In this document: piece by piece, positions 1-64,000 of the stretch
Layout of the letters: every line of letters starts with the position of its first letter
Position numbering within the stretch: the first letter of the stretch is position 1
DNA from: a virus
Lineage: Duplodnaviria > Caudoviricetes
Virus record (IMG/VR): IMGVR_UViG_3300035696_000034
Location: 1-64,000 of that record
DNA length: 64,000 nucleotides
Reading direction: 5' to 3' (one strand)
The notes under the pieces: model-generated
The model's database searches: none
Seen by the model: the letters and a program-made list of their open reading frames with translations, nothing else
What the model was told of the DNA's origin: nothing
Translations under genes and position numbers: made by a program

Positions 1-109
1 GAATTTGTCATACAAGTAAATAAGAAAGACGAAAAAGACGTTTATCGTATACAATATGAAGCTGCAATCGTACTCATTCACGTTTTAACTAAAGATTGGA
101 GTGTTTTCA

Positions 110-253
110 ATGGCTGAGAAAATCGTATTGTCGCCTATCCTTTTAGTGCGGGATCCTATTAACGGAAAAATCATAATTGCAGACGGGTACCATCGGCTAT
201 GCGCCGTTTACTCTTTTGATGAGGACGCGGTAATACCTTGTAAGATTGTTTAA
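110..253 (+). CDS. Short ParB/Srx-like nuclease-domain fragment (47 aa, not in ORF track)
   Basis: SD GGAG then ATG110; SPILLVRD...IIADGYHRLCAVY resembles the ParB-like DGxHR motif; N-terminus appears missing. Confidence 0.45.
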   Translation: MAEKIVLSPILLVRDPINGKIIIADGYHRLCAVYSFDEDAVIPCKIV

Positions 254-271
254 AATCTTAATAGGAGGGCT

Positions 272-415
272 ATGAAAACCGCCGAGGATTTTGTAACCGA
301 AATATTTGACGCTACGAGAGACATGAACGATACCGAGTACTGTGAATTTTTGGAAGAGATAGCGGGGGCTCTGGATGATGCGGCCCAGGTCAAACGACAA
401 GAGATGGGAGAATAA
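272..415 (+). CDS. Small acidic hypothetical protein (47 aa)
   Basis: Strong SD AGGAGG before ATG272; open to TAA415. Confidence 0.55.
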   Translation: MKTAEDFVTEIFDATRDMNDTEYCEFLEEIAGALDDAAQVKRQEMGE

Positions 416-708
416 AAGTAATCTTATGAAAGACGGACTCTTCATTTGCAAGAAATTTTCGAAAAAAAGCCATGCTCTCCCGCATGTCTATAATACAATT
501 TGTGATCATATTGCTCCGAAATGCAGCCCATACACTCCAGTGATCAAAGTCATCGATCCAAAAACCGGTAAGCGCGTTGCATATTTAATCCCATCAAAAA
601 AGTTATCCTATGACCAGATCGAGGCCATATCGGTGATGGCTACGAAAAAAGACAGAAGAAGATATACAAAGTTTTTGACACATAATTGCTAATATTGGAG
701 AAGGCAAG

Positions 709-951
709 ATGTCTGAGTTTTCTCATAGCGAAAAGATCTCTCTGGGGCAGAAATTTGGAGATGCAATAATCCATAGCGTAATCGAGGCTAAACCTGTGTC
801 GGCCAAAATAGAGAAGATACTCGAAGAAGAGTTTGGCGAGAAGCATACTAAATTTCACCTCAGGGCTGAAGACGGCTGTATTATTGTAGAGATACCTCGT
901 ATATCAAGCGATCCGTTGAACAGGACTTGGCGATTTAAAATAATCGGCTAA
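709..951 (+). CDS. Hypothetical protein
   Basis: ORF track; SD GGAG/AAGG upstream; co-oriented with neighbours. Confidence 0.6.
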   Translation: MSEFSHSEKISLGQKFGDAIIHSVIEAKPVSAKIEKILEEEFGEKHTKFHLRAEDGCIIVEIPRISSDPLNRTWRFKIIG

Positions 952-979
952 GATTCAAATTTAATACTCCGTTAATAAT

Positions 980-1005
980 AAGACCTATTAAAATAGGTCT
1001 TTTTT
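980..1005 (+). terminator. Intrinsic terminator-like hairpin
   Basis: AAGACCTAT-TAAA-ATAGGTCTT followed by T run. Confidence 0.55.
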
Positions 1006-1023
1006 CGTTCTATAGGAGTACCC

Positions 1024-1407
1024 ATGAACACTAGAAATGTAGTCTTGTCTTTTTTAAAGACTTCTTCTGAAAAAGAACAATATGACAAACTCTTGAAGCA
1101 CATGGAAAAAAATGCCATGGATTTCACGAGTATTAGCCCTATACTAGAGCCTGGGAACGCCTTAGATGAACGAGAACTAGTCAGGGCTATCAGATTATCT
1201 ATTTCTGCAGAAGAAGATGCCGCAAGTCTGTATGAACTTATAGCAGATGCTGCTGATGATAAAACAGTGAAAAAAGTTGTTCAAGACATAGCCAACGAAG
1301 AAAAGGTGCATTGTTCAGAATTTATGGCTATATTAAAAAAACTAGACGACAAAGAGATTAAGTATATCAATGAAGGTGAAGAAGAGATAAAGGATATAGT
1401 AAGGTAA
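1024..1407 (+). CDS. Ferritin-like/rubrerythrin-family protein
   Basis: RAIRLSISAEEDAASLYE...DIANEEKVH di-iron ExxH-type motifs; SD AGGAG. Confidence 0.8.
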   Translation: MNTRNVVLSFLKTSSEKEQYDKLLKHMEKNAMDFTSISPILEPGNALDERELVRAIRLSISAEEDAASLYELIADAADDKTVKKVVQDIANEEKVHCSEFMAILKKLDDKEIKYINEGEEEIKDIVR

Positions 1408-1411
1408 AAAT

Positions 1412-2242
1412 ATGATTACATGCGGGATATATGGAATTGTCTGTAAAATAAATAATAAAATATTAGTAGGGTCTAGTACTGACATTAATAGAAGATACTC
1501 TCAACATTTGTGGAAATTACGTAGAGGCATCCACAATAATCCACACTTACAAAACTCCTACAAAGTCTACGGGGAAGAAAACTTTGAAATTAAAATATTA
1601 GAGCAGTGTCCTAAAGAGAATTTACTCGAAAAAGAAGATTGGTGGATACATTCTAAAAATTCTTTAGATCAAAATGTAGGATTTAATTTCAAATCCGCAG
1701 CTAGACCTATTTTTAGTCCAGATACCTGCAAAAAGATATCTGAAGCAAAGAAGGGCTGTAAAAATCCCATGTATGGTAGGCATCTGTCCAAAGAGCACAA
1801 AGATATGATAAGCAATGCACTTAAAGGAGAAAAAAGTCCTTTTTATGGTAAATCCCCTTCAATAAAAACTAGGCTCAAGATGAGTGCTTCTCAAACTGGA
1901 AAGACTCTTTCTGAAGAAACTAAGAGAAAAATAGGTCTTGCTAATATAAATAAAATCGTGTCTGAGGAAACAAAAATTAAAATGAGTGCTTGGCAAAAAG
2001 GCGAAAAAAGTAAGAATTGGGGTAAAAAAGCTTCTGAAGAAACCAAGATTAAAATGAGTCTATCTCACAAAAATAAACCTTATAATTTATCTGATGAAGG
2101 TAGAAAAAAGCTTTCCGAATTGCATAGAGGTAAAAATAATTATATGTTTGGTAAAAAACCTTCCAAAGAAACAATAGAAAAAAGAAAGCAAACCAGACTA
2201 AACAACATAAAATTAGAACAAATAGAGAAGACAGTAAAGTGA
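1412..2242 (+). CDS. GIY-YIG homing endonuclease with NUMOD3 repeats (Seg-like)
   Basis: CGIYGIV...LVGSS..I.RRY..H; repeated SEETKxKMS and PMYGK motifs. Confidence 0.9.
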   Translation: MITCGIYGIVCKINNKILVGSSTDINRRYSQHLWKLRRGIHNNPHLQNSYKVYGEENFEIKILEQCPKENLLEKEDWWIHSKNSLDQNVGFNFKSAARPIFSPDTCKKISEAKKGCKNPMYGRHLSKEHKDMISNALKGEKSPFYGKSPSIKTRLKMSASQTGKTLSEETKRKIGLANINKIVSEETKIKMSAWQKGEKSKNWGKKASEETKIKMSLSHKNKPYNLSDEGRKKLSELHRGKNNYMFGKKPSKETIEKRKQTRLNNIKLEQIEKTVK

Positions 2243-2424
2243 AAAAGTTTCTAATCTGTTTTATAGGTTTAATTTTCTTGAGTTGTGCCCCGGTTTATGA
2301 GGTCTACTTAGGAAAAGAAGATATGCATAAGATGATGGACGGCAAGAAAATCATTTCGTTGGATACTGTAAGGACTCCAGACGGAATCCTTCTTCATGTA
2401 AAATATCAGTATCTTGAAAGATAA
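2239..2424 (+). CDS. Small putative lipoprotein
   Basis: MKKFLICFIGLIFLSC: signal peptide with lipobox-like Cys. Confidence 0.5.
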   Translation: MKKFLICFIGLIFLSCAPVYEVYLGKEDMHKMMDGKKIISLDTVRTPDGILLHVKYQYLER

Positions 2425-2427
2425 TTG

Positions 2428-2456
2428 TTGACATTTCCCGGGAATCAGCATATATT
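2428..2456 (+). promoter_or_regulatory. Sigma70-type promoter of attenuator/tRNA array A
   Basis: TTGACA(2428-33)-17 bp-TATATT(2451-56), followed by TAGTA as at promoters B and C. Confidence 0.8.
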
Positions 2457-2557
2457 TAGTACTGAATGACAGTCCGGCTCCCTTGTTCTTTGCCAGTGGC
2501 ACTGAACCTTTAAAGGCTTACCGTTGAGCCAGCCTGGTCAAATCAACGGAAAGTTTT

Positions 2558-2638
2558 ATGATCTTTGTCGTTAACCCTAATAATAATCAGCCACAACCGC
2601 GAATCATCGATTCGTTGGGCGGGGAGATTATTCACTAG
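2558..2638 (+). CDS. Attenuator leader peptide A (MIFVVNPNNNQPQPRIIDSLGGEIIH), Asn/Pro/Gln-sensing
   Basis: Codons 6-14 AAC CCT AAT AAT AAT CAG CCA CAA CCG match the downstream Asn/Pro/Gln tRNAs; overlaps antiterminator strand. Confidence 0.8.
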   Translation: MIFVVNPNNNQPQPRIIDSLGGEIIH

Positions 2639-2702
2639 GTAACGACCCCAAGAACACCAAAAGCCCGGCGAATCTGAAAAGACTCGCTGGGCTTTTTGTT
2701 TT
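2594..2702 (+). promoter_or_regulatory. Transcription attenuator A (protector 1:2, antiterminator 2:3, terminator 3:4)
   Basis: 2594-2605 pairs with 2609-2617; 2609-2620 GATTCGTTGGGC pairs with 2663-2674 GCCCGGCGAATC (12 bp, 2 G-U). Confidence 0.8.
2659..2702 (+). terminator. Intrinsic terminator of attenuator A
   Basis: AAAAGCCCGGCGAATC-TGAAAA-GACTCGCTGGGCTTTT plus TGTTTT. Confidence 0.9.
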
Positions 2703-2747
2703 GGTATTCAGATCTTTGACATATACGATTTTGTCAGAAGCACCTTT

Positions 2748-2823
2748 CTGGGCATGGTGTATCTCGGTTGCATCCGTGATTTGGGGTCACGTGGACTCAG
2801 TTCAAATCTGAGTGCCCAGACCA
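2748..2823 (+). tRNA. trnP: tRNA-Pro(TGG)
   Basis: Acceptor CTGGGCA/TGCCCAG, anticodon arm CGTGA-TTTGGGG-TCACG, TTCAAAT T-loop, encoded CCA. Confidence 0.9.
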
Positions 2824-2829
2824 TCTTAC

Positions 2830-2906
2830 TGGCAGGTAGCGAAGACCGGCATTTACGCGCCATACTGTTAATATGGAGTACGTCAGTTCGACTCTGACCC
2901 TGCCAG
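2830..2906 (+). tRNA. trnN: tRNA-Asn(GTT)
   Basis: U1-A72 acceptor TGGCAGG/CCTGCCA, CCATA-CTGTTAA-TATGG, G73; no encoded CCA. Confidence 0.9.
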
Positions 2907-2962
2907 CTTTATTAACAAAAGTTGTTAATCTATTCATATGCTTTCTTGTTTAAAGGAGGCAT

Positions 2963-3286
2963 ATGTCTAGTAATTCAGAGGCTGTTAAACGTTGGAGAAA
3001 AAAAACTAGAAAAAGAATTATAGAATCTTTAGGGGGAAAGTGTGCCTGTTGCGGGTATAATAAATGTTATGAAGCTATAGAAATACATCATATAAACTCA
3101 AATACCAAGAAATTTTCTATAAGTAGAATATGGACCGACTCTCTCTCCTGGGAGAAGATAGCGGAAGAAATTAGAAAGTGTGTATTAATTTGTAGTAATT
3201 GTAACAAAGAAATAAATATCGGTATATCTTCTCTGCCCCCCGTTTTACCCAAATTCAGCGAGAGAAACAGCTATGTTAAAAATTGA
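2963..3286 (+). CDS. HNH-like endonuclease
   Basis: LGGKCACCGY...EIHH...KCVLICSNC. Confidence 0.75.
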   Translation: MSSNSEAVKRWRKKTRKRIIESLGGKCACCGYNKCYEAIEIHHINSNTKKFSISRIWTDSLSWEKIAEEIRKCVLICSNCNKEINIGISSLPPVLPKFSERNSYVKN

Positions 3287-4031
3287 GCATAGCTATGTTG
3301 TTGTATGGGCTAAAAAGATAAAAGCTTTAAAATTAATTGGAGAAAAATGTTCTATTTGTGGAGAGAACAGATTATGGCTTTTGTTATTCCACCACACCGA
3401 CCCTACCGTAAAAGAATTTTCTATGGTCGAATTAAAAACATATCGGTGGTCTATTATAGAGAAAGAAATAAAAAAATGTGTAGTAGTCTGTTACAACTGT
3501 CACAAAGAACTTCACCATATAGATAAAAACACAAAATCCCAAATAAACAAAAAAGTGTGCTTAGATTTTTTAAATTCATACTCGTGTGGAATGTGTGGAT
3601 ACAGCAGCTGCAACGAAGCTTTAGATTTTCATCATACCAAGGACAAAAAATTTGCAATAGCAAACTACATAAATAGTACGGGATATTATAAAACAACTGA
3701 CGACCTAAGACCTGAATTAAAAGAAGAGCTAAAGAAATGCTCTATTCTATGCTCAAACTGTCATCATGATATTCATTTTAATAAAGAGAAATTAAACAAG
3801 TTTAAACCAACAATAGATCGCTATGACTACAAAGAGATGCCCAAACCTGTAGACAAAAATCTTCTTATTAAACTATATAAAAACAACGTAAAACAAATAG
3901 AAATAGCGAGAATACTAAACTGTACTAAATCTACAGTATGTGGAGTTTTAAAAAGAATAGCTGAGAAAAATCTGTTAAAATCAATTACTGAAATAAAAGA
4001 ATGTCCTTTTTCTACTTCTATTGGCGAGTAG
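3273..4031 (+). CDS. Double HNH-like endonuclease with C-terminal HTH
   Basis: Two CxxCG...FHH...CxNCH units; IARILNCTKSTV HTH; stop codon lies inside the next tRNA-Asn. Confidence 0.8.
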   Translation: MLKIEHSYVVVWAKKIKALKLIGEKCSICGENRLWLLLFHHTDPTVKEFSMVELKTYRWSIIEKEIKKCVVVCYNCHKELHHIDKNTKSQINKKVCLDFLNSYSCGMCGYSSCNEALDFHHTKDKKFAIANYINSTGYYKTTDDLRPELKEELKKCSILCSNCHHDIHFNKEKLNKFKPTIDRYDYKEMPKPVDKNLLIKLYKNNVKQIEIARILNCTKSTVCGVLKRIAEKNLLKSITEIKECPFSTSIGE

Positions 4032-4097
4032 CTGAGTTGTCACAGCGCTGCGCTGTTAACGCAGAGATCGCAGGTTAGAATCCTGTCTCGCCAGCCA
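4022..4097 (+). tRNA. trnN: tRNA-Asn(GTT), second copy
   Basis: TGGCGAG/CTCGCCA, CTGCG-CTGTTAA-CGCAG, G73, CCA. Confidence 0.88.
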
Positions 4098-4103
4098 TTT
4101 CAT

Positions 4104-4179
4104 TGGCTTGTAGCTTAATCAATCAGAGCGCCAGGCAATAGGCCTGGAGATGGGGGTGAAACACCTTTCAAGCCAGCCA
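4104..4179 (+). tRNA. Atypical tRNA-like gene (Asn-like body, loop CAATAGG, nominal anticodon ATA)
   Basis: Perfect acceptor TGGCTTG/CAAGCCA plus GCCA; non-canonical anticodon loop and T-loop TGAAACA. Confidence 0.55.
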
Positions 4180-4188
4180 TTTTTTACT

Positions 4189-4217
4189 TTGAAATCTATC
4201 GCGCAAGATAGTATATT
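4189..4217 (+). promoter_or_regulatory. Internal sigma70-type promoter
   Basis: TTGAAA-17 bp-TATATT; similar ...AGTATATTA motif at 11971-11999, 18049-18077, 26855-26883, 32655, 42555-42584. Confidence 0.65.
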
Positions 4218-4244
4218 ATAAGGACACCTCACCCAGGAGTCCCC

Positions 4245-4913
4245 ATGAAGCGACATCTGACCCTTTATTTGCACGAAAAAGACATTTATTCCGAAGAGAA
4301 CAAACGACTTGTTGTAGACCATCCTAGCGGATTTAAGGCCGTTTTGTTCAGCCCCGAATACGCCAAAATTTTTCACATCGAGAGCATAGTAGAAGTGCTG
4401 AAGATTGTAAGAGAATCTTTTACTGCTATTATATACCCAAGCGATCCTTCTGAAGACCCTGAAGCAATAGAGTATCTCCCTGATCTCAAAAAATTGCATG
4501 ATTTTTTCTCCATAGTAGATCCTAGGTTAATGGAGACTATTAGAGAGAAGGCAGCATGGTGGGATTTTTCCTACGGACACTATGACGAACAGAGAGACTA
4601 TTCAGAGAATACAAACAGACTACTTGACATATATAAAGGCCAGTCTTACTTCTTAGTGGAGGGACAGTTTAATCACATTTTTAATATTGAAGCTTTCAGA
4701 GAAAATCTGAAAAGTTTTAGGATAGAAAAAGTCGATTGCTGGGATTCTATGGGTATAATGTTTTTCCTGCAGGATCTCGAAGAAGGCACCTTTCTAAAAG
4801 CTTTCCAGAACCTCCTGGAGATCTCCAGGATAAACGAAGAAATAGCAGAGCAGAAAGATTATGCAGCACAAGAATACTGCCGACACAACGAACCTTGGAA
4901 ATTCATTAAATGA
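4245..4913 (+). CDS. Hypothetical protein
   Basis: 222-aa ORF, SD AGGAG. Confidence 0.7.
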   Translation: MKRHLTLYLHEKDIYSEENKRLVVDHPSGFKAVLFSPEYAKIFHIESIVEVLKIVRESFTAIIYPSDPSEDPEAIEYLPDLKKLHDFFSIVDPRLMETIREKAAWWDFSYGHYDEQRDYSENTNRLLDIYKGQSYFLVEGQFNHIFNIEAFRENLKSFRIEKVDCWDSMGIMFFLQDLEEGTFLKAFQNLLEISRINEEIAEQKDYAAQEYCRHNEPWKFIK

Positions 4914-5200
4914 TTTTTACTATAGGTCGTACAGAATCCTACGAAAAAAACTTCAAACTGCTCCCAAATCTGGAAAAATTGGGTAGGACTACAGATCCTG
5001 TCCTTTTAAAAGAGCTAGGCATAAAAGAGCCCTACTATGCCGGAGGATCGGTTTGGAAGACACAAAAAGAAGCTAAAAAGAACTGCCCCTCAGATTATTC
5101 GGTTTATGGGGTTGTGGCAGACTGGAAGAAAGACACTGTACCAACAGAAGACGGGGACTGGAACTATCTTTTAGTAACATCTAAATTGATTAAGATATAA
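4910..5200 (+). CDS. Conserved phage hypothetical protein
   Basis: ATGA overlap with previous gene; YxGGSVW...YGVxADW pattern. Confidence 0.65.
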   Translation: MIFTIGRTESYEKNFKLLPNLEKLGRTTDPVLLKELGIKEPYYAGGSVWKTQKEAKKNCPSDYSVYGVVADWKKDTVPTEDGDWNYLLVTSKLIKI

Positions 5201-5275
5201 CGGGGTGTGGCCAAATAGGTAAGGCCCTCGGCTTGGGACCGAGAAATTTTGTCAGTTCGAGTCTGACCGCCCCGA
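5201..5275 (+). tRNA. trnP: tRNA-Pro(TGG), second copy
   Basis: CGGGGTG/CGCCCCG, CTCGG-CTTGGGA-CCGAG. Confidence 0.9.
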
Positions 5276-5349
5276 TTTTTTAATAACCTCTTAATGCGTT
5301 TTGTACTTCAGAGCACATACAATATTACAAAGTAATTGGGAGGTACAAA

Positions 5350-6093
5350 ATGAATAAATACGGCCATTTAAAAGAAAAAGCTATCAAATTACGTGAAAAC
5401 GGGTATAGCTTACCAGATATCTGTAAGATGCTAAACAAAGGAAAAAGTACTGTTCACTACTGGATAAAAAACATACAAATTAAAAAAGTAAACGTTTTTT
5501 TAAAAAGAAGTAAGGCTAATCATAAAAACAACTGCATTGCTGCGGGACTAGCTAATAGGAAAAAATACAAAAGAGTCCATGAAAAATACAAAAAAGTAGC
5601 AGAGACTCTGTGGGACAGTGGATTAAAAAACGATGATAGTTTTAAATTATTTATCATGTACTACTCCTGTGAGGGCTACCGGCGCAGTACGTGGACTCTT
5701 GGCCTTTGTAACAGCGACCCTTCTTTAATTAAGTATTGTACTGTATGGTTTAAAATTTTAAATGTTAGAAATAAAAAAATAGAGTATAAAATTCAACTAC
5801 ATGTAGACCAAAATGAGAAAGATGTAAAAGATTATTGGAAAAAATTTTTAGGTATATCCAAAATACAGACAATACGAAAAAGTAACACTGGAAAAATGTC
5901 AGGAAGGAACTGGAACAGTAAGTATGGCGTTTTAAGTATTCTTTTCCATGATAGCTATATGAAAACCATGCTCGATACTTGGATTGATCTTTTTAAAAAA
6001 GAGTTAGTCTGTATAAAGCCAAGTTTTACTATAAAAAAAGAGGATTTACCTCCCGTGCCAGACCATACATCATATCTCAGAAACAAAGCATGA
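5350..6093 (+). CDS. HTH plus LAGLIDADG-like putative homing endonuclease
   Basis: N-terminal HTH (LRENGYSLPDICKMLNKGKSTV); YYSCEG...LCNSDPSLIK...YGVLSI pattern. Confidence 0.6.
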   Translation: MNKYGHLKEKAIKLRENGYSLPDICKMLNKGKSTVHYWIKNIQIKKVNVFLKRSKANHKNNCIAAGLANRKKYKRVHEKYKKVAETLWDSGLKNDDSFKLFIMYYSCEGYRRSTWTLGLCNSDPSLIKYCTVWFKILNVRNKKIEYKIQLHVDQNEKDVKDYWKKFLGISKIQTIRKSNTGKMSGRNWNSKYGVLSILFHDSYMKTMLDTWIDLFKKELVCIKPSFTIKKEDLPPVPDHTSYLRNKA

Positions 6094-6118
6094 AAAATAA
6101 CTAAATCAAACAGTTTAT

Positions 6119-6192
6119 TGGGATGTCATCCAATGGTAGGATTAGGGTCTTTGAAGCCCTCCATCAGTGTTCAACTCACTGCATCCCAGCCA
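6119..6192 (+). tRNA. trnQ: tRNA-Gln(TTG)
   Basis: TGGGATG/CATCCCA, AGGGT-CTTTGAA-GCCCT, GCCA end. Confidence 0.92.
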
Positions 6193-6210
6193 CTTAGAAA
6201 AAGGTGAATT

Positions 6211-6588
6211 ATGTTACCCAATGCTCAAAATGTAATACGCGATGTTTTAGTAGCTGTCATCGACAAATGTTACGCGCACAAACGAAACCACGAGTCTAGC
6301 TGTAAAGACTGCACCATGCTTGATACTGAACCTTTCAAGGTTTGCAAGCTAACATTTATCCCTGAGCACTGGGATGTAAATGAGATTATAAAGTGGCTTT
6401 TGGAACTCCCAAAAGATAAGACCTGTCACAAGTGCGATGATACCGGTTTTGTCCAATGGAACGATGGTATGGGCTGGCAGTCATACATCTGCGACTGCCC
6501 AGTAGGAAAAGCCTTAGAAAGTAATCCCCACAAAAAAGAGATTACAGATTGGTATCGATCACTCAGGAAAGAACCAGAGGACTTGTAA
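6211..6588 (+). CDS. Hypothetical Zn-finger protein
   Basis: CHKCDDTG...CDCPVG. Confidence 0.6.
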   Translation: MLPNAQNVIRDVLVAVIDKCYAHKRNHESSCKDCTMLDTEPFKVCKLTFIPEHWDVNEIIKWLLELPKDKTCHKCDDTGFVQWNDGMGWQSYICDCPVGKALESNPHKKEITDWYRSLRKEPEDL

Positions 6589-6589
6589 T

Positions 6590-7435
6590 ATGCCTCACAA
6601 AATAGTTCTTGACGCAGAATCGATCCTGGACAGAAAGTTCGACGTGCTGGATAAGGGCTTCGTTAGACTCATAGATTACATGGGTGACGACGCAAGGATA
6701 TGTGAAGCAGCCAGGGTATCGTACGCAGAAGGGACTAAGTCTATAAGCGATAACAAGGGTCTTATAAGCTATCTCATGCGGAACCAGCACACTTCCCCTT
6801 TTGAAAAAGTCATTTTTGAGTTCCACATAAAGCTTCCCATTTTTGTAGCCCGTCAGTTTATCAGGCATCGAACGGCCAGGGTCTCTGAGGTATCCGGAAG
6901 ATACTCTGTGATGAAAAATGAGTTCTATATACCAAGGAAAGAAAACATCAGAAAGCAGTCAAAGACAAATAAACAAGGTAGTGGTGATCGTTTGGATACT
7001 ATCGACGAACTTAATACTCTTTCTAATATAGAAGGAGCCACAAAAAGAGCTTATGAAGTGTATGAGTATAGCATTAATATGGGGATTTCCAGGGAGACAG
7101 CCAGGATCATTCTACCTCTGAATCTCTACACCGAGTGGTACTGGCAGATAGATCTTCATAATCTTATGAATTTTTTGAAGCTAAGATTAGATAGTCATGC
7201 CCAATATGAGATTCGGCAGTACGCAGAAATGATAGCTAACATAGTTGAACATGTGTGCCCTATGACTATGGATGCTTTTCTAGAGCACATATTGCATGGG
7301 GTACATTTTTCCCAGACACAAACGGAGAATCTTAAAAGGATTTTTATAGCCGCAAAATTAGAGCATGGAGCAGGATATTACGGTTTATCAGTAGATGACT
7401 ATGAGGATTTACAGAAAAAACTAGGTGTTGAGTAA
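6590..7435 (+). CDS. thyX: Flavin-dependent thymidylate synthase
   Basis: HTSPFE, RQFIRHRTARVSEVSGRY (RHRx7SxR motif), HAQYEIR. Confidence 0.97.
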   Translation: MPHKIVLDAESILDRKFDVLDKGFVRLIDYMGDDARICEAARVSYAEGTKSISDNKGLISYLMRNQHTSPFEKVIFEFHIKLPIFVARQFIRHRTARVSEVSGRYSVMKNEFYIPRKENIRKQSKTNKQGSGDRLDTIDELNTLSNIEGATKRAYEVYEYSINMGISRETARIILPLNLYTEWYWQIDLHNLMNFLKLRLDSHAQYEIRQYAEMIANIVEHVCPMTMDAFLEHILHGVHFSQTQTENLKRIFIAAKLEHGAGYYGLSVDDYEDLQKKLGVE

Positions 7436-7465
7436 CTAAAGTGCGGCTCAGTTTAGGGGGTCCTC

Positions 7466-7735
7466 ATGTCATATTGGTTTGTAGTTTACACGACTTACCA
7501 TGGTGACACCGGCAAAACAGATGTTAGTAATTGCATTACGAATCTTGCTGATCCGATGGCAGTGCAGCAAGCGCTTTCAGATGACGCAAATGCAGAGCTC
7601 ACAAATCGAGGATGCGACTATAGAGTATGGATAACCGTCGTTAATTGGTTACCCATAACGAAGGAGCAGTTTGATAAATACAAGGATCATAAATTACAAT
7701 TTTCGGTAGTCATCGGCGATGAACAAGAGCACTAA
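7466..7735 (+). CDS. Hypothetical protein
   Basis: ORF between thyX and tRNA-Pro; GGGGG SD. Confidence 0.55.
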   Translation: MSYWFVVYTTYHGDTGKTDVSNCITNLADPMAVQQALSDDANAELTNRGCDYRVWITVVNWLPITKEQFDKYKDHKLQFSVVIGDEQEH

Positions 7736-7742
7736 ATAATAA

Positions 7743-7816
7743 CGGAGCGTGGCCAAGCCTGGTATGGCACTGCGTTCGGGTCGCAGTTATCCCCGGTTCA
7801 AATCCGGGCGCTCCGA
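7743..7816 (+). tRNA. trnP: tRNA-Pro(CGG)
   Basis: CGGAGCG/CGCTCCG, CTGCG-TTCGGGT-CGCAG. Confidence 0.92.
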
Positions 7817-7834
7817 TTTTAAAAGGAGAATTAC

Positions 7835-8071
7835 ATGACAGCACGAGTTTATGTTGAGAAAACGATAACGATCATTAAGTCTTGTACTGAATGTGGGAAT
7901 CTCTCCATTACTTTAAATAATTGTACAAAGATGTCGAAGTTAGTGACAAGAAAACGAGATGTTGAAGGATATAAGATGAAAGAAACTTTGAAGACATTGA
8001 AAATCCCGATACCTAAATGGTGCCCGTTAAAAAAAGCCGCCAAAAGGATGAGAGAGAAACTAAAAGGTTAA
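7835..8071 (+). CDS. Hypothetical protein
   Basis: SD AAGGAG; CxxC...PKWCPL. Confidence 0.6.
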   Translation: MTARVYVEKTITIIKSCTECGNLSITLNNCTKMSKLVTRKRDVEGYKMKETLKTLKIPIPKWCPLKKAAKRMREKLKG

Positions 8072-8077
8072 ATATAA

Positions 8078-8151
8078 TGGGGTGTCGTCCAACGGTAGGA
8101 CTCTGGACTCTGGCTCCAGCTATTGGGATTCGAATTCTCACACCCCAGCCA
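8078..8151 (+). tRNA. trnQ: tRNA-Gln(CTG)
   Basis: TGGGGTG/CACCCCA, CTGGA-CTCTGGC-TCCAG, GCCA end. Confidence 0.92.
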
Positions 8152-8165
8152 TATAGGAGTTAATA

Positions 8166-8480
8166 ATGCTTTCTCAGATCCAATTAGGAACTATCCTAGT
8201 ACATTCTATCGGATGTGGTTGTCACTCATTTTATCAAGTGATAGGTATCAGTAAAACCGGAAGAACTATTACTGTAAACCAAGTAGAGTATAAAGTAACA
8301 AAAAGGAGCATAAAATATCAGACAATGGAAATCGCCCCTCAAAAAAATAAATTTGTAAAAAACCAAGATTGGGTAAAATCACAACTTCGTATAAGCGGTG
8401 ATGGAAAAATAGGCCCTAGTAAGAGATTGCAATGGTGGGATGTATGGGATGGTAAACCATGTAAAGAATATTCCGATTGA
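8166..8480 (+). CDS. Hypothetical protein
   Basis: SD AGGAG after tRNA. Confidence 0.6.
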   Translation: MLSQIQLGTILVHSIGCGCHSFYQVIGISKTGRTITVNQVEYKVTKRSIKYQTMEIAPQKNKFVKNQDWVKSQLRISGDGKIGPSKRLQWWDVWDGKPCKEYSD

Positions 8481-8940
8481 ATAAGTTTTATTTAGTAAGC
8501 CTTCTGACAAAAAAGTATATTACAGGTATGAACAAGTATTCTTCTTTTTCTGAACTTAGGTCTATCCGTGATGCTATGCTTGTTGAGCAAGCAGAACGGT
8601 ATGCTAAGCAAAAAGCCGAGCATAAAAGTACTTCCACAGTACCAGAGGATAATTGCCCTGAATGTCATGGAGCAGGAGTACTATCAAATCAGGGAGCAGA
8701 TGTTTGTTGCCCATTATGCCAGGGATGTGGCTACATTTTATGAAAAGAGCAGTCGTTATCAATTTTAAAGATGGAACAAAAAAGGAGCTTTTGTTGTCTA
8801 AGGCTACCTCTATACGTAATGAAGGCATAGACGCTGGTATGCTTCACCTGGACAGGCTTTTTGACGGTTCCTGGCGACTTACCTTCACCGATAGCATAGC
8901 GAAAGACTTTAGCTCTGTGGATTCATTAACGGTGTTAAGA

Positions 8941-9047
8941 GAGGACTAAAATGCTGTAGACTTTACATTAGGTTTTCAAACCGCCATAAGTTCACTTCTA
9001 TTCAGTGTATCTGTATTTTAAACACAAACGAATAGGAGTAAACAATG
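8941..9047 (+). promoter_or_regulatory. Candidate translational switch: mini-ORF with two in-frame TAG codons plus SD-sequestering hairpin
   Basis: GAGGA-ATG CTG TAG ACT TTA CAT TAG GTT TTC AAA CCG CCA TAA (8951-8989); 8994-9003 pairs with 9030-9039 covering AGGAG of ORF 9045. Confidence 0.45.
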
Positions 9048-9380
9048 ACTAAGCTTCTGGAATTGAAACAGAACCTTAAGCAGTTGGCGGATTCGATCCG
9101 AAAATCGAAGGCAGCGTATAAGCAGTGTCAGAGAGAACATAACGGTTGCGACGGCTATTGGGATAAAACTACGCCTTGGAAATGGATTGGTGGCTACACC
9201 TCAATCCTCAGCAAACTTAAAAAAGAGTTCAGACATAAGCATATAGCTTATTGCCTACTCAGAGGAGTCCCACGTGATGTTATCGAACATCCTGCAGAAG
9301 ATAACAAACCTGACGAAAACCTTATTCGGGAGATCATCCATGCCTACACAGATGCGGATGTATGTGTTAGCAAGGCGTGA
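9045..9380 (+). CDS. Conserved phage hypothetical protein
   Basis: FRHKHIAYCLLRG motif; SD AGGAG. Confidence 0.75.
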   Translation: MTKLLELKQNLKQLADSIRKSKAAYKQCQREHNGCDGYWDKTTPWKWIGGYTSILSKLKKEFRHKHIAYCLLRGVPRDVIEHPAEDNKPDENLIREIIHAYTDADVCVSKA

Positions 9381-9648
9381 TCTCAGCGAGACCTACCGTC
9401 TGGTGCAGGCGATGCATGCTCTAGCGCAATATGCCATAGAGTATCCTAAGGAATTTCATTTATGGAATAATACGACCATAACAGTACTGGGAGTCAGGAA
9501 TCTCATCGAGCTCAAGATATGGCATATGGAACTCCTGAAGAAAGAGAAGATTTTTTCATCTTTCTATGAGCCAGATCTTGATGGTCAAGTTACGGCCATA
9601 GCTTGCTATGACGATGGGAGGATCTTTAAGGATCTGAGACTGGCATAA
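9340..9648 (+). CDS. Peptidyl-tRNA hydrolase 2-like protein
   Basis: MYVLARRDL...VQAMHA...FYEPDLDGQVTAIAC, Pth2-like pattern; start moved to ATG9340 (SD GGGAG). Confidence 0.7.
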   Translation: MPTQMRMYVLARRDLSETYRLVQAMHALAQYAIEYPKEFHLWNNTTITVLGVRNLIELKIWHMELLKKEKIFSSFYEPDLDGQVTAIACYDDGRIFKDLRLA

Positions 9649-9655
9649 GAGAATT

Positions 9656-9799
9656 GGATGCCTTTATACTTTAGATGCACGAAAGCAGATTGTTATCTGA
9701 CCGAACGGGGGTAAGGTGCCTGGTTCTGTCTCCGTTTCGCAAGAGGTAGCTCCTCGGAGCTGGTAGTAGGGCAGTGTGCATTTAAATATGAAGGCATCC
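9656..9799 (+). ncRNA. Candidate structured ncRNA (unknown class)
   Basis: Long closing helix GGATGCCTTTATA..TTTAGATGCAC / GTGCATTTAAA..TATGAAGGCATCC enclosing three hairpins; T run follows. Confidence 0.55.
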
Positions 9800-9845
9800 T
9801 TTTTAAAAGCAGAGAAAAAGAATTGAAACAGAACTGAGAAATATC

Positions 9846-10226
9846 ATGACTTCTTTAGAGTTACATCGCAAAGAACGAGAATTTTTAGAAGAATTATATT
9901 TATCCTTAAAAGTAGTGGATCGAGTTTTATCTAAATATCAAAAAACTCCACTAGAACCTGATTGTGTGAAAGAAGCTAGGAAACTAATGATAGATAAGAT
10001 AACTACTTTTACATCTAACATACCCGATAGATTAATCAGAGAAACAAAAGAAGAAGCTAAGGCTGAGTTAGACAAATGTCCTTGGAAAGATGATAAATAT
10101 GGAGAATGCTTAAGCTGTAAAATTCGCAGAGAATTAGGTTATGATGACTATCACAGTTGTTGGGGTAATCCAAGTAACACACGACATAATTTTTTATCAC
10201 ATCTTACGTGCACAGATGATCGATAA
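9846..10226 (+). CDS. Hypothetical protein
   Basis: 126-aa ORF. Confidence 0.55.
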   Translation: MTSLELHRKEREFLEELYLSLKVVDRVLSKYQKTPLEPDCVKEARKLMIDKITTFTSNIPDRLIRETKEEAKAELDKCPWKDDKYGECLSCKIRRELGYDDYHSCWGNPSNTRHNFLSHLTCTDDR

Positions 10227-10228
10227 GT

Positions 10229-10327
10229 GGTGGCAAGATCTATAGGCTTAGCGGCTTGGCTCCGTAAGTGAACCGACACGATCACGCACTTGCGCCTGTT
10301 GCCCTCGTGAGCTGGCAGGTTGCCACC
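10229..10327 (+). ncRNA. Candidate structured ncRNA (unknown class)
   Basis: GGTGGCAA/TTGCCACC closing stem; inner CGTAAGTG/CACTTGCG and CCTG/CAGG helices; GC-rich intergenic island. Confidence 0.5.
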
Positions 10328-10360
10328 TTATTTTAAACCATTAATCCAAGGAGATGAATC

Positions 10361-10624
10361 ATGAAAGTAGTTACTGCTCAGCCAACTAGAAAGTCAATAG
10401 AGCCATTCGAAATAATGCTAACACTTGAAACACCCAAAGAGATGCTTATGATGGCGGCAATATTTAACTCCTCAAAAATCGCAAACGCAGGAGGCTTGTC
10501 TGACTCAAATAGCAGTGCTGCTTGTATACGGTACGCCATTACTGAGCATCTGAGGAAAAACGGAATCACAGACTATTACGGGGCATTTACGGTTAGCGAA
10601 GTACCTGACTGGGCTAATAAATAG
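10361..10624 (+). CDS. Hypothetical protein
   Basis: SD AAGGAG. Confidence 0.6.
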   Translation: MKVVTAQPTRKSIEPFEIMLTLETPKEMLMMAAIFNSSKIANAGGLSDSNSSAACIRYAITEHLRKNGITDYYGAFTVSEVPDWANK

Positions 10625-10631
10625 TAAATAT

Positions 10632-10759
10632 AGGTGCCCTGCTGCGTCTTGCGCCCGGCCAAAGAGAAGGGCATATAGTAATATGCTTTAGGGAATAGCG
10701 CCCCTCGGTAAGCGCTACTGAGTGGAGTGGTGAAAGTCCACGGACGCAGCTGAGCATCT
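10632..10759 (+). ncRNA. Candidate multi-branch ncRNA (unknown class)
   Basis: AGGTGC..GCTGCGTC / GACGCAGC..GCATCT closing stem with hairpins GCCC/GGGC, GCATAT/ATATGC, TAGCGC/GCGCTA, GTGGA/TCCAC. Confidence 0.55.
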
Positions 10760-11386
10760 ATGATTTATGTAGATAAATTAAAACGGTACTCAAGTAAAAG
10801 CTCCATGTGTCACATGTGGGCTGATACTGTCGAGGAACTTCACAAGTTTGCTGAAAGTATTTCTATAAAAAGATGTTGGTTCCACGGAGTTAGAAAAGGT
10901 CACCCACACTATGGTCTAACTCTTAGAAAGCGTAGTTTAGCCATTACTAATGGAGCGACAGTCACAGACTATCATAAATTCATAAAGGAGAAAAAGATGC
11001 ATAAATACGAACTTTCTCAAGGCACTCCAGAGGGCACGGATTGGACTATAGATTTAGAACATGAAAAACTTTTTACTCAAGAAGAATTTGCTAAAGAGAT
11101 GGAAGATATAATTTGCGAAGCATTTGAAGAAGAACTGAAAGATCTAAATGCGTATGTTTTTAAATCTACTATGGATCGGAAAATATTGACTGAAACTCTG
11201 AGAAAGCACGGATTTATATTAGATCTATCTGAACCTGATGCCCGGTATATTTATGAGCCTTTTTGCAGAGATTCTGATCCTGATAATAAATTAGATGTTG
11301 TGCTGGATAAAGTTGAAGATAGACGCAAAAAGCGGCAAGAAGAAAGACGGAAAACCAGAGAATCAGAGAAAAGGATGACTTTTTGA
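10760..11386 (+). CDS. DUF4031-like N-terminal domain fused to an unknown domain
   Basis: MIYVD...MCHMWADTVEELHKFA...WFH...PHY; internal SD AAGGAG before ATG10997 suggests two fused genes. Confidence 0.65.
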   Translation: MIYVDKLKRYSSKSSMCHMWADTVEELHKFAESISIKRCWFHGVRKGHPHYGLTLRKRSLAITNGATVTDYHKFIKEKKMHKYELSQGTPEGTDWTIDLEHEKLFTQEEFAKEMEDIICEAFEEELKDLNAYVFKSTMDRKILTETLRKHGFILDLSEPDARYIYEPFCRDSDPDNKLDVVLDKVEDRRKKRQEERRKTRESEKRMTF

Positions 11387-11907
11387 AAAAAATAAGCAAT
11401 GCCGCAAGTACTGTAATATTCTCCACAAAAGGAGGGTGCCCTTGTTGGGACAAAGCCAACAGAACTTGTAGCGCCCCTAACGGTCCTGTTTACTGCGGAA
11501 ACGATCCTCATTCCGGACCTTCTGGTCACTGTCCATATCCAGATGTCCCTGAAGACAAAAAACAACATGGAGTTCCTTCTAGCTATAGCGTTCAAAACGG
11601 ATGTTGGAACTGTCAGCACAAATATGTATGGATTCAACAAGATGAAGATGTTGTATATTACTGTCATGTAGACAAGTCAAAACGACCTTTAAGTGACACC
11701 TATGACGAAAGTCATGTTACATATATGAAAAATAAAGGTCTAGTTTTTGGTAGAGGAAATAAAAAGAAAGATCAGCAGTATTATAAAGAAATGACAAGAC
11801 TAGACAGACTTTGGCGGAATTGGGCTAAAAAACATCTTGTACAAGAATCGGGCATATGTTCTAAGCATCTCCCTATAGCTCAGTCTGGTCAGAGTAGGGC
11901 TCTCTAA
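11383..11907 (+). CDS. Cys/His-rich hypothetical protein (3' end runs into the suppressor tRNA)
   Basis: ORF track; CWNCQH and YYCH motifs. Confidence 0.5.
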   Translation: MKKISNAASTVIFSTKGGCPCWDKANRTCSAPNGPVYCGNDPHSGPSGHCPYPDVPEDKKQHGVPSSYSVQNGCWNCQHKYVWIQQDEDVVYYCHVDKSKRPLSDTYDESHVTYMKNKGLVFGRGNKKKDQQYYKEMTRLDRLWRNWAKKHLVQESGICSKHLPIAQSGQSRAL

Positions 11908-11942
11908 AAGCTTTTACCTGGGTTCGAATCCCAGTAGGGAGA
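11869..11942 (+). tRNA. Amber suppressor tRNA (anticodon CTA)
   Basis: CTCCCTA/TAGGGAG acceptor, GGGCT-CTCTAAA-AGCTT, CTGGG-TTCGAAT-CCCAG; A73, no encoded CCA. Confidence 0.8.
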
Positions 11943-12020
11943 TTTGAAAACTATAAATTTTAAAATAGTCTTGGATTCTCTATTTCAAAAAAGTATATTA
12001 CTCTTGGAAGGAAAATATTT

Positions 12021-12853
12021 ATGTTTGTGAAGATCCCAGTTTTTCTTTTACTCTGTATAGCTCTATCTTTTGCCTCTACGCCGGAATGGTCAGACAGTCT
12101 GCCCAATCACACTTTGACTCCAGGCAGTGTGGACAAAAAGACGACACTTAACGACGGTCCAATTTTCGAAAGGGTTTCGATGTCAGCATTTCATCCCGTC
12201 GATAGTGAAGAGCCATTCAAAACTGCAAAAGAAGCTGAAAATGATTTTCTGTTACTGATGAAAGCTCAATGTATTTGTGTGAGTTCAATGAAAACGCTTA
12301 GCATCGCAGACATAGCACAAAGGAGATAAACATGACAAAAACTGAGTTTGATAATCTTCAAAAAGGCGATACAGTCATCTCAAATGTTGTTCCTACAATA
12401 ACGTACGATGTTGACAAAAAACAAAGAAATGGTTATAAAATTATACATTCTTCAATAATGACAAATCCGCAAGCCTGGGATATAGTCAAGAAAAAGAAAA
12501 GTTCAAAAACACGAACGAACAAACTTTAAGGTGACACATGAAAATCGCAGCAGTCCAGCTTAACACAAACGTCGGTGACTTTGAGAGAAACAAGTCTAAA
12601 ATATTTGAAAATATCATGCGTGCACATGATCAACAATGTGACATGACCAATAAAATTGGGTGGCAATGACAAAATCCTGAATCTATGGCCTCAAAAAAGA
12701 AACTCATATTGGAGCCCTGAAAAGAAAAAGAAGCTCGCAGAACAGTTGTTATATGCCGTCTGTAGAGGTCAGCTTACACTAAAAGAAGCTCAGGAAGCTA
12801 TAGCTAAAAACTGGATAGAGGCATATATAAAATATGTCAAAAACGCAGAATGA
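12021..12853 (+). pseudogene. Split paralog of the exported HNH-like protein at 22081
   Basis: N-part (signal, LPNHTLTPGS) ends near 12150; C-part (LGGNDKILNLWP...NWIEAYIKY) starts near 12653; about 500 bp of unrelated DNA between. Confidence 0.65.
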
Positions 12854-13097
12854 GAAATGGAGGATTAAAATGGTTTTTGAACAATCTTATAGCATTAAGA
12901 TTAAAGTTGTAGGCAAATCTACCATGCAGATGGAAATGTTCGAGGAGATGCTCCGCTCCATCGTAAAAGCATATAGTTATAAATCAAATGTAAAGATTAT
13001 TCTGACCGACAGTAAAGGGAATGATGTTGTTGATGGTACTTATTCATTTGCTCGGTATTCAAATGGCTATCCTTATCCAGAAAACAAGACGGAATGT

Positions 13098-13133
13098 GTT
13101 CAAACTTTGTCGCTGGTTCAAACTTTGTCGCAG
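13098..13133 (+). repeat. 18-bp tandem duplication inside ORF 12834-13148
   Basis: GTTCAAACTTTGTCGCTG then GTTCAAACTTTGTCGCAG. Confidence 0.85.
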
Positions 13134-13167
13134 GATACGAATAGATAATAAAAATAGAAGATATCAA

Positions 13168-13998
13168 GTGACCAAAATACTCTGTCAAGGATCCAATAAC
13201 ACCATAGGCGATTTCTTCTTCAGCGCTGTTCCACTAGCTCACATCAAGAGTATAGAGCCTGACTGCGTCATAGATGTTATCCTGACAAAAGAATCCAAGA
13301 CTGATTATCTCTACGAGCAATGTAGATTTCTGAACTCTATTATAAAACTTGATGATGCCTCTGATAAAAGCGTATATGAATATGGAAGTAAGAACGCATA
13401 TACGTCAGTATCTCTGTTGTTAAAGAGTTCCCATCTTTTAAAAAACATTCAGTTTCATGCTCTAAGGACTTGGTTTAAAACCGAAAATCTGCCACCTCCA
13501 AACATACCGCAAGGAAGATACACACTGGTACATGTAACCAGTTCAACTAACTACAGCAGGCCAAGAATCCCTTTTTTATCTTCATTTTTGAGTTACATAA
13601 CTGAATCAGGCATCCAACCCCTTTTTATCGGGACTAAGCAAGACGAAGAGTTGTTTAAACAAAGCTATCCGGACTGTACCTACTTCAATAATTTGGATCC
13701 TAGTTTGCTCAGATTTGGATTAGATAACGTTTTTCAAACTATGGCCAATATAGCAAGATGTGAGTCGGCTTTAGTCTTCAGTTCGTGGTCGGCATATGCG
13801 GCAGTACTACAAGGAGTACCTACAATAGAACTGTGGAACTATGAACAGCACAACTTTTTCAATCCTTATGTAAAATTAATGCTCGGAAACCCAGTGCATT
13901 TGTTACAAGACAGGTTTGATATAGCTCCTTCGCCTTTTCTTTTCTCACAGTGCTTACCACTGATGAAAAACTATGCGCAGCTTGTGTATGGTTGGTGA
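13168..13998 (+). CDS. Glycosyltransferase (GT9/heptosyltransferase-like)
   Basis: NTIGDFFFSAVPLAHIKS, LVHVTS, LFIGTKQD; GTG start chosen. Confidence 0.6.
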   Translation: MTKILCQGSNNTIGDFFFSAVPLAHIKSIEPDCVIDVILTKESKTDYLYEQCRFLNSIIKLDDASDKSVYEYGSKNAYTSVSLLLKSSHLLKNIQFHALRTWFKTENLPPPNIPQGRYTLVHVTSSTNYSRPRIPFLSSFLSYITESGIQPLFIGTKQDEELFKQSYPDCTYFNNLDPSLLRFGLDNVFQTMANIARCESALVFSSWSAYAAVLQGVPTIELWNYEQHNFFNPYVKLMLGNPVHLLQDRFDIAPSPFLFSQCLPLMKNYAQLVYGW

Positions 13999-14057
13999 AT
14001 CTGATTTCTAATAATGTCCTAATAGCGTCTACTTTTATTGGGGCACAGGAAAAATAA

Positions 14058-14603
14058 ATGATTAAAAAAGTCGTAGTCCTATCACGGCAGTGGATCGAAA
14101 GATTCATTGATCAATTGAAAATAATACCTGACATAGAAGGTGGTTGGGCTATCATATCCATTTTCAGCAGCGACATCCTTTTGAATCCGAAGAACATAGA
14201 GATACTTAAGAAACTCGGATGTCACGGCCACATAAGTTTACAGTTTGCAGATGTCACAAAAGAAAATTATGAAAGGGCCAAAGATTTCTACGATGAAAAG
14301 AATCTTTATCTGTTTAATGAAATGCACGCGAAAAGTATTTTAAATTTTATTGATGAAGTGCAGAAAAATGATAAGATTCAAACATTGGTCGTACATTGCT
14401 CTGCAGGCATAAGTCGGTCAGGGGCTATTGGCCTTTTCGCTAGTAGATATCTACATATAGACGAAAAAGAATTCTGGAAAATAAACCCAAATCTTGCCCC
14501 CAATAGTTATGTACTTCATCTTTTACTGGAAACTTCTGGAATAAAAGATGATTATATAAGATTTTGGGAAAAACTTGATTTTGATCCAAAAAATATTTTT
14601 TAA
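14058..14603 (+). CDS. Protein-tyrosine/dual-specificity phosphatase-like protein
   Basis: VVHCSAGISRSGA = CX5R motif. Confidence 0.88.
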   Translation: MIKKVVVLSRQWIERFIDQLKIIPDIEGGWAIISIFSSDILLNPKNIEILKKLGCHGHISLQFADVTKENYERAKDFYDEKNLYLFNEMHAKSILNFIDEVQKNDKIQTLVVHCSAGISRSGAIGLFASRYLHIDEKEFWKINPNLAPNSYVLHLLLETSGIKDDYIRFWEKLDFDPKNIF

Positions 14604-14615
14604 TAGGAGGATTTT

Positions 14616-15143
14616 ATGGATAGAAAGGTGTTACTTGTAGTTTTGTTGGCTTGCGCATGTGCTTTTGCTTGGCATGGTGGAGACAGAGGAAATGTCCGTG
14701 AAGGATTTCATGGAGAATTCCGTGGATCTAACGGATATTACAGCGGATATTACCATCCGTTTTGGTTCCCAGGAGCTTTTGTTCCTTATCTCCCCTATTA
14801 CACAATAGTCGTTGTAGGAGATGATTCATATTACTATTGTGATGGTACTTATTTCCTGTCGAGCCCAGGTGGATATGTAATTGTAGACGATCCTATGGTA
14901 TCCCCACCTGTGACTGTTCAGCCAGAGCCCACTCCAGCATCTAAACCTGCTCCAGTCGAAAAAGCCCAGGCTCCTGCTCAACAGAAGACTTCTGATACGA
15001 TATCAATCAATGTCCCTAACTCAAAAGGCGGATACATTGCTGTGAAGCTTATAAAGCACAAAGACGGATATCTCGGTCCACAGGGAGAATATTATGCAGG
15101 TCATCCTACTGTGGCTGAACTTAAAGCTTTGTATGGTGACTAA
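14616..15143 (+). CDS. Exported Gly/Pro-rich protein (DUF6515-like)
   Basis: Signal peptide; YYYCDGTYF...GGYVIVDDP; SD AGGAGG. Confidence 0.55.
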   Translation: MDRKVLLVVLLACACAFAWHGGDRGNVREGFHGEFRGSNGYYSGYYHPFWFPGAFVPYLPYYTIVVVGDDSYYYCDGTYFLSSPGGYVIVDDPMVSPPVTVQPEPTPASKPAPVEKAQAPAQQKTSDTISINVPNSKGGYIAVKLIKHKDGYLGPQGEYYAGHPTVAELKALYGD

Positions 15144-15959
15144 ATGCCACTAAGATTCGTTTATGCGACGGACATCCACGGAGACCTCAGCAAATATGAA
15201 AAGGTGTATCAGTTCGCATTAGATCACGATATAAATCTGATACACCTAGGTGCTGATCTTTTGCCAAAAGGATCAGACATAGAAGTCAAACAAAAAAAGT
15301 TCATCAAGAAAGATTTTAAGAATTTCTACGAAACTTGCGAAGATAAAGGCATAAAAGTTCTCAGTTTTTTCGGGAACGACGATCTCTACCCGATGAAGAA
15401 ATATTACAGAGAATATGCTGATCTTCTGGACGAAAGACCTTACACTCAAGACGGCTATGAATTCAAGGCTTACGGATATGTGCTCGACTACCCGTTCGGA
15501 TTGAAAACTGCATGTAAGCTTGACTATTCTGGGTGGAGATTCCCGGAGGAATACATAAGCGCTCCCTTTGAATACACTGAAAAAAAAGGTTGGGAAACTG
15601 TCAAGGATTTAGGAAAATATTTTGCTAAAAAAGGGACGATAGAGGATGATTTAAAAAAGATCCGTGCTACAGATAAAACCATTATGGCTATACACATGCC
15701 GCCACAATCCTTGAATCTAGATGTGTGCATAGATGGTCGGAGAGTGGGATCTAAAGCTGTATTGGACTGGGCTGTGAAAAATCAACCACTTGTGCTCTTA
15801 ACTGGGCACATTCATGAGAGCCCTTCTGTTACTGGTACATGGAAAGTAGCAGTAGGAAAAACCCTGGTCATTCAACCTGGTCAATCAGAACTTGATACTG
15901 TTTTAGTCCTAATCGAACTCGAGGAAGATGGCGTAAAAACTTACCTGGTCAAGCTTTGA
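15144..15959 (+). CDS. Metallophosphoesterase (Icc-related)
   Basis: TDIHG, GADL, GNDD, HMPP, GHIHE motifs. Confidence 0.88.
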   Translation: MPLRFVYATDIHGDLSKYEKVYQFALDHDINLIHLGADLLPKGSDIEVKQKKFIKKDFKNFYETCEDKGIKVLSFFGNDDLYPMKKYYREYADLLDERPYTQDGYEFKAYGYVLDYPFGLKTACKLDYSGWRFPEEYISAPFEYTEKKGWETVKDLGKYFAKKGTIEDDLKKIRATDKTIMAIHMPPQSLNLDVCIDGRRVGSKAVLDWAVKNQPLVLLTGHIHESPSVTGTWKVAVGKTLVIQPGQSELDTVLVLIELEEDGVKTYLVKL

Positions 15960-15986
15960 TACTCAATTAATACCCTTTGCAATTTT

Positions 15987-16415
15987 ATGGCTTCAATACA
16001 AATACGCTCTGAGCGCAACTATGGGGGTGCGAAGTTCCTGGATTTCACCATGGACGGTAAAGAGTATGTAGCTGTCCCCAAGATAAACGCAGATCAAAGT
16101 TGGCTGGATGAGTTTAAAAGCCTACTGGGATTTTCAGGTAAATATAACCTGAATCCCTTCGCTACTCCAATTAAAATGGATCCGGCTAAATCTCAAAAAT
16201 ATAAAAATATGCGAAGCTATGACAGAGTCCGCTACAGCTGGAATAAGGACGACACTATAAAGGCTAAGCCTCATCCAGGATTAAAAGATTACATAGACGT
16301 AGTCCCGAAAGCTGGGCTGGATCAATATCTCAAGGAAAGAGTAGTCCCAGAAGCAATACAAACTAAAATGGTCCTAGCAAGCATCAAAAAATATCTTCAA
16401 AGCTGTGAGCAATAA
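15987..16415 (+). CDS. Hypothetical protein
   Basis: 142-aa ORF. Confidence 0.6.
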   Translation: MASIQIRSERNYGGAKFLDFTMDGKEYVAVPKINADQSWLDEFKSLLGFSGKYNLNPFATPIKMDPAKSQKYKNMRSYDRVRYSWNKDDTIKAKPHPGLKDYIDVVPKAGLDQYLKERVVPEAIQTKMVLASIKKYLQSCEQ

Positions 16416-16474
16416 CCTTTTCATATTTAAATTCGTTATATAGGTTTGTAAACAATCTTTAAAAGGAGCATATT

Positions 16475-16717
16475 ATGGCCGGAACAGATAGCACTTTTAG
16501 TGCTTATGGATCTGAACAGAGTAACACAGCCCAGGGGACAGTCTCTATGAAAGACCAGGGAAACGCAGGTCTGGGTAATCCTCAGGGTGACAGAGTCGTA
16601 AATACCGAAGGCGAGAACAAGCTTATCGAGGACGGATTCTTTGGAACGTTTCAACAGTCTACAAGACTGACGAACTCGATTCAATACAACCCGGCGTCTC
16701 TTTATCCGAATAGCTAA
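16475..16717 (+). CDS. Small Gly/Asn/Thr-rich hypothetical (possibly virion) protein
   Basis: SD AAGGAG; low-complexity polar composition. Confidence 0.6.
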   Translation: MAGTDSTFSAYGSEQSNTAQGTVSMKDQGNAGLGNPQGDRVVNTEGENKLIEDGFFGTFQQSTRLTNSIQYNPASLYPNS

Positions 16718-16734
16718 GATAGCTAAAATAGTTC

Positions 16735-16763
16735 TTGCATATTTCTGCTTTCGGGTGTATATT
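16735..16763 (+). promoter_or_regulatory. Sigma70-type promoter of attenuator/tRNA array B
   Basis: TTGCAT-17 bp-TATATT followed by TAGTA. Confidence 0.75.
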
Positions 16764-16797
16764 TAGTAGGATTCAAAAAACAGGAGAGCTACTTTCA

Positions 16798-16893
16798 ATG
16801 ACTTCTCGCACAATCATGACGATCATCAGTATGGCTATCATTAGTGATTTTGATAGCATGGATGATTTCATGTCTCAGCGGGAGTTTTTTTGA
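16798..16893 (+). CDS. Attenuator leader peptide B (MTSRTIMTIISMAIISDFDSMDDFMSQREFF), Met/Ile/Ser-AGY/Asp/Phe-sensing
   Basis: SD AGGAG at 16782-86; 18 of codons 6-25 are ATG/ATY/AGY/GAT/TTY, matching array B tRNAs. Confidence 0.85.
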   Translation: MTSRTIMTIISMAIISDFDSMDDFMSQREFF

Positions 16894-16962
16894 TAAAGTA
16901 GCATAACACAGAATCAAAAAGAGGCTCCCGCCGAGAGATCGACGGAAGCCTCTTTTATTTTA
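16801..16962 (+). promoter_or_regulatory. Transcription attenuator B
   Basis: 16878-16893 GCGGGAGTTTTTTTGA pairs with 16914-16931 TCAAAAAGAGGCTCCCGC, exclusive with the terminator; leader CDS itself folds back (GCTATCA/TGATAGC, ATCATC/GATGAT, CATGA/TCATG). Confidence 0.8.
16917..16962 (+). terminator. Intrinsic terminator of attenuator B, directly before the first tRNA
   Basis: AAAAGAGGCT...AGCCTCTTTT plus ATTTTA. Confidence 0.88.
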
Positions 16963-16963
16963 T

Positions 16964-17043
16964 GGCAATGTAGCTCAGTTTTGGTAGAGCGGTGCTCTCA
17001 TAAGGCGCGTCAGTCGGCGGTTCGATCCCGCCCATTGCCACCA
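16964..17043 (+). tRNA. tRNA with CAT anticodon (elongator Met or Ile2)
   Basis: GGCAATG/CATTGCC, loop CTCATAA, CCA. Confidence 0.88.
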
Positions 17044-17061
17044 GGTAAAAAGAAGGTTTTT

Positions 17062-17307
17062 ATGAATAGCAACGAAAATCACACACAATGCCTCTTAATA
17101 AGCGATGGAGGCATGCAACAGGTCGCCTGGATACCAACAGTACGGGCTAACCTGAAGAGGATTAGAATAGACGGTACAGTGTTTAACGTGAAAGAGCGAT
17201 ACAGCACGGTACCGAGTCGGGAAGTCCTAGATGATAGTTCAGATTACAGAAGGCACAGGAAAGCGACTGATCTGGAAAGCGGGTCTTGGAAAAGATTACC
17301 AGAATGA
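17062..17307 (+). CDS. Conserved phage hypothetical protein
   Basis: QC.L...AWIP...HRKATD pattern; start corrected to lie outside the tRNA. Confidence 0.65.
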   Translation: MNSNENHTQCLLISDGGMQQVAWIPTVRANLKRIRIDGTVFNVKERYSTVPSREVLDDSSDYRRHRKATDLESGSWKRLPE

Positions 17308-17314
17308 AAATTAA

Positions 17315-17387
17315 TGCGGGAGGCTAGGCCCTGTGGTCTGGGAACTCTCATAAGGTTCCAACCTACGTTCAACTCGTAGTCCCGCAA
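17315..17387 (+). tRNA. tRNA with CAT anticodon and atypical D-arm
   Basis: TGCGGGA/TCCCGCA, GAACT-CTCATAA-GGTTC, CTACG-TTCAACT-CGTAG. Confidence 0.7.
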
Positions 17388-17444
17388 ATTTTGTTATCAA
17401 TAGCAGCTTTAATTTCAACAGCTATTAATAAAATATCAACTAAT

Positions 17445-17522
17445 AGCAGGGTCGTCTAGTCCGGTTAAGATACTGGGCTCATAACCCGGAGATCGTTCGT
17501 TCAAATCGAACCCCTGCAACCA
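17445..17522 (+). tRNA. trnfM: Initiator tRNA-fMet(CAT)
   Basis: 1:72 mismatch (A:A), three G-C pairs GGG/CCC in anticodon stem, CCA. Confidence 0.88.
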
Positions 17523-17530
17523 CTCACAGC

Positions 17531-17598
17531 GGGAGACCGACGTCAGTAGCTTTAGTAAAGTATCCGGTAAAGGATCTCTATTGACCTTTCGTCTCCCC
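17531..17598 (+). ncRNA. tRNA-sized branched RNA without T-loop or anticodon consensus
   Basis: GGGAGA/TCTCCC, GTCAGTAG/CTATTGAC, CTTT/AAAG, ATCC/GGAT helices between fMet and Ile tRNAs. Confidence 0.5.
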
Positions 17599-17608
17599 AT
17601 GAATTAAA

Positions 17609-17684
17609 GGGCGTATCGTCCAACGGTTTAAGATGCGAATCTGATAAGTTCGAGATCGTAGTTCAATTCTACGTACGCCCACCA
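17609..17684 (+). tRNA. trnI: tRNA-Ile(GAT)
   Basis: GGGCGTA/TACGCCC, CGAAT-CTGATAA-GTTCG, CCA. Confidence 0.93.
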
Positions 17685-17690
17685 TTTTAA

Positions 17691-17763
17691 GGCTGTTTAG
17701 CCTACGCGGTCACGGCGCTCGCCTGAAGAGCGAGATATTCCAGTTCGACTCTGGAAGCAGCCA
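17691..17763 (+). tRNA. trnF: tRNA-Phe(GAA)
   Basis: GGCTGTT/AGCAGCC, CTCGC-CTGAAGA-GCGAG. Confidence 0.88.
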
Positions 17764-17780
17764 TTTTTTAAGTTTACAAG

Positions 17781-17867
17781 GGAGAGTTGGGTGAATGGTA
17801 AAACCACGAGTTTGCTAAACTCGCGTCCGTCAAGGACATGCAGGTTCGAGCCCTGCACTCTCCGCCA
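17781..17867 (+). tRNA. trnS: tRNA-Ser(GCT)
   Basis: GGAGAGT/ACTCTCC, CGAGT-TTGCTAA-ACTCG, long variable arm, GCCA. Confidence 0.94.
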
Positions 17868-17874
17868 GTTTTAC

Positions 17875-17951
17875 GGGTCTGTAGTTTAGTTGGTTAAAGC
17901 ACCTGATTGTCGATCAGGATATCGGGAGTTCGAATCTCCTCAGACCCGCCA
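17875..17951 (+). tRNA. trnD: tRNA-Asp(GTC)
   Basis: GGGTCTG/CAGACCC, CCTGA-TTGTCGA-TCAGG, GCCA. Confidence 0.94.
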
Positions 17952-17960
17952 TTTTATACA

Positions 17961-18035
17961 GGGTTGCTCGTTCAGCGGCTAGGACCTACGGTTGTCGACC
18001 GTATGACAGGAGTTCAACTCTCCTGCAGCCCGCCA
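17961..18035 (+). tRNA. trnD: tRNA-Asp(GTC), second copy
   Basis: GGGTTGC/GCAGCCC, TACGG-TTGTCGA-CCGTA, GCCA. Confidence 0.92.
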
Positions 18036-18082
18036 TCTTAAAAATCCTTTGTATCCGCCTCTCCAAGATAGTATATTAGGGT

Positions 18083-18643
18083 ATGGCTCTCTTCCTTAAA
18101 TCCTTCACGCTCAAGACCGAATACAACGGGATGAAACCATTTAAAATGGACTTCCACGATGGCCTCAACATAATAGTGGGCGAGAACGGTTCTGGGAAAT
18201 CCTCCCTGCTCCGTTTAATCACTACCGACCAAAAAGATCTACGCCTACTTTGTTATGTAAAAGCTGACCCTGTTAATTTTAGATTTCTGGATACTGAAAA
18301 GGATAATCCCCGACTAAAAGGGGACTTAAGTGATTCCAAAAACATAGCGTTTGATGTTGGCTCTCATTTTTGGTCTCATGGTGAGACGATGCTGCCTCTG
18401 GTCTTGGCCACGAAAGAATTTGAAGGGATTGTTGTTCTTGTTGATGAGCCCGAATCTGGTATTTCCCTGACCAACCAAAAGAAGATATTTGATTCTTTTC
18501 AGGCATCTATAAAGAAAAACTGCCAGATAGTGGTGACTACCCATTCGTACGTCATCATAAAGAATTCTGACACTGTCTATTCTCTGGATAAGAAGGAGTG
18601 GGTGCCCTCTAAAGACTATTTGGACGGGATAGGGGTTGAATAA
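18083..18643 (+). CDS. ABC/SMC-type ATPase (AAA_21-like)
   Basis: Walker A GENGSGKS, SHGE signature, Walker B VLVDEPE, TTHS. Confidence 0.88.
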   Translation: MALFLKSFTLKTEYNGMKPFKMDFHDGLNIIVGENGSGKSSLLRLITTDQKDLRLLCYVKADPVNFRFLDTEKDNPRLKGDLSDSKNIAFDVGSHFWSHGETMLPLVLATKEFEGIVVLVDEPESGISLTNQKKIFDSFQASIKKNCQIVVTTHSYVIIKNSDTVYSLDKKEWVPSKDYLDGIGVE

Positions 18644-19038
18644 CTTGTCAAAAACAAAAAGATTCATAATAAAATGTAAACTATTCATTAGTGACGTAAA
18701 GTTTTATATAGGTTGGAGTCTCATAGAATTATTAGAAGAAAAAGATATATTCGAAAGAGTGTGCCTGTTATTTTTTAAATATCTAAATCCGTTTTACATG
18801 GTCTGGTTTATTAAAAGGCATCATGCAATACTTAATAGTGTCCTTAAAGAAATGTTGGGCGTTGATATCTTAGATAAAGAAAGAGCAGAAGATGACAGAC
18901 GTTAAATATTGCACTCGCCTCACAATGCATAAGCATGTCTCCAAGCATAAACTCGATCCAGCTGTGAAGCGTATGCTATACAAAGTAACAACAAGAAAAG
19001 TCAAGCATCGTTGATTATTTAAAAAGGGATAGAATAAC

Positions 19039-19884
19039 ATGTCCGAAGTAAAATGGGTCATTGAGGATTTTGAGCCAGATAATAGCTTTGGCAAACTTGC
19101 CGAGGAAGTTAAGCGTCAGGGTATGGACTGTGAGACAATAAGATACCTGCCCATGCAAAGTGGGTCTTATGATGTTTTTCAGGACAATTCCTGCGTCATA
19201 TTTCAAGGTTCCATAGAGCTTGCCCTCCAGCTGCAAAAGCAAAAGAAGTGGATACCGGGATCATGGCTTACCCCTAAAAACTACGAGTGCACTACCTATT
19301 ACACCCATTTCGGTAAGTATCTCTTCAACGATCCTTATATTTTTGTCACCAGTGGTGAACTATTAAGGAGATTTGAATGGTTGCAGAAGCAAGCTTTCGG
19401 AGGACTTAAGCAGTTTCTGTTCTTTCGTCCCAGCTCAGGCCTAAAACCCTTTGTAGCGTGTATACAGAACGTAGAATCAAAGGACGCCTTCAAGTCCTCC
19501 TGGTGGCCGTGGGTAGAGCAGTTCATGGAACCTTCTGATATTATCGTAGTCTCAACAGCCAAGGACATTCTCAAAGAGTGTCGGTTTGTGTGTGCCGAAC
19601 ATGAGATAATAACTGGATGCCAGTACCGAAAAGGCGAGAAATCCCAATACGATCCAGGTTATCCGGATGGAGCCAAAAAACTGGCAGATATGATAGCTCA
19701 TGAAACATTTTCTCCAGATCCAATGTATATTATAGACATCTGCCAAGGAGCTGATTTAAATTACTATCTGCTCGAGATCAATAGTTTCTCTTGTGGAGGA
19801 TTATATGCCTGCGAGATGGATCCCATCGTTAAAAGAGCTTCAGAGATAGCACTCAAAGAATGGACTAAAATAGGCGAAATCTGA
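19039..19884 (+). CDS. ATP-grasp domain protein (DUF4343-like)
   Basis: FFRPSSGLKPF...ECRF...YIIDI...LLEINSFSCGGLYAC. Confidence 0.8.
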   Translation: MSEVKWVIEDFEPDNSFGKLAEEVKRQGMDCETIRYLPMQSGSYDVFQDNSCVIFQGSIELALQLQKQKKWIPGSWLTPKNYECTTYYTHFGKYLFNDPYIFVTSGELLRRFEWLQKQAFGGLKQFLFFRPSSGLKPFVACIQNVESKDAFKSSWWPWVEQFMEPSDIIVVSTAKDILKECRFVCAEHEIITGCQYRKGEKSQYDPGYPDGAKKLADMIAHETFSPDPMYIIDICQGADLNYYLLEINSFSCGGLYACEMDPIVKRASEIALKEWTKIGEI

Positions 19885-20959
19885 GGTAAATCATGGCCAA
19901 GATTAGACAATGTAGCGCACACAAAACCTGCACACTGGAAGAAAATTGTGGACATGCAAAAAAACATTATGAAACGAAGTCTTGTTTAACCTCAGAAGGT
20001 AAATTGACAGAATGCCCTCGTCCTGCTCACGGTTGTTGTAAAGAGGTGCAATCTGAACCTAAGGAATCTGTGCACGTAGTCTGTTCTGAAATGTTTTCAG
20101 GTCTTGATCAATCTTTTGGAGACCGTTTTGTAGGGAGATAGTTATGGACTTTATGACATTCTTTAGATGGTTATTTCCGGGCATGTGTAGCAACAACATA
20201 TTCCATAGATGGCATGATGATGGCTACGTACCTGTGGACTATTGTTACGATGGCATGAAAGAAATTGATCATTGTGATGAGAAAAGACACAAGCGTCATT
20301 GTAAAAACTGTGGTATAAAAGAATATTACCGTACTGAAGGTAATATATACGGATGGTGGCCGGTACCTTTTATCAGCGAAGAGCAAAAGCAAAAAGATCT
20401 GGTTAGGGAAGTTTTAAAAGAATCGACATAAGTAATATATGTTTCCTTTTTCCCACGTAAAACCATACATATTAACTAGCCCGTTAATTGCAAAGCCCTA
20501 TGTCATGTACCTCTGCAACAAGGATTGTGATTGCATAACCTACTGCAGCCTAGCAGAGATCAAAATATGCCCTCGGCACCATCCAATAAAACACTGGATA
20601 AGCCGTATTTTCCCCAAAAAACCAAAGCCCCTTCTTAATCACGCAGTCCTGAGTGGAAAAAATGGATAAAAGTTATTTAGAAGCCCTACGACTAATTTCT
20701 AACTGTATCCTTGCTCATGAAATGGGCGATAAGTGTGACAAGGAATTTTGGCCTGGGGTACAGAAATGGTTAGATGAGCATCTAGAGGTTTTTGCAACGA
20801 ATGACAAAGAAGACAAGATAGTCCAAAAAATGTATGAAAAATTCGTTGAAGAATTTGACATAAAAGAAGCCTTACAGAAATTAGTTGATCCTAGCGATCC
20901 ATACGGGTTTGTTCCCGTTGTCTATCCAAACAAACAATCTAAAAAGGATAAGAAGTAAA

Positions 20960-21184
20960 ATGAGCTATACAGTACCAGAATTTTTCGAAGCTTATGATCG
21001 TGGCGATTTTGATAAGCTTGCACCAAAATGTGCCGACTGCAAACAACCTTTTAAAGAAGGCGAACCCTTAGGTCCCTACAAGACCAAAAGAGGTATGGTT
21101 TGTTCTGACTGCTACTTCAAGGTCTTCGGTGAAGAAGTAGAGAAGCATCCAATATGTGCACCTCGGAAAAGAGGGAAACATTAA
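20960..21184 (+). CDS. Small Zn-finger protein (paralog 1)
   Basis: CADC...VCSDCYF; start moved to ATG20960. Confidence 0.6.
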   Translation: MSYTVPEFFEAYDRGDFDKLAPKCADCKQPFKEGEPLGPYKTKRGMVCSDCYFKVFGEEVEKHPICAPRKRGKH

Positions 21185-21185
21185 T

Positions 21186-21434
21186 ATGCCTCTATCATAT
21201 GATGAGTTCTGTGAAAAAATGAAAGATCCCGCATTCCGGAATGCAGGAGCTGCCCGATGTGATAAATGTGGTGAGATCTTAGACGCTCTCGATCTCCAGG
21301 AGCCTCATGCAATAAAAGGAAAAGAAGTGTGCTCAGATTGTTATTTTGAAGAGTTCGGAAAGATGATTGACGAAGATGGTGGTATCGGAGGTCTCGGGAC
21401 ACATGGTCCTTTGACTGGTGGAGATATAGATTAA
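21186..21434 (+). CDS. Small Zn-finger protein (paralog 2)
   Basis: CDKC...VCSDCYF; adjacent paralog of the previous gene. Confidence 0.6.
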   Translation: MPLSYDEFCEKMKDPAFRNAGAARCDKCGEILDALDLQEPHAIKGKEVCSDCYFEEFGKMIDEDGGIGGLGTHGPLTGGDID

Positions 21435-22080
21435 AAAGGAGACCCACATGTTTTTACATTTTTTTGGTTTAGGTGTCTGTCTCTTTATTTTGCTATGCAT
21501 TATAACGATACTCACATTAGGAGCGCTAAACAAGCATCTACCGCGATGGTTCTGTGATAAAATGGGATGGCATTTAGCCCCGGAGTCAATAGGCTTTGAT
21601 GGTTGTTCAATGAACGGTACCTGTCCTCGCTGTGGAGAGCATGTACTGCAAGATAGCCAAGGAAACTGGTTTTAAAGGAGAGAAATAAAATGAAATGGCT
21701 CGATCTACCATATAGACTTGAACAAATAGGTGTTTATTCTCCAGATACTGCATTTGATATAGTCAATAAGTTTGTTACCACGCCAGAATCATCGGCGACA
21801 ATTAAATCCACAGATATAGACTCACAAAAGTTAAAAGCTGCAATTGCACATCTAAGAAAAATATTAGAGGAATATAATCGCCCGTCATTTTCTCACGATG
21901 GTATACCCAAGATTTTTGATAAAATAATCAACGATGCAGACATTTGGTATGCACAACAGACAGATATTTAGCAAACGATAAAAATCCGTCATTCCTTTTT
22001 AAAATCCCCATAATCTCCTCATATTTTATAATCTATAACAGGTTTATCCGCTATGATTTGTAATTACAAAAAGGAAAACT

Positions 22081-22533
22081 ATGTACAGAATCTATATCGT
22101 TTTATTAGTGCTGCTTTCTATTTTCTCAATCGATGCATACGAGAATGAACTGCCCAGCAGTAGTCTAACTCCAGGTTCTTCTTATAATAGGATTGATTTG
22201 ATATGTGTATGCCATAAAGGATACATTAGCCATAAAACTATTTCTTTTGAGACGAGAAAAAAGGTATTGGAGAGATACAGTATACCTCTTTCCTGGGCTT
22301 CAGAATACAGAATTGATATGCTGATCCCAGAATCCCTTGGTGGAACGGACTCGTTGAACAATTTGTGGCCATTAAAGCTTAAAGGAAAGTGGAATTATGA
22401 AGCCAAACGTAGACTGGAAGAAAAGCTAGTTAAGCTTTCGTGTGACGGTATCATAGATCTTACTATGGCTAGATTCGAGATATCAACGAACTGGGTAGAA
22501 GCCTACAAGAAGTATTTCGGAGATATTAGATAA
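22081..22533 (+). CDS. Exported HNH-like protein
   Basis: Signal peptide; LTPGS...YRIDMLIPESLGGTDSLNNLWP; the expected HNH His appears replaced by Met. Confidence 0.65.
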   Translation: MYRIYIVLLVLLSIFSIDAYENELPSSSLTPGSSYNRIDLICVCHKGYISHKTISFETRKKVLERYSIPLSWASEYRIDMLIPESLGGTDSLNNLWPLKLKGKWNYEAKRRLEEKLVKLSCDGIIDLTMARFEISTNWVEAYKKYFGDIR

Positions 22534-22537
22534 GGAT

Positions 22538-22992
22538 TTATCTTTCGCCTCTAGTGAGAAGATGTACTTCCATCTTTTTGGCCTCAAAGTATTCTTCAGT
22601 AAACTTAGCCGCTTTGTCTGGATCGAAATAATCACAGAAAAAGATGTCAAAGTAGATACTATTGTGTCAAAGTAGATACTATTGTTATCCTCAATAAAAT
22701 GGCCAGTAATACTCGAGGTAGTGACTAACTGAGTAAAGGACCAACCGTAGAGTCTTTTTTCTTTTCCGATCTTGGCGATAGTTGGTGGACCGTATAGATG
22801 GCAGTCTATTATTTTGCTTAACTCTTTGATATACTTCTCGATGGCTTCTTTGCTTCTGACTTTCTCCGGACTGCAATCAAAAAGATTGATGGATTCTAGA
22901 TATCCCCATGCATCCTTCCTATCAAAATCAAGTTTTTTGTCTTGGATCTTTTTAGCGGATTCGTGGAGATGCTCCGCGATACACTTAAACAT
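22538..22992 (-). pseudogene. speD: S-adenosylmethionine decarboxylase, frameshifted by a 20-bp duplication
   Basis: GWSFTQLVTTSSITGHF pyruvoyl motif; removing one copy of 22645-22684 restores IYFDIFFCDYFDPDKAAKFTEEYF...RGER*. Confidence 0.8.
22645..22684. repeat. 20-bp perfect tandem duplication
   Basis: TGTCAAAGTAGATACTATTG x2. Confidence 0.95.
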
Positions 22993-23044
22993 TTTAATAC
23001 CTCTTTGTAATATAAAAGGTATTAAAAAGTTATTAGATGAAGGA

Positions 23045-23662
23045 CTATCTTAAGTTGTAGAAATAAAGTAGTGCTGCCCAGCCGGATGGCAAACATGTTG
23101 GAGCCTCTTTCAGCTTTCGGCCATACTTGACTGCCACCTCTAAAAAATACTTAGCATGAAAGAAAGCCTCAAGCATAGGTCTGGTGTGCTTTTCCCAGTT
23201 ATTGTTGTGACGTATATTAAAAATTTTTCCTGTACCTTCTTTGTAGATATCTTCAAACGTGCTATTAAAAGTAACTCCTTCTGGCGCTAATTTTTTCAAA
23301 GCATCTACTATGTCCATAGTTAATGTTTGAATAAAATAAGTCTTAAAAGATGCGTGATAAAATCTATAGACACAATCCTCCATAAACCAGTGTCCGTTTA
23401 CCGTCTCAAGAAGCTTTTCAAGTTCTGGTAGATTCTTTTTGATGTTGTCCAAAAGGACCCCATGTAATTCCTGGATTTTTCCAAAGTGATTCTCCAGCCT
23501 TTGAAAATTAGAAGGATACATATTTTTATTCGCGTTAACTGTATCCAACGTCATAACAGGTACTTTAATCAATTTTTTTGATTTGGGTTGATCAAGAAAA
23601 TCCGAAACACTACCTATTTTCCATCCCTTTTTCTCAAGTTTTTCTTGTTTTTTCTTATTCAT
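23045..23662 (-). CDS. Hypothetical protein, apparently chimeric
   Basis: C-part VYRFYHASFK...TRPMLEAFFHA...LPSGWAALLY; N-terminal 24 aa resemble XRE-type antitoxin starts. Confidence 0.65.
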   Translation of the reverse strand: MNKKKQEKLEKKGWKIGSVSDFLDQPKSKKLIKVPVMTLDTVNANKNMYPSNFQRLENHFGKIQELHGVLLDNIKKNLPELEKLLETVNGHWFMEDCVYRFYHASFKTYFIQTLTMDIVDALKKLAPEGVTFNSTFEDIYKEGTGKIFNIRHNNNWEKHTRPMLEAFFHAKYFLEVAVKYGRKLKEAPTCLPSGWAALLYFYNLR

Positions 23663-23740
23663 TTCTTCTCCTTTAAAAATAAAAAGAGCTATATCTACTA
23701 TAATATAGCTCTTTTTCCTACTGAATTTAAAGTAAAATAT

Positions 23741-24175
23741 TTATTCTATTTTCACCTCGATCTGTTTGGGCTTTGCTTTCTCACTCTTCTTCAACGTGAG
23801 CTCGAGTACGCCATTGGTATACTTGGCGTCGACTTGCTCTGGATCTACCTCTTCCGGAAGGCGGAACTGTCTTTCAAAAGAGCCATACGAGCGTTCAAAG
23901 TGATAATAACGATCCTTGTCTTTGTCGTACTTCTCTTCTTTCTTCTCTCCGGATATCAAAAGGACTCCATTGGAGACTTCAACCTTCAGATCCTTTTTGT
24001 CGATGCCCGGGATGTCCGCTGTGATCTTATAGGAGTCTTTATCCTCGATCACGTCTACTTTTGGAGACAATGTAGTCGGAAGAGACTTTTCCCACGGATC
24101 CCAGCCACTAAACAGTTCATCAAACCAACTAGAAACAGCAAGAGCAGGACTCTGATAACGAATAAGACCACTCAT
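23741..24175 (-). CDS. Small heat-shock protein Hsp20
   Basis: PKVDVIEDKDSY.ITADIPG...ERSYGSFERQFRLP...AKYTNGVLELTL; SD AGGAGGT. Confidence 0.95.
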   Translation of the reverse strand: MSGLIRYQSPALAVSSWFDELFSGWDPWEKSLPTTLSPKVDVIEDKDSYKITADIPGIDKKDLKVEVSNGVLLISGEKKEEKYDKDKDRYYHFERSYGSFERQFRLPEEVDPEQVDAKYTNGVLELTLKKSEKAKPKQIEVKIE

Positions 24176-24243
24176 AAGAAACCTCCTGTTATGGGTTAAT
24201 GTTAAATAATACTTTAAATATCTGCAAAGGATATGCCAAACAA

Positions 24244-24274
24244 AACCCCCTAAATCTGTTTGATCTAGGGGGTT
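24244..24274 (-). terminator. Intrinsic terminator between the 24305 gene and hsp20
   Basis: AACCCCCTA...TAGGGGGTT with T-rich tail on the minus strand. Confidence 0.7.
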
Positions 24275-24304
24275 GTGATGCAAAATCGTTTTAATTTAAA
24301 TCAG

Positions 24305-24943
24305 TTAAGGTTTCATTATGATACCTTCTATTTTGGGCTTGATGGAAGGAACCGTATAAGCGGTTTTTTCAGCGTGGTTGACCATTATCCCCCATTTCAT
24401 TCGGAGTTTATTTTTGTACTCGATAGACATCTTGTTGTACATGTAAATGAATCTCGTTACAGTGCATGGGACCGGACTGAGAAACCAGGATTTTAAAAAC
24501 CTATAATGAGGCTCAGAGATCAACTTCAGAAGATATGGATTTCTGATGTAAAGCGACATGATTTCGGCTATCTCTTCATCATAGTCTTCGTTGGCCGCAT
24601 CATATTTTGTGATGATGAATCTGTTCTCGGGGAATGCCTCAAGATAGTTTTTCTGAAAATCAACGAAATACGTCATTGACAGGAAGTGACTGAATTCGTG
24701 CATGATAATACCAAAAATAGTGCTATCTTCGATATAAACATAAGAGGATGGATTTTCATCACAAATCCAAGGATTTATTTTCAAGACATCAGGCTCGTTT
24801 GGGTTATATAATCCGGCATCTTTTAAATGATAGTCCAATTGAAGGCGTAGATCGTAGGTAAATTTATTCTTCTTCTTGATAGTCTCTATCAGGGACATAG
24901 CGATCTTTATCTGGCTAGGCGGGTTGACGATCTCGAGCTGCAT
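24305..24943 (-). CDS. Putative zinc metallopeptidase-like protein
   Basis: IMHEFSHF HExxH motif plus downstream EEIAE. Confidence 0.5.
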   Translation of the reverse strand: MQLEIVNPPSQIKIAMSLIETIKKKNKFTYDLRLQLDYHLKDAGLYNPNEPDVLKINPWICDENPSSYVYIEDSTIFGIIMHEFSHFLSMTYFVDFQKNYLEAFPENRFIITKYDAANEDYDEEIAEIMSLYIRNPYLLKLISEPHYRFLKSWFLSPVPCTVTRFIYMYNKMSIEYKNKLRMKWGIMVNHAEKTAYTVPSIKPKIEGIIMKP

Positions 24944-25171
24944 ATGTCCCTCATGAAGTTGTATTGATCACTGAATAAATCCCTCTATCTGTTCCTCACA
25001 CGAATCGTAAAACTCCTTTAAAACTGAAATTGCATTTTTAATCCGCTCAGCATCTTTTTTATCGACGCATATTTCATCTGGATTTAGATATCCACCATCA
25101 GTTAAATCGTACCAAAAATCATTCTTTATCCAAGCCTCACAATCCTTTTTTACTTTCACATCATTTCCTTT

Positions 25172-26245
25172 CTATAACCAAAAATCCGTTCTATCAAATT
25201 CAGAGTGCTTAGGGTGACAAAACCAGGCAGCTTGTGACGGTCTGGCATGCCTCCCATTTTTGTGATCATAGGCATCGGTACCACTTACGCTTCCACCTAT
25301 CCAATAAAAAGGATGTGCCAGCGGAGCATGCCAATGTCCCATGATAACTTTATGGAACTTATTGCAATCTGGACCATTCATCCTTTTTAAAGCCTCTCTT
25401 GAAACTTTTCGCTCAATCCCATAGTACGGAAAACCGGACCAGCCCATGATCCCGTGACCATGGCATAAAAGGTATCTCTGTCCGCTTACTTGTACTGAGG
25501 CTTCATATTGAGGGTAGATATTGAAAGTAACATTAGACAATCTTGAAGCTCTTTCTTTCGCTATAAATCCAATCACATAGTTGTAGCTGTTTATACCAGC
25601 CTCTTTAGCCTGGGGCTTTTTTGTTAATCGGGAATGATTGTCTTCAACAAGGAACTCTACTCGTATTTTTGGAAAATGCTGGGACAACATTAAAATCTGT
25701 TCTGATAAAACAGTGCTTGCCTCTACTATCTGTACCGGAACAGGGAAAGCGTTAGTAACCCTGAGTTCATCGTGGATATCTCCGCTAATAAGATCTCCAA
25801 GCACTAACACGACGCACTCATCGACTGTATAGGCCGTTCTGTGCACGTCCACCCATTCGATGACTTTCTTAATGAAACTTAGTTGTCTATTTCGGCAGAT
25901 CTCCGGATCAAATTCCCCGAAGCCTTCTATCTCACTGGCTCTTTGAACAGCCCCCATATGAGCATCGCATACCTGAACCACAACAGAGCAAGGGCTGTCC
26001 ACCATGACTCTGCCAGCTCTCGGTTTATAGAGAACAGGCACAGGATTTATAGCTTCTACGTGCTCTTTTAAATCCCTGAAGAAGGATTCCAGAACACCGT
26101 GCTCCGCTTTGTAATTCTCAAGGATAGTCTCTTTTTGTTTGATAGTCTTCTTGAGATTGTTAACCTCTTCATTGACCAAGAGCTTCAGTTCAGATTCGGT
26201 TTTTCCCACTTTTGTTATGTCTTTTGTGAATTCGTTCTCGCTCAT
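25172..26245 (-). CDS. Calcineurin-like metallophosphoesterase
   Basis: CDAHMG, LGDLISG, DNHSR, HGHG, MGHWH. Confidence 0.82.
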   Translation of the reverse strand: MSENEFTKDITKVGKTESELKLLVNEEVNNLKKTIKQKETILENYKAEHGVLESFFRDLKEHVEAINPVPVLYKPRAGRVMVDSPCSVVVQVCDAHMGAVQRASEIEGFGEFDPEICRNRQLSFIKKVIEWVDVHRTAYTVDECVVLVLGDLISGDIHDELRVTNAFPVPVQIVEASTVLSEQILMLSQHFPKIRVEFLVEDNHSRLTKKPQAKEAGINSYNYVIGFIAKERASRLSNVTFNIYPQYEASVQVSGQRYLLCHGHGIMGWSGFPYYGIERKVSREALKRMNGPDCNKFHKVIMGHWHAPLAHPFYWIGGSVSGTDAYDHKNGRHARPSQAAWFCHPKHSEFDRTDFWL

Positions 26246-26703
26246 TGGAAAACCCCGCTTTCTTTAAGTCTTTTAATATTTTCAGGCCTGGCCCAGTAGA
26301 TGACACCGTCTGCAATAAGTTTGTACTTTTCAAATTGGGGAAGATCCGCTTTACTCCGGTATTTGTTGGCATTAATCTGACAGAAGAATTCCCTGAACTC
26401 AGAATCAGGAATATATTTATCCGAAGGTATTTTTTTCACTGCAGTTTCTATCTTGTAGATAATATCACATCTAGATCTCAATTCGTCTTCGCTCAAACCC
26501 ACTGTCTCCGGTACAGAGTCAGAATCTCTCATCGTTTTAAGTTTTATCTCTTTAACCTTCCGTACGACCTGATCTCTTGTGACACCCAAAACTCTCACAC
26601 ATTCAGCGATGAGCTCCTCTTTTTCAGGATACTTGTCGTAATTTTGCTGGTACCACTCTCTGACTGTCTGCTTCACTAAACCACCCATAGGACCTCCCAA
26701 CAT
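26242..26703 (-). CDS. Hypothetical protein
   Basis: Overlaps the start of the phosphoesterase gene. Confidence 0.6.
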   Translation of the reverse strand: MLGGPMGGLVKQTVREWYQQNYDKYPEKEELIAECVRVLGVTRDQVVRKVKEIKLKTMRDSDSVPETVGLSEDELRSRCDIIYKIETAVKKIPSDKYIPDSEFREFFCQINANKYRSKADLPQFEKYKLIADGVIYWARPENIKRLKESGVFQ

Positions 26704-27210
26704 ATTATATTATATAGACTTAAGTATTCGCGCCATCGGCGCTATATCTGCATTCCTTATGAATACCTTATTACGCGGATTTACGAAAGATAGATTTTCC
26801 CCTTTAGTAAATTATACTATCGCGCCATTTTTAAATTAAAGTAAAAAATCCCTTTTGATTCAGTCATTCCATGATAGTATATTATTCTACAGGGCAGATT
26901 TTGATACTCTACTAATTTTGATTGGTTTTGTAGGGAAAGAGAAAAATTTACAAACAACAAGAAAGGCCGATCATGAGCAAGACTATCAAGTATTACTGCC
27001 TCAAGGACGATCTCTCAATTAAGCTGATGCACTCGGAAGCCAGAGTAAAGAATGCAAAGATAATAATCCAGAAGAACATGAGATATCCAGGTATAGAAAA
27101 AACAGACACTGAAGTAACACTCTATATTCACGAGCATACTGTCATAATTGAAGTAGATGTGCCAATCTCTGAAGTAATAGAAATAAATTAAATAGAACAT
27201 TAACAAGAAA

Positions 27211-27227
27211 GGAGGCCAGATATGTAA
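27211..27227 (+). promoter_or_regulatory. Start-stop minigene (SD GGAGG, ATG TAA) upstream of ORF 27250
   Basis: AAAGGAGGCCAGAT-ATG-TAA. Confidence 0.45.
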
Positions 27228-27249
27228 CTACCTTAACAAGGAGAATTAC

Positions 27250-27477
27250 ATGTCTAGGTCATACAAGAAGAATCTTATTCTCACGAACTCTGGAACCGGT
27301 TGGAGAAGATTCGCCAAGTTTTATTCCAATAGGGTCGTACGTCGCACAGAAGATATCCCTAGTGGCGGAGCCTACAAAAAAATCATGGGTAGCTGGTACA
27401 TTAGTGACACAGGGGGAAGCATGTGGTACCCCAGCTACGAGTCCTGGTGGCCCAAGTGGAAAGCTAGGATGAAATAA
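27250..27477 (+). CDS. Small basic phage protein (MSRSYKK-type)
   Basis: SD AAGGAG; K/R/W-rich. Confidence 0.7.
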   Translation: MSRSYKKNLILTNSGTGWRRFAKFYSNRVVRRTEDIPSGGAYKKIMGSWYISDTGGSMWYPSYESWWPKWKARMK

Positions 27478-27489
27478 AATACATATAAC

Positions 27490-27960
27490 ATGGAGGTAAT
27501 TATGCCAGAAAAAGAAAAAGACAATGTTCGTCCAACTGAAAAAGAAGGCGAATTTCAAGAAATCCTGCAAAAAGCTAAAGAAGAAAGAAACGCCAAAACA
27601 GGGAAGCTGACAGAAGAAGCCCTTCTGGATAGTTTTATAAAACATGTTGTTCTTACTCTGTTTGTGGAATACTGCAACAAACAAGAAAAACCGAAAGAAA
27701 CTGCCAGCGCTCTTTTAAAACAATGGTCTGATACAGCTAGCTCTGGCTCGACAAAAGCTTTTGAAGAGTTGGATGAAGAAAGAAAAAAAGAATCTGAAAC
27801 ATTTCCGAATATAAATTCACTTTTCAGCGGTATCTTCGGGCTTAATGATAAAACTGAATTGGATGAGTACAGTGACATTTTTAAAAAAGCTTTGGGTACT
27901 GTTGTTACTGAAATAAACACAATAATAAGCACTCTTCCGGAAACAAAGGGAACAAAATAA
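27490..27960 (+). CDS. Acidic hypothetical protein
   Basis: ORF track; likely start at ATG27502 (SD GGAGGT). Confidence 0.6.
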   Translation: MEVIMPEKEKDNVRPTEKEGEFQEILQKAKEERNAKTGKLTEEALLDSFIKHVVLTLFVEYCNKQEKPKETASALLKQWSDTASSGSTKAFEELDEERKKESETFPNINSLFSGIFGLNDKTELDEYSDIFKKALGTVVTEINTIISTLPETKGTK

Positions 27961-28423
27961 TCTCTTTAAAAGGAGACTATCCGTGGACGAAGGCCTTAAC
28001 TTCACTCCCGAAGAGGATGAGATAGTAATTAAAAAAGCTAAACTCTTAATTGAGCAGTCCAAGACAAAAGAACAACTTAAGACGACCAAAAATTTCATAG
28101 AACTTTTTACAAGAGATTCCGAAAGCAAGAAAGAGATAAAAGAAGAACTCATACGCCTGTGGCTTGATAAGGATAAGTTACTTTTTCCATATGAAGCATT
28201 ACCGTGACGACTTCTATACTGTCATTTTCTTTGGAACCTAATCAGAGTGAAGCAATAGAGATCACTCTGAAGACCGGTGAAGTTGTCCGTGGAGCATTGC
28301 TCAGATTTAATGAAGGTACAATGACTCTTAAGATCTGTGATGCACAGGATAATTTTTCTGGAGAAGAAAGAGTAATTAAAGATAAGGAATGGATCAAGGG
28401 GATAGATTAATGAGGGGGTTACG

Positions 28424-28690
28424 ATGTCCTCCCAGTTATCTGACTTTGAGAAAAAGACATACGTAGAACGAAGAAAAATAGAGACAGACCGTTTTGATGA
28501 GGGTATGAGACGACAGCACGATCCCAGGAATGATGGGGATTATGATCTAGATTGGGTCATAAGAAATGCTGCCGATTTCAACAGACAGTGGAAAAATTGT
28601 ATCTGTAAAAATTGCAAGAACGTTAAAGAGTGCGGTTTCAAATTAGCTACGGATTGTGCACATTTTGTTGAAGAAAAAAATAATAGTTGA
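28424..28690 (+). CDS. Hypothetical protein with C-terminal Cys cluster
   Basis: SD GAGG; CICKNCKNVKEC. Confidence 0.6.
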   Translation: MSSQLSDFEKKTYVERRKIETDRFDEGMRRQHDPRNDGDYDLDWVIRNAADFNRQWKNCICKNCKNVKECGFKLATDCAHFVEEKNNS

Positions 28691-28715
28691 CATTTCTTTG
28701 TTTTGCGTGTATATT
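28687..28715 (+). promoter_or_regulatory. Sigma70-type promoter of attenuator/tRNA array C
   Basis: TTGACA-17 bp-TATATT followed by TAGTA; TTGACATTTC shared with promoter A. Confidence 0.82.
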
Positions 28716-28743
28716 TAGTACAAAGGAAAAATGGTAAAGTCAT

Positions 28744-28869
28744 ATGGATCGTAAAATCTCTATAACCCTAACATCGTCCGCGCTCTGTTTGTGCGCAACT
28801 GCACAGACATGGGCCGGATTACGCTCACATCTGTATCTTACAGGGCGTAAAAGGCGGGGTTTAGAGTAA
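28744..28869 (+). CDS. Attenuator leader peptide C (MDRKISITLTSSALCLCATAQTWAGLRSHLYLTGRKRRGLE)
   Basis: Uses all six Leu codons, all four TCN, both Cys, three Ala, three Thr codon types, His, Tyr, Trp; 24 of codons 6-33 cognate to array C. Confidence 0.8.
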   Translation: MDRKISITLTSSALCLCATAQTWAGLRSHLYLTGRKRRGLE

Positions 28870-28930
28870 AGATACACTCTAATTGGCAAACAAAAACCCC
28901 GCCGAAGAAGTTCAGCGGGGTTTTTGTTTG
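28853..28930 (+). promoter_or_regulatory. Transcription attenuator C (antiterminator/terminator)
   Basis: GGCGGGGTTT (28853-62) is the exact complement of AAACCCCGCC (28894-903); nested TTAGAGT/ACTCTAA hairpin. Confidence 0.82.
28887..28930 (+). terminator. Intrinsic terminator of attenuator C
   Basis: CAAACAAAAACCCCGC...GCGGGGTTTTTGTTTG. Confidence 0.9.
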
Positions 28931-28985
28931 TAATAAAGTATTAATAATAAAACCACCTGTATACTATATTCCCGGGGGTTTTATT

Positions 28986-29441
28986 ATGAAGACTAAAGAA
29001 AGACTAATAGCAAGAGAACTACGTCAAAAAAAAGGAATGTCTTTACGAAATATTTGCAAAAAATTAAATATAGCTAAAAGTACGGCTCGTGCTTGGACTA
29101 AAGATATAAAGATAACTGAAAAACAAAAAGAGAACCTTAGAAAGAACGTAACAAATAGCCAGTTTACTACTAAAATTCAAGACAAAGATTTGTTTGTTTG
29201 TCCCTGTTATGTAAACAGAAAATGTATAAAAAAAAGAATTTTAAAAAAGGCCCTCATTCCATATATATGCGCGCTTTGTAGTAGACCTCCTATATGGGAA
29301 GGACAAAAACTAGTTCTTATACTAGATCATATAAACGGAAACAATCTTGATTACAGGTTAAGCAATATAAGATTTTTGTGTCCTAATTGTAATAGCCAAC
29401 AAGAAACGTTTTGTAGAAATAAAAAGGTTAAAAATGTTTGA
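28986..29441 (+). CDS. HTH plus HNH homing endonuclease
   Basis: LILDHINGNNLDYRLSNIRFLCPNCNSQ. Confidence 0.88.
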   Translation: MKTKERLIARELRQKKGMSLRNICKKLNIAKSTARAWTKDIKITEKQKENLRKNVTNSQFTTKIQDKDLFVCPCYVNRKCIKKRILKKALIPYICALCSRPPIWEGQKLVLILDHINGNNLDYRLSNIRFLCPNCNSQQETFCRNKKVKNV

Positions 29442-29615
29442 ATACATCATAATGATCAGAATACCTTTCGAAGCAGGGGATGATCCAGATGCCCGAAAGA
29501 GGGCTCAAGATCTTCTGAAATACGATGTCAGTATCAATGTCCCTGAAGCCACTATGAAACTTCAGAGACTTGAGAAGGGTAAGGCACCTGAAGGAATAGC
29601 TTTGTTTACGTAGGT

Positions 29616-29684
29616 GCAGTTGTGCTTCCCCACCATGGTCGTCGTGGGGCGGAGCAGAGACCATAAAAATATGGGCGCAATTGC
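29616..29684 (+). ncRNA. Candidate pseudoknotted RNA element
   Basis: GCAGTTGTGC/GCGCAATTGC closing stem; CCCCAC/GTGGGG hairpin whose loop ATGGTC can pair with GACCAT (29659-64). Confidence 0.4.
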
Positions 29685-29790
29685 TTTTTAAATGTTCTTT
29701 GACATTTCGGTAATACTCAAAAAGCACATGTGTGAAATTAACATGTATGCTTAGGACATACAACAGTATGGTCTAACCGTACATTCAAAA

Positions 29791-29866
29791 GACGGTGTAG
29801 CCAAGTGGTAAGGCGGCTCGTCCGCAAAACGATGCCATTGGGGTTCGACTCCCCACACCGTCTCCA
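29791..29866 (+). tRNA. trnC: tRNA-Cys(GCA)
   Basis: GACGGTG/CACCGTC, loop CCGCAAA, U73, CCA. Confidence 0.85.
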
Positions 29867-29936
29867 TATACCCCGGTATGTCGGAGAAGATCGGTTGACA
29901 GAGTATCGTTAGCTATCAACTCCGATGTGCCTTTAA

Positions 29937-30014
29937 GCCCTGGTGTTGGAATGTAGACAAGCACGCCTTAGAAGCGTGTGCGAAAGCGTGAGAGTGCGAG
30001 TCTCTCCCGGGGCA
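29937..30014 (+). tRNA. trnL: tRNA-Leu(TAG)
   Basis: GCCCTGG/CCGGGGC, CACGC-CTTAGAA-GCGTG, variable arm, A73. Confidence 0.88.
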
Positions 30015-30111
30015 TTTTTTTATCCATGTAAAAACAATTTATAATAACCTCTTAATAAAATTAGCATACTTGAAAGTACTTGTGTTTAAGTGTATGCTAT
30101 TTTAACAGGAG

Positions 30112-31008
30112 GTGGGTATGAGGAGCAAAAAGTTTGATGAAAAAAAAGAAGAGATATTACAATGGGTTAAAGAAAATAGAAGCAAAGCTTTTATATGCAA
30201 AGAAATGGATTGTAGACCCAGCACTTTGGATCACTATTTCAAAGAAATAAGTATAATTTATGCGGGAAACATGGGGTGTAAAGGCTACAGAAGACCAGCT
30301 CATAAAATACCTGTTAAAGAATATCTAGGTACAGGAAAACTTATAAGGTCTCATGCATTAAAATTAAAACTAATAGAAGAAGGAGTCAAAGAGAAGAAGT
30401 GTGAGAGGTGTGGTTTAGAAAAGTGGCTTAGCAAAGACATTCCCCTTGAATTACATCATATTAATCAAAATAGATTTGACAACAGACTAGAAAATTTAGA
30501 AATTCTCTGTTCAAATTGTCATGCTTTAGAAAACAGCAAAATAAAAAGAAGGATAGATATCTTAGAAAGATTTTGTTTGAATTGTAATAAAAAAATTGAA
30601 GTAAAAGATAGTCATTACAGAAAGTATTGTTCTAATGAGTGCATAAAAGAAGCAAAAAGAAAAATTAAAAAAATAAGGTTTTGTTTGAGTTGCAGTAATG
30701 AATTTAGTGGTAGAAATAAAAAATTTTGTTCAGAACTATGTAAAAAAGAACACGATAAAACATTAAGAAAATTTGAAATAGAAAAAGATGTATTAGAAAA
30801 GCTAGTTAACTCCGTATCAACTTCTAAAATTGCTAGAATACTAGGAGTTACAGACAATGCTGTTTCTCATAGATGTAAACGATTAGGAATAAAAAAACCT
30901 CCTAGAGGTTTTTGGGCAAAAAAGTGCTCAGGAAAATCTCCAGACATCACAAAAATAGACAAAAATTTAATAGATTACTTACAGAAGAAAGGCTATAGAA
31001 TAGATTAA
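30112..31008 (+). CDS. HNH homing endonuclease with Zn ribbons and HTH
   Basis: LELHHINQNRFDNRLENLEILCSNCHA; KPPRGFWAK tail. Confidence 0.9.
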   Translation: MGMRSKKFDEKKEEILQWVKENRSKAFICKEMDCRPSTLDHYFKEISIIYAGNMGCKGYRRPAHKIPVKEYLGTGKLIRSHALKLKLIEEGVKEKKCERCGLEKWLSKDIPLELHHINQNRFDNRLENLEILCSNCHALENSKIKRRIDILERFCLNCNKKIEVKDSHYRKYCSNECIKEAKRKIKKIRFCLSCSNEFSGRNKKFCSELCKKEHDKTLRKFEIEKDVLEKLVNSVSTSKIARILGVTDNAVSHRCKRLGIKKPPRGFWAKKCSGKSPDITKIDKNLIDYLQKKGYRID

Positions 31009-31020
31009 GATTTATTTTGT

Positions 31021-31107
31021 GCGGATGTGGCGTAACTGGAAGCCGCGCAAGCCCGAGGCGCTTGTGGGAGAAGTCCCGTGCTGATTCGAATTCAGTCATC
31101 CGCACCA
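31021..31107 (+). tRNA. trnL: tRNA-Leu(GAG)
   Basis: GCGGATG/CATCCGC, CAAGC-CCGAGGC-GCTTG, ACCA. Confidence 0.88.
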
Positions 31108-31144
31108 CTTCAATAATAGCTTCCCACAATGTTATATTATACAC

Positions 31145-31738
31145 ATGGATCTCTACATTGAAACTCGTGATCGCATGCTGGCTAAAGACAGGGATATATG
31201 GCTATGGTGCATGAACAACAAATGTGTTTACCTAAATATCGGATGTGGAGATAGCGTTTACGCAGGAGCGATAAACATAGACAAATATGTCAGAAGAAAA
31301 GATGTCTTACCTGCAGATGCCCTCTATCTTCCATTTAAAGATAACAGCGTGGATTTCATATATTCAGCCCATTCTCTGGAGCATTTGACTATAAGGGATG
31401 GAAAAAAGGCTCTAAAGGCCTGGTATAAGGCTTTAAAGCCAAACGGAAGACTTATAATAGAGTTGCCCGACTTAGAATGTATCTGTCGCAATGTCCTTAA
31501 TTCTATATATCCTAAACAGCTACAATGGAACATTTATACTCTTTTTGGATATCAAATCGATCCTCGAAATTCAGACAGTTTAGATGCCAAAGCAGATCCT
31601 GGTCAATTTCATATGAGTGGATATACCCAAACAAGTCTATGCTTGGAACTTGCTATGTTAGGATTCGAGATAAAAGAGTTCCTGCATACTGATGGTTATG
31701 GGACTCCCAACATGCATGTAGACGCCTTCAAAAGATAA
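31145..31738 (+). CDS. Class I SAM-dependent methyltransferase
   Basis: LNIGCG motif I; VDFIYSAHSLEH; LKPNGRLIIELPD. Confidence 0.85.
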   Translation: MDLYIETRDRMLAKDRDIWLWCMNNKCVYLNIGCGDSVYAGAINIDKYVRRKDVLPADALYLPFKDNSVDFIYSAHSLEHLTIRDGKKALKAWYKALKPNGRLIIELPDLECICRNVLNSIYPKQLQWNIYTLFGYQIDPRNSDSLDAKADPGQFHMSGYTQTSLCLELAMLGFEIKEFLHTDGYGTPNMHVDAFKR

Positions 31739-31742
31739 TCCT

Positions 31743-31826
31743 GCGGGTATGGGGAAATTGGCAGACCCAGTAGGCCCAGATCCTACCGAGAGTAATCTCA
31801 TTTCAGTTCAAGTCTGAATACCCGCA
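31743..31826 (+). tRNA. trnL: tRNA-Leu(CAG)
   Basis: GCGGGTA/TACCCGC, GTAGG-CCCAGAT-CCTAC. Confidence 0.85.
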
Positions 31827-31846
31827 TTTCCTACATATCAATTTAT

Positions 31847-31932
31847 TGTGTGGTGGCAGAGCGGCCAATTGCACCTGACTGTAGATCAGACGCCTGTAAT
31901 GGGCTACGGAGGTTCAAATCCTCCCCACACAA
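31847..31932 (+). tRNA. trnY: tRNA-Tyr(GTA)
   Basis: TGTGTGG/CCACACA, loop CTGTAGA, long variable arm. Confidence 0.88.
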
Positions 31933-31955
31933 CTCTTTTATAATCAACTAATTAT

Positions 31956-32030
31956 GGTGGCATTAGTGTAGTGGTAGCACAAGTGGCTGTGGCCCACTTA
32001 GAGCGAGTTCGATTCTCGTATGTCACCCCA
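31956..32030 (+). tRNA. trnH: tRNA-His(GTG)
   Basis: G-1:C73 pair, AGTGG-CTGTGGC-CCACT, CCA. Confidence 0.92.
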
Positions 32031-32058
32031 ATTTTAACTTTACAGAAAGGATAATCCC

Positions 32059-32390
32059 ATGCGAAAGGCAAGCCTACCTTAACGGTTACAGGTGAAACCG
32101 AAGATGGAAAATTAGTTGTATCAGGTGTCTTTGAACTCATGTCCTCTGTACTCGGAGTCCCCTTAGAGTTTCTCCTCGAGATGTTAAAAGAGAGAAACAT
32201 TCTAGTAAGTTGGACTCACTTCTATAACTCCTCTGTAGAACATCTCTGGAGTTATAAGACAACAAGGGAGAGAGTGAGTACAGCTGTGTTTGAGGTTTAC
32301 GGCCCGGAGTACAGAGATGAGGTGATGAAGAGGTTGGATTATTATCATAGGAGCGTATCAGACAGGTCTCCAAAACCTGATTTACTGTAA
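32059..32390 (+). CDS. Hypothetical protein requiring a -1 frameshift near its start
   Basis: SD AAAGGA plus ATG32059 in one frame; long start-less open frame from 32055 in the -1 frame; junction ATG CGA AAG. Confidence 0.5.
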
Positions 32391-32430
32391 TTGGGTGAAA
32401 ATGGGGGTTCGACTCCCTCCGCTCCTGCCA
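32349..32430 (+). tRNA. trnW: tRNA-Trp(CCA) lacking a D-arm, with long variable arm
   Basis: AGGAGCG/CGCTCCT, CAGGT-CTCCAAA-ACCTG, T-loop TTCGACT, GCCA; only 7 nt between acceptor and anticodon stems. Confidence 0.75.
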
Positions 32431-32467
32431 CCCATAAATTATCTGTTAATAGGTTTCGAATCTTAAT

Positions 32468-32543
32468 GCCGGTGTATCTCAATTAGTAGAGGGCCTCACT
32501 TGTAATGAGGAAGTTGGGGATGCAAGTTCCTCCACCGGCCCCA
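32468..32543 (+). tRNA. trnT: tRNA-Thr(TGT)
   Basis: GCCGGTG/CACCGGC, CCTCA-CTTGTAA-TGAGG, CCA. Confidence 0.9.
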
Positions 32544-32550
32544 TTTTTTC

Positions 32551-32624
32551 GCTTCTGTAGTTTAAAGGTAGAATGCGCCCTCGGTAAGGGTGAGGAGCTT
32601 TCGGTTCGATTCCGGCCAGCGGCT
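32551..32624 (+). tRNA. trnT: tRNA-Thr(GGT), degenerate
   Basis: CGCCC-TCGGTAA-GGGTG (C33); mismatches in acceptor and T stems. Confidence 0.6.
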
Positions 32625-32695
32625 TTTTTCTTTAGGAATCAATTGTCTAGATAGTATATTATTATAGACCCAAACCTCATTGAAAGGAGCACATA

Positions 32696-32719
32696 ATGGC
32701 ATCCACCACCATGCGGTAG
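32696..32719 (+). promoter_or_regulatory. uORF MASTTMR* upstream of ORF 32745
   Basis: SD AAAGGAG; ends in TAG inside hairpin GCGGTA/TACCGC; its 5' end can pair with GGATCCAT just before ATG32745. Confidence 0.4.
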
Positions 32720-32744
32720 CGAGTACCGCTAGAAGGGATCCATT

Positions 32745-33017
32745 ATGTCTCATCCGAAGGATCGTCATGAACGCTTCCTCATCGGCAAAAAGCTTGGGGA
32801 AAAACGAGGGTACAGGTATTGGAATGGGTTTAAATTCATCCGGGACGAAGAGCAGAGGAAAGAAGATCTCAGAATAGCCTCTTTTAAAAGACGAGATACC
32901 ACCAAACTTTGTTCTTGCATGATGTGTGGAAATCCTCGCAGGATGTCCTCAAAAAAAGATGTTAAGCTTACTATGCAAGAAAGAAAACTTCCAGATTGGA
33001 AGAAGGAGGCAGAATGA
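32745..33017 (+). CDS. Small basic phage protein (CSCxxCGNPRR-type)
   Basis: KRRDTTKLCSCMMCGNPRR. Confidence 0.7.
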   Translation: MSHPKDRHERFLIGKKLGEKRGYRYWNGFKFIRDEEQRKEDLRIASFKRRDTTKLCSCMMCGNPRRMSSKKDVKLTMQERKLPDWKKEAE

Positions 33018-33496
33018 CTCGAGCTGCAGCAGGTCTTAAAAAACATTATTGGAATTGCGTAACAAAAGTATGGATGGCTGGTAATACTAAACTATCCGCA
33101 GAGATGGTTTGTGCAGTTACCGGAACTCCTGATAAAAAATTGAATTTTAATAAAGTACGGATGCTACTGAAAGAAGCAGAAGACTATATAAAAAATCTTT
33201 AACTAAAGGAGAACATATGCCTCAATTATCCGGAGACCTAAAGTCATATAGTGGAATAACTTTGATGGAACGAACAAAAAGTATGCTTGAAAAAGCCACA
33301 AAGCTAGGATTTACAATTCTCCCTTCCGTTTACAGAGATAAAACAACCAGTGAAAAGATCTATAATGTCTTCAAATGCTACAACGGTAAAGAAGAAGCCT
33401 ATGCTCTTATAGTCAAAGACTGGATAAAAGGATTCCCGCGAATCGATTCTAAAGGGAATATCAAAGCAAAGTGATTTTATACGGGAAAGGTTTCTC

Positions 33497-34036
33497 ATGT
33501 ACGTAATGGTTGATATCGAAGCGGATGGTCCGATCCCAGGGGATTATTCGATGATCTCGTTCGGGGCGGTTTTGATCGACAGATCACCTTTAGCTATATC
33601 GACTAACAAGGAAAAATTCGATACTACCTTTTTTGGGAAGCTCCATCCCATATCTGATCAATTCGTTCCGGAAGCTCTGGCAGTTTCTGGTTATACCAGA
33701 GAAGAGACTATGACATTCCCCGATCCCCTCAAGGTTGTGCAGAATTTTGATCTATGGCTGCACGAGCATAATCGGGAGCAGCCAAAGTTTATTTCCGATA
33801 ATAACGGATTCGACTGGATGTTTATGTGTTGGTATTTTTGGCATTTTCTCCATAAGAATCCATTCGGTCACAGTTCTACAAATTTAGGGTCATTTTATAA
33901 GGGCATCGAGAGGAGTTTTAAAAGAAATTTTAAACATCTTCGGAAGACCAGGCACTCGCATAATCCTATGGAAGATTCAATCGGTAATGCAGAGGCATTT
34001 TGCACGATTATTCAGAACAATCATGTCGAGTATTAA
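33497..34036 (+). CDS. DEDDh 3'-5' exoribonuclease (Rv2179c-like)
   Basis: MVDIEADGP, NGFDWMF, HNPMEDS. Confidence 0.85.
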   Translation: MYVMVDIEADGPIPGDYSMISFGAVLIDRSPLAISTNKEKFDTTFFGKLHPISDQFVPEALAVSGYTREETMTFPDPLKVVQNFDLWLHEHNREQPKFISDNNGFDWMFMCWYFWHFLHKNPFGHSSTNLGSFYKGIERSFKRNFKHLRKTRHSHNPMEDSIGNAEAFCTIIQNNHVEY

Positions 34037-34108
34037 GGGGCTGTAGATTAGTGGGAAATCGGGACACCGGCAGTGTTCAGAGCGTCAGTTCGACCCTGAC
34101 CAGCTCCA
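34037..34108 (+). tRNA. trnA: tRNA-Ala(GGC)
   Basis: GGGGCTG/CAGCTCC with G3:U70, loop CCGGCAG. Confidence 0.85.
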
Positions 34109-34774
34109 CTTTTAAGGATCATTGTGAATAAAGAAGAGTTCTACGAATACATGGACGATCAGAATAACTATGAGAGGGTCGTCCTGGGAATCGACATAGC
34201 AGTTATGCATGTTGGATTTGAAGCTGTCTACGATGCGAGCATACAGTGCGGCAGAGCTAAAGATGTTGAGGCTATGCAGTATATCATAAATAACCATATA
34301 AACACAAACATGCTTGCAAAAATATCGGGGCTGCATTGAAATACCCAAAGAACTTTATCAACTATTGGGACGAAGGTCAGAAAATCAGGCATCTGAACTG
34401 GAATCTAAAAAGAAACAGCACGCAGATTGTTAAAAGGCTGGGCATTGTTAGATGGTATAAAAAAGGATTCTGGAAGAGATATTTCAGGAAAAAGATGACG
34501 AGAGAGGCACTATGGGAATGATAAAAGTCGGTGATTACTTTAAGACCAAAACTGGAGCTTTAGGTGTCGTTGTAATCCTCATAGGAGGAGGCACTCCTCG
34601 GGAACTCTACGGGGACATGGCTCCAGGAGCCGAGAGCGGCTATGAGTATTTCACACTGTACGTTGACAAAAATCTAAGATACGGAAGATCGAAGGTACAG
34701 CTGATGCCCCTCAATAGATATGCTATCGGGGATGTCACAAAGATCAGCAAACGAGAATACAATCAATTGTTGAG

Positions 34775-35044
34775 GTGAATATGCTCCTTCCATCATCAAC
34801 AACTGTAATGCGGATACCGTCTTACTTTCTTAGGGTAAAAAAGACTGGTATGATTAGTATAGCTTATGAATGTCATCCAGATGGCATCCACCTTCACTTA
34901 GAGAGAGATTTACACGCATACACCTTGGAAGATCTGGAACCTGCAACTGAAGAAGAATATCAAGATCAAATAAGACGCATTAAAAATACTCACACTGAAA
35001 AAGAATACAACGAACTTTTAGAAAATTTTAAAAAAAGACTGTAA
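34775..35044 (+). CDS. Hypothetical protein (paralog of 36489-36743)
   Basis: MLLP...IPSY.L.VKKTG...DGIHL.LERDL shared with 36489. Confidence 0.7.
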   Translation: MNMLLPSSTTVMRIPSYFLRVKKTGMISIAYECHPDGIHLHLERDLHAYTLEDLEPATEEEYQDQIRRIKNTHTEKEYNELLENFKKRL

Positions 35045-35442
35045 CTCAGCCGGAATAGAAATGAACCTCTACAAATTTGGTGTTTTATTGTTTTGGATTG
35101 GTGTAGTATTAGGCATCGCGGTGATTATCGGGAGCATATGGTGGCCACAATATACAATAACAACTTTAGGTGGAATTGTCGTATGCATAGCAACATCCTC
35201 AATGGTTTCTGGAGTTTTTGTACTAATAATGTTAGAGGGATGATTAAATGGCACTAACAGCAGGACTCGCAAAAGTGATGGGTTGGAAGCTAGATCACCC
35301 CAACGGTCTTGATGACACGCCTTGGGTGATGCCTGTAGAATACAGAAAAGTCCCGACATTAGCAGATGTTATTAAACATGGCTTTGAGTTCTCAAGAAAA
35401 ATTGAGCGGGATCTTAAAAAATTGAAGAGAAAGAAATAGTTT

Positions 35443-35468
35443 GGGGCTGTAGCACAGTTGGGAATGTG
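35443..35468 (+). pseudogene. 5' remnant of a tRNA-Ala gene
   Basis: GGGGCTGTAGCACAGTTGGGAATGTG (acceptor 5' strand plus D-arm), then breaks off before the DUF4145 gene. Confidence 0.65.
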
Positions 35469-35497
35469 TTTATAGGTATATATAAAGGAGTTTTTGT

Positions 35498-36091
35498 ATG
35501 AGCATGATTTCAATTGATTCAGAGTGGATTTGTGGAAACTCAATTCCAAGTGAATCATTCGTTTGTGGTTTTTGTAATGTAAGAATTTCTTCGGCAAAAG
35601 GATTCAAATTGTTTTCAAAACAAATACGCGGTCATTCAAGATCTAAAACAAGAGGCGGTATATACATCTGCGATAATTGCAACGGCCCAACTTTTATTTC
35701 AGAAGCCGGGCATCAATATCCATTACCTGCTTTTGGGAGTTCTGTTAAAAATGTACCCCAAAACATAAACACACTTTATGAAGAAGCAAGAAACGGCACC
35801 AAAGCAAAAAATTATACGAGCTCAGTTTTATTGTGTCGAAAAATATTAATGCACATTGCAGTAGAGAAGGGTGCTGAACCAGGTTTACCCTTTATTGGGT
35901 ATGTGAATTTTCTAGAAGAAAATCATTACGTTCCGCCTGATAGTAGAAGTTGGGTTGATCGTATCAGAGTAAGAAGTAATGAGGCTAACCATGAAATTGA
36001 AATTATGACTCAAACAGACGCAGAGAATCTAATTACTTTTATTGAAATCATACTAAGGTTTCTGTATGAAACACCTAGTTTGATTAGATGA
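35498..36091 (+). CDS. DUF4145-domain protein
   Basis: CGFC...CDNCNGPT; LYEEAR...SSVLLCRKILM...IRVRSNEANHE. Confidence 0.8.
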   Translation: MSMISIDSEWICGNSIPSESFVCGFCNVRISSAKGFKLFSKQIRGHSRSKTRGGIYICDNCNGPTFISEAGHQYPLPAFGSSVKNVPQNINTLYEEARNGTKAKNYTSSVLLCRKILMHIAVEKGAEPGLPFIGYVNFLEENHYVPPDSRSWVDRIRVRSNEANHEIEIMTQTDAENLITFIEIILRFLYETPSLIR

Positions 36092-36097
36092 AAATTT

Positions 36098-36168
36098 GGG
36101 GCTATCGTCCAGTGGGAAGACTCTTGCCTTGCACGCAAGAAACGGCAGTTCGAATCTGCCTAGCTCCA
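36098..36168 (+). tRNA. trnA: tRNA-Ala(TGC)
   Basis: GGGGCTA/TAGCTCC with G3:U70, CTTGC-CTTGCAC-GCAAG. Confidence 0.92.
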
Positions 36169-36195
36169 TTTAAATATTTATCAGAAAGGAACCTT

Positions 36196-36471
36196 ATGGG
36201 ATCTAAATTTACCGTACCTCTTGAAAGAATTCCCTGGCCGGAAGAAATCAGCCGATGGGTTATTGCAATGATGCTTAAGAACAAAACGGAAAAAGTAGAA
36301 ATGACCTATAGGGAAGTTGATGAAGCTTCTAAAAATTATGAGTTAGTTGTAGCGGACAAACTTCTTCCAGATTCAGGTCTAAATGAAAAAACGGATCTTG
36401 GCAAAGCCGAAGTAATATTTTCATTAAGAAAAGTGGAAAAAGAATTAAGAAAACCTTTTTGGGAAGTTTAG
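36196..36471 (+). CDS. Hypothetical protein
   Basis: SD AAAGGA; the track ORF start lies inside tRNA-Ala and was corrected. Confidence 0.55.
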   Translation: MGSKFTVPLERIPWPEEISRWVIAMMLKNKTEKVEMTYREVDEASKNYELVVADKLLPDSGLNEKTDLGKAEVIFSLRKVEKELRKPFWEV

Positions 36472-36488
36472 CTTAAAAGGAGAGAACC

Positions 36489-36743
36489 ATGCTTCTTCCA
36501 GGATCATTAATGACTGTAATGCAAATACCATCTTATTATCTTAAGGTAAAAAAGACTGGTAGGATTGGTATAGCTGATGAACCCCACCACGACGGTATCC
36601 ATCTTCGTTTAGAAAGAGATTTATATTGGTATTCGCTGAATGAACTAGAACCTTCAACTGAAGAAACTTATCTAGACCAAATAAAACTCATCAAAAGTGC
36701 GCGTACAGATGAAGAGTATAAAGAAGTTCTTAAGGGGATATAG
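36489..36743 (+). CDS. Hypothetical protein (paralog of 34775-35044)
   Basis: See paralog; SD AAGGAG. Confidence 0.7.
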   Translation: MLLPGSLMTVMQIPSYYLKVKKTGRIGIADEPHHDGIHLRLERDLYWYSLNELEPSTEETYLDQIKLIKSARTDEEYKEVLKGI

Positions 36744-36791
36744 CTCAGCTGGGAGAGCACTACGTTCGCATCGTTCCCGATCATCTCCACC
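36734..36791 (+). pseudogene. tRNA-Ala(CGC) pseudogene with variable/T-arm deletion
   Basis: GGGGATATAGCTCAGCTGGGAGAGCACTACG-TTCGCAT-CGT then jumps to TCCCGATCATCTCCACCA; 58 nt. Confidence 0.8.
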
Positions 36792-36811
36792 AAAATCGCA
36801 AAGGAATATTT

Positions 36812-37423
36812 ATGAAATCAAATTTTCCCACAGTTCCTGATTTAATTGCAAACGCAAAAGCTATTAAGAAGTTTAAAAGAGTGATACACGAAAAATTAAA
36901 TGTAGGTGAGATGCCGATATATGATATAAAAGCAGGTGACAAAGCTTTAAGTTACGATCCTTATAATCAAGGTTGGTATTTTGCCCCAACACTTAATGCT
37001 GAAATTGGTGACGATAATAACAGAGACGAGCGTTATACTAATACAGACCGAAGATGCTACACGTGTGGGTCTTTTGCAATTGATGATCTTCAGGCATTTG
37101 AAGATTGTTGTAAAAATCTTGAGGATTGCAGTGGTAGAGAATTATTAATGATTACGTGGGGCGACAGATATGACGAATTTGCAATGATAATTAAAGACAT
37201 ATATGAGAACAACCCGAAATATATCCTTACATCTTTAGAGCAGCGCTACAAAATAGCAGTCAATGCTTTAATCAATATTGTTAAAGGTGGATGTTTTTAT
37301 CCCAACAAGAAAGAAGCTAAAACAGCCCTACAAAGACTTATTTATAAAACAGCGGATGAAGATAAGTCTATAACTCTTGGTCCTGATTTTAAAAAAGAAC
37401 TCATGAAAATATTAGCAGAATAA
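36812..37423 (+). CDS. Hypothetical protein
   Basis: 203-aa ORF, SD AAGGA. Confidence 0.6.
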   Translation: MKSNFPTVPDLIANAKAIKKFKRVIHEKLNVGEMPIYDIKAGDKALSYDPYNQGWYFAPTLNAEIGDDNNRDERYTNTDRRCYTCGSFAIDDLQAFEDCCKNLEDCSGRELLMITWGDRYDEFAMIIKDIYENNPKYILTSLEQRYKIAVNALINIVKGGCFYPNKKEAKTALQRLIYKTADEDKSITLGPDFKKELMKILAE

Positions 37424-38108
37424 AATAGGAATTATATATTTTGCTACCCAGGAGATAAATCTATGAAAAATTTATTATTTTTCATCAAGCATCCTTTATT
37501 CAGTATAAAACAACGAATACTTTTCATATGGTATTGGAAAATAAATGGTAGAAAAACCTATGAAGAACTTAAAAAACATAAATAAAATATTCTTACGCAT
37601 AATCGGCTGGTGTCCATACTGCCGTACGATTTTTCATTATCCCAAAAAAAGGCGTATGAATACCCAATATGCCAAAGAAGAATCCAATTGGGTTACTTGT
37701 TGCAAACCTCAATTTGATGAAATCCAAGAATACTGGAAAGAACGTTGGGCTGATTACTGGTCAGGTTGTCTATAGAAGGACAGTCTTATGAAATCTTTAA
37801 TCATGCGAGAACATGATGCTATGAAAAATAAAATGGGTCTTCGCTATTATAAAGATCCAGAAGGGGGCTATTCGAATTCCCCTATAACGCCGCACTCAGA
37901 GGTAAGCCTGGGCTATGATTGGACTATCACGGTTGAATCTTTGGGCGTGAAACACAAATATAAACTTACCAGTAAATCTGGTATGATATCTACCGCTGAA
38001 ATAATTGCAGTCCTTTGTAAAAATACTGATTTAAAAATATTATTTACAGCGGAAGATAAGGCAAAATTCGAGCGTGCTTGGAAAAGAAAGTTTGGAAAAT
38101 AATTTTTA

Positions 38109-38218
38109 GCTCGGGTGGCGAAATTGGTATACGCTGGGGTCTTAACGGGTAGAAGATTTTATTTCTATCCTTTAAACCCTTGGGGAAACCCATGAGGATT
38201 CGAGTTCCTCCCTGAGCA
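38109..38218 (+). tRNA. trnL: tRNA-Leu(TAA) with a 28-nt hairpin insertion in the anticodon loop
   Basis: GCTCGGG/CCTGAGC, GGGGT-CTTAA[38146-38173]AA-ACCCT, Leu-type D and variable arms. Confidence 0.75.
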
Positions 38219-38828
38219 CTTTAAAATTTTTTATTTAAAGGTATAAAATGTTAAGCCAAAAATTTAAAGACCAGCTTGCTGCTGTTGCTAAAAAATATAG
38301 AAAAAAGCGTATAGATTGTTGTGCAGCATGCTCCCTTGTTAAAGATAAGCAACATTGTAAATACTGTATCATGGAAAAAATCGATATGTTTTGCGGTCGT
38401 CCAGTTGTCAAAGTATACGAACCCGCTCATTCTGTCTGGATGGTTCGTGAAACTCCTATTACTTATGAAGATGTGCTTAGGCTCTATTCTGCACTAGAAC
38501 TTTCAAAAGACATTTCTGATATAATTTATGATGATGATTGGGACAACGGCTATAAAAGCTGTTAAACATTCTACAGGTAAAAACATTAAATATGTCATAT
38601 GAACTTGGTCATTGCAATAAATGTGGTTGGAAGGGTGACATAGACAAAGCCGACCAAAGGACTGAGGATGAGCTTTTATATCTCTACTGTCCAAAAGGTT
38701 GCGACGAAGAAGTAGCCCCTCGGAGACCTGTGAATGCTTCCAAGGATTATTTCGTGAACATGTTTCAGAATCTATTTAAAGAGAAAAAAGACGGATATGA
38801 ATTTGATCCTGATGGGAAAAAATAATAC

Positions 38829-38922
38829 GGCGAGATGCCAGAGCCTGGTTTATCGGGCTAGTCTTGAAAACTAGTGTGGAGTTAAAAGGCCACCGCAGGT
38901 TCAAATCCTGCTCTCGCCGCCA
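38829..38922 (+). tRNA. trnS: tRNA-Ser(TGA)
   Basis: GGCGAGA/TCTCGCC, CTAGT-CTTGAAA-ACTAG, GCCA. Confidence 0.94.
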
Positions 38923-38930
38923 ATATGAAG

Positions 38931-39018
38931 GGAAGAGTGTCCGAGTGGTTTAAGGAGCACGCCTCGAAAGCGTGTGTGCAGAAATGTACCCTGGGTTCAA
39001 ATCCCAGCTCTTCCGCCA
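38931..39018 (+). tRNA. trnS: tRNA-Ser(CGA)
   Basis: GGAAGAG/CTCTTCC, CACGC-CTCGAAA-GCGTG, GCCA. Confidence 0.95.
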
Positions 39019-39035
39019 TCAAAGAAAAGTCCTTT

Positions 39036-39185
39036 ATGCCGAACGAATTAAAACGGTGTCCTTGTTGTGGTGGTGAAGCCCAGCGTTCATCCGATGGAGG
39101 ATGTAGAAATTTTACTATTTTTTGTACCTCATGTGGATTAGACATCGTCGATTATGGCTCCCGTGAATATGGAAAAGAGTATTGA
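39036..39185 (+). CDS. Lar-like Zn-ribbon protein, probably truncated by the adjacent element
   Basis: ELKRCPCCGGEA...CTSCG. Confidence 0.55.
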   Translation: MPNELKRCPCCGGEAQRSSDGGCRNFTIFCTSCGLDIVDYGSREYGKEY

Positions 39186-40365
39186 TTATATTTGAGCTGA
39201 AGAGTTTATTATCATAGATTTGTAAAAATTATGAAACTCATCCGTTCTTCCAAATGTAGCTTAAAATTCGCTACAACCTCCAAACTCTCTAAGCTTCGTA
39301 AGGTGCTTTCTGAATGTGGCCGAGTCTGTAACATCTTTATTGATTACTTTTGGAAAAGTGGCACTCCCTCTAAATCTGAACTCTTAAAAGAAATAGTAGA
39401 CATCCCACAAGGCACTTGGCTGACCGCTCGGCTTCGTAAAATAGCCGCCCGGGAAGCTATAGACATGATTAATGCTGTGAGAGAGAGGTGGAAGGATAAA
39501 CCTTGGAAGATCTCTATGCCCATACATAAGGGCAAGAGAGCTTACGTCTCCTGTACCATAGCGGATCTTCAGGAAAAAGGTGGTTCTAAGGAATTTGATG
39601 CCTGGCTTCATTTGTCCTCTGTCGGGAAAGAGACAATCCTGGACCTTCCTATTAAATTTCATAAACATTATAATAAATTAGCTCTTCAAGGAAAACGCTT
39701 GAATTCCTACATCCTTACAAATAAATATGTCCAGTTTTCATTTGAAATAGATGTAGGTGAGAAGAAAAATGGCGCTAACGCTATAGGCATAGATACTGGG
39801 ATCAAAGCCCTTGCCTCTTTAAATAACGGCGCTCAATTCGGTTTAGATATTGAAACCCTTATCGAGCGTATCAAACGCTGTCAGCATGGCTCTAATGGTC
39901 AGAAACAAGCCCGGAAAGCCTTTAAACAGAGGATAGATGAAGCCGTCAAAGAGGTAGTTAAACATTTTGAGCATATAGATTTGGTCGTGGTAGAAGCATT
40001 AAAAAACATGAATTACAAGAGTAAACTCAAACGTCGCTTGAGTAAAAATATGCGGCGTTCTATCGGCACTTGGGCGTATAGGTACTGGTTAAAAAGGCTG
40101 GAGCAAGCCTGTGAGACTAACCGTGTTAGTTTTCGCACCGTGGCTCCTTTTTATACCAGCCAAACATGTCCGAGCTGTGGTCATGTCGATAGGGGGAATA
40201 GAGTAGGACAAATGTTCCGGTGCCTAGTATGTGGTCACACAGGTAACGCAGATATTATTGCAGCCAGGAACATATTGACTCGATTTCTTACGGGACTCTA
40301 CGGTGCCCGTTACAAACCATACGAAACTATATTTAATATTTCATAGTTTCAGAGGAACGGTGCTC
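39186..40365 (+). mobile_element. TnpB-only (IS1341-like) IS200/IS605 element; ends approximate
   Basis: tnpB without tnpA; TTGAT at 39182-86 resembles a TAM. Confidence 0.6.
39231..40346 (+). CDS. tnpB: RNA-guided endonuclease TnpB
   Basis: IGIDTG (D), VVVEAL (E), TSQTCPSCG...CLVCG..GNADIIAARNI (D); triad intact. Confidence 0.92.
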   Translation: MKLIRSSKCSLKFATTSKLSKLRKVLSECGRVCNIFIDYFWKSGTPSKSELLKEIVDIPQGTWLTARLRKIAAREAIDMINAVRERWKDKPWKISMPIHKGKRAYVSCTIADLQEKGGSKEFDAWLHLSSVGKETILDLPIKFHKHYNKLALQGKRLNSYILTNKYVQFSFEIDVGEKKNGANAIGIDTGIKALASLNNGAQFGLDIETLIERIKRCQHGSNGQKQARKAFKQRIDEAVKEVVKHFEHIDLVVVEALKNMNYKSKLKRRLSKNMRRSIGTWAYRYWLKRLEQACETNRVSFRTVAPFYTSQTCPSCGHVDRGNRVGQMFRCLVCGHTGNADIIAARNILTRFLTGLYGARYKPYETIFNIS

Positions 40366-40434
40366 CTTCTAATGATTGACTAACCAAAACCGAATAATTA
40401 ACTAATAAGTTTCTCCTAAAAAAGAGGAGAAACC

Positions 40435-40716
40435 ATGTATAAACAGCAGGTCACAATACTGAACAAAAATGGGTTGCACGCTCGTCCAGCGGCTGAGATA
40501 GTACAGGAAGCCTCAAAATACGAGTCTGAGATAAAAATCATTAACATAAAAGAAAGTATTACAGTCAGTGCAAAAGTAGTTATGGAGCTGTTGTTACTCG
40601 GGGCTTTTTGTGGGACGGAGCTTCTTATAGAGGCGACAGGCAAAGATGAAGAGGAAGCCGTCAAAAACATAGCCAACAGAATAGCGGGATTCTCATCAAT
40701 GGATGAAGGAGATTAA
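40435..40716 (+). CDS. ptsH: HPr-family phosphocarrier protein (Ser46 position is Val)
   Basis: NGLHARPAA with His15; SAKVVMELL aligns with canonical AKS motif; GKDEEEAV. Confidence 0.92.
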   Translation: MYKQQVTILNKNGLHARPAAEIVQEASKYESEIKIINIKESITVSAKVVMELLLLGAFCGTELLIEATGKDEEEAVKNIANRIAGFSSMDEGD

Positions 40717-40926
40717 TATGAACAAACAATCTTTAGAAGAAAAGGTAAACAATATCCTTCGTAATCATACAATCAGCGTCCTTAATAACAATGTTGTTAA
40801 TGTCCCTAAAAAAGGACCGGTGTCGGAAAGTTTTATCAATGAGATTAAAAAAAGCAGAGAGAACATCTTAGAAGAAGAAAAACGTACTTCCAAGAAAATA
40901 CTAGCACTTCTAAAGACAAGGCAATC

Positions 40927-41784
40927 ATGAACTCTGTTAAAACTAAAAAGAGCTCTTACACGGACAATTCGACCGAAGAGAAGATCCTGACTCAATATAT
41001 GGAAGATGTTGGGAGATACAAACCCTTAAGTTCGGTAGAAGAGCACGAATTGGCAAAGCGTATACGCAAAGGGGACAAGAAAGCAGCGGAGAAATTAATC
41101 AGGGCGAATCTTACTTTTGTGATAACGGTAGTCAACAATTACAAAAATCAAGGATTGCCGCTTTTGGATCTTATTAATATCGGTAACATGGGACTTATAC
41201 GAGCAGCCAAAAAATTTGATGAAAGAAAAAACTATAAATTCATATCCTATGCAGTGTGGTGGATACGTCAGGCTGTCTTAGGAGCCCTAGCGGATCAGTC
41301 TAGAGCTCTGAGGATCCCTATGCATTGTGTTTCTCAGATCGTGAGTATGAGAAAAATAAAAGAAAAGATTGAGAGAGAAAAACAAAGAGAAGCTTATCCA
41401 GAAGAGATTGAGGCAGCACTAGCTCTTAAGCGCCCTACAGCCTTGAATAAATTGATATCGATAGATACTCCTCATTTATCTCTCGATACCTCCTCTTTTG
41501 ATAACGGAGCGCCTTTGGTGGAGCTTATGGAAGGTGAGAGCGACTCTCCGGAAGATTTAGTTTTAAAATTGTCAGAAAAGGAAGATATTAAGAGAAAGCT
41601 AGGTTGTCTGACAACGATGGAAAAAAAAGTTATCTGTGAATACTACGGTATAGATAAAGAGGACGCCAAGACTCTTGCAGATATTGGTAAAAAGTTTAGA
41701 CTCACGAGAGAGCGCGTGCGTCAGATTAGAGAGCAAGCTCTAAAAAAGCTACGAGCCTGTTACAAAAACAGTTGCAGGGAGTAA
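40927..41784 (+). CDS. Sigma70-family RNA polymerase sigma factor (RpoD/RpoS-like)
   Basis: LIRANLTFVI, DLINIGNMGLIRAAKKFD...FISYAVWWIRQAV, LTRERVRQIREQALKKL. Confidence 0.95.
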   Translation: MNSVKTKKSSYTDNSTEEKILTQYMEDVGRYKPLSSVEEHELAKRIRKGDKKAAEKLIRANLTFVITVVNNYKNQGLPLLDLINIGNMGLIRAAKKFDERKNYKFISYAVWWIRQAVLGALADQSRALRIPMHCVSQIVSMRKIKEKIEREKQREAYPEEIEAALALKRPTALNKLISIDTPHLSLDTSSFDNGAPLVELMEGESDSPEDLVLKLSEKEDIKRKLGCLTTMEKKVICEYYGIDKEDAKTLADIGKKFRLTRERVRQIREQALKKLRACYKNSCRE

Positions 41785-42010
41785 ACATAATATGGAAGAC
41801 TCTAATGATTTTAGTGTCCCCGGTATGATGAGGGGTGATTTCTCTGAAGAATTCCTAAAAAAGCTCGGTTTTAAAAAAGCAGTCATAGACGAAAGCTGTT
41901 TATTCGATGGCAAAGACATCCACAGAGTAATGGCGCTTCCTGATGGTCCAGTCGGTTTGAAGTTTTTCGAAAGATACATAAAGAATCAAGAAGAGCATCC
42001 AGAAATATAA

Positions 42011-42093
42011 GCCCAGGTGGTGAAATTGGTATACACGCAGGTTTCAAAAACCTGTGGGAAACCATGAGCGTTCAACTCGCTCCCTGGGCACCA
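42011..42093 (+). tRNA. trnL: tRNA-Leu(CAA)
   Basis: GCCCAGG/CCTGGGC, CAGGT-TTCAAAA-ACCTG, ACCA. Confidence 0.94.
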
Positions 42094-42310
42094 CTTTAAA
42101 CTGAAGAGTAAAAACATGCTCAAAATTATTAACCGTCCACTCCCACAGGCTTGCTGTAGCTCGTGTGGCGGTAAAATTGGTGACCCCTTTCACGATGATA
42201 ACTGCCTAGCGTATCAGAGTAGCCAGCACCCTATTAGAGAAATTTTATTTTCATTTTTACGTGTAAGTATATTAAGTTCAGTACTAACATTTATTACAGT
42301 GTTGTTAAAC

Positions 42311-42400
42311 GGAGGCGTACGCTAACTGGTAAGCGACAACATTGGAAATGTTGCGTCCTTTAAAATGGACTTGGGCGTTCGAGCCGCTCCGCCTCCGCCA
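42311..42400 (+). tRNA. trnS: tRNA-Ser(GGA)
   Basis: GGAGGCG/CGCCTCC, CAACA-TTGGAAA-TGTTG, GCCA. Confidence 0.94.
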
Positions 42401-42603
42401 TTAAATTGAGTATTACCGAAATGTCTTTATAAGGAAATCTTTATGAAGAAAAATTTGATGCGCTGGTACCTCTTCTGTCGGTGTGACAAGTGTCATAGCA
42501 AGGATGCTACTGACTTCAGTGCCCCTGCTATTTCCATTTTTCTTCATTTTTATTTTGATACAGTCTATTCCAAAAAAGTATATTATAAGTAGATGAAAGG
42601 AGT

Positions 42604-43239
42604 GTGGTCCACGTGAGTGTCATAGTCTTAACCGCCACTGGATATTTCTGGGATGAAGTGTCTGACTTGAGAAGGGTCCTTAGGTGGATGCTGAACGACA
42701 AAATTGAAGTACTGAGGTACGACGAGAATCATGTCTATCAGAGTGCGGGAGATTTTGGCCGTGAAGGTACCGTTTTGAGGATTAAGATACCTCTTGTCGT
42801 GCGTCTTCTGAAATTCGCTGGATGTAAAATAAAGGATGAAATAATAGCCTATTCCAGTGATGCTGTATACGATAGGGACAGGGACATTTGTCAATATCTT
42901 CACGAATATGTCCTTGACGAAGATGGAAATGCTACTCCTTGTGCTCCTTACAAGTATAGGTGCACTGAAGACGAAAAGTCAATTGACCATATTATCCCTA
43001 TATCTAAGGGAGGTAAGACTGATTTCTTGAACTGTGTTACAGCATGTAAATACTGTAATGAAATTTTGAAGAGGAATCATCTCCCTAAAGAAGCTGGTCT
43101 GAAATTAATTCGTCAGCCTTTCATACCAACCAGGAAGGTTGGAGAGTTATGGATGCCGAAGTTCACCTATAATCCTCATAAGATAGCTCACAAGGCTTTC
43201 TTTGAGCTTATGGGCTGGGAGTTCAGTCACAAGGCATAG
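42604..43239 (+). CDS. HNH endonuclease (McrA-like)
   Basis: YDRDRDICQY...SIDHIIPISKGGKTDFLNCVTACKYCN. Confidence 0.9.
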   Translation: MVHVSVIVLTATGYFWDEVSDLRRVLRWMLNDKIEVLRYDENHVYQSAGDFGREGTVLRIKIPLVVRLLKFAGCKIKDEIIAYSSDAVYDRDRDICQYLHEYVLDEDGNATPCAPYKYRCTEDEKSIDHIIPISKGGKTDFLNCVTACKYCNEILKRNHLPKEAGLKLIRQPFIPTRKVGELWMPKFTYNPHKIAHKAFFELMGWEFSHKA

Positions 43240-43252
43240 ATATTTGTTCTTT

Positions 43253-43418
43253 GAAAGGCAATTGCGTTTGGCGGAATCGAGACGCTGCTCTTATGAGGTG
43301 TGACCCTTAACTGGGAATGCCGAGTCGGAAGGCGACCAACATAAGCTAAGATTATAGTGGAGCTGAATCCACGCGGCCCACCTGTTGTTCTGTTGAAGCG
43401 GGAACGCAATTGCTTTTC
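43253..43418 (+). ncRNA. Candidate structured ncRNA, about 165 nt
   Basis: AAAGGCAATTGCGTT/AACGCAATTGCTTTT closing helix; inner CTTATG/CATAAG, GTCG/CGAC, GTGGA/TCCAC. Confidence 0.6.
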
Positions 43419-43449
43419 TTATAATCATATAACATGAAGGATACTTATT

Positions 43450-44619
43450 ATGAAAGAAGCCATCTACGCAGCCTCCCTTGATCCCATAACCTATGGACAT
43501 GTAAATATCGTAGAACGGGCTCTGAATGTCTTTGACCATATCCTTGTGGCGATAGGAGTCAATGAGACCAAGGAGTCCTTATTCTCGCTCGAGGAACGGG
43601 AAATACTGGCCAAAAAAGAACTAGCCCGTTTCGGTAATCGAGTGAGAGTAAAATCCTTCAAAGGTATGCTCTCGGATTTCGCCTACGGAAATGACATCAA
43701 GACAGTAATAAGAGGCGCTAGAAGTACTCCCGATTTCGATTATGAAAAGCTGCTCAGCGATATTAATCGCTACAGTGGTGTAGATACGATCATATACACC
43801 ACCATCCCCAGGCTCGCTCATGTAAGCTCAAGCGCAGCCAAAGCGATTACGCTCAATGCTGGCAAGAACATCCTTGATTATGTTTCCATGACTGTTAAAC
43901 ATCGTCTGGAAGAGAAGCTACTATATCAATATCGAATCGGCGTTACCGGTGTGATTGGATCTGGAAAGTCTTATATCACAGAACTCTTTCGAAATTACGT
44001 AATAAACAAAAGACCACTATGGTGTCAGCCACATGTGATAGATATGGATAAGATCGGTCATTATATCCTTAAAACGAGTGCCGAACCTATCCACAAAAAA
44101 GTTCGAAAAGAAGTGTGCAAGCTTCTCAAAATAAAAGAGTCCAATAAAGGCGTGGATCTTGGAGAGCTTAGAAAGAAAATATTTGACGACTCATATAGTC
44201 CAAACAGGGATAGTTTTAATAATTTGATGCGTGAGCCTATGATGTATGAATTAAGAAAATTCTTGTTGGAGAATAAAGGGAATATAGGCTGGAACAGCGT
44301 TGTTCTTATCGTGGGAGCTCTTTTAGTCGAAATGAAGGGTCTTAGCGAATTCAATAATAATTTACTTATGGTCGATTGCCCAAAAGATTTAATCGTCAGC
44401 CGTTTGAAAAAATCGCGGGGATACAGTGACAAGGATATCGAAATACGCTTAGCAGCTCAAAACTCCTTGAGCATTAAAGGAAAACGTCTTGATGAAAAAA
44501 TGCACGATGATGGATACGGTCACGGATGGCTAGTAGAAAATGACAAGACATTAATGCAAGATGAGCTACTTTCAACGTTTGATAAGATATTAAAAGAAAT
44601 GGGGATTTGGAATGGATAG
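43450..44619 (+). CDS. coaD: Bifunctional phosphopantetheine adenylyltransferase / dephospho-CoA kinase (CoaD-CoaE fusion)
   Basis: N: SLDPITYGH, IRGARS..DFDYE, VSSSAAK; C: IGVTGVIGSGKS, IDMDKIGH, RLAAQ. Confidence 0.9.
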   Translation: MKEAIYAASLDPITYGHVNIVERALNVFDHILVAIGVNETKESLFSLEEREILAKKELARFGNRVRVKSFKGMLSDFAYGNDIKTVIRGARSTPDFDYEKLLSDINRYSGVDTIIYTTIPRLAHVSSSAAKAITLNAGKNILDYVSMTVKHRLEEKLLYQYRIGVTGVIGSGKSYITELFRNYVINKRPLWCQPHVIDMDKIGHYILKTSAEPIHKKVRKEVCKLLKIKESNKGVDLGELRKKIFDDSYSPNRDSFNNLMREPMMYELRKFLLENKGNIGWNSVVLIVGALLVEMKGLSEFNNNLLMVDCPKDLIVSRLKKSRGYSDKDIEIRLAAQNSLSIKGKRLDEKMHDDGYGHGWLVENDKTLMQDELLSTFDKILKEMGIWNG

Positions 44620-45268
44620 AGGTGTTGAATTCATTCAAGTTATAAAAGATCTCCTTAACTGTGTGAACCATGGGGGCATAATACATGTAGCCCAGATGGT
44701 TTATGACATCACGAATTCATACGGGGAAAGTTTCAGACACTATCATACCCTTGAACATATAGCAGACTGCTTCGAAGAATACGAAGAGGTGAAAAAGCAT
44801 TTCAGGAAGCCTATTTTTGTCAAGTTTGCTTTATTGTACCACGACATAGTCTATATACCTGGATATGACGGTAACGAAAGGGCGAGTGCTGCAAGGGCAG
44901 CGTTAGATGCCTACAAGTTAGGTTTAGGAGAGGAGCAACGTAAATACATAATGGACTGTATTGAGGCAACTGCGCGGCCTGCTGGTAGTATACTCATGTG
45001 CTCAAAAGACCATGAGTACGTTCATGACATTGATTATAGTATTTTAGGTCAGGATAAAGAGACATTTATACAGTACGAGAACGCCATACATAACGAATTT
45101 TCCATATCATATGACGACGATAAATATCGCCACGGAAGACTCATGTTTTTAAATAAACTGTTAAACTTAAATAGCATATATTTTACTGATCATTTCTGTA
45201 AGAAATATGAGAAAAAGGCAAAAGAAAATATAAGGTACGCCATAAATGTACTTAATAGAGGAAAGTAA
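44612..45268 (+). CDS. Predicted HD-superfamily phosphohydrolase
   Basis: RHYHTLEHI...ALLYHDIVY...NERASA...DIDYSILG. Confidence 0.85.
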   Translation: MDRGVEFIQVIKDLLNCVNHGGIIHVAQMVYDITNSYGESFRHYHTLEHIADCFEEYEEVKKHFRKPIFVKFALLYHDIVYIPGYDGNERASAARAALDAYKLGLGEEQRKYIMDCIEATARPAGSILMCSKDHEYVHDIDYSILGQDKETFIQYENAIHNEFSISYDDDKYRHGRLMFLNKLLNLNSIYFTDHFCKKYEKKAKENIRYAINVLNRGK

Positions 45269-45269
45269 A

Positions 45270-45872
45270 ATGGATGCTTGGCTGACTGCAGATACTCACT
45301 TCGGATATACTGTTAAGGATACAGACGGAGGTATTGAAAGGCCTAAGGATTTCTCTGAAAAGCTTTTCAAAGGGCTTCAGAGATCTCTTACACCTTACAG
45401 CACGCTCATACATCTTGGAGATTTATGCTACAGGGATGACGAAATCTGGAATAAAAGATTAGCAGAACTTCCAGGTAAAAAGTGGCTTATTATCGGGAAC
45501 CACGATAAAAAGTCGATCACATGGTATCTTGATAATGGGTGGGATTTTGCAGGTCATACTATATCCCTGATAGCTTTTGGTAAAAATATATTGTTTTCGC
45601 ATATACCAATGATGACGGATAATCTTTGTGCCGGTCCAAAAGGCTATTCAGAGCATAGATTTGATATAAATATTCACGGGCATTTTCACGATTTTCCAGC
45701 AGAGAAAGTGAAAGAGAAAGAGCCCGAGATATATAAAATACTGAATAAAAAACATTTTCTTATCTCTATGGAAAAGCTCAATTATCAGCCTATAAAACTG
45801 AAAAGGATAGTCGAACTTTTCAACACTGGAAAGTACCATGGACTCGAAAATGCCCTTACTCCTAACCCGTGA
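45270..45872 (+). CDS. Calcineurin-like phosphoesterase
   Basis: TADTHFG, HLGDL, GNHD, FSHIP, NIHGHFH. Confidence 0.88.
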   Translation: MDAWLTADTHFGYTVKDTDGGIERPKDFSEKLFKGLQRSLTPYSTLIHLGDLCYRDDEIWNKRLAELPGKKWLIIGNHDKKSITWYLDNGWDFAGHTISLIAFGKNILFSHIPMMTDNLCAGPKGYSEHRFDINIHGHFHDFPAEKVKEKEPEIYKILNKKHFLISMEKLNYQPIKLKRIVELFNTGKYHGLENALTPNP

Positions 45873-46893
45873 TGACTTCCGAGAGAAAGTCTTCGAGAGA
45901 GACTCTCATAAGTGCGTATTGTGCGGGGTGGAGGCTGCAGATGCCCACCATATCTTAGATCGCTCTCTCTTCGATGATAGTGGTTACTATGTCGAAAATG
46001 GAGTTTCACTCTGTACTTTTCATCACCTTGAAGCAGAGAAAACCCACATAACTTGTGATGAGCTCAGGGAAGCTGCTAAAATTAAAACCAGGTGCATGCC
46101 TGAACACTTCTATCTTGATGAGAATTATGATCACTGGGGAAACATTGTGTTGCCCAACAAGATGAGACTTAAAGGTGAGCTGTTTGGTAATGAGAATGTT
46201 CAGAAGATACTTAAAGAAGCTGATGTTTTGGATTTATTCCAAAAATACATTAAGCAGTCCCGAACATTCCACCTTCCTTGGAGTGAGAACCTTCAGAATG
46301 ATGATCGTAAACATGAGAATGTAGAATTCCTTTTGAATAAGCCTGTTGTAACTACCTTGAAGATGGACGGTGAGGGATCCAGTTTGTGTTCTGACCACAT
46401 GCATGCTCGGTCTATTAACTCTGGACACCACCCATCTAGAAGCTGGTTAAAAGCCCTTCATGGTCAAATAGCACAGGACATACCAAAAGGATTTCGTGTG
46501 GTAGGAGAGAATGTTTATGCTAAGCACTCAATTTATTATCAACATCTCAAGACCTATTTTTATGTATTTTCTATATGGAATGAAAACAATATAGCTTTGA
46601 GTTGGGATGAAACTCATGAGTATGCCGAACTGCTAGGATTAACTATGGTACCTGAAATTTGTTTCGGGACCTATAAGACCATAGAGGAAATGAGAAGTGA
46701 TATAGAGACAAACCTTGAAAAATATTCGAAAATCTGCAAAGACGAAATAGAGGGTTATGTCGTTAGGTTAGCCGATAGGATACCCTATAAGGATTGGAGG
46801 ATATCTTCGGGAAAGTTCGTAAGAAAAAATCATGTACAAACTTCAGAAAATTGGATTACACAACCAGTAATTCCTAATAAGCTTGAGGAATAG
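45838..46893 (+). CDS. HNH domain fused to RNA ligase
   Basis: N: RDSHKCVLCG..DAHHI...LCTFHH; C: KMDG adenylation motif, GENVYAKHSI, EGYVVR, KFVRKNHV. Confidence 0.85.
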   Translation: MDSKMPLLLTRDDFREKVFERDSHKCVLCGVEAADAHHILDRSLFDDSGYYVENGVSLCTFHHLEAEKTHITCDELREAAKIKTRCMPEHFYLDENYDHWGNIVLPNKMRLKGELFGNENVQKILKEADVLDLFQKYIKQSRTFHLPWSENLQNDDRKHENVEFLLNKPVVTTLKMDGEGSSLCSDHMHARSINSGHHPSRSWLKALHGQIAQDIPKGFRVVGENVYAKHSIYYQHLKTYFYVFSIWNENNIALSWDETHEYAELLGLTMVPEICFGTYKTIEEMRSDIETNLEKYSKICKDEIEGYVVRLADRIPYKDWRISSGKFVRKNHVQTSENWITQPVIPNKLEE

Positions 46894-46896
46894 TCT

Positions 46897-47790
46897 ATGC
46901 GTACGATACATTTTTTCCGGGGATTGCCTGGCTGCGGGAAGAGCACTGAAGCTCTCAAGATGCTTGAGGAGCATCCAGACAGGTATCGCAGGGTAAATAA
47001 AGACTCCATAAGAACTATGCTTATTGGACCTAGAGTAGCTTTCTATGCTGAAGCTATGGTCGAAAGTATCCAAAATCACTGCATGGAGATAGCTTTGGCC
47101 AAGGGTTTTGATGTCATCTGTGACAACACCAATCTCAAAGAGAAGTATTATCTGGATGCGTGTGCTGTAGCTAAACGAGTAGGAGATGTCCAGATCATTG
47201 AGCGTTATTTTGATGTTCCTTTGGAAGAGTGTTTAAAGAGAAATGCAGGAAGACCTAACCCTGTCCCTGAAGATGTGATAAGAGGTATGTGGGAGAAAAA
47301 TATTAAGGGGAAGATTGTTTCCCAAAGGACGGAGTATTTTCCTCCTGTAATAAGAACATTTGAAAAAGATCCAAATCTACCGGATGCCATAATTTCGGAT
47401 GTTGACGGGACTGTGGCTCTCAATCAGGCTGGGAGAAGCTATTATGATTTTACTCGAGTCCTGGAAGACTTGGTAAATGTCCCTGTCGCCAATCTCATAA
47501 GAGACTACAAGAAAAAGGGAGTCACAATAATCATTGTATCGGGAAGAGATGATGTCTGTCAGGCAGACACTGAAACCTGGTTCAAGTGCAATGATATCCC
47601 TTTTGATGCGCTTTATATGAGAGTTACTGGTGATAAAAAGAAGGATAGTGCCCTCAAAGAAGAAATCTATAACAAGTATATTAAGGGGAAGTACAACGTC
47701 CTTTTTGTTTTGGACGATAGACAAAAAGTCGTAGATAAATGGCGTGAACTTGGCCTTACTTGTCTGCAGGTAAATAGCGGAAATTTCTAA
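46897..47790 (+). CDS. pseT: Polynucleotide 5'-kinase/3'-phosphatase (T4 PseT-like)
   Basis: GLPGCGKST, DNTN; HAD domain DVDGT, SGR, LDDRQKVVDKWRELG. Confidence 0.92.
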   Translation: MRTIHFFRGLPGCGKSTEALKMLEEHPDRYRRVNKDSIRTMLIGPRVAFYAEAMVESIQNHCMEIALAKGFDVICDNTNLKEKYYLDACAVAKRVGDVQIIERYFDVPLEECLKRNAGRPNPVPEDVIRGMWEKNIKGKIVSQRTEYFPPVIRTFEKDPNLPDAIISDVDGTVALNQAGRSYYDFTRVLEDLVNVPVANLIRDYKKKGVTIIIVSGRDDVCQADTETWFKCNDIPFDALYMRVTGDKKKDSALKEEIYNKYIKGKYNVLFVLDDRQKVVDKWRELGLTCLQVNSGNF

Positions 47791-48297
47791 ATGAAAGAAA
47801 TAGTCTCCGAAAAACATCTGAAGTCAATAGTTAAGAATTTGGCCAGCCAAATAAATCTTGATTATTTGCATGCCGACGGGTTTATTATAATAGGACTCTT
47901 AAAAGGCTCATTCATTTTTTTGGCAGATTTGATACGACAGATCGAACTCCCTGTTAAGGTGGATTTCATATCAGTCTCAAGCTATAAAGATAATACTCAA
48001 GGATCTGAAATAAAAGTAAATATGAATTTAAGTGTTTCAATCGCTGACAAAGATGTTTTGGTTGTTGAAGATATTGTTGACTCTGGAAAGACTCTTTCAA
48101 CAGTACTGAATTTGCTAGCACAAAAAAATCCAAAGTCTTTAAGGACGTGTGTCCTGTTAAACAAGAAACGACCTAGAGTTATCGATACGCACATAGACTA
48201 TTGTGGCATGGAAATTCCAGATGTTTATCCTTTTGGTTATGGTTTGGATGATGATGAGTTTTTAAGAGGACTCCCTTTCATTGCTTATAATAAATGA
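47791..48297 (+). CDS. hpt: Hypoxanthine phosphoribosyltransferase
   Basis: GLLKGSFIFLADLIR, VLVVEDIVDSGKTL, FGYGLD. Confidence 0.95.
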   Translation: MKEIVSEKHLKSIVKNLASQINLDYLHADGFIIIGLLKGSFIFLADLIRQIELPVKVDFISVSSYKDNTQGSEIKVNMNLSVSIADKDVLVVEDIVDSGKTLSTVLNLLAQKNPKSLRTCVLLNKKRPRVIDTHIDYCGMEIPDVYPFGYGLDDDEFLRGLPFIAYNK

Positions 48298-48306
48298 GAA
48301 CCAAAC

Positions 48307-49563
48307 ATGTATGATGTAGTTATTATAGGATCTGGACCTGCTGGACTCGGGGCTGCATTTCATCTCTCTGAGCATTCAACCAAATCAATTCTGCTTATAG
48401 ATAAATCAAAACTAAGCTCTGGTGGCCTTCGTAATGACTGCAAACAAAATTATAAATATCCGATAGGGTTTCCAACTGAACTTTGGAGTGAACAGCTTAG
48501 TACAAAACTATTAGAGGTCGTGGAAGAGCACCTAAAACCCGATATCATACCCTCCTCGGAGAAAATTAACATCTATAAACAAAGGGCACAGAAGCTTAAT
48601 ACGAATCTCATAGAGATAAGGCAAGCTCACGTTGGAACTGATAAATCAGCTACATTGATTAGTGACTTGATAAATCAATTACAGAAAAACGGTGTGGAGA
48701 TATGTCTAGATAAAGCTGTAGGTTCGTTCAGTGACGGAAAAGTTGTTTTAGATACCTCTTTTGAAGAAATAAAATGTAAAAACATAATCGTGGCTCCAGG
48801 AAGGGCAGGATCAGGCTGGCTTAGAGAGTGCATGAAGAGATTAGATATTAGCTTTGTCGACAATGTCGTTGATATAGGAGTTAGAGTTGAAGCGAAAGAG
48901 CAGTACTACCCAATAGTAAAAGATTACTATGATCCCAAGTTCATGTTTCCGGACGATGTCAGAACTTTCTGCACCAACTCAGGAAATGCTCACGTGGTAA
49001 AAGAAAAATATCCATCATATTTCTCCGTAAACGGTCACTCATTTTCGAACTCAATGAAATCAAACGGTCTAGTCAATTTTGCCCTATTAAAAACAATTAA
49101 ATTGACCGATCCGGTAGTCAGCGGTTATGATTTTGCAGAAATATTGGGAAAAGCTGCAATGAGTCTCAGCAACGGAAAACCTTTAATGCAAAGAGTTGGT
49201 GATTTTAGATTGGGAAAAAGATCAAAAAAAGAAACATTCAATAACGATCTTTACGATTTCCTACCTACTTTAAGAGATGCTACCCCGGGGGATATTGGTT
49301 TAGCAATACCAGCAAAGATTTTGAGGCATATTTGGAAATCGATGAAAACCCTGGATACCATTATTCCAGGGATATTATACCCCTCAACTATCATGTATTA
49401 TCCAGAAATAAAGACATATGCAAATAAACCCAAATTTATTGATGATTATTTCAGGGTTAAGAATAATATTTTTATGATTGGGGATGGTGCTGGGGTAAGT
49501 AGGGGCATAACCGCAGCCTGGGCCTCTGGAATAAGAGCTGCAAAAGGAATTTTGTTAGATTAG
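48307..49563 (+). CDS. FAD-dependent oxidoreductase (uncharacterised dehydrogenase family)
   Basis: IIGSGPAG dinucleotide fold, VAPGRAG, DIGVRVE, RTFCTN, YYPEIK, GDGAG. Confidence 0.85.
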   Translation: MYDVVIIGSGPAGLGAAFHLSEHSTKSILLIDKSKLSSGGLRNDCKQNYKYPIGFPTELWSEQLSTKLLEVVEEHLKPDIIPSSEKINIYKQRAQKLNTNLIEIRQAHVGTDKSATLISDLINQLQKNGVEICLDKAVGSFSDGKVVLDTSFEEIKCKNIIVAPGRAGSGWLRECMKRLDISFVDNVVDIGVRVEAKEQYYPIVKDYYDPKFMFPDDVRTFCTNSGNAHVVKEKYPSYFSVNGHSFSNSMKSNGLVNFALLKTIKLTDPVVSGYDFAEILGKAAMSLSNGKPLMQRVGDFRLGKRSKKETFNNDLYDFLPTLRDATPGDIGLAIPAKILRHIWKSMKTLDTIIPGILYPSTIMYYPEIKTYANKPKFIDDYFRVKNNIFMIGDGAGVSRGITAAWASGIRAAKGILLD

Positions 49564-49681
49564 TTTTAAAACAAGGAATATGTCCTTGAAAAGAAATCAT
49601 GGGTGGTTGTGAAAATTTGAAACAGCTATAAAAAGTTTCTAATAATCTAGTAATACATTTTAGATGTATAAAAGGAGCCTT

Positions 49682-49822
49682 ATGAACAGAACACAGATAT
49701 ATCTAACGGACAAAGAACAAAAAAATCTTAAAAAAGAAGCCGATGAAATAGGCATATCAAAAGCCGAGCTTGTAAGAAGAATCCTTGATAAGCACATAGA
49801 AGAAAAGAAAAAATGTATATAA
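49682..49822 (+). CDS. Ribbon-helix-helix (CopG-like) protein, 46 aa, not in ORF track
   Basis: MNRTQIYLTDKEQKNLKKEADEIGISKAELVRRILDKHI; SD AAGGAG; ATACAT/ATGTAT inverted repeat upstream. Confidence 0.85.
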   Translation: MNRTQIYLTDKEQKNLKKEADEIGISKAELVRRILDKHIEEKKKCI

Positions 49823-51042
49823 GTATACCAGCAACCATCCATGACGGAGACTTTGAAGTTCTCAAGCAACTTATGAGAGACTGGTCTTCTTGTAAAAGAT
49901 ATGCTTATCAACGGATACACAAAGATAAGCTGGCTGGCAATAATGTTAAAAAAGCCTGTAAACCTATTTATATGTCTAAACTTAACGCCAGATATATAGC
50001 AGATGCCGTTTTAGAGGCTCAAAAAATAAATCAAGATCATGCCATATTCGGTAGCAAAAAACTATGGAATAAACTTATTTCAAAACTAATAACCAAAAAA
50101 GAGTGGCAGGAAGTAAGAGACTCAGAATTATATTCGAGGGGAGAACGTTCTAAAAAAGGTAACGCAAATATACGTGTCTTCAATACTCCCGAAGGATATA
50201 AGCTTAGAATAGGACTTTCAAAAGCCTATGCATTTACAACATTTACTCTCTATATACCTGAAGGACACAAGAAAAATCAAAAAAATTATAAGAGTATGTT
50301 CGACTTGTATTCGGACTGCTATGATATAAGAATCAAATATAAATCAGGTAAGTTTTATGCTCAGATAGGTTTAGATGTTCCAGAAGTAAAACCCATTTAT
50401 CTGTGTAAAAATGGAGTCGTTGGAGTAGACACTAACCCCGATGGTTTTGCTATCATTGAAACAAACTTTGATGGAAATCTTTTACACCACGAGTATTTAA
50501 AAAATGACAGGCTTCAATATGCTAGTCATAATAAGAGAAAAAGTGATATAGAGGCTTTAGCTATTCTGGTAGTGAATAAAGCCATCCTATCGAATAAAGG
50601 TATAGCCTTGGAAGATTTAAAATTCAGTGAAGGAAAAAACAGGTACAAAAAATTTAATAGGATGAAACATAATTTTATATATCGTCAACTCTTATTAGCC
50701 GTTGAACGCAGGGCTATTAAAGACGGGGTTGAAGTCAGGAAAGTAAATCCTGCTTTTACTTCTATTGCAGGGATCCTCAAATACCAAGAGCAGTACTCGT
50801 TGAATCGTCATACTGCAGCAGCATTTATAATAGGCCGTCGCGGTTTAGGGATCGTGGAAAAGATAAGGGTTAGGCTGGAGCCGTTAAAGAACAAGAAGCT
50901 GAACCTTGCAGGAAGAGGTTTCAAGATTGCTTTGACGGTGAAGGCTTACTCCTATTTCAAGAAGCTCTATAATATCCTTGAAGTTAAAACGCCAGGGCTC
51001 ACAGCCCCGTGCCTTACTCCCTTGTCGGGGAATACGGCATAA
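49813..51042 (+). CDS. IS200/IS605 TnpB-related (Cas12f-like) protein
   Basis: VVGVDTNP (D), IALEDLKF (E), VNPAFTS...NRHTAAAFIIGRRG (third acidic residue is His; no Zn finger). Confidence 0.85.
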   Translation: MYISIPATIHDGDFEVLKQLMRDWSSCKRYAYQRIHKDKLAGNNVKKACKPIYMSKLNARYIADAVLEAQKINQDHAIFGSKKLWNKLISKLITKKEWQEVRDSELYSRGERSKKGNANIRVFNTPEGYKLRIGLSKAYAFTTFTLYIPEGHKKNQKNYKSMFDLYSDCYDIRIKYKSGKFYAQIGLDVPEVKPIYLCKNGVVGVDTNPDGFAIIETNFDGNLLHHEYLKNDRLQYASHNKRKSDIEALAILVVNKAILSNKGIALEDLKFSEGKNRYKKFNRMKHNFIYRQLLLAVERRAIKDGVEVRKVNPAFTSIAGILKYQEQYSLNRHTAAAFIIGRRGLGIVEKIRVRLEPLKNKKLNLAGRGFKIALTVKAYSYFKKLYNILEVKTPGLTAPCLTPLSGNTA

Positions 51043-51249
51043 GCTAATCCGTAGGGCAGTAATGCCTTAGAGTTAGTGGTAATCGGACTCTATTTCTAGT
51101 CGAGTCCGTATGAGGTCTAAGGATCTCAGATAGGAGTTGAAAGGACTCCTTTAAAAAATCTGCTTAAAATAAATTTTGACAGATTTTCTAAACTAGGGAA
51201 ACCTATGATGCAAAGGGTCGATGGTTTTAAAAAATAAAAAAGAAACATC

Positions 51250-51330
51250 GGGACCAGTAGAGGAGTCACAGCGGCATGGGCTTCAGGGATCAGAGCTGCG
51301 ATAGGGATTTTATTAGAAAAGGGGATTTAA
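51250..51330 (+). pseudogene. Orphaned 3' end of the FAD oxidoreductase gene
   Basis: GTSRGVTAAWASGIRAAIGILLEKGI*; its TAA overlaps the ATG of the next gene. Confidence 0.85.
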
Positions 51331-51593
51331 TGAAACGAAAAGGTTATTTGATCTTCACCACACACGACGGGGACGAGCTCGATGCTAGATTCGTTACAGA
51401 TGAGAAGCTCTTCAAAGCTTTCAACAACTGTAAAGATAATGACGAAGCCATCGACGTTTGGGACAAATGGATCGACAAAAACGAAGTTAATGAAAAAGAT
51501 GAATGGTATGTCATGACTCTTGGCAGGACTATAACCGAATGGAATTTCAACGATATTGAGGTTCTTGGAACATACTATTTTGAGGTCTATTAA
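51330..51593 (+). CDS. Acidic hypothetical protein
   Basis: TAATG coupling; start corrected from 51276. Confidence 0.6.
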   Translation: MKRKGYLIFTTHDGDELDARFVTDEKLFKAFNNCKDNDEAIDVWDKWIDKNEVNEKDEWYVMTLGRTITEWNFNDIEVLGTYYFEVY

Positions 51594-51605
51594 AAAGGAG
51601 TTTTT

Positions 51606-52208
51606 ATGCCCGAAGCAGTCTGTGCAGCAGCTGTTGCGACTCCAGTCTGTGACAAACCTATACATATACTGGCTAAGAAAAAGTTATTATTTTTAGGACC
51701 TAAATTCAAGTGCGTTTATTTTGACGAACTGCCCACCGGTTGTCTTCCTATCTATGATTATAATAATGAAAAATATCATTTTTGCAATAAATATCAAAGT
51801 GGAATAGACATTCCATACACACTCAAATATCTAAATAGCGAAAGCTTTGATTTTAATAAAAATGAAGAACTTTTATTACTTGTTGCAAAAAATGTTTTTG
51901 GATGCACCCCTCCAGAAGGTCAAAATAGAGTTTATTTACATTTAATGTACATTAACACTATTGAACAAGTACAAGAAATGTCTAAAGTAATTACAAATTT
52001 AGATAAAGATTTTTGTGCAGAAAGAGAGATGATTGTAGGTTATCGAGATGATGATTTTCCCCAGTTGGGTATTCTTATCAGGAAACCTTTGGTAATCACC
52101 CATCCTAACATATATAAAGAATCTTTTGCACAAGCACCATGGAATAAACAGCCCTGGTACAAAAAACTTATAAATCGTAAAAATAAACAAACAAAATCAG
52201 CCACATGA
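51606..52208 (+). CDS. Hypothetical protein
   Basis: SD AAGGAG; 200 aa. Confidence 0.65.
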   Translation: MPEAVCAAAVATPVCDKPIHILAKKKLLFLGPKFKCVYFDELPTGCLPIYDYNNEKYHFCNKYQSGIDIPYTLKYLNSESFDFNKNEELLLLVAKNVFGCTPPEGQNRVYLHLMYINTIEQVQEMSKVITNLDKDFCAEREMIVGYRDDDFPQLGILIRKPLVITHPNIYKESFAQAPWNKQPWYKKLINRKNKQTKSAT

Positions 52209-52546
52209 ACTTATCTTCTTTAGTTGGTGCAGCCCACAATCATTATGGAAAAGATTGTGATCGTGAGTTATATGGATCCGGAGGAGGAGAAATAGATGCT
52301 GGTGATATAGTTAAATTACCCAAAAATATTTACACCTATCCTTCTTCTATTCGAGGTAGGGTAGGTAGGATAACAAGTGTAAACACCTATTTCTCACAAT
52401 GTGGGGATTGTAGGATAAGACTGAATGATGGCCGCTTAATAAGGGCAGATACCGCAGATCTCGACCTTATAAAAAAAGCTAAAAAGATTCCTAAAAGCAG
52501 ACGGGTGTGGGATTATAAAAAGAAGAATCTCTCAAATCCTATATAA
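52205..52546 (+). CDS. Hypothetical protein (possible SH3/KOW-like fold)
   Basis: GDIVKL...GRVGRIT. Confidence 0.5.
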   Translation: MNLSSLVGAAHNHYGKDCDRELYGSGGGEIDAGDIVKLPKNIYTYPSSIRGRVGRITSVNTYFSQCGDCRIRLNDGRLIRADTADLDLIKKAKKIPKSRRVWDYKKKNLSNPI

Positions 52547-53167
52547 TTTTAGACCCCTCTTTGTCCTATCATATCTCAAGGTAATTATACCTCTTTTTTT
52601 AAGCTCTCCAAGCACGAAATTCTGATAGTGGGAGCACATCGTTATCGGCTGTACCTCCTGGTAGTGCCCCAGATGCAGATTTAGCTTGAAAAATAGCTCA
52701 TATTTCATGATTTGACCCAAAATATCATGCTTTCCTTCTCCTGTTTTGACCTCTAAAGGATACACAGTTATGTCATCCCTATAGACTACGTCTATAACTC
52801 CGTAGGGAGGGCAAGGATGCTCGATGTTATAGAGGTATAGGGTACCAGTAGGGTGTAGGATACCCTCGATTTGACTGAGTCCTAGATGGATCTCCTTAAC
52901 GAGCTGTTTTTGGTCGTTTTTCTGCTTCAAATCTGGAGGGGTATTCGCCTCATTATTTAGGGGGTCTCCCCAGGCCATTTCGGGTATTTTCCTGGTTTTT
53001 ATGGCTTCCCTGACCATTTTGAGGGTTTTGAGCTGGATAGGGGTTAGGGCATGCCTGTCTTGGCGCTCTCTGAACTCCTCTTTAAGGAACTCATAATACA
53101 TTTCGGAGTCTGGAAGGTTACCCTTGAGGAAGGCGTAATAGCAGTGGTAAAATAGGCTTGTAATCAA
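52532..53167 (-). CDS. PD-(D/E)XK endonuclease (NucS-like)
   Basis: YGVIDVV...PLEVKTG...ILGQIMKY. Confidence 0.75.
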   Translation of the reverse strand: MITSLFYHCYYAFLKGNLPDSEMYYEFLKEEFRERQDRHALTPIQLKTLKMVREAIKTRKIPEMAWGDPLNNEANTPPDLKQKNDQKQLVKEIHLGLSQIEGILHPTGTLYLYNIEHPCPPYGVIDVVYRDDITVYPLEVKTGEGKHDILGQIMKYELFFKLNLHLGHYQEVQPITMCSHYQNFVLGELKKRGIITLRYDRTKRGLKLYRI

Positions 53168-53221
53168 AGAAATACCCCATATAGGATGTTATCTGTATAG
53201 GGTAAAAATATGAGGAGATAA

Positions 53222-53926
53222 TTAATACGCTATTGGGGGTTGTCCTACCTTAACTTTTGTAGCTTGTCCCCCTAGCTCGATACTTAGCATTTTATTTACT
53301 TTCTTTTTTGCTTCTTCTTGGTTATCCGCATATATACCCATCTCACCAGTCTGTCCTGTTGCGGTTATATAGGATACATTAAAGTAATCGTTTAGATTTT
53401 TGGTCATCGGGAACAACGAACCTTTTAGATCTGCTTCCAAAACTCTCTCCTTTGATAGTTCGGCCACTTCTCTTTGTGAACCTATGGCTATTTTCTGCAA
53501 AAACGGTATTAACTCTTCCCTACTTTTACTGACGCCACTAGGTATCAACTTCTCTTGGCCTGTTGTTTCGTCTTGTCTTACAAGATAGATCCCGAAAGGT
53601 CTTTTCAGTGTTTCCTTTGATATACTTCTGACAGGTCCACCAAGAGTCTGACTCACATGAACTTTTGCACCGGTTCTAAACTCGATCTCGTAGTATGTGG
53701 CGTCGTGTGCTATGTTTACTTGTCCTTTGATTTTAGTCCCAGGGATCTTGCTTTGTATTTCTGCGATCAGTCTTTCCTTCTCGCTCTCCTCCGTCTGATA
53801 GAGAGGCATGAATTTACCTATATCAGCACAGAGGGATCTTATTTTTGAAGCTTTGATAAAATAAGATTTATCCTCTAGGACTTGAGCCACTTTCATAAGT
53901 CTCTTGGTAATACTTTGAAAATCCAT
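53222..53926 (-). CDS. Hypothetical, probably virion-associated protein
   Basis: N-terminal RLMKVAQVLEDK...KAS helix shared with neighbours; SD GGAGG. Confidence 0.65.
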   Translation of the reverse strand: MDFQSITKRLMKVAQVLEDKSYFIKASKIRSLCADIGKFMPLYQTEESEKERLIAEIQSKIPGTKIKGQVNIAHDATYYEIEFRTGAKVHVSQTLGGPVRSISKETLKRPFGIYLVRQDETTGQEKLIPSGVSKSREELIPFLQKIAIGSQREVAELSKERVLEADLKGSLFPMTKNLNDYFNVSYITATGQTGEMGIYADNQEEAKKKVNKMLSIELGGQATKVKVGQPPIAY

Positions 53927-53995
53927 GCTATGCCTCCAAATTATTGAAACCTTTTAACTTGCAAACTGTAATAGTAGCTTATTAGAAAATCTTTT

Positions 53996-55762
53996 TTACC
54001 CAAAATAGGAAGACAAAACATTCCTGACAGAGGAATTTCTTATCTTAAAAAAATCTCCGCTTTTTCGGTCTTCTGCACTGGACTTTATCAAAGCCTCAAA
54101 AGCATTTTTATCTTTTAAGATAGACTCTATTAATTTTTTGGCTTCTTCTTTTCTTTTGCTTATATCCGGATCCCCCATACGGCCTTCCATCATCAGCTTT
54201 TTCAATCTGGCTATAACCGCTCCCAAAGCTTCTTTATCTATGCCGTACTGGTCCCTTATCTCGTCTCCAGACAGCGGAGGGACATATTCATATTTATCTC
54301 TTTTGATTAAAAGTCCGTTCTTCTTGTCTTCTTCCACTAGCTTCTTTATTTTAGCTTCCAGATTTTCTACTTTTTTTATTCCTGCTTGATCTTTAGCGTC
54401 GGCTTTCAAAATAGCTATCGCATCATCCAAGTCATCGTGGAGTTTCTCTATGTATATCCTCATCGTCCTTTGTTGAGTGCTGGGTTTTTGACCCTCGAAA
54501 TCCTTAAATCCCATATGGGAATGTACGATATTTTTTACGGAGTTGATAGTCTTGCTGTCAAAAGTAAGCTCTCTCATTATTTTTTCCGTTAATGCGGCAC
54601 TAGCTTTTTCATGACCTATAAATTGTACACGCTGTCTACCCTCTTTGTCCACCTTTTCCGTCTTGGTAGCGATTTTACCTACATCATGGAATAAAGCCGC
54701 AAGACGAGCCTTAAGCGTTGGCGGAGTCTTACTCATGACTTCCATGGTATGATCCCAGACAGATTCGCCTTTATGGAAGACTTTGTCGTGGTAGACGGTA
54801 AGAAGCTTATCAAACTCAGGCGAAAGGTATTTCAGGAACCCAAGCTCCTTCATAAGATTGAGGCCTTGAATAACCTTATTAGAATCGGGGAAGACCAGTA
54901 TCTGCTCGAGCTCATCTCTGATACGCTCTTTAGAGAGCCTGCTGGAGATGTTCTTGTGACCCTCAGGGCTGTTTACGAACTGTTTAATAGTTTCTTTGGT
55001 CTGAGGATCTATCTTGAAATCTGGTAGCTTCCCCTCGAACCGAATTAATCGCATTATTCTTAATGGATCTTCCTCATATATCTTCTGGATGCCTTCAGGA
55101 TGCTCGGGTGGCTTGAGCTTTTTATTTTGAATATCCTGTATGCCTCCAACAAAATCTTTGACCTCACCAGTAACGATATTCTGATAGAGTGCGTTTATCG
55201 TAAGATCTCTTCTCCTACTATCGTCCTCCAGAGAAGTATAATCGACACGAGAAGGGGCTCGTTTCATTTCATCATAAGGTCCTTCTTTTCGTGGAGGAGT
55301 GATCTCTATGACATAGCCAGTCACATCGACTCCGTCTGTTATATAAGCTTGTCTGTTGCTCTCGGCATGATCTTGATGGGGATTAAGAAGAACAACTCCC
55401 CATATACCAAAAGCTTCTTTAAGAGGATGAGGATTATTTGGGGTAGTAATACCTAGAGCTTGTGTGAGTTTTTTGGCGAAGACTTCTGCAGCTTTCATCC
55501 CTTGCTCGGGATCATCGATAACCAGATCGAGATCTTTCGGGTTTCTTCCCAAAAGACGGTCCCTAACAAACCCACCCGTACTATATACTTTGTCTTTGTA
55601 GCTTGGAAATTCGGAGACTATGGTATCCTTAACGAGCTTTTCAACGGCATTGGTTTGTCTGGTTAATTCCTCTTTGGACTTTATTTCGTCCGGGACTTTA
55701 AACGCAGCTCCAGCTTCTCTCTCGTTCAGGAATGAGGAGACTACTCTTAGTTTTGAAACCAT
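53996..55762 (-). CDS. cca: CCA-adding tRNA nucleotidyltransferase with HD domain
   Basis: GGFVRDRLLGRNPKDLDL, DSRRRDLTINAL, EDPLRIMRLIRF, ALFHDVGK. Confidence 0.95.
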   Translation of the reverse strand: MVSKLRVVSSFLNEREAGAAFKVPDEIKSKEELTRQTNAVEKLVKDTIVSEFPSYKDKVYSTGGFVRDRLLGRNPKDLDLVIDDPEQGMKAAEVFAKKLTQALGITTPNNPHPLKEAFGIWGVVLLNPHQDHAESNRQAYITDGVDVTGYVIEITPPRKEGPYDEMKRAPSRVDYTSLEDDSRRRDLTINALYQNIVTGEVKDFVGGIQDIQNKKLKPPEHPEGIQKIYEEDPLRIMRLIRFEGKLPDFKIDPQTKETIKQFVNSPEGHKNISSRLSKERIRDELEQILVFPDSNKVIQGLNLMKELGFLKYLSPEFDKLLTVYHDKVFHKGESVWDHTMEVMSKTPPTLKARLAALFHDVGKIATKTEKVDKEGRQRVQFIGHEKASAALTEKIMRELTFDSKTINSVKNIVHSHMGFKDFEGQKPSTQQRTMRIYIEKLHDDLDDAIAILKADAKDQAGIKKVENLEAKIKKLVEEDKKNGLLIKRDKYEYVPPLSGDEIRDQYGIDKEALGAVIARLKKLMMEGRMGDPDISKRKEEAKKLIESILKDKNAFEALIKSSAEDRKSGDFFKIRNSSVRNVLSSYFG

Positions 55763-55786
55763 AGCTATAATATACTTTTTGAATAA

Positions 55787-56089
55787 TTAAGATCCCCAAA
55801 CTTTCTTTGGAGCAAGAGGTCCCAGACTTCTTTGTGTTATCGTATTTCTCATGAATTCTTCAAGCTTACCTGGTTCTGTTACACTTATGCCTCTTCTTCT
55901 TGCATCATCAACAAGAGCCGTCAAATAAGCTTTCGTATCTGGGTCAGGGGTCTTTTTCATGAGTTCCAGAAGAGACCCCTGTTCAAGAGTATTACTTATT
56001 ATATCTATGACATAAGCGTATTTCATAAGTCCTTTTTGCTCCAAAGCAGAAGCTAGTTTGTCCAAAATAAATACACATTCTTTAATCAC
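55787..56089 (-). CDS. Hypothetical, probably virion-associated protein
   Basis: LDKLASALEQKGLMKYAYVIDIISNTLE. Confidence 0.65.
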   Translation of the reverse strand: MIKECVFILDKLASALEQKGLMKYAYVIDIISNTLEQGSLLELMKKTPDPDTKAYLTALVDDARRRGISVTEPGKLEEFMRNTITQRSLGPLAPKKVWGS

Positions 56090-56094
56090 TGATA

Positions 56095-56862
56095 TTATTC
56101 CTCTGGTTCGAACTTTTCTTTTTCTACTTCCATCTTAGGAAACTTTGATTCCACTGCCTTTACCACAGCAGATTTAAGCTCTTCCAAAGACCCATCATAC
56201 CAGGAAGGGACAGAGGAGTACTGATTTACTCTTGCTAGCGCATTTTGACCATGCCCCGAATCCGGTATAGGAAAATGATCTTTTTTGTCAAGTACTTTTG
56301 GGCTCTCTTTTGGAAATACAGGAGCCGGGCGATCTTTTGTGTGTGGGAGCTCAGCAGACTCCACCGGTCTGCCATATCTGTCACAAGCTTGAGCCTGAGC
56401 AGCTGCTTCCATCTCTTTTTTCTTCCCATGTAGGGCAAAAAACATTGACCCCATCCCTCTGACGCTCGGATCTTCCGACCTCAAAGCCCTACGCGCAGCT
56501 TGGGACATAGATTCGCCTTCATGTCTGTACTTACCAAGTCTTCCTTTTTGAAGCTTAATTCCTTTAATCCATTTTTTCTTTTTTTGTTTAGCAGCTTCCA
56601 ATTCCATTTCTGCAGCTTCCAATTCTTGCATAGCTTCATCGACATAATACCGAGAAGCGGCTATCATCTCTTCTGCTCCATTGACCTCCGTAAAATCCTC
56701 AGTCCCCTCAACAGTAACATCTGACATAACCGCGTCTACGGTCTCTGATGCCTCTACATCTAAAGCGTTGGACACTTCATCAATTTCAGCAGCCTCTTTT
56801 ACAAGTCCTTTACCTTCGAGGCTATTTGAGACTTTGTCTAATTTCTGTGCCAAGGGATGCAT
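56095..56862 (-). CDS. Hypothetical, probably virion-associated protein
   Basis: KLDKVSNSLEGKGLVKEAAEIDEVSNALD; C-terminal HFPIPD..HGQNALARVNQ. Confidence 0.7.
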   Translation of the reverse strand: MHPLAQKLDKVSNSLEGKGLVKEAAEIDEVSNALDVEASETVDAVMSDVTVEGTEDFTEVNGAEEMIAASRYYVDEAMQELEAAEMELEAAKQKKKKWIKGIKLQKGRLGKYRHEGESMSQAARRALRSEDPSVRGMGSMFFALHGKKKEMEAAAQAQACDRYGRPVESAELPHTKDRPAPVFPKESPKVLDKKDHFPIPDSGHGQNALARVNQYSSVPSWYDGSLEELKSAVVKAVESKFPKMEVEKEKFEPEE

Positions 56863-56864
56863 AG

Positions 56865-57530
56865 TTACTCCTTTTTTGAAATTATTGTATTAGCTATTTT
56901 TCTTAGTTTATCTGAAACCATGAATGAAGCCTGTATCTCTTTCTGCCAATCCTTGTCCCTTTTATAAGGTCCGCCTTTTTTGAGCGGTATCGCTTTCTGA
57001 GGCCTTCCACCTCTTACGCCTTTAGCTATCCATGGTTTAATCTGTCTTGGTTGCTGAGGAGCCATAGCCGCGTCCTTGTCTCTTTCCATTATCTTTTTAA
57101 CTTTATCTAAAGTAGTCTCTGCGTCTTTATGCAGGATGCCTATACCACCGGCATCTTCCCATTTCTTTATGTTCTTCTCACGATCATCTATTAATATGCT
57201 ATCCTTATCCGCATATTTTTGTTTCTTATGTTCGATTATATAGGGGACATCAGGAAGATTCTCCTTGAGCCATTCCTTTTTGCCTTCAATCGAACTCGGA
57301 TGATTGGTGGGAGAAGAAAGTATGGTAGGTTCGTATTTCTTTAAACCTTCCCACAGCTCTTTTCCATCAGGCATCCATTCCATAGAATTCCAAAAACTCT
57401 TACCTCTTCTGTTTATGATAGCCCATATCTTAGGATCTTTAAACTCTTTTTCAACAGGTCTTCCCAAGACCTCAGAAAGCTTTTTAGTAAAATCGGTAAG
57501 AGTATTGTCAAGATCTACATATAATGTCAC
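56865..57530 (-). CDS. HAD-family 5'(3')-deoxyribonucleotidase-like protein
   Basis: YVDLDNTLTDF, ILSSP, GKKEWL, LIDDREKNIKKWEDAGGIGI. Confidence 0.85.
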   Translation of the reverse strand: MTLYVDLDNTLTDFTKKLSEVLGRPVEKEFKDPKIWAIINRRGKSFWNSMEWMPDGKELWEGLKKYEPTILSSPTNHPSSIEGKKEWLKENLPDVPYIIEHKKQKYADKDSILIDDREKNIKKWEDAGGIGILHKDAETTLDKVKKIMERDKDAAMAPQQPRQIKPWIAKGVRGGRPQKAIPLKKGGPYKRDKDWQKEIQASFMVSDKLRKIANTIISKKE

Positions 57531-58494
57531 TTGTCAATCTCCATATAAAATTATTTAAAATGTTTGTTTTACTTTTACCGTTTATAATATCATATATAAA
57601 TCTTCTTTTAATATCAAAGTTTCTTTCTATTTCTAGTGCAGAATTCCATTTTTTTATAAAGTTACCAGACAAATCAAACTGATAAATTTCTTTTGCGTGG
57701 TGTGGTTTGAGTCTCTGATAGTTTAGCTGTTCTATGTCTTTTAATTTGTTGTTTTCTATTATAGTCGTTTCAACACGCCTCCAATAACAATTACCAACAA
57801 GATGTGGTTTTTTAAGAGAAGCCCATATATTATATTTTGAAAGTTTTAACTCTCTGGCCGCTGCTGTCATAGAAGACCATTTTCTAACTATATTTCCTTC
57901 TGTACTAATTTGATATACAGGTTTAGATCTAGCAATATTATATTTTTTAAGGTAGCTATCTTCACTACTAAGATATTTCTTCCATTTTTTAGTGTGATAA
58001 TATGGAGGGCGCTTTTTACGAGCATCTGATATTAGCTTTATAGATTTTTTTGAATGCTTTCTTCCGAACATATAATTACCAGTACCCCTTACTCTCATGC
58101 TAATGGCTTCTCTTTGTTTTTTAGTAAATATTCTTCCTGATACTCCTTCTCCTCCCTCGGTAAGATTAGTTAAACTCCCTGTTTTTAAATCTCTCCTGCC
58201 ATATAGTTTTATCAACTCTTTTTCTTTATTTAACGCTTCAACTTCATTTAATGTTTTAAATACAATTTTTATAATAGGCGTGCTACCTTGAGATATTATC
58301 TTAACTATTCTATTAAGTTTATGTCTATTGTTATCCTTTGTGTTTTTTGTCCCTATGGCTTTCTTTATATGATCAAATGGTCTGTTATTTTCTTTGCACT
58401 TATTTGGATAGTTTTTACCTTTACCAACATAAAAAGGTTCTTTTTTAGTAGGATCCCACAACTCATAAACGTAAAATTTGAAACTCATATACAC
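57508..58494 (-). CDS. GIY-YIG homing endonuclease with NUMOD3/NUMOD1 repeats
   Basis: FYVYEL...FYVGKG...EALNKEKELI; KPVYQ...KWSSM and KEIYQFDLSG. Confidence 0.85.
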   Translation of the reverse strand: MYMSFKFYVYELWDPTKKEPFYVGKGKNYPNKCKENNRPFDHIKKAIGTKNTKDNNRHKLNRIVKIISQGSTPIIKIVFKTLNEVEALNKEKELIKLYGRRDLKTGSLTNLTEGGEGVSGRIFTKKQREAISMRVRGTGNYMFGRKHSKKSIKLISDARKKRPPYYHTKKWKKYLSSEDSYLKKYNIARSKPVYQISTEGNIVRKWSSMTAAARELKLSKYNIWASLKKPHLVGNCYWRRVETTIIENNKLKDIEQLNYQRLKPHHAKEIYQFDLSGNFIKKWNSALEIERNFDIKRRFIYDIINGKSKTNILNNFIWRLTSDIICRS

Positions 58495-58579
58495 AGCCTC
58501 ACGACCAAGGCCCTATCAATGAAACTATCTCATTAAATAAATCTAATATACTTTAGAGTTACATATAATACTATAGTAC

Positions 58580-61500
58580 TTATATCTGCAGCTCCCATTT
58601 AAGTAAATCTTTTATAGTAGCCTGCATTGTTGATCCATAAAGTATTCTAGGGTTAAAAAGTTTATGATTCCTGTAAGAAGAACTTTCTATTGACCACTCC
58701 CCTTTACTGAGCTCTTTTTCTAGAGACGCAATAAGACTTTCAGCTCTTGCCACGGTTTTATCAACGTCCTCCTTAAAAGACGGAGTAAACTTGGATTTTT
58801 CTACCGTGGTCAGCATATTATCGACTTCAGACGATACTGCCTTTGCAGCTTTCTCTTCTTTCGTCTTCGTCGGCAGTTCTTCTATCAATTCCTGGTCTTC
58901 TTTGTCCTTTGCATATGCTTTCATTTTATCTCTAAGGCTTGCACGTATCTTAGAGATATAGCTCAGTTCAGCCCCTTCAAGCATTTTATCAAAAACTTTA
59001 TCTACGACTCTCTCTTTTTTCTTCATGGACGCTATAAGCCCGTTAAGTTCCTGGATATCTTTATTCTTCTCAGGATCCAATCCCAACTCTCTAACACCTC
59101 TCTCAAGTTCTTCTTTTCGCTTTTCTAGCTGTTGAGATTTAAGGAACATACCTTTTATCTCAAACTCTCCGCCAGGTGTATCTTTTGCTCTAATATCGGC
59201 TTTTACAAGATTCATAAAATTCATGAGTCTTCTGTTGCTTTTCACACCACTAAAATCTTTATAGGCTCTCCACACATTGTTGTAATACTCGCTGTCTCTT
59301 GGTCCCATGGAAGGCATTATCTGGGCAGGTATTTGAGCCCAGAGGTCATCCAGAGATCTATACAGTTGCCTTAAGAATAGTCTCTTGAGCATGTCCTTTT
59401 CTTGGTCTGTAAAGTCTATGAATTCCCCGGTTTTTGGATTAATGAACTCTTCTAGTCCCCTAATCTTATTCAAAGTTCCTTCGTATTTTTTTGCCTCATC
59501 TTCCAGGCGGTTTTTGATCTTTACGTTTTCAGAAGAATACTCCTGCATCAAATTTTCCAGAGTAGGGACAGCGTCTTCAAGGGTTGTTATTATATTTCCT
59601 GTGCCTCCTGGTATCTCAACTTGTTGCTTGAGTAGAGCTTTGAGTCCAGGAATAATTTCTTCTCTGAGAGCCTTAATATAAGAAGGGACATCTTTAGATA
59701 TCTCATCAAAATATTTAAATGAATCAGAAGGCCCTTCTTTCAAGACCTTCTTGAAATAGCTTATTGTTTTTTCTATCTTCTTATACAGCTCAGGCTTGTC
59801 TTTTACTATAAGGTCTTCTTTTCCTGGGCGTTCCTCTAAAGCTCTTTCATAAGGACTCATTTGAGCATATTCACCATAGGGATCCGTTACTGGGGCTGCT
59901 TTCTTTTCGATATCCCTTTTCTTAGTGGGGATAGTCTGCTCCTGAACAGTAAGCATGACTTCTTTGTCATGTTCTATTACTTTCTTATAATCTTCCTGGA
60001 ACTTTTTCACCTCTTCTATAATCGATCTTAAATCTGTAAATTTAGGATCTAAAACCTTAGCAAGTTCCTTGGATTCCTGATAGGTTCTGCCACGTTTAAT
60101 AAGATCCGATATGCTCTTCAAAAAATCTGCAGAGTTTTCATAAGCCCTAGCAGCCATGTCATCTACAACTTTTTTGGATTTTTCAATTTCCGAATAATAG
60201 TAGGATATATTGGCATTTATTTTGTTGAGAACATTTTCCTGTTCTTTCTCCATTTTGAATTTTTCAGATATGTCTCCTCCTGCAGGAGTAGCCCTAGCCC
60301 TCTCCTCATAGAAATTTTTCAAGTTGTTATACTGAGTAATGAGTCCTTCTTTTGCTTCTTGCATTATTCCAATAGAATCTTTTGCAGCTAAAATAGCATT
60401 TAACGGTTGTATTACTGAAACTTTAAAATTCCTAATATTCAAAGCTTCTGGTTTTGGAACATTGATTTTTTTTTCTGCTGGGCTTCTGTAGTCGATAACA
60501 GGACCGGCTTTGGGTACATTTTCTAACATAGCTTTTGTAGCTGCCAGCTGCTCATCAAACTGTGCCTTTATACGAGAAACAGGTACTTTTTTGACCCTGT
60601 TTATATGCTCATTTTTTTCATTCAAGATGGAAACGATATTAGATTTTAGGCTATCTACTCCAGTTTTGTATTTCTCATCATCATCGATTGGTTCCGTTAC
60701 TCCTTTAAGGAGGTTCTCAATCCATCTCGTCTTATGACGACTTCTGTCTTTTTGTAGTTCTTTGTACCAACGGCTACTGGTAACATCAGAGGGCATCTTT
60801 CTAACTTCTTTTTCTACTTCCTTCGGCATCTCTTTAAGAGATTTCAAAGCCTGTTCTTTGGATTTTATGAACTTTGAAAGATCCAAAGGAGTTCCCTCTA
60901 TAACCTTCCAATGGTCTTCGATATCTTTTTTGGAAGGTAATTCTTTAAAACTTGTCCCAGCTATCTCATTAAACTTATCTATGAATGTTTTGTCATCTTC
61001 TTTATCTTTTGCTACAGATCCTTTTAGCTCATTGTTAACAAAACGATTCAGATCTTTCCTCATCTCAGCCCAAGGAGGAAGATCGGTATACTTTGTCCCG
61101 AATTTGTCATTGTAGGATTTTAAGAAAGCAGATATGTCACCCTGGCGCTTTCCCTCTTTTAGACCAACAATAACCTCATTGTTATTTGGTTCTTTTGCCC
61201 AAGCTGCCACTTCTTCTTGAATTGATTCTTTTGTTCTCTTAAGATCAGGATTAACAATCCTCTCCATTACACTTATGCCTTTGGAGTTTTTCTTATTCTC
61301 TGACCATGTAATTAGATCTTTCAGTGTAGAAATTTTGGCTTCTTCCGCTTTTTGAGCTCCTGGTAACTTTGCTTTTTCCCCAGCTACCGATTTTTCAAGT
61401 TTTTCCAGAGGATCCAAAACAAATTCCAAAGCACCTTCGATCTGTTTGATATGCTTATCTCTTAAAGTTTGCAGTTTGTCACGCAATCCTTCTTCAACCG

Positions 61501-64000
61501 GTTTTTCAGTTTCATCAGTTTTGCCTGCCATCGACTTCTCTATCTTAACAAGTTCTTCTCTAGCCTTTTTGAGTTCAGTATCATTCAGGAATCTTCGTCT
61601 GGTTTCGTTAGCCAGATAATCTCCTAGTTTACCAGGGATCCTTAGAGATTTCTTTATTCCCTCATCTACTTGTCTTGAAACATCTGCATCGGGATTGCTA
61701 ATCATATCCGGAAGACCTTCTTTTTCCAAATATTCCAGATATCTTTCGACAAGTCTATTCGTATCCTGCTTCAAAAATCCAGGGAATGCTCTAGGTCCTA
61801 AAGGTGTCTCTCTCTTCTTAGGGAAAGCTATATCATACATCAATGTTTTGTTTGAAGGAGCTTCCATTCTTTCTGCAGCTGATTTCAATATAGATTCCGA
61901 GAAGTCTCTTAATTTGGAAGCTGCATCAAACATGAACGTGGCATTTTTCTCTATTTCACCTTTTGGAAGTTCTACAAATAGTCCGGGCATATACAAGTTG
62001 TCAAAAAATTCCTTAACTTTTTCAATTTCTTTATCAAGGTCGTATTTATCCAATTTCTTTACAAGCTCATTTAATATCGCCTTCATCTCATCAAGAGAAG
62101 GACCCCATCCACCATAAGGATTATCTTTGTTTGACGGCCCCTCTTCTATTATACTTTTCAATTTTAATTCTAGTGTTGCAGCCACATCGGAAACTTCGTC
62201 TTTCAAACTAGCGATAGCGTCTGCATCGCCCATAAACTTTTCATAAGCTTTTTGATATTTCTCTGTCTTCATGGAGAGTTTAGTTTGAAATTCAGGTTCT
62301 TTTTTAGCCTGTCCAATCTCCCTTGCTTTAGCCTGGGCTGCTGATTCTGACTCAGGAAAATCTTTCCCAAGCTCTTTAATTCTTTTTTTATCTTCTGGAC
62401 TTTCTGGAGTAGGAACAGACGGTCTGTTCCAACGAATCCTAAATTCTTCCTCACGCATCAAATCCGTAAAATGATTGTTGAGCTCCTTGATGTTATCCCC
62501 AATCATCTTTACATTTCTACGTGCTTCCACAGTATCTCGCTGATAGGTTGCTAGAGCATCTTTTTTTGACTTTATGTAATCTATGTATCTTGTAACTGTG
62601 GCTTTTACGCCCTTCAGATTTAACTTACGAAGTTTTAGGAGACGAACAGCAATAGATCGATTATCTGAAATAGCTTTCTTCAATGCGTCTTGTTTTGTTT
62701 TATCCCCTTCTTTTTTAAGGGAATCAATAAGTCTCTTGTCTCTGTCCATAAGATTTTTTATTTCAAGATTTTCAAGACGAGGCTTGTATATTCCATCTTC
62801 AACATTCAAAATGAGAGGCAGATCCGCTGAGGAGATGTCCATACCTTCAAGAGTTTTCTCTATATTTTCTACATATTCCTGCATTTCTCCCACAGGAGGA
62901 ATAACAGACTTCAAGGATTTTGCAAGTCTGTCCATCTCTACTTGCCAATTCGTTTTTCTCAGATTATCCTTCAACCTTGTAACTTGGAGTAATCCTGCAC
63001 GGACTACTTCAGATACTCTTTGAAATTCTTCAGGTTTTGCATGTTGTTTGAGATAATCTTGTCTTCTGAACTCTTTACGCTCTTCTTCAGTAAGGGGCTC
63101 TTGTCCTTCTTGAAACTCTATACGTGTTTTTGGACGGACTTCAGCCTCAAAATATTTATCAAGTTTAGTTTTATCCAACCACTGTTCTTCGTATTTATTA
63201 AGGCCACCGTGTGCTTTTATTTTTTTATCTCTTATAGTATTGAATAATTTCGTAAGTAAGTCTTTTTTGATAGATGGATCCAATCTTTTTTTATGTAGCG
63301 ATTGGGCTATTTCAAAAGCCGTATCCTGGTTTATTTCAGGATGGATCTCGTTGAGACTTTGAAGAGGTCTATCTCTAAACTTAAAGAATTTCAAATCTGC
63401 CTGATCGAGCATATCCTCTTTGACTTTTACAGCATTTTTAAAAGTTTCCCTGAACCTATCTATGAAGTTGCTCTTTTCAGCTATAGACATGTTTCCAGCA
63501 GCTTCAGAATTGTTAAAGGCTTTTATGGCCTCATAATAACTATCTCTCGTAGCAGAGGGGGATATTTTACCTTGTTCAAAACCGAAAAGTTTCAACTCTT
63601 CCGGAGAAAGAAATCCAGTTTTTTTGGTTGTTTCTGTAACAGGGGCAGCTGGTTGCGTGGCTTTGAGAGATTTTTCGAAAGCTCCCATTATATTTTCAGC
63701 AGCGCTCGAAGGAGTTGAGAGTAAAGCTGTTTTTGTTTCCTCATTAGTTACATCTTTAGCCATAACTTCTAAAGAATGGTACAGCTGACGGAGAGTATTA
63801 TCCGTACCCTTTGCTCTATCTGTATCGACCATAGCTTTAAATTCTGGGTTGGTCTGATACATATCCTTAAGGATTTTTACGGTTTCTGCAAAAAAACCTG
63901 CCAGCGGCAAATTACCTATGGTTCTAATGACCGGTTTAGTAAAACCCAATTGCTCCGGCTTTACTGGCATCATTGTATGAGGCTTAACTCTCTCCAACAG
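58580..64000 (-). CDS. Very large helical/coiled-coil protein, more than 1805 aa, 5'-partial; probably virion-associated
   Basis: Open to the window edge; K/E-rich heptad-like composition; no catalytic motif recognised. Confidence 0.8.
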   Translation of the reverse strand: MLERVKPHTMMPVKPEQLGFTKPVIRTIGNLPLAGFFAETVKILKDMYQTNPEFKAMVDTDRAKGTDNTLRQLYHSLEVMAKDVTNEETKTALLSTPSSAAENIMGAFEKSLKATQPAAPVTETTKKTGFLSPEELKLFGFEQGKISPSATRDSYYEAIKAFNNSEAAGNMSIAEKSNFIDRFRETFKNAVKVKEDMLDQADLKFFKFRDRPLQSLNEIHPEINQDTAFEIAQSLHKKRLDPSIKKDLLTKLFNTIRDKKIKAHGGLNKYEEQWLDKTKLDKYFEAEVRPKTRIEFQEGQEPLTEEERKEFRRQDYLKQHAKPEEFQRVSEVVRAGLLQVTRLKDNLRKTNWQVEMDRLAKSLKSVIPPVGEMQEYVENIEKTLEGMDISSADLPLILNVEDGIYKPRLENLEIKNLMDRDKRLIDSLKKEGDKTKQDALKKAISDNRSIAVRLLKLRKLNLKGVKATVTRYIDYIKSKKDALATYQRDTVEARRNVKMIGDNIKELNNHFTDLMREEEFRIRWNRPSVPTPESPEDKKRIKELGKDFPESESAAQAKAREIGQAKKEPEFQTKLSMKTEKYQKAYEKFMGDADAIASLKDEVSDVAATLELKLKSIIEEGPSNKDNPYGGWGPSLDEMKAILNELVKKLDKYDLDKEIEKVKEFFDNLYMPGLFVELPKGEIEKNATFMFDAASKLRDFSESILKSAAERMEAPSNKTLMYDIAFPKKRETPLGPRAFPGFLKQDTNRLVERYLEYLEKEGLPDMISNPDADVSRQVDEGIKKSLRIPGKLGDYLANETRRRFLNDTELKKAREELVKIEKSMAGKTDETEKPVEEGLRDKLQTLRDKHIKQIEGALEFVLDPLEKLEKSVAGEKAKLPGAQKAEEAKISTLKDLITWSENKKNSKGISVMERIVNPDLKRTKESIQEEVAAWAKEPNNNEVIVGLKEGKRQGDISAFLKSYNDKFGTKYTDLPPWAEMRKDLNRFVNNELKGSVAKDKEDDKTFIDKFNEIAGTSFKELPSKKDIEDHWKVIEGTPLDLSKFIKSKEQALKSLKEMPKEVEKEVRKMPSDVTSSRWYKELQKDRSRHKTRWIENLLKGVTEPIDDDEKYKTGVDSLKSNIVSILNEKNEHINRVKKVPVSRIKAQFDEQLAATKAMLENVPKAGPVIDYRSPAEKKINVPKPEALNIRNFKVSVIQPLNAILAAKDSIGIMQEAKEGLITQYNNLKNFYEERARATPAGGDISEKFKMEKEQENVLNKINANISYYYSEIEKSKKVVDDMAARAYENSADFLKSISDLIKRGRTYQESKELAKVLDPKFTDLRSIIEEVKKFQEDYKKVIEHDKEVMLTVQEQTIPTKKRDIEKKAAPVTDPYGEYAQMSPYERALEERPGKEDLIVKDKPELYKKIEKTISYFKKVLKEGPSDSFKYFDEISKDVPSYIKALREEIIPGLKALLKQQVEIPGGTGNIITTLEDAVPTLENLMQEYSSENVKIKNRLEDEAKKYEGTLNKIRGLEEFINPKTGEFIDFTDQEKDMLKRLFLRQLYRSLDDLWAQIPAQIMPSMGPRDSEYYNNVWRAYKDFSGVKSNRRLMNFMNLVKADIRAKDTPGGEFEIKGMFLKSQQLEKRKEELERGVRELGLDPEKNKDIQELNGLIASMKKKERVVDKVFDKMLEGAELSYISKIRASLRDKMKAYAKDKEDQELIEELPTKTKEEKAAKAVSSEVDNMLTTVEKSKFTPSFKEDVDKTVARAESLIASLEKELSKGEWSIESSSYRNHKLFNPRILYGSTMQATIKDLLKWELQI

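Follow-up and report, generated by a model that had tools for sequence, protein, structure and literature searches.

Within the window, that is, the stretch of 64,000 nucleotides that was analysed (positions 1 to 64,000 of the IMG/VR record IMGVR_UViG_3300035696_000034, from an uncultured giant phage of the Caudoviricetes), ARAGORN identified 31 tRNA genes, which were on the + strand throughout. Three tRNA arrays that are sorted by amino acid were recognized:

2748-8151, + strand: array A, tRNAs Pro TGG, Asn GTT, Asn GTT, Pro TGG, Gln TTG, Pro CGG and Gln CTG
16964-18035, + strand: array B, tRNAs CAT (three copies), Ile GAT, Phe GAA, Ser GCT and Asp GTC (two copies)
29791-42400, + strand: array C, in its first part tRNAs Cys, Leu TAG/GAG/CAG, Tyr, His, an atypical Trp(CCA) and Thr TGT; in the rest an atypical Thr(GGT)/'Leu AAG', Ala GGC/TGC, Ser TGA/CGA, Leu CAA and Ser GGA

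The tRNA genes of array B are closely spaced. Arrays A and C are 5 and 13 kb long and contain protein genes between the tRNAs, i.e. scattered ORFs for HTH proteins and ThyX in array A, and genes for HNH endonucleases, a methyltransferase, an exonuclease, TnpB and a sigma-70 factor in array C. Most of the roster that a sequence-only reading had given for array C was confirmed. Two entries had to be revised: the 'Trp' gene (32349-32430) is a tRNA-like gene with a CCA anticodon loop, a 20-nt insertion and no D arm, and the fifth 'Leu' gene (32551-32624, called Leu AAG) is more likely a Thr(GGT) gene with C33. Genes for an RNA ligase (Rnl), PNKP and a CCA-adding enzyme lie in the same window.

Ahead of each array lies a unit (2428-2702, 16735-16961 and 28687-28929) in which a promoter is followed by a short ORF and then by a strong intrinsic terminator. 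The features are as follows:

2428-2461, + strand: promoter of leader A, -35 box TTGACA (2428-2433), 17-nt spacer, -10 box TATATT (2451-2456), motif TATATTTAGTA (2451-2461)
2558-2638, + strand: ORF of leader A, 26 codons, MIFVVNPNNNQPQPRIIDSLGGEIIH
2573-2599, + strand: control block of leader A, codons 6-14, Asn AAC/AAT, Pro CCT/CCA/CCG and Gln CAG/CAA
2661-2702, + strand: intrinsic terminator of leader A, stem 2661-2694 followed by a T run, dG -26.6, z -6.1
16735-16768, + strand: promoter of leader B, TTGCAT, 17-nt spacer, TG-extended -10 box TATATT (16758-16763), motif TATATTTAGTA
16798-16893, + strand: ORF of leader B, 31 codons, MTSRTIMTIISMAIISDFDSMDDFMSQREFF, Shine-Dalgarno motif AGGAG
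16813-16872, + strand: control block of leader B, codons 6-25
16919-16961, + strand: intrinsic terminator of leader B, dG -23, z -5.3, adjoining the first tRNA of array B
28687-28720, + strand: promoter of leader C, TTGACA, 17-nt spacer, TG-extended TATATT (28710-28715), motif TATATTTAGTA
28744-28869, + strand: ORF of leader C, 41 codons, MDRKISITLTSSALCLCATAQTWAGLRSHLYLTGRKRRGLE
28759-28842, + strand: control block of leader C, codons 6-33
28888-28929, + strand: intrinsic terminator of leader C, dG -26.1, z -7.0

This layout had been proposed from the letters alone and was borne out by the ARAGORN results, the promoter scores and the terminator folds, while the start of leader B as first read was corrected to 16798. 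The promoters of leaders A (2428-2456) and C (28687-28715) match the consensus at 11 of 12 positions and were the top sigma-70-like matches on the + strand of their regions; the TTGCAT-17-TATATT element of leader B spans 16735-16763. The 72.5-kb record contains exactly three copies of the motif TATATTTAGTA, one at each leader. The Shine-Dalgarno interaction is strong for leader B (dG -7.4) and weak for leaders A (-3.5) and C (-2.8), and leader A has a structured 5'-UTR of 96 nt that is absent from its homologue in the related record G002. All three terminators are followed by a T run and have folding energies of -23 to -27 kcal/mol (z -5.3 to -7.0), and none of 200 shuffled sequences was as stable. 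Between terminator C and the first tRNA of its array lies a gap of about 0.9 kb with an HNH gene (28986-29441) and a 59-codon ORF. A search for + strand promoters of like strength between leaders B and C and their first tRNAs revealed none. The earlier caveat about internal promoters stands, as a possible promoter with a 10/12 match to the consensus is present within array A (4189-4217), and such promoters may limit the reach of any control by the leaders.

As had been claimed, the codon content of each leader matches its own array. All distinct anticodons of the arrays have a cognate codon in their own leader, i.e. 5/5 for A, 5/5 for B and 14/14 for C. Leader A contains nine Asn, Pro and Gln codons in an unbroken row; 20 of the 30 codons of leader B specify Met, Ile, Phe, Ser(AGY) or Asp; and 25 of the 40 codons of leader C belong to the set of its array, with every one of the six Leu, four TCN and two Cys codons represented. 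A Leu(TAA) tRNA was not found in the window, despite two TTA codons in leader C. Serine is split correctly by codon box, another point of the sequence-only reading that held: the control block of leader B contains AGT, AGT and AGC, and leader C exclusively TCT, TCG, TCC and TCA. When random ORFs were drawn from the codon usage of the phage itself, full anticodon coverage together with at least the observed enrichment was obtained with probabilities of 2.3e-4 (A), below 5e-6 (B) and 1e-5 (C). Mismatched pairings of leaders and arrays in the window were without enrichment. The true pairing ranked best among the 6 permutations in the window and best among the 120 permutations in G002. In all 8 units tested, the match to the array was highest in the reading frame of the ORF itself, and it was restricted to the central block.

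In all three units of the window, the 3'-end of the leader ORF is complementary to the 5'-arm of the terminator, which had likewise been noticed earlier. The segments concerned, denoted region 2, are:

2608-2621, + strand: region 2 of leader A (antiterminator 5'-strand), within the ORF, 15-28 nt upstream of the stop codon, pairing with 2661-2675
16874-16891, + strand: region 2 of leader B, 2:3 duplex with dG -20.3 (P=0.006)
28852-28862, + strand: region 2 of leader C, GGCGGGGTTT

The 2:3 duplex of leader A has a dG of -22.3 (P=0.002 versus shuffles), and the terminator 5'-arm of leader C, AAACCCCGCC, is the perfect complement of its region 2. For the analysis of relatives, the neighbouring ATP-grasp gene was used to locate 17 further units in 8 related uncultured phage records. 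In the combined set of 20 units, complementarity between ORF end and terminator arm exceeded that of shuffled sequences in 19, region 2 was situated at the ORF end in 19, and the distance from the stop codon to the terminator was 20-32 nt in 18. In 20 of 20 units, the ORF end paired better with its own terminator arm than with the arms of other units (means of -18.1 versus -12.1 kcal/mol; Wilcoxon 1.9e-6).

Folding in the presence of a ribosome footprint predicts that a ribosome over the last leader codons blocks the antiterminator. For leaders B and C, the 5'-arm was paired to about 0.8-0.9 until the A site reached codon 24 (B) or 34 (C), whereupon pairing dropped to 0.3-0.6. For leader A, the antiterminator formed with the ribosome at control codons 10 or 13, and the arm-paired probability peaked with the ribosome at codons 7-14. 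However, a ribosome placed at the stop codon of leader A did not prevent the antiterminator in the fold, since region 2 is just beyond the assumed footprint. A classical 1:2 anti-antiterminator was also sought, and the best 1:2 duplex was not better than shuffles in most units, although region 2 has upstream partners in the full-length minimum-free-energy folds of A, B and C. Without a significant 1:2 hairpin, an untranslated leader would therefore be expected to default to read-through.

The units of the relatives have the same layout as those in the window, with a promoter, a Shine-Dalgarno motif, a short ORF, a terminator and an array. The ATP-grasp genes of these records are 33-58% identical to the copy in the window, and therefore the loci are related and not assembly duplicates of one sequence. 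A Shine-Dalgarno motif with a dG of -4 or below precedes the start codon of 16 of the 20 leaders, compared with 18% of control ATGs. The arrays of the relatives are sorted differently (e.g. Lys/Val/Pro/Gln, Glu/Gly/Thr/Arg(AGR) or Lys/Val/Arg(CGN)), and the leaders follow, down to the codon boxes. In G002, Arg codons AGG/AGA occur in the leader ahead of tRNA-Arg CCT/TCT, and CGC/CGT in the leader ahead of tRNA-Arg ACG/CCG. The leader of a Lys/Val/Pro/Gln array in L090 is MSVIIRKPVLVVKPQPVQKPGL, and that of a Thr/Met/Ile/Ala/Gly array in L073 is QTTLTTTIMIGTGATGTAGG. G004 contains an array of 38 tRNAs that lacks Leu, Ser and Tyr, and its leader likewise lacks Leu, Ser and Tyr codons. Homologous leaders have conserved their composition, but not the order of the peptide. 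Pooled over 20 units from 9 records, which include homologous and thus non-independent units, 116 of 119 tRNA classes of the arrays appear in the respective leader (Fisher 9e-28), and 362 of 621 leader codons belong to the class of the own array, compared with 180 +/- 22 after permutation of the arrays (0 of 20000 permutations reached the observed value). Two further mismatches were encountered in the relatives: leader 4 of G002 has Ile and Met codons and an array without Ile or Met tRNA, and leader a of G001 has seven Asn codons without a tRNA-Asn being found nearby. Two negative controls, the tRNA region of T5 and an unrelated phage contig with 22 tRNAs, yielded no such units. Co-variation of leader codons with array tRNAs had been named beforehand as a check on the sequence-only reading, and it was found with the 17 further units of the 8 records.

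The architecture, the codon match, the pairing and the co-variation in relatives support the earlier proposal of leader-peptide attenuation. We assign a probability of about 0.8 to the reading that the units are multivalent, ribosome-mediated transcription attenuators that gate phage tRNA operons. As blocks of tRNA genes lie behind a codon-matched mini-ORF and a switchable stop, a block is probably made only when those codons are decoded slowly. RNA polymerase, presumably the host enzyme, would initiate at the strong sigma-70-type promoter, and a ribosome would translate the short leader, the central block of which would serve as a roster of codons for the downstream tRNAs. A ribosome reaching the last codons would cover region 2, so that the terminator 20-30 nt downstream would fold and transcription would stop. 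Stalling at any roster codon, because the tRNA is scarce, uncharged or cleaved, would leave region 2 free to form the antiterminator with the 5'-arm of the terminator, and polymerase would continue into the tRNA genes. Translation of the leaders, read-through and the direction of the switch are predicted by this scheme, and its physiological trigger may be starvation or anticodon nucleases.

A literature search, as called for by the earlier reading, yielded no published account of leader-peptide attenuation of tRNA genes. The closest parallels are the enterobacterial attenuators trpL, hisL, pheL, leuL, thrL, the multivalent ilvGMEDA leader and pheM (pheST). They share with the phage units the promoter, the short ORF enriched in control codons (which is translated in enterobacteria), the intrinsic terminator and a competing hairpin, which takes up the 5'-arm of the terminator and cannot form with a ribosome at the leader end; the thr and ilv leaders are also multivalent. 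In contrast, the phage units would regulate tRNA genes, i.e. the sensed molecules themselves, in a phage. Their rosters comprise between 3 and 16 amino-acid classes, each represented by 1-7 codons, and have no long runs of a single codon, they resolve codon boxes (Ser AGY/TCN, Arg AGR/CGN), and a conserved 1:2 hairpin is without statistical support. T-box riboswitches are also cis-acting terminator/antiterminator switches that read the state of a specific tRNA, but they are untranslated, bind uncharged tRNA directly and control genes for aminoacyl-tRNA synthetases and amino-acid genes. No T-box was found in the window: a scan of its whole length at Rfam gathering thresholds gave tRNA matches only. 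The trn operon of Anabaena sp. PCC 7120 is a long tRNA array with the repressor TrcR (PMC8421152, PMC10272220). Unlike the phage leaders, it is controlled at the promoter level by this ribbon-helix-helix repressor, which acts on direct repeats, and the words attenuator, leader and terminator are absent from the main text of PMC8421152. Phage tRNAs have been described to evade tRNA-cleaving defence, including retron Ec78 PtuAB (PMC11555353). That work indicates why a phage might carry spare tRNAs and time their expression; its abstract describes no sensor or attenuator.

Three other explanations were weighed. That short ORFs in AT-rich intergenic DNA resemble the arrays by chance is hardly credible. 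In its favour, whole-ORF enrichment among the 755 small ORFs of the record placed leader A no higher than 4th for its set, and leader C was not among the six best for its own, owing to the abundance of Leu, Ser and Cys in antisense frames. Against it, the joint probabilities per leader are 2e-4 to below 5e-6, each ORF has a set position with a unique promoter motif before it and a terminator after it, and the pattern recurs in 17 further units. It is also very unlikely that each unit stands alone as a small gene or small RNA with its own terminator, encoding for instance a small phage protein or a trans-acting leader transcript, while the tRNAs are transcribed from other promoters. Strong promoter, short ORF and strong terminator do together form a complete transcription unit, a candidate promoter exists inside array A, and the leader transcript of the S. 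meliloti trp attenuator is reported to be a trans-acting small RNA (PMC6614838). However, homologous leaders keep their composition and not the order of their peptide, the ORF tail co-varies with the terminator arm, terminator B adjoins the first tRNA, and no comparable + strand promoter was seen between leaders B and C and their first tRNAs.

An unlikely, though more serious, alternative is a general sensor of translational stress, in which translated leaders gate the terminators and answer mainly to a global slowing or block of translation, the roster codons being a secondary refinement. Global triggers of this kind would be shut-off, ribosome-targeting toxins or antibiotics. It agrees with the folding results, in that without a significant 1:2 hairpin the fold would default to the antiterminator unless a ribosome reaches the ORF end, and with the Anabaena trn operon, the only described regulated tRNA array, which answers general translational stress (PMC8421152, PMC10272220). 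Yet a general sensor would not require a codon content that follows each array at the level of codon boxes and is rewritten when arrays are re-sorted.

If codon-specific attenuation is true, each unit would represent a multivalent OR-gate with direct negative feedback, because the product tRNAs would relieve the stall that induces them. One codon is enough for a stall if a tRNA species is lost outright, and therefore a roster would suit the detection of tRNA loss, e.g. after host shut-off or an attack by anticodon nucleases. On balance, we favour the wider view that a clade of uncultured giant phages apportions the genetic code among a small number of tRNA regulons, in which codon-resolved leader peptides may test in real time whether every tRNA species still decodes and switch on the spares when any one fails. 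Such regulons would both detect and counteract the loss of host tRNAs or a defence by anticodon nucleases, alongside Rnl, PNKP and the CCA-adding enzyme.

The 31 tRNA genes of the window, all located on the plus strand (ARAGORN), comprise three amino-acid-sorted groups and one lone amber-suppressor tRNA. The window covers the initial 64 kb of a 72.5 kb IMG/VR record with an estimated completeness of about 29% (CheckV), and thus represents a fragment of a giant phage. The sequence-only reading had proposed three units consisting of a promoter, a short leader ORF, an intrinsic terminator, and a tRNA array, and all three were recovered in the window as described. The relevant features are:

2428-2456, plus strand: promoter of leader A, TTGACA-17-TATATT, consensus score 11/12
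2558-2638, plus strand: leader A ORF, upstream of array A
16735-16763, plus strand: promoter of leader B, TTGCAT-17-TATATT
16798-16893, plus strand: leader B ORF, upstream of array B
28687-28715, plus strand: promoter of leader C, TTGACA-17-TATATT, consensus score 11/12
28744-28869, plus strand: leader C ORF, upstream of array C
11868-11943, plus strand: amber-suppressor tRNA, anticodon CTA (ARAGORN), without a leader of its own

All three promoters are continued by the 11-mer TATATTTAGTA, which is found at these three sites and nowhere else in the record. A hairpin followed by a T run is located 22-25 nt past each leader ORF (dG -23 to -27 kcal/mol, z -5.3 to -7.0). The Shine-Dalgarno motifs of leaders A and C are weak. 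The 5'-UTR of leader A comprises 96 nt (2462-2557), and that of its homologue in G002, a related uncultured phage, about 20 nt. A 15-codon ORF (2466-2513) lies in this 5'-UTR, as does a hairpin (2515-2554) in which the weak Shine-Dalgarno motif of the leader is embedded; this may add a further layer of control over leader translation.

The claim that each leader is matched to its own array was borne out by codon counts. Leader A contains nine Asn, Pro, and Gln codons in an unbroken run; in leader B, 20 of the 30 codons specify Met, Ile, Phe, Ser(AGY), or Asp; and in leader C, 25 of the 40 codons belong to its own set, including all six Leu, all four TCN, and both Cys codons. Every distinct anticodon of the arrays has a cognate codon in its own leader (5/5 for A, 5/5 for B, and 14/14 for C), and ORFs generated at random from the codon usage of the phage rarely reached this coverage and enrichment (P = 2.3e-4 for A, <5e-6 for B, and 1e-5 for C). 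The true leader-array pairing was the best of the 6 permutations, and the swapped pairings in the window showed no enrichment.

Two genes of array C required re-annotation. The gene at 32349-32430, mislabeled Ser(ACT) by ARAGORN, has CUCCAAA as its anticodon loop and shares homology with the normal tRNA-Trp of G002. Its D arm is absent (4 nt replace 15 model positions) and the variable region carries a 20-nt insertion; the proposed Trp tRNA gene could thus be either a pseudogene or an atypical tRNA. The 74-nt tRNA at 32551-32624, called Leu(AAG) by ARAGORN, aligned best as Thr(GGT), with C33 in place of the normal U. This Rfam alignment and the homology to Thr(GGT) of G002 suggest GGT as its anticodon, and the fifth Leu tRNA that had been assigned to array C is more likely a Thr tRNA. 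The amber-suppressor tRNA abuts the end of an ORF (11383-11907), and it is also found in three related records (G001, G002, and L056), in the former two located between one array and another. Under the standard code, the long ORFs of the window remain open.

Next, the predicted RNA structures were analyzed. In all three leaders, the 5' arm of the terminator can form a strong duplex with the 3'-end of the ORF, referred to as region 2 (dG -19 to -22 kcal/mol, P <= 0.006 versus shuffled sequences), in agreement with the pairing that had been noticed by eye. Transcripts ending before the 3' arm of the terminator were then folded with a ribosome footprint masked at successive codons, and the ribosome position shifted the predicted pairing. 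For leaders B and C, the 5' arm was paired with a probability of 0.8-0.9 when the ribosome was absent or upstream, and this value dropped to 0.3-0.6 once the A site had reached codon 24 (B) or codon 34 (C). For leader A, a 12-bp antiterminator (2609-2620 with 2663-2674) was seen in folds with the ribosome at control codons 10 or 13, and in the predicted fold without a ribosome region 2 was tied up in local structure. Candidate upstream partners of region 2 were seen in full-length folds. In most units the pairing of a classical 1:2 anti-antiterminator hairpin was no better than that of shuffled sequences. Because this hairpin lacks statistical support, the design was regarded as switching between two states according to ribosome occupancy at the leader end.

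Relatives were reached via an R2K ATP-grasp gene (19039-19884) beside array B, among viral and metagenome contigs and larger pieces of three records. One of these was G002, a 258-kb record with the gene order of the window and five units.

Leaders and tRNA arrays of related uncultured phages
G002, unit 1: leader MIATTTIRIEGREGEGEGTIMS; array Glu x2, Gly x2, CAT, Thr CGT, Arg CCT/TCT
G002, unit 2: leader MIVKKVKVVVKRRK...; array Lys x2, Arg ACG/CCG, Val
G002, further unit: leader A homologue; array Asn/Gln/Pro
G002, further unit: leader B homologue; array Phe/Asp/Ser GCT
G002, further unit: leader C-like ORF; array Cys/Leu/Tyr/Ala/Trp/His/Thr/Ser
L090: leader MSVIIRKPVLVVKPQPVQKPGL; array Lys/Val/Pro/Gln
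L073: leader QTTLTTTIMIGTGATGTAGGSS, TTG start; array Thr/Met/Ile/Ala/Gly
L091: leader including Trp; array Thr/Gly/Ile/Ala/Asp/Glu/Lys/Trp/Val
G004: leader without Leu, Ser, or Tyr codons; 38-tRNA array without Leu, Ser, and Tyr

In G002, the Arg codons are AGG and AGA in the first leader and CGC and CGT in the second, the same split as that of the tRNA-Arg genes, and the true leader-array pairing was the best of 120 permutations. The arrays of L090, L073, L091, and G004 are sorted differently, and the leader codons change accordingly. Conserved terminators combined with leader codons that do not track the tRNAs, which would have refuted the attenuation idea, were therefore not what the comparison revealed. 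Over 20 units from nine records, 116 of the 119 tRNA classes represented in the arrays had a codon in the respective leader (Fisher 9e-28, a pooled value that, like those below, overstates the evidence because homologous units are not independent). Own-class codons amounted to 362 of 621, versus 180 +/- 22 for permuted arrays, and none of 20000 permutations reached 362. In all of the 8 units compared by reading frame, the leader-array match was highest in the frame of the ORF itself, and a Shine-Dalgarno motif preceded 16 of the 20 leader start codons, versus 18% of control ATGs. Antiterminator pairing was significant in 19/20 units, the gap between stop codon and terminator was 20-32 nt in 18/20, and ORF ends paired with their own terminator arms at a mean of -18.1 kcal/mol, versus -12.1 kcal/mol with the arms of other units (Wilcoxon 1.9e-6). 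Kinship among units does not affect the permutations within genomes or the evidence from re-sorted arrays. Three mismatches were found: Ile and Met codons are retained in leader 4 of G002, whose array contains neither tRNA, leader a of G001 has seven Asn codons with no tRNA-Asn nearby, and for the two TTA codons of leader C no Leu(TAA) gene was found in the window.

The T5 tRNA region, used as a negative control, contained no leader-terminator-array unit, which did not bear out a possible role of the small T5 ORFs as such leaders. A second negative control, an unrelated phage contig reached via ThyX (L011, IMGVR_UViG_3300046000_007986), carries an array of 22 tRNAs with a plain promoter and no leader; a tmRNA gene (6638-7040) lies within that array. 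An exact scan of IMG/VR with the promoter pattern matched a single unrelated contig without tRNAs. In cultured phages, no near or distant nucleotide relative of leader B and array B was found, the matches being generic tRNA matches. ATP-grasp homologues in cultured and GenBank phages had at most 29% identity, and the two carriers examined, LR756500.1 and Salicola phage SCTP-2, have no tRNAs near the gene. No useful relatives were obtained with the metallophosphatase or the sigma factor as bait, and a putative homing endonuclease (1412-2242) gave distant matches only. A motif spotted by eye between terminator and first tRNA at A and C (TTGACAT-N16-AAGCAC) did not recur.

Protein genes lie within arrays A and C, and further genes of interest are found around the arrays:

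28986-29441 (HNH), 30112-31008, and 42604-43239, as well as 3273-4031 and 5350-6093: HNH endonuclease and HTH-domain genes among the tRNAs
18083-18643: AAA_21/AAA_15 (AbiEii/OLD-like ATPase) ORF, 186 aa, fragment-sized, directly past array B
39231-40346: TnpB-like gene (Cas12f1-like TNB, OrfB_IS605), inside array C
40927-41784: complete sigma-70-family factor (regions 1.2, 2, 3, and 4), inside array C
45838-46893, plus strand: RNA ligase (PF09414)
46897-47790, plus strand: polynucleotide kinase-phosphatase (AAA_33 and HAD_PNKP)
53996-55762, minus strand: CCA-adding enzyme (PolyA_pol and HD)

The interspersed HNH and HTH genes probably encode homing endonucleases. Terminator C is separated from the first tRNA by the HNH gene at 28986-29441, and no HNH gene is present at this position in the homologous G002 unit. 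The last three genes form a tRNA repair and maturation set that fits a phage contending with tRNA damage. Directly past tRNA-Asn, within 4103-4217, lies a degenerate tRNA-like sequence (GGCTTGTAGCTTAA...CAAGCCAGCCA) that was called by neither ARAGORN nor Rfam, and a hairpin at 4141-4185 was not credible as a terminator (z = -0.8). Downstream of the degenerate sequence, a candidate internal promoter (TTGAAA-17-TATATT, 4189-4217) could restart transcription inside array A, in line with the earlier caveat about internal promoters.

Ribosome-mediated attenuation of the tRNA arrays is the best-supported reading of these units, and the support is at the level of comparative genomics. Quick decoding of the roster, i.e. 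the leader codons read by the tRNAs of the array, would place the ribosome on region 2, and the terminator would form. A stall at any roster codon would leave region 2 free to sequester the 5' arm of the terminator, and transcription would proceed into the tRNA genes. Each tRNA species is represented in a leader by one codon or a few, a design that would seem to suit the detection of the outright loss of a tRNA species better than that of graded starvation. Points that limit this reading are the weak Shine-Dalgarno motifs of leaders A and C, the candidate internal promoter at 4189-4217, the protein genes within arrays A and C, and the HNH gene that intervenes before the first tRNA of array C.

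Leader-peptide attenuation is a textbook mechanism, and its described targets are genes of amino-acid biosynthesis and synthetase genes. The units would thus represent a known mechanism with a new target, tRNA genes. As the sequence-only reading had suspected, full-text searches of a collection with few subscription journals yielded no description of tRNA genes controlled by leader-peptide attenuation. The nearest published case is the trn array of Anabaena, which is induced by translational stress; however, its control is exerted at the promoter through the repressor TrcR (PMC8421152), in contrast to the leader-peptide attenuation proposed for the phage units.

If this reading is true, the sensor would measure how a set of codons is decoded and would deliver the matching tRNAs, the most direct feedback that could be designed. 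The sorting of tRNA genes by amino acid in these phages would have an explanation, and missing arrays would be predictable from leaders, and leaders from arrays. The units would also offer compact, portable sensors of the decoding state for chosen codons, and a current question would become testable, namely when and why phages deploy their own tRNAs in the face of host shut-off and tRNA-cleaving defences.

Follow-up and report, generated by a model that had tools for sequence, protein, structure and literature searches.

A putative multivalent leader-peptide attenuator ahead of a phage tRNA array

The purpose of phage tRNA genes has been debated for fifty years; suggested roles include compensating for codon usage, replacing host tRNAs that have been degraded, and evading defences that cleave tRNAs. 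The question taken up here is what a strong intrinsic terminator and a short open reading frame (ORF) are doing directly ahead of an array of such genes in a phage genome. The answer favored here is that positions 16735-16963 form a multivalent leader-peptide transcription attenuator that gates the tRNA operon. This reading is considered likely, with a probability of approximately 0.7, and the function is inferred from the sequence.

The window, that is, the whole stretch of DNA analyzed, comprises 64,000 nucleotides and is the first 64 kb of a virus record of 72,486 bp (IMGVR_UViG_3300035696_000034; Duplodnaviria; Caudoviricetes). The CheckV completeness of the record is 29%, and the record is therefore regarded as a fragment of a phage of approximately 250 kb. 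The DNA has a G+C content of 38.8%, and its + strand carries nearly all genes up to approximately 52 kb. ARAGORN identified 31 tRNA genes, among which 21 were confirmed by Rfam at the gathering score. The locus under study, cassette B, sits between an 80-codon ORF that ends at 16717 and a tRNA-Met(CAT) gene at 16964, with a promoter-like site separating the upstream gene from the leader. Its leader and terminator sequence is identical between contigs of two peat metagenome runs, and no leader variants were found between these two DNA runs, so that no population-level covariation is usable. The features of cassette B and of the array that follows it are given below.

16735-16768, + strand: putative sigma-70-type promoter, read from the sequence with its function inferred; -35 TTGCAT (16735-16740), 17-nt spacer, -10 TATATT (16758-16763)
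16782-16786, + strand: Shine-Dalgarno sequence AGGAG, read from the sequence, 11 nt ahead of the ATG
16798-16896, + strand: leader ORF of 31 sense codons with in-frame tandem stops TGA TAA (16891-16896); control block of codons 6-25 at 16813-16872
16788-16809, + strand: segment 1, the 5' strand of the outer protector helix, from minimum free energy (MFE) pairs; spans the start codon and codons 1-4
16815-16872, + strand: two nested inner hairpins formed from control codons, in which Ile ATC pairs with Asp GAT and CATG palindromes pair
16870-16902, + strand: segment 2, the protector 3' strand and predicted antiterminator 5' strand; holds GCGGGAG (16878-16884), a U run, and the stop codon
16913-16939, + strand: segment 3, the predicted antiterminator 3' strand, overlapping the terminator 5' arm; 2:3 helix of approximately -28 kcal/mol
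16920-16961, + strand: putative intrinsic terminator; 13-bp GC-rich stem at 16920-16953 (-19.6 kcal/mol), then a U tract to 16961
16964-17043, + strand: tRNA-Met(CAT), the first array gene, 2 nt past the U tract; ARAGORN, Rfam 54.6 bits
17315-18035, + strand: rest of array B, with tRNA(CAT) at 17315, tRNA(CAT) at 17445 (initiator-like), Ile(GAT) at 17609, Phe(GAA) at 17691, Ser(GCT) at 17781, and Asp(GTC) at 17875 and 17961; ARAGORN/Rfam

The -10 element of the promoter-like site runs on into an 11-nt motif, TATATTTAGTA, which is common to three cassettes designated A, B, and C. Exactly three copies of the motif are present in the 72.5-kb record (at 2451, 16758, and 28710). Each copy has a -35 hexamer 17 nt before it and a leader ORF with a strong terminator after it, and each leader is matched to a different array. 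Use of the promoter in cassette B is inferred from sequence alone.

An earlier sequence-only reading of this locus had listed eight tRNAs after the U tract, which held in part: seven of the eight reach the Rfam tRNA threshold, and the one at 17315-17387 is supported by ARAGORN only. Its statement that no gene lies between the terminator and the first tRNA was confirmed; an 80-codon ORF of no known function (17064-17307) follows that tRNA and precedes the second. It had also named, as a finding that would refute it, constitutive expression of the tRNA at 16964 from another promoter. With the U tract reaching 16961 and the tRNA beginning at 16964, no room is left for a promoter between them, and the first tRNA is thus reachable only by read-through. 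The sole -35-like hexamer within the leader lacks an acceptable -10, and a start from it would still precede the terminator. The leader ORF, its Shine-Dalgarno sequence, and its codon counts were likewise found as that reading had described them.

The leader through its TGA (16891-16893) spans 16798-16893 and includes five Met codons (codons 1, 7, 12, 21, and 25), five Ile codons (ATC and ATT only), three AGY Ser codons, four GAT codons, and four TTY codons. Of the 20 codons in the control block (codons 6-25), 18 are read by the downstream tRNAs; only ACG (codon 8) and GCT (codon 13) are not. The distance of 11 nt from the Shine-Dalgarno sequence to the AUG is rather long, an observation that counts against the attenuator reading. 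The strength of the codon match was assessed over ATG-ORFs of 12-60 codons with a same-strand tRNA at most 12 kb downstream, in which codons cognate by standard wobble rules were scored relative to codon usage in the long ORFs of the window. This definition was met by 173 ORFs, and leader B ranked first among them, with 20 of its 30 post-start codons cognate against a background of 0.19 (p = 1.5e-8, or approximately 3e-6 after correction for 173 tests).

The match is also specific, as only 1/30 and 5/30 codons of leader B are cognate to the arrays of the other two cassettes in a 3 x 3 leader-by-array matrix. It further holds at the level of synonymous codons, beyond the level of amino acids. 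Ser is encoded three times in the control block and always by AGY, compared with an AGY background of 0.33 of the Ser codons in the window; tRNA-Ser(GCU) belongs to array B, and the three TCN-reading Ser tRNAs belong to array C. Similarly, all five Ile codons are ATC or ATT, though ATA makes up 0.48 of Ile codons. ATA is absent from leader B, although one tRNA(CAT) could in principle be of the Ile2 type, a point against the attenuator reading. The ORF and the codon match with its specificity are computed results, and translation of the leader is inferred.

The RNA of cassette B is predicted to be highly structured. The fold of 16775-16965 has an energy of -67.1 kcal/mol (z = -6.6 against dinucleotide shuffles), and its MFE structure consists of a long leader hairpin, made up of an outer helix and two nested inner hairpins, together with the terminator. 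Four nested helices burying the strand GCGGGAG had been proposed previously and were recovered as MFE pairs: 16834-16840/16851-16857, 16821-16827/16861-16867, 16815-16819/16868-16872, and 16800-16809/16878-16886, with the outermost helix extending to 16788/16902. The buried strand was found to have an alternative partner, as 16878-16884 can pair with 16925-16931 inside the helix 16870-16894/16913-16939. Once the 5' part is removed, 16870-16894 switches to 16913-16939 and consumes the terminator 5' arm. The protector, antiterminator, and terminator are therefore predicted by the model to be mutually exclusive, and they match the 1:2, 2:3, and 3:4 helices known from classical attenuators. These helices and their energies are computed, while termination is inferred.

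The leader hairpin (-42.7 kcal/mol) is no by-product of codon composition, and depends on both codon order and synonymous choice. It is more stable than 200/200 shuffles of the leader's own codons (z = -4.05), 198/200 shuffles of codons 6-25 alone (z = -2.7), and 200/200 synonymous variants encoding an identical peptide (z = -4.3). Ile codons occupy the 5' half of the hairpin, and Asp codons occupy its 3' half. The earlier proposal that one sequence carries both a codon code and an RNA fold is borne out by these comparisons. Since no homologue of cassette B was found, the helices are without covariation support.

In the proposed mechanism, host RNA polymerase would start at the promoter, and a ribosome would load at AGGAG and translate the 31-codon leader. 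With fast decoding of the Met, Ile (ATC/ATT), Ser (AGY), Asp (GAT), and Phe codons, the ribosome would arrive at the TGA within segment 2, and in a leader left untranslated, segment 1 would hold segment 2. In either case, segments 3 and 4 would pair and transcription would stop at 16961, 2 nt before the first tRNA. When a charged tRNA is scarce, the ribosome would linger on a control codon and leave segment 2 free to pair with segment 3 (16870-16894/16913-16939), so that no terminator forms and the polymerase enters the Met, Ile, Phe, Ser(GCU), and Asp tRNA genes. The newly made tRNAs would then relieve the stall as a negative feedback. Both the stall-dependent read-through and its biological trigger are inferred. 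The features of an attenuator that are visible in a sequence are present, namely, a promoter-like site, a ribosome-binding site, control codons, the 1:2, 2:3, and 3:4 helices, and a stop codon in segment 2, and cassette B satisfies this list with one reservation, the direct masking of segment 1 by most control codons.

This reservation was examined with a masking model, in which a 28-nt ribosome footprint was placed at each A-site codon and pair probabilities were then calculated. Without a ribosome, the full-length cassette forms the terminator with a probability of 0.98. When pairs spanning the ribosome are forbidden, A-site positions at codons 2-23 give the antiterminator with a probability of about 0.85, and positions at codons 24-32 give the terminator with a probability of 0.94-0.98; of the 18 cognate codons in the control block, 16 fall within this stalling range of codons 2-23. 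The TGA lies inside segment 2, and a ribosome that has reached it covers this segment, in keeping with the classical scheme. When ribosome-spanning pairs are allowed, antitermination is obtained only for stalls at codons 2-9, which include three cognate codons, because segment 1 can re-pair with segment 2 behind the ribosome. The choice between the two models depends on sterics and kinetics, and neither is favored. In a ribosome-free partial transcript that stops short of the terminator 3' arm, the outer protector is slightly less stable than the 2:3 helix. The 1:2 helix must therefore form first for the untranslated default to hold, and this default may leak. Cassette B had been called the cleanest case because no gene separates its terminator from the first tRNA, and this standing was upheld on a further ground, as in cassette B alone, and not in A or C, the antiterminator wins over the terminator at equilibrium when segment 2 is free.

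Two general points weigh against the attenuator reading. A leader peptide of this kind senses charged tRNA, and amino-acid starvation would therefore also induce the tRNA genes, to no benefit. In addition, the host is not known, and the tight coupling of transcription and translation is therefore only assumed.

The arrangement is not confined to cassette B. The two sister cassettes in the record share its promoter type and are located as follows.

2428-2700, + strand: cassette A; 26-codon leader at 2558-2638, terminator at 2660-2700
28687-28930, + strand: cassette C; 41-codon leader at 28744-28869, terminator at 28892-28930

Leader A contains nine consecutive Asn, Pro, and Gln codons, and array A consists of Pro, Asn, Asn, Pro, Gln, Pro, and Gln tRNAs. 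Leader C contains the full sets of six Leu and four TCN Ser codons and both Cys codons, in addition to Ala, Thr, His, and Tyr codons, and heads an array of Cys, Leu, Tyr, His, Thr, Ala, and Ser tRNAs. The diagonal of the leader-by-array matrix for A, B, and C reads 8/25, 20/30, and 20/40 cognate codons, against 1 to 7 in the off-diagonal cells. In the masking model at equilibrium, the terminator of A and C wins at every ribosome position. Equilibrium masking was rejected as a test of these two cassettes because attenuators work kinetically, and co-transcriptional snapshots were used instead. In these snapshots, the antiterminator of A forms only with a stalled ribosome, and that of C forms unless a ribosome occupies the stop codon.

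Homologues of the locus itself were not recovered, and the collections searched contained no close relative of the phage. A blastn search against 50,697 phage records returned short tRNA matches only, and searches of IMG/VR with the neighboring 142-aa protein and with a 27-nt tRNA pattern gave no match. More distant phages were reached by way of the ATPase gene that lies just downstream of the array. A profile of this ATPase, run against IMG/VR, JGI metagenomes, and GTDB genomes, found relatives of at most 54% identity; the closest ATPase relatives are P0002-P0009, with 60-69% identity. Among the relatives from the profile search, tRNAs near the ATPase gene were absent in all except L043, which has a tRNA array in the same position that runs off the contig end and hides any leader. 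The only cultured relatives found were Bacteroides phages, at 33% identity over one protein. tRNA arrays were located in the records of four relatives.

A terminator-first scan was applied, which required a U tract following a hairpin of at least -14 kcal/mol in stability, located at most 1.3 kb upstream of a same-strand tRNA. It yielded 19 terminators in five phages, 17 of which have a short ATG-ORF ending at most 95 nt upstream. The same architecture was found in three other giant phages (G001, G002, and G004) with twelve terminator-linked leaders, and one more leader was found in G005. For instance, G001 has a Gln/Pro/Arg leader before an array of Pro, Gln, Pro, Gln, Arg, and Arg tRNAs and a leader of Phe, Ser-AGY, and Cys codons before Phe, Ser(GCU), Cys, and Cys tRNAs; G004 has a Glu/Trp/Arg/Asp leader before Glu, Arg, Met, Trp, Asp, and Arg tRNAs; and the Leu/Ser/Cys leader of G005 precedes Leu, Leu, Ser, Cys, Ser, Ser, Leu, and Leu tRNAs. 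Upstream of tRNA-Leu(TAA) in G001, no clear leader was seen, and a tRNA was probably missed by ARAGORN there.

For 15 leaders in four phages, the mean z of the codon match was 3.77 to the leader's own array and 0.25 to foreign arrays. The own array ranked first for 10 of the 15 leaders, and the observed sum was reached in 0 of 20,000 permutations. Leader B, whose own array ranked first, has a z of 6.7, the joint highest of the 15, which makes cassette B the statistically strongest single example among those examined. Leaders of similar arrays are alike in composition and not in residue order, which argues for selection on the control codons as opposed to the peptide. The recurrence of the design is thus a computed result. 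The tRNA region of phage T5, which holds many small ORFs, had been considered as a model for codon-matched leaders and was dropped; it serves as a negative control, as the same scripts found no terminator-linked codon-matched ORF in this 23-tRNA region, and hence do not find the pattern everywhere.

Several other explanations of the locus can be weighed against the attenuator. The leader may be a translated sensor of decoding speed whose output is something other than antitermination. A stall could alter the processing or stability of the precursor through RNase E, RNase P, or stall-triggered cleavage, or could block Rho, while the hairpin with its U tract would serve either as a constitutive partial stop or in 5' processing. 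Codon matching supports sensing and is silent on the output, cassettes A and C keep the terminator at equilibrium whatever the ribosome position, and the tRNA 5' end must be cut from a leader-bearing precursor anyway. Against this, the 2:3 helix overlaps the terminator 5' arm in B and has equivalents in the co-transcriptional snapshots of A and C; such an overlap is a hallmark of antitermination and has no role in processing models, and this explanation is judged unlikely. An RNA-only switch, in which the choice between terminator and antiterminator is made by a protein, tRNA, or small molecule bound to the leader RNA and the ORF is merely incidental, would agree with the highly structured RNA (z = -6.6) and with the fact that the hairpin follows in part from codon complementarity (ATC/GAT). 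However, no Rfam family, T-box included, came near its threshold, and such a switch leaves unexplained the ribosome-binding site, the start codon, and the tandem stops, as well as a codon composition that tracks array content in 15 cassettes of four phages. It too is improbable.

Still less can be said for the remaining two. The hairpin might be an ordinary terminator or insulator after the upstream gene, accompanied by a chance ORF, with the tRNAs expressed by constitutive leak-through. Short ORFs are indeed common, as the 173 upstream of tRNAs in the window show, and phage genomes are dense in terminators. Nevertheless, the corrected p of approximately 3e-6, the repetition of the arrangement at all three copies of the promoter motif and at 17 of 19 pre-array terminators in five phages, and the promoter-like site between the upstream gene and the leader make this very unlikely. 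The ORF might instead encode a micropeptide with a function of its own, such as a small peptide of hydrophobic or acidic character acting on the host, whose composition is unrelated to the tRNAs; the good ribosome-binding site and the hydrophobic N-terminal half would suit such a role. Equivalent leaders, however, share composition with their arrays and not peptide sequence or order, and the synonymous choices serve the RNA fold, so that this possibility is also very remote. The attenuator interpretation of the sequence-only reading is, on balance, supported by the sequence, with its function remaining an inference.

A bolder version of the attenuator reading can be put forward as a possibility. 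Each cassette may be an independent, codon-resolved sensor of demand, through which the phage would follow the decoding of just those codon families that its own tRNAs read and would switch on only the block of tRNAs in short supply. The trigger could be the cleavage of host tRNAs by anticodon-nuclease defences or their decay after host shut-off. The arrays would then possibly be an inducible, self-limiting counter-measure and not a constitutive supplement to codon usage. Ile ATC and Asp GAT are reverse complements, and in this bolder reading the membership of array B therefore lets the control codons double as an RNA switch.

If the attenuator reading is true, giant phages at least adjust their tRNA supply to demand, and the cassettes offer a direct handle for testing what creates tRNA demand. 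It would also extend a textbook mechanism of amino-acid operons to genes whose product is the sensed molecule, and the cassettes, as compact and codon-specific natural sensors of decoding speed, could be put to use as reporters.

Leader-peptide attenuation is itself well known. No account of leader-peptide attenuation of tRNA genes, in phage or elsewhere, was found in the full-text literature searched, and tRNA genes as its target are thus new and unpublished within that literature. A cryptic long tRNA array in Anabaena is induced under translational stress (PMC8421152) and resembles the present case in having extra tRNA genes that are normally silent and come on when translation is impaired. 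It is an element of a bacterial chromosome, whereas cassette B belongs to a phage, and the text of that paper does not contain 'attenuat', 'leader', or 'terminator', so that no leader-ORF mechanism is described there.

T-box riboswitches also couple tRNA status to terminator read-through by means of an overlapping antiterminator. They bind uncharged tRNA through a specifier codon and a conserved T-box sequence without translation, whereas cassette B has an ORF and would sense several codons, and the T-box covariance model gave no match to cassette B even at E-values up to 10. In the ermC and cat leaders, as proposed for cassette B, a ribosome paused in a short leader ORF remodels the downstream RNA. 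Their trigger is a drug together with the nascent peptide and their output is mostly translational, whereas the trigger proposed here is codon decoding and the output transcriptional.

The amino-acid attenuators of enterobacteria include trpL, hisL, leuL, and pheL, along with the ilvGMEDA leader with its Ile, Leu, and Val codons and the thr leader with Thr and Ile codons. Cassette B is like them in having a promoter-proximal short ORF with control codons for several amino acids, predicted 1:2, 2:3, and 3:4 helices with a shared terminator 5' arm, a finishing ribosome that would cover segment 2, and read-through expected when charged tRNA is limiting. It is unlike them in its phage location and in its targets, which are tRNAs and not biosynthetic enzymes, so that the product would feed back directly on the sensor. 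It also differs in carrying five codon families per leader at codon-box resolution (Ser AGY versus TCN) and in having most control codons inside the protector hairpin, not only in segment 1. The Rfam amino-acid leader families (His, Thr, Leu, Trp, and Phe) gave no match at the gathering score; in E-value mode, the sole leader match was His_leader with 17 bits (gathering score 49), on the minus strand and over the terminator only. The pheST attenuator of Escherichia coli, with its pheM leader, controls a component of translation by the supply of one charged tRNA, and cassette B is similarly read as a leader-peptide attenuator acting on a component of the translation apparatus. The pheST target is an aminoacyl-tRNA synthetase, the sensing is of a single amino acid, and the operon is chromosomal, unlike the several codon families and the phage tRNA genes proposed for cassette B.

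The leader of cassette A, the leader-ORF and terminator unit heading the Pro/Asn/Gln tRNA array (array A), ends in a TAG stop codon (window 2636-2676 region), and the same phage encodes a tRNA with the anticodon CTA (window 11868-11943), which is of the amber suppressor type, is labeled Pyl by ARAGORN, and lies downstream of array A. The next stop for a ribosome reading through this TAG is the TGA at 2674-2676, within the 5' arm of the cassette A terminator. In contrast to leader A, the leader of cassette B ends in a tandem TGA TAA.

Inspection by eye shows initiator-like features in the third tRNA(CAT) (window 17445-17522) of array B, the array headed by cassette B: an A1xA72 mismatch, and an anticodon stem with three G:C pairs at its base. 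The second tRNA(CAT) (window 17315-17387) was detected by ARAGORN only and falls below the Rfam tRNA threshold. Over the initiator-like tRNA (window 17399-17519), the summed contig depth rises from approximately 5 to 490-600 in both peat runs, and numerous partial contigs from other organisms map to this interval; the jump reflects conserved tRNA sequence and is not a feature of the phage. Another ARAGORN call, a tRNA-Ser with the anticodon ACT at window 32349-32430, has an Rfam score of just 35 bits, and its identity is doubtful.

Protein genes were also found in or beside the tRNA arrays:

window 39231-40346: ORF with a Cas12f1-like TNB domain (TnpB-type), within tRNA array C
window 43450-46893 and 53996-55762 (minus strand): tRNA and nucleotide maintenance module, adjoining the arrays

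The maintenance module is composed of a cytidylyltransferase/CoaE-like fusion, an RNA ligase, and a CCA-adding-enzyme-like protein that possesses a PolyA_pol head together with RNA-binding and HD domains.

Cassette C contains a 7-codon mini-ORF (window 28731-28754) in a different frame from the 41-codon leader, whose start it overlaps; the mini-ORF has the better ribosome-binding site of the two. Between the cassette C terminator and the first tRNA is an HNH-endonuclease-like gene (window 28986-29441), which also matches HTH weakly.

The tRNA region of phage T5 (AY543070 28000-41000), analyzed with the same scan as the window, is rich in annotated promoters and small ORFs, and no terminator-linked codon-matched leader was found in it; a 13-codon ORF with four AGR codons, located 417 nt upstream of tRNA-Arg(TCT), is without a terminator. 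The 469-kb phage G004 (IMGVR_UViG_3300028840_006907) was found to have two Asn/Pro/Gln leaders in tandem (positions 9588-10273 of its sequence L104), each with its own terminator and both preceding an array that reads Gln, Pro, Pro, Pro, Gln and is closed by a CTA-anticodon tRNA, as is array A of the window. The terminators of these tandem leaders resemble that of cassette A, and the A-type cassette may therefore be homologous across these phages.

Follow-up and report, generated by a model that had tools for sequence, protein, structure and literature searches.

The region from 28687 to 28933 of this phage DNA is probably a leader-peptide attenuator that gates transcription from a sigma-70-type promoter into a downstream array of tRNA genes (array C), with the leader acting as an OR-gate on decoding speed, as judged from the sequence and from computed RNA folds. 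Such an OR-gate had been proposed in the initial annotation, and it is supported by the coverage of the array's anticodons, by the concentration of cognate codons in one zone of the leader, and by the repetition of the design in two further units of the same contig (units A and B) and in two other phages. The window analysed is the 64-kb first part of an IMG/VR record with a total length of 72.5 kb; the G+C content is 38.8%. As the completeness of the record is estimated at 29%, the phage is probably a jumbo phage.

The promoter of unit C (28687..28720, + strand) has a -35 box TTGACA (28687-92), a 17-nt spacer and a -10 box TATATT (28710-15), the latter being part of the extended -10 motif TATATTTAGTA (28710-28720). 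It is a near-consensus site of the sigma-70 type (11 of 12 matches) and the top-scoring one within 10 kb; transcription is likely to start near 28722. A short ORF lies between this promoter and the first structural gene, as in known attenuators: leader C (28744..28869, + strand) starts 29 nt past the -10 box and extends from ATG28744 to TAA28869, i.e., 41 sense codons followed by TAA. ATG28744 is the earliest in-frame start, since an in-frame stop (28735-37) precedes it. Two features around the start codon count against the attenuator model. First, the sole clear Shine-Dalgarno core, AAGGA, is located 16 nt away from ATG28744. Second, a 7-codon out-of-frame uORF (28731..28754, + strand) overlaps the leader start; it is present in the sequence just as the initial annotation described it, and its ATG28731 has a Shine-Dalgarno duplex of -5.6 kcal/mol at a spacing of just 2 nt. 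This uORF may feed ribosomes to ATG28744, or else it is irrelevant. The ribosome binding site of leader C had already been flagged as weak, and weak it is, but this is not a strong objection because Shine-Dalgarno signals are weak throughout the phage: their median strength is -4.5 kcal/mol, and values of -4 kcal/mol or lower are found for 53% of long ORFs vs. 27% of random positions.

The codons that had been listed for the 41-codon leader are exactly those in the sequence. Their diversity is high also when put against suitable backgrounds, with 34 of 40 codons being distinct compared to a mean of 26.1 (sd 2.6) in windows of real genes of the phage (P=0.0006), and with P=0.003 under synonymous resampling. 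All six Leu codons are present (P=0.04), and Ser is encoded four times, once by each TCN codon (P=0.011). It is this sampling of each isoacceptor about once that suggests an OR-gate.

The content of the leader is matched by that of array C (29791..42400, + strand; ARAGORN and Infernal). ARAGORN finds 31 tRNA genes, all on the + strand, and assigns to array C the tRNAs Cys, Leu(TAG, GAG, CAG, AAG, CAA), Tyr, His, Thr(TGT), Ala(GGC, TGC), and Ser(TGA, CGA, GGA), interspersed with HNH, methyltransferase, TnpB, and sigma-factor genes. With cognate codons scored by strict wobble rules, 14 of these 14 anticodons are covered by leader C (P about 0.0013), and 20 of its 40 codons are cognate (P=0.0013). 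Two leader codons, TGG and TTA, at first seemed to be without a tRNA in the ARAGORN set. They match two tRNA genes that ARAGORN had mis-called or missed. One is a Trp(CCA)-like gene (32349-32427, + strand), called Ser(ACT) at 32349-32430 with a poor fold by ARAGORN, but read as Trp(CCA) because Infernal aligns an anticodon arm at 32363-79 with the loop CUCCAAA. The other, at 38109-38218 (+ strand), was recovered by Infernal with permissive filters (RF00005, 37.6 bits); its variable arm is long, its anticodon loop consists of CUUAA, an insertion of ~28 nt, and AA, and we read it as an interrupted Leu(UAA). When Trp is added the coverage becomes 15 of 15, a value reached at only 6 places in the 72-kb contig, and with the interrupted Leu(UAA), seen only by Infernal, it becomes 16 of 16, most anticodons being sampled once each; the cognate codons then number 23 of 40 (P=2e-4). 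Both genes are odd members of the array and may be non-functional, which counts against the model. In the Trp(CCA)-like gene the D-arm is only ~4 nt long and there is a variable insertion of 20 nt, so that it may be an unusual or defective tRNA. The insertion in the Leu(UAA)-like gene is too short for a group I intron; genes for an RNA ligase and a polynucleotide kinase-phosphatase (PNKP) are located nearby (see below).

The cognate codons are not evenly spread. Codons 6–33, from here on the sensing zone, hold 22 cognate codons out of 28, vs. 1 of 12 outside it; the six codons of the zone without a strict cognate tRNA in array C are ATA, ACC, ACT, CAG, GGA, and CGC, and they count against the model. 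Frame 0 is the best of the six frames for cognate codons, and four of the other five contain stops. Leader C is in this way enriched in codons tied to the product that it would regulate, as attenuator leaders are. The enrichment in C alone is only moderate, as 50% cognate codons are reached by 5.7% of the small ORFs in the contig, and the case therefore rests on coverage, diversity, position, and context jointly.

Downstream of the leader lies a strong intrinsic terminator (28888..28933, + strand) with a 5′ arm at 28892-28906 (segment 3), a 3′ arm at 28911-28924 (segment 4), and a T-rich tail. The last codons of the leader, 34–41, form the antiterminator strand. Here GGCGGGGTTT (28853-62, codons 37–40) is perfectly complementary over 10 nt to AAACCCCGCC (28894-28903) of the terminator 5′ arm, which confirms what the initial annotation had reported; the duplex has an energy of -20.8 kcal/mol, and this was equalled in 2 of 2000 dinucleotide shuffles. 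This strand belongs to segment 2 (28853..28866, + strand), of which 28856-66 can instead pair with segment 1 (28758..28769, + strand), an anti-antiterminator found in the minimum free energy (MFE) fold. In computed folds the helices 1:2, 2:3 (antiterminator), and 3:4 (terminator) are mutually exclusive, so that unit C has, as attenuators do, a terminator and a competing antiterminator ahead of the structural genes. Two internal hairpins (28776-28819 and 28820-28849; 28776..28849, + strand), present in both the MFE and the centroid fold, are located inside the sensing zone and may serve as pause or spacing elements.

Once the whole hairpin has been transcribed, equilibrium folding gives the terminator a probability of 0.99. 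In the complete transcript the terminator always forms at equilibrium, whatever the position of the ribosome; this is expected of any attenuator and means that complete transcripts cannot discriminate between ribosome positions. Truncated transcripts were therefore folded with a ribosome footprint of 28 nt kept single-stranded, in a test that is thermodynamic only. In a transcript cut at 28870, i.e., before segment 3 has emerged, the 1:2 helix has a probability of 0.97, and it is melted by a ribosome with its P-site at codons 4–12. In a transcript ending at 28904 the antiterminator has a probability of 0.88 for P-site codons 1–32 and is 5.8 kcal/mol better than the 1:2 state, but it is blocked from P-site codon 34 through the stop codon. 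The boundary of the region that permits the antiterminator coincides with the last cognate codon, codon 33. The model has two weak points. If the ribosome stalls at codon 14 or beyond, segment 1 lies free behind it and could re-pair with segment 2. Furthermore, the truncated transcript favours the antiterminator at equilibrium also without a ribosome, and the 'off' state must consequently come from kinetics or from a ribosome that sits on the stop codon.

Leader translation and regulated read-through at unit C, as suggested by this arrangement, would work as follows. An undelayed ribosome would reach codons 34–42 and cover segment 2, allowing the terminator to form and leaving the tRNA genes off. 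Slow decoding of any one cognate codon would stall the ribosome upstream of segment 2, which could then pair with the emerging 5′ arm of the terminator, and the polymerase would read into the HNH gene that follows the terminator (see below) and into array C. The fresh tRNAs would speed up decoding and close the gate again, giving negative feedback. Leader C should react most strongly when one tRNA species alone is severely depleted.

It is also conceivable, although we consider it unlikely, that unit C encodes an untranslated, highly structured RNA (a small RNA or a 5′ leader) whose promoter and terminator serve it alone, and that the 41-codon frame is a by-product of G+C-rich stems. The 211-nt transcript has a very stable fold (-81.8 kcal/mol, z-score -7.5), the unit is self-contained from promoter to terminator over about 210 nt, the Shine-Dalgarno sequence of leader C is poorly placed, and the remaining frames of the G+C-rich stretch also have 12–15 cognate codons of 40. 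Against this reading, anticodon coverage and codon diversity each have P about 1e-3, the cognate codons end where masking of segment 2 by the ribosome starts, and units A and B as well as those of Salicola phage SCTP-2 (see below) have unmistakably matched peptides in the same layout. No Rfam family fits unit C either: all matches are driven by the terminator and remain under the gathering score. The His_leader, Leu_leader, Thr_leader, and Trp_leader models gave 13–31 bits against cut-offs of 41–55, in alignments that rest on the terminator, and with 24–31 bits against cut-offs of 49–55 for the His, Leu, and Thr models there is no membership by sequence in these families. No T-box match was found in unit C with Rfam. 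A type I toxin-like small hydrophobic peptide was considered and set aside, as neither leader A nor leader B is hydrophobic and the weak matches to ohsC correspond to the terminator. The same applies to a retron or a tRNA-like RNA, with no reverse transcriptase nearby and no tRNA called in 28700-28950 by ARAGORN or Infernal.

The design of unit C is found twice more on the contig. Just three copies of the motif TATATTTAGTA are present in its 72.5 kb (at 2451, 16758, and 28710), and each copy is the -10 region of a unit consisting of promoter, leader, terminator, and tRNA genes. Unit A (2429..2703, + strand) combines the promoter motif with a terminator and a 26-codon leader that contains the run NPNNNQPQP, and heads an array of Pro x3, Asn x2, and Gln x2. 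Unit B (16735..16963, + strand) has the promoter motif, a 31-codon leader rich in Met, Ile, Ser(AGY), Asp, and Phe codons, and a terminator, and heads an array of Met x3, Ile, Phe, Ser(GCT), and Asp x2. Cognate codons make up 8 of 25 codons in leader A (P=0.0015) and 20 of 30 in leader B (P=7e-9), and both leaders cover five out of five anticodons. Each of the three leaders fits its own array best and not the other two. The antiterminator strand of unit B is likewise located in the last leader codons, and a scan of ribosome positions follows the same logic as in unit C, the antiterminator being allowed at codons 1–23 and blocked from codon 24. Leader A ends at a TAG (2636-2638), and a tRNA whose anticodon is CUA is encoded within the territory of array A (11868-11943), i.e., an amber suppressor, which ARAGORN labels 'Pyl'; read-through of the TAG would end at TGA 2675-77, in the terminator hairpin just past its 5′ arm.

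A further reading, very improbable in our view, is that the hairpin of unit C is an ordinary terminator of upstream transcripts, next to a chance or unrelated small ORF (e.g., one for a hydrophobic peptide), and that the tRNAs are transcribed from other promoters. The middle of peptide C is indeed hydrophobic, the phage has its own sigma factor, and a weak promoter-like site follows the terminator. This site (28941-28970, 9 of 12 matches) is the second promoter by which, according to the initial annotation, control might be bypassed. It turned out to be no better than chance, as equally good sites are just as common in shuffled sequence, and no promoter or terminator above shuffle level was found on the + strand between 28.9 and 50.7 kb. 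An ordinary terminator is also difficult to reconcile with a strong dedicated promoter directly upstream of the ORF, with a 10-nt antiterminator inside the last codons (P about 0.001), and with a design that is present three times with a unique common promoter motif.

The distance between terminator and tRNA genes counts against the attenuator model. In units A and B roughly 0–50 nt separate the terminator hairpin from the first tRNA, whereas the first tRNA of unit C is located 860 nt downstream with an HNH homing-endonuclease gene in between (28986..29441, + strand; phrog_10822, E=1e-25; Pfam HNH). This gene is probably a mobile insertion into unit C. Two more HNH homing-endonuclease genes (30112-31008 and 42604-43239; three in all) and genes for TnpB-like transposases (39231-40346 and 49813-51042) are located within or after array C.

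Similar units are present in other phages. Salicola phage SCTP-2 and LR745208.1 were chosen for comparison as the nearest deposited phages by their RNA ligase (about 48% identity). In SCTP-2 (MF360958.1; cultured, 440 kb), four units of promoter, Shine-Dalgarno sequence, leader, terminator, and array are found at about 296.5–317.6 kb, with positions near 296.5, 303.7, 308.7, and 316.2 kb. The fraction of cognate codons is 0.40–0.48 for a leader's own array vs. 0.03–0.17 for the other arrays, and the true pairing of leaders and arrays is the best of 24 permutations. The leader ahead of Ser(GCT) has five AGY codons, the one ahead of Ser(TGA) and Thr(TGT) has TCN codons and eight ACA codons, and the one ahead of Leu(TAG, GAG) has CTN codons only. 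The two leaders that were checked in the GenBank record, ORFs 351 and 364, are annotated as hypothetical proteins. The record lists no tRNA features at 303.5–309.3 kb. Leader 1 is very rich in Asn codons, although its array has no tRNA-Asn according to ARAGORN; an unassigned tRNA match of 119 nt by Infernal is located at 298729-298847.

In LR745208.1 (uncultured, 485 kb) the arrays are grouped strictly by amino acid (Thr x3, Leu x5, Pro/Ala, Tyr/Cys/His, Arg/Gly, and Glu/Asp). Every one of them comes after a promoter and a short ORF with matching codons, and out of 40320 permutations the true pairing comes out best. The hairpins ahead of these tRNAs are without clear U-tract terminators, and termination may therefore work differently there. 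Five of the candidate leader ORFs of this phage (140–203 kb) start with Met-Asn, and two doubtful candidates, one ahead of Lys/Val/Arg and one ahead of Ile/Phe/Gln, continue into the tRNAs. When the units with clear terminators are taken together (three from this contig and four from SCTP-2), the best partner of the terminator 5′ arm is found close to the leader end in 7 of 7. In six of these the complement ends within two codons of the stop (last 4–7 sense codons), and in unit A it ends five codons before the leader stop. Units A and B and those of SCTP-2 and LR745208.1 share with unit C the promoter, the matched leader, the antiterminator strand near the leader end, and the tRNA-array layout, but there is no detectable sequence homology and the likeness is one of architecture and logic. 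Unit C is the broadest of them, with 16 anticodons for eight amino acids and near-single sampling.

This comparison bears on a different question, which is what a translated attenuator would report. Leader C could in principle signal general translation capacity or the timing of infection, with any ribosome following the polymerase being sufficient, rather than the supply of particular tRNAs. At equilibrium the antiterminator forms whenever codons 34–42 are free of ribosomes, and codons present in single copy should give weak stalls under mild limitation, both of which would suit such a general signal. We nevertheless find this improbable, as the match is at the level of isoacceptors: AGY codons go with Ser(GCT) arrays and TCN codons with Ser(NGA) arrays, here as well as in SCTP-2, Leu codons of the CTN or TTR type track the local Leu tRNAs, and the three leaders of this contig each match their own array only.

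Relatives of unit C itself were not found. Searches with blastn for relatives of the stretch among deposited phages gave no match. No relative was revealed when viral contigs were scanned with two proteins as anchors, namely the 88-aa ORF located upstream and the exonuclease, or by exact-word scans with the antiterminator and with tRNA-Cys. A metagenome scan gave a single match, located in a bacterial contig of 65% G+C, which was rejected as chance. Among 97 viral contigs with the promoter pattern none was related, and three had tRNAs downstream, without a comparable leader. Almost no tRNAs were found at 80 viral loci with a similar sigma factor (at most 43% identity), and none of the other DNA windows compared had a look-alike of the unit C stretch.

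In the leaders of the ilvGMEDA, thr, his, trp, leu, and phe operons a short codon-rich ORF is combined with 1:2, 2:3, and 3:4 helices and a terminator, and the position of the ribosome picks the fold. Unit C resembles the multivalent enterobacterial attenuators, such as ilvGMEDA and thr, in that a promoter is followed by an ORF whose codons relate to what is regulated, by alternative helices, and by an intrinsic terminator. It differs in its target, which is phage tRNA genes and not biosynthetic enzymes, and in sampling about 20 codons once each where the leaders of the ilvGMEDA and thr type have runs of one to three kinds. The pheST leader (pheM) and the T-box are known cases in which the supply of one given charged tRNA determines the expression of part of the translation machinery. 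In pheM a synthetase is controlled by means of a Phe run, whereas unit C would control tRNA genes; T-boxes bind uncharged tRNA directly and without translation, unlike the leader translation proposed here. Phage tRNA genes are usually viewed as constitutive helpers in codon usage or as spares against tRNA-cleaving defences, and to our knowledge little is known about how their expression is controlled. The trn operon of Anabaena sp. PCC 7120 is a long array of accessory tRNA genes, normally silent, that is induced upon impairment of translation (PMC8421152, PMC10272220); it is controlled by the repressor TrcR, and leaders, attenuation, and stalling go unmentioned in the paper.

Our full-text literature search gave no paper in which leader peptides or attenuation are linked to tRNA arrays or to the tRNA genes of phages, and leader-controlled tRNA arrays are mentioned neither in the XacN1 paper nor in a review on jumbo phages. 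We thus found no published account of trp-operon-style control of tRNA genes; the mechanism is known, and phage tRNA genes would be its new target. If the attenuator reading is correct, tRNA supply would regulate itself array by array, and attenuation would be extended from amino-acid supply to the tRNA pool. The single sampling in leader C suggests an OR-gate that reports the loss of any isoacceptor, which bears on the arms race involving anticodon nucleases. As the same design is found in a cultured phage, SCTP-2, the idea is directly testable, and the element could serve as a compact and designable sensor of decoding speed for chosen codons.

It is tempting to speculate, and only tentatively, that leader C acts as a sentinel for attack by anticodon nucleases of the host or by other defences that deplete tRNAs, the cleavage of any one tRNA turning on the replacements. 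Genes for an RNA ligase (PF09414, 45838-46890) and, directly after it, a PNKP (PF25109 and a kinase domain, 46897-47790) are located downstream of array C on the same strand and form the classic T4-type tRNA-repair pair. No terminator is evident between array C and these two genes, and they would possibly be switched on too if leader C is such a sentinel. Units A, B, and C would then together provide an amino-acid-sorted and self-correcting tRNA supply shared by a lineage of huge phages. That the signal is loss of tRNA and not amino-acid starvation, as proposed in the initial annotation, is suggested only by the context, i.e., regulated tRNA genes with RNA ligase and PNKP downstream. The contig also encodes a CCA-adding enzyme (53996-55762, - strand), and its presence along with the repair genes fits circumstantially with a phage facing tRNA-targeting defences. 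The repair genes are flanked by a gene for a fused protein that is cytidylyltransferase-like and dephospho-CoA-kinase-like (43450-44619) and by a phosphoribosyltransferase gene (47791-48297).

Two further genes are located inside array C, encoding an RNase T-like exonuclease (33497-34036) and the phage's sigma-70-family factor (40927-41784). The nearest cellular relatives of the latter (~47% identity) are the RpoD proteins of Chitinispirillia and Fibrobacterota, which is a possible hint at the host. The closest relative of all, with 76% identity, is found on a contig of 3.4 kb.

What the first reader, a model, noticed from the sequence alone, without database searches (positions are those of the whole stretch)
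49492..51330. TnpB-like element that interrupts a gene but brings a synonymously recoded replacement 3' end: candidate RNA-guided homing drive
The oxidoreductase ends GVSRGITAAWASGIRAAKGILLD* at 49492-49563. After the RHH+TnpB-like cassette the same tail reappears as GTSRGVTAAWASGIRAAIGILLEKGI* (51250-51330), still coupled by TAATG to the next gene, so the right copy looks like the original. 19/23 residues are identical but 12 of those 19 codons differ synonymously, and codon 2 differs entirely (GTA versus ACC). Established: TnpB guides derive from DNA flanking the element's right end. Inference: the guide is the old gene tail and targets empty alleles in co-infecting phages, while the recoded copy keeps the gene functional and escapes self-cleavage. 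No transposase is present, so spread would be by homing. The RuvC-III Asp is His here, so a nuclease-dead, repressor-like role is an alternative.
Basis: partly seen in the sequence, partly recalled or inferred. Interest (0 to 1): 0.78.

Follow-up and report, generated by a model that had tools for sequence, protein, structure and literature searches.

The report
TnpB transposon splitting a spare gene copy
A small IS607-type transposon with an RNA-guided TnpB nuclease sits inside a decayed second copy of a phage oxidoreductase gene, just behind an intact copy, so the "recoded tail" is the end of the dead copy and not a spare part brought by the transposon.

Summary
The duplicated tail is real: 19/23 residues match, 12 of them through synonymous codon changes, and third codon positions are saturated.

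Comparison with about 90 related loci places the mobile element at about 49607-51197. It has an IS607-type left end, an RHH gene, a TnpB of the published clade RIIIr-4 (RuvC-III Asp replaced by His, no zinc finger, enriched in viruses) and a covarying omega-RNA scaffold of about 200 nt that ends in CTAAACTAGG.

The 52 nt between that end and the right tail are also oxidoreductase sequence, from codons 290-311. The element therefore inserted at a GG in codons 289-290 of an older gene copy. That copy later lost codons 312-395 and kept its last 26 codons, which carry the ribosome-binding site of the next gene.

The intact gene on the left is full length, shows no sign of chimerism, and lies outside the element's ends.

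The predicted guide (51198-51217) matches the old copy at codons 290-296, not 51250 onward. It has 4 mismatches to the intact copy.

Best reading: an ordinary IS insertion plus a gene replacement or duplication scar. A natural cleave-and-rescue homing arrangement is not excluded (about 12%). No empty alleles could be retrieved.

The parts
48307..49563 (+). Intact FAD-dependent oxidoreductase gene (418 aa), the 'new' copy. Its last 23 codons (49492-49563) are the left tail copy.
   Evidence: ORF. Pfam Pyr_redox_2, DAO and FAD-depend_C. 84% identical homologues. Identity to them is even on both sides of codon 290.
49564..49606 (+). Left flank of the element: 37 nt of unassigned sequence with a small hairpin, then G-rich GGGTGG (49601-49606), a TAM-like flank ending in the GG crossover dinucleotide.
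   Evidence: Not conserved in any related locus. Only the last GG(+) joins the old-gene reading frame when the element is removed in silico. G-rich flanks (GGAGG, GAGG, GGTGG) sit next to the left end in 14 other loci.
49607..49663 (+). Left end (LE) of the IS607-family element. It contains a promoter-like TTGAAA-18-AATAAT at 49617-49646.
   Evidence: LE motif alignment. The nhmmer LE model hits 49615-49663 at E 5.5e-5 and lies upstream of TnpA, RHH or cargo in relatives. Promoter scan.
49682..49822 (+). Ribbon-helix-helix (CopG/Arc-like) gene inside the element, in the place of TnpA. Its stop overlaps the tnpB start. An alternative start is at 49664.
   Evidence: Pfam RHH_1 at E 1.3e-4. PHROGs Arc-like repressor families. 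RHH-like ORFs in the same position in L068 and L044.
49813..51042 (+). TnpB of clade RIIIr-4 (409 aa): RuvC D206, E267, H333, no zinc finger.
   Evidence: 379+ homologues. 2752 cluster representatives. Conserved residues. AlphaFold model pLDDT 85. Cas12f Z 16.8, ISDra2 TnpB Z 13.3, IS607 ISFba1 TnpB Z 11.5. Clade description in PMC10691335.
50990..51197 (+). Omega-RNA-like scaffold that overlaps the 3' end of tnpB and ends at the right end (RE), ...GACAGATTTTCTAAACTAGG.
   Evidence: Conserved in more than 55 loci, with homology stopping at 51197. 31 of 48 consensus pairs show compensatory changes. Folding z-score -5.5. No Rfam family.
51198..51217 (+). Predicted guide segment, GAAACCTATGATGCAAAGGG, equal to old-gene codons 290-296.
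   Evidence: It is the first 20 nt after the conserved RE. It is unique in the window. It has 4 mismatches (positions 1, 8, 10, 19) to the intact gene at 49176-49195. That TnpB guides start right after the RE is established knowledge (PMC13565253, PMC8612924). The guide length here is inferred.
51196..51249 (+). Old oxidoreductase remnant 1: codons 290-311, with 7-nt and 4-nt deletions and a stop codon.
   Evidence: Family HMM positions 293-308 match GKPMMQRVDGFKK*KR, and the match improves with the reconstructed empty site. The nucleotide alignment to 49174-49237 scores 55, against shuffles of 21.9 +/- 4.1 with 0/500 reaching it. Blocks match 27/34 and 13/14.
51250..51330 (+). Old oxidoreductase remnant 2: codons 396 to the stop (the right tail copy). 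It holds the Shine-Dalgarno-like AAGGGGA and the TAATG overlap of the next gene.
51330..51593 (+). Next gene (87 aa, no family), coupled to the old tail.
   Evidence: No Pfam or PHROGs hit.

Best explanation
A non-autonomous IS607-family insertion sequence occupies 49607-51197. It consists of a left end, an RHH gene in place of the serine-recombinase TnpA, a clade RIIIr-4 TnpB and an omega-RNA scaffold. It inserted at a GG dinucleotide in codons 289-290 of an older copy of the phage's FAD-oxidoreductase gene. That copy is now a pseudogene remnant to the right of the element: codons 290-311 with small deletions and a stop, a deletion of about 84 codons, then the last 26 codons. The last codons survive because they carry the ribosome-binding site and stop/start overlap of the next gene. 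A full-length copy from the same phage clade, diverged to saturation at synonymous sites, lies immediately to the left and supplies the function. It most likely arrived, or was kept, through recombination with a related phage. That would be one homologous crossover plus one illegitimate joint within about 40 nt of the left end, or a tandem pair followed by a deletion adjacent to the left end. The 'recoded tail' is thus a scar of IS insertion plus gene replacement, not cargo of the element. Shown: the element boundaries, the identity of both remnants, the insertion point, and the family and fold of TnpB. Inferred: the order of events, the recombination route, that TnpB is active, and that its guide is 51198-51217.
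For: Element boundaries. Homology among more than 55 loci stops at ...AAAC(C/T)AGG, which is 51197 in the window. The LE motif is at 49615-49663 and lies outside TnpA or RHH in relatives. Autonomous relatives carry a MerR-HTH + resolvase TnpA directly upstream. The GG terminus and G-rich left flank fit published IS607 rules (PMC13565253).

Old-gene remnants. The family HMM hits 51196-51243 and 51250 onward, colinear and on the same strand. The nucleotide alignment is beaten by 0 of 500 shuffles. Removing the element in silico restores ...GGKPMMQRV, which is the family consensus.

Intact gene. It is coherent: 83% identity to its nearest homologues over residues 1-289 and 87% over 290-418.

One-off event. 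No comparable flank duplication was found in 62 other loci.

Two long-separated functional genes. Third-position identity is 8/23 while the residues are conserved.

TnpB family. Fold; the D/E/H triad; clade RIIIr-4.
Against: No relative of this phage could be fetched, so no empty or old-type allele was seen and the order of events is inferred. The left boundary of the old copy coincides with the element's left end to within about 10 nt. This suggests the element took part in the rearrangement rather than being a bystander. The old tail shows no decay (22 of 23 residues match the family consensus) while codons 290-311 do, which is uneven for one neutral remnant.
Confidence: 0.62

Rival explanations
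1. Natural cleave-and-rescue (home-and-rescue-like) drive. The TnpA-less element spreads between co-infecting phages by TnpB cleavage of old-type oxidoreductase alleles (G-rich TAM + GAAACCTATGATGCAAAGGG). Almost no old-gene homology is left on its left side, so repair would co-convert the element together with the adjacent intact, guide-mismatched gene copy. The recipient would then keep enzyme function.
For: The guide region equals old-gene codons 290-296. The intact copy differs at guide positions 1, 8, 10 and 19 and in the 5' flank. The D/E/H triad is conserved, so cleavage is plausible (PMC10691335). The old copy ends exactly at the left end. Homologues with GGKPMMQRV exist in the phage clade (P0123, P0124). 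TnpB homing and homing into co-infecting phages are established or proposed concepts (PMC10055086, PMC13565253).
Against: This is a single locus. None of 62 other family loci has this layout. The family normally sits harmlessly between genes: 29 of 53 loci have a long ORF starting 0-14 nt after the RE. Any diverged homologue would show the same mismatches. The old remnant has decayed, so the arrangement is not freshly made. No DNA of relatives is available.
Confidence: 0.12
2. The element inserted at GDGAG|TSRG (codon 396), carries a recoded 23-codon replacement tail at its left end, and uses 51250 onward as its guide.
For: The tail duplication and its synonymous divergence are real.
Against: The RE is at 51197, 52 nt before the right tail. 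Those 52 nt are old-gene codons 290-311. The LE starts about 43 nt after the left tail's stop. The left gene is not chimeric.
Confidence: 0.02
3. Domesticated RHH-TnpB module. The pair acts as a toxin-antitoxin-like or regulatory or defence unit of the phage, as proposed for archaeal RHH/MazE-TnpB. The IS ends are relics, and the oxidoreductase remnants are incidental.
For: RHH replaces TnpA and overlaps the tnpB start. RHH-like ORFs recur in L068 and L044. The RHH/MazE association of His-type TnpBs is published. No TnpA is in the record.
Against: LE, RE and the omega-RNA scaffold are all intact and typical of the mobile relatives. The record is only about 29% of the genome, so a TnpA acting in trans is not excluded. 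No binding test was run.
Confidence: 0.1
4. Assembly chimera. Two co-occurring phage strains, one with an intact gene and one with an IS-split gene, were joined by the assembler.
For: The source is a metagenome contig. Read-level checks could not be run.
Against: The two copies are only 72% identical in nucleotides, so they offer no shared k-mers to mis-join. The joint at 49564-49606 has no repeat elsewhere in the window.
Confidence: 0.04

Closest known systems
TnpB major clade RIIIr-4, including RHH/MazE-TnpB (Altae-Tran et al. 2023, PNAS, PMC10691335)
   Same: The RuvC-III Asp is replaced by a conserved His. There is no C4 zinc finger. The clade is enriched in viruses, and some members sit downstream of a small RHH gene. 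A long 3' region is available for a guide RNA.
   Different: Here the RHH-TnpB pair sits inside intact IS607-type ends in a large phage, not in a non-mobile archaeal locus. The toxin-antitoxin role proposed there is untested here.
IS607-family insertion sequences and TnpB-driven transposon homing (PMC8612924, PMC10055086, PMC10690162, review PMC13565253)
   Same: Relatives carry a serine-recombinase TnpA. The element ends in GG and inserted at a GG next to a G-rich flank. There is no target duplication. The omega-RNA scaffold lies at the right end, with the guide read from the flank.
   Different: TnpA is absent and replaced by RHH. LE and RE share an imperfect inverted repeat. The scaffold is not RAGATH-18 or any other Rfam family. 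The insertion lies in a coding sequence, whereas the family mostly sits just before start codons.
Synthetic home-and-rescue and cleave-and-rescue gene drives (from my own knowledge: Oberhofer et al. 2019; Champer et al. 2020; Kandul et al. 2021)
   Same: An RNA-guided nuclease is placed in or next to a disrupted target gene, with a cleavage-resistant functional copy beside it.
   Different: Those are engineered and the rescue lies inside the drive cassette. Here the intact copy lies outside the element's ends, and no drive behaviour is shown.
Integrating elements that supply a substitute gene 3' end, such as e14 and phage 21 in E. coli icd (from my own knowledge)
   Same: A duplicated, mostly synonymously diverged 3' end of the target gene flanks a mobile element.
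   Different: There the substitute end lies within the element's attachment region and abuts the crossover. Here neither copy abuts the element's ends in that way, and a whole gene is duplicated, not just the tail.
Intronless homing and co-conversion by free-standing phage homing endonucleases (SegF, SegB, Mob; reviewed in PMC13565253)
   Same: The setting is co-infecting phages, with transfer of flanking genes along with the nuclease gene and modules without sharp borders.
   Different: Those nucleases are protein-guided. Here the specificity would come from an RNA guide.

Membership tests
TnpB / Cas12 superfamily | WED/REC + RuvC architecture | tested here: met
   The AlphaFold model (pLDDT 85) aligns over residues 1-391 to Cas12f (Z 16.8, 301 aligned, rmsd 15.1 because of domain placement), to ISDra2 TnpB (Z 13.3) and to ISFba1 TnpB (Z 11.5). 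The RuvC domain, residues 200-349, aligns to T. thermophilus RuvC at rmsd 2.8.
TnpB / Cas12 superfamily | Match to the curated sequence models of canonical TnpB (Pfam OrfB_IS605, Cas12f1-like_TNB) | tested here: not met
   Only PF07282 at E 0.062, below its cut-off. A profile search against PDB sequences gives no TnpB or Cas12 hit. Precomputed PF27229 is listed for the family, but that model is not in the local library.
TnpB clade RIIIr-4 | RuvC-I Asp and RuvC-II Glu kept, RuvC-III Asp replaced by a conserved His | tested here: met
   D206 in 102/103 and E267 in 100/103 representatives. Position 333 is H in 92, D in 9 and Q in 2. The definition is in PMC10691335.
TnpB clade RIIIr-4 | No C4 zinc finger between RuvC-II and RuvC-III | tested here: met
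   The stretch from FTS to NRH is 13 residues with no Cys pairs in any of the 34 aligned members.
TnpB (OMEGA) system | Conserved structured RNA that overlaps the 3' end of tnpB and stops at the element's right end | tested here: met
   In a 43-sequence alignment, 31 of 48 pairs show compensatory changes and homology ends at AGG.
TnpB (OMEGA) system | RNA-guided, TAM-dependent DNA cleavage | not testable with these tools
   This needs RNP purification and a cleavage assay.
IS607 family | Serine-recombinase TnpA (MerR HTH + resolvase) encoded upstream of tnpB | tested here: not met
   TnpA is present in relatives (L020, L009: Resolvase at E 6e-20 and 1e-20 plus MerR). It is absent from the window's element and from the 72-kb record, so this copy is a non-autonomous derivative.
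IS607 family | Element ends in GG and is inserted at or after a GG next to a G-rich flank, with no target-site duplication | tested here: met
   The RE is ...CTAGG and the left flank is ...GGGTGG. The reconstructed site reads GGT GG|G AAA with nothing duplicated. The rule is from PMC13565253.
Mobile element that carries a replacement 3' end of its target gene | The replacement segment lies inside the element's ends and abuts the insertion point | tested here: not met
   The left tail ends about 43 nt outside the LE. The right tail starts 52 nt beyond the RE. The intact gene is full length.
IStron (group I intron + IS with TnpB) | Group I intron ribozyme at the element's ends | tested here: inconclusive
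   No intron family was found in 48000-53000 at E <= 1. No U before, or G at, plausible splice points that would keep the frame (read).

The most novel reading that the evidence does not exclude
The locus works as a natural cleave-and-rescue homing unit. A TnpA-less RIIIr-4 TnpB element carries a guide that matches the old allele of a phage oxidoreductase gene. It is parked right behind an intact, guide-mismatched copy of that gene. Cutting old-type alleles in co-infecting relatives, followed by repair from this genome, would then spread the element and the rescue gene together.
Probability: 0.12. Interest if true: 0.8.

Novelty: new member of a known kind. Interest (0 to 1): 0.36.

Why it matters
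The result corrects an attractive but wrongly anchored reading. The "recoded tail" is the end of an IS-split pseudogene, and the guide lies elsewhere.

It also gives a fully mapped example of a virus-borne RIIIr-4 TnpB element: both ends, the promoter-like site, the RHH gene, the omega-RNA structure, the insertion point and a predicted guide with its TAM-side flank. The clade's activity has been inferred only from conservation, and this example makes it directly testable. One clear experiment follows from it: cleavage of the old-type target compared with the intact copy.

If the minority reading holds, it would be the first natural counterpart of engineered rescue drives.

Tried and rejected
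- **Phage database (blastn):** no match for the region.
- **Viral-contig scans:** scans with the oxidoreductase, its alignment, and the downstream and upstream genes found no related phage. No empty allele could therefore be examined.
- **Earlier tblastn alignment:** it extended the right copy back to residue 378 (IDDYF...). I rejected it in favour of the much stronger match of 51196-51249 to codons 290-311.
- **Mini-ORF as an oxidoreductase N-terminus:** I considered whether MMQRVDGFKK is the start of an oxidoreductase. It does not fit the M(xxx)YDVIIIGSGPAG pattern.
- **Larger segment moved by the serine recombinase at GGG microhomologies (49492-49494 and 51250-51252):** dropped once the 52 nt proved to be old-gene sequence.
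- **IStron or intron reading:** no ribozyme was found.
- **Other guide targets:** a search for the guide with up to 3 mismatches elsewhere in the window found none.
- **Same layout in other loci:** L071 holds two TnpA paralogues, L075 holds distant polymerase paralogues, and the L019 match is weak.
- **RHH-TnpB complex prediction:** not run, because the report does not claim that the two proteins bind.
Full report
**Observation.** Over 23 aligned codons, 19 residues are identical. Seven of those codons are identical and 12 differ synonymously. Codon 2 is GTA versus ACC. Nucleotide identity is 50/69 and third positions match in only 8/23. The right copy scores E 9.5e-6 in a HMMER search of the record. 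This stretch, GDGAGTSRGIT(A/G)AWASGIRAA, is almost invariant across 119 homologues. High residue identity with saturated synonymous sites is therefore what any two long-separated functional homologues would show. It is not in itself a sign of deliberate recoding. The intact copy has Val at codon 397, where all 119 homologues listed have Thr.

**The TnpB-like gene.**
- The 409-aa ORF has more than 379 close homologues and 2752 cluster representatives at E <= 1e-3.
- It is almost invisible to canonical TnpB models (Pfam E 0.062; no PDB sequence hit with a profile).
- Its AlphaFold model (pLDDT 85) aligns end to end with Cas12f (Z 16.8), ISDra2 TnpB (Z 13.3) and the IS607 TnpB of ISFba1 (Z 11.5). 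Its RuvC domain fits bacterial RuvC at 2.8 A.
- D206 and E267 are essentially invariant. Position 333 is His in 92, Asp in 9 and Gln in 2 of 103 representatives. There is no zinc finger.
- These are the published features of TnpB major clade RIIIr-4. That clade is described as enriched in viruses, probably catalytically active, and partly associated with RHH/MazE genes (PMC10691335).

**The element and its ends.** I fetched 90 related loci.
- Many loci have an IS607-type serine recombinase (MerR HTH + resolvase) whose end overlaps the tnpB start.
- Others lack it but keep a conserved left-end motif. That motif lies outside TnpA, RHH or cargo where those are present. In the window it is at 49615-49663, upstream of the RHH gene, so RHH is inside the element.
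- Downstream of tnpB, homology among more than 55 loci runs for about 150 nt and stops abruptly at ...CTAAAC(C/T)AGG, which is 51197 in the window. After that point every locus differs.
- This region, together with the last 50 nt of the ORF, forms a structured RNA. In it, 31 of 48 consensus pairs show compensatory changes. The window's copy folds with z = -5.5. Rfam 15 has no match.
- The GG terminus and the G-rich flank next to the left end (GGAGG, GAGG, GGTGG) fit the published IS607 rules: insertion at GG and TAMs such as AGGAG or GAGGG (PMC13565253).
- The element is therefore about 49607-51197. Both tail copies lie outside it.

**What the flanks are.**
- A profile of 119 oxidoreductase homologues hits the translated right flank twice, colinear and in one frame. 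GKPMMQRVDGFKK*KR (51196-51243) matches profile positions 293-308, and the tail matches positions 399-420.
- At the nucleotide level, 51196-51249 aligns to 49174-49237 of the intact gene (codons 290-311). The blocks match 27/34 and 13/14, and two deletions of 7 and 4 nt separate three aligned blocks. None of 500 shuffles reaches the score.
- Removing the element in silico gives ...ATG GGT GGG AAA CCT ATG ATG CAA AGG GTC, which reads GGKPMMQRV. This is the family consensus, and the profile score rises.
- The element therefore inserted at the GG of GGT GG|G AAA, codons 289-290, of an older oxidoreductase copy.
- To the right of the element, that copy keeps codons 290-311 (decayed), lacks about codons 312-395, and keeps codons 396 to the stop. 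Those last codons include the Shine-Dalgarno-like AAGGGGA and the TAATG overlap of the next gene.
- To the left, at most about 10 nt of the old copy remain. The other 30-odd nt after the intact gene's stop codon match nothing.

**The intact gene.** It is a complete 418-aa gene. Its identity to its nearest homologues is 83% over residues 1-289 and 87% over 290-418, following the conservation profile seen with all homologues. It does not look like an old 5' part fused to an imported tail. The old remnants (GGKPMMQRV, RGVT) resemble other members of the same phage clade, such as P0124.

**The guide.** If the guide begins right after the right end, as in other TnpBs, it is 51198-51217, which is old-gene codons 290-296. 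The equivalent site in the intact gene (49176-49195) differs at positions 1, 8, 10 and 19, and its 5' flank is ...AACGG instead of ...GGTGG. No other near-match exists in the window.

**How general it is.**
- Among 62 family loci with both flanks available, only the window has a protein-level duplication across the element. The other signals were two TnpA paralogues (L071), distant polymerase paralogues (L075), a 106-nt repeat (L028) and a weak hit (L019).
- The family usually sits between genes. In 29 of 53 loci a long ORF starts 0-14 nt after the right end.
- The old gene's internal GGGTGG-N7-ATGATG looks like such a ribosome-binding-site and start arrangement. This may be why it was hit (inference).

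**Interpretation.** The best reading (about 0.62) is an ordinary IS607-type insertion into one oxidoreductase copy. Function is supplied by a second, diverged copy that was acquired or retained through recombination with a related phage. The tail is a leftover kept for the expression signals of the next gene. The old copy ends exactly at the left end, which suggests the rearrangement involved the element. It could have been a deletion adjacent to the left end, or entry of 'element plus right flank' by one illegitimate and one homologous joint. I could not resolve this.

The guide targets old-type alleles, the adjacent intact copy is mismatched, and repair from this genome would carry both together. 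That would be a natural cleave-and-rescue layout. Against it stand the single occurrence, the decay of the remnant, and the fact that any diverged homologue would be mismatched.

**Limits.** The record is only about 29% of the genome, so a TnpA elsewhere in it cannot be excluded.

Noticed in passing
window 49495-49497: The intact oxidoreductase has Val (GTA) in GDGAG-V-SRG, where all 119 homologues listed have Thr. The dead copy keeps Thr.
   Followed up: partly
window 49617-49646: A promoter-like TTGAAA-18-AATAAT (10/12) lies inside the conserved left end. The conserved TTGAAAC of the left end may be the -35 box that drives RHH, tnpB and the omega-RNA.
   Followed up: no
L045:4669-4719 and L060:1245-1295: Two family elements that are only about 75% identical in nucleotides have identical right flanks over 40+ nt. 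Either diverged elements occupy one and the same site, or one element replaced the other.
   Followed up: partly
L002-L091, first 15 nt after each right end: In 29 of 53 loci a long ORF starts with ATG 0-14 nt (mostly 4-7) after ...AAACCAGG. The element's terminal AGG would then stand where the gene's Shine-Dalgarno sequence was, and the published IS607 TAMs (AGGAG, GAGGG) resemble Shine-Dalgarno sequences.
   Followed up: partly
L044:230-617 and L068:510-677: Small RHH-like ORFs lie between the left end and tnpB in at least two other loci, so the LE-RHH-TnpB layout recurs within the mobile form of the family.
   Followed up: partly
L045:113-170 and L050:802-860: The left-end motif lies about 3.1 kb upstream of tnpB. 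This is far more than a TnpA gene needs, so these copies may carry cargo genes.
   Followed up: no
L028:~929-1034 and ~4081-4186: A 106-nt direct repeat (88% identical) brackets the element at a distance. Its nature is unknown.
   Followed up: no
L071:3124-3675 and 4702-5253: Two diverged IS607-type TnpA genes (32% identity) flank a truncated tnpB. This is probably a nested or adjacent pair of elements.
   Followed up: no
window 45838-47790 and 53996-55762: The neighbourhood encodes an HNH-RNA-ligase-like protein, a PNK/phosphatase-like protein, an HPRT-like protein and a CCA-adding enzyme. The record is estimated at 29% of the genome, so this is a large phage.
   Followed up: no
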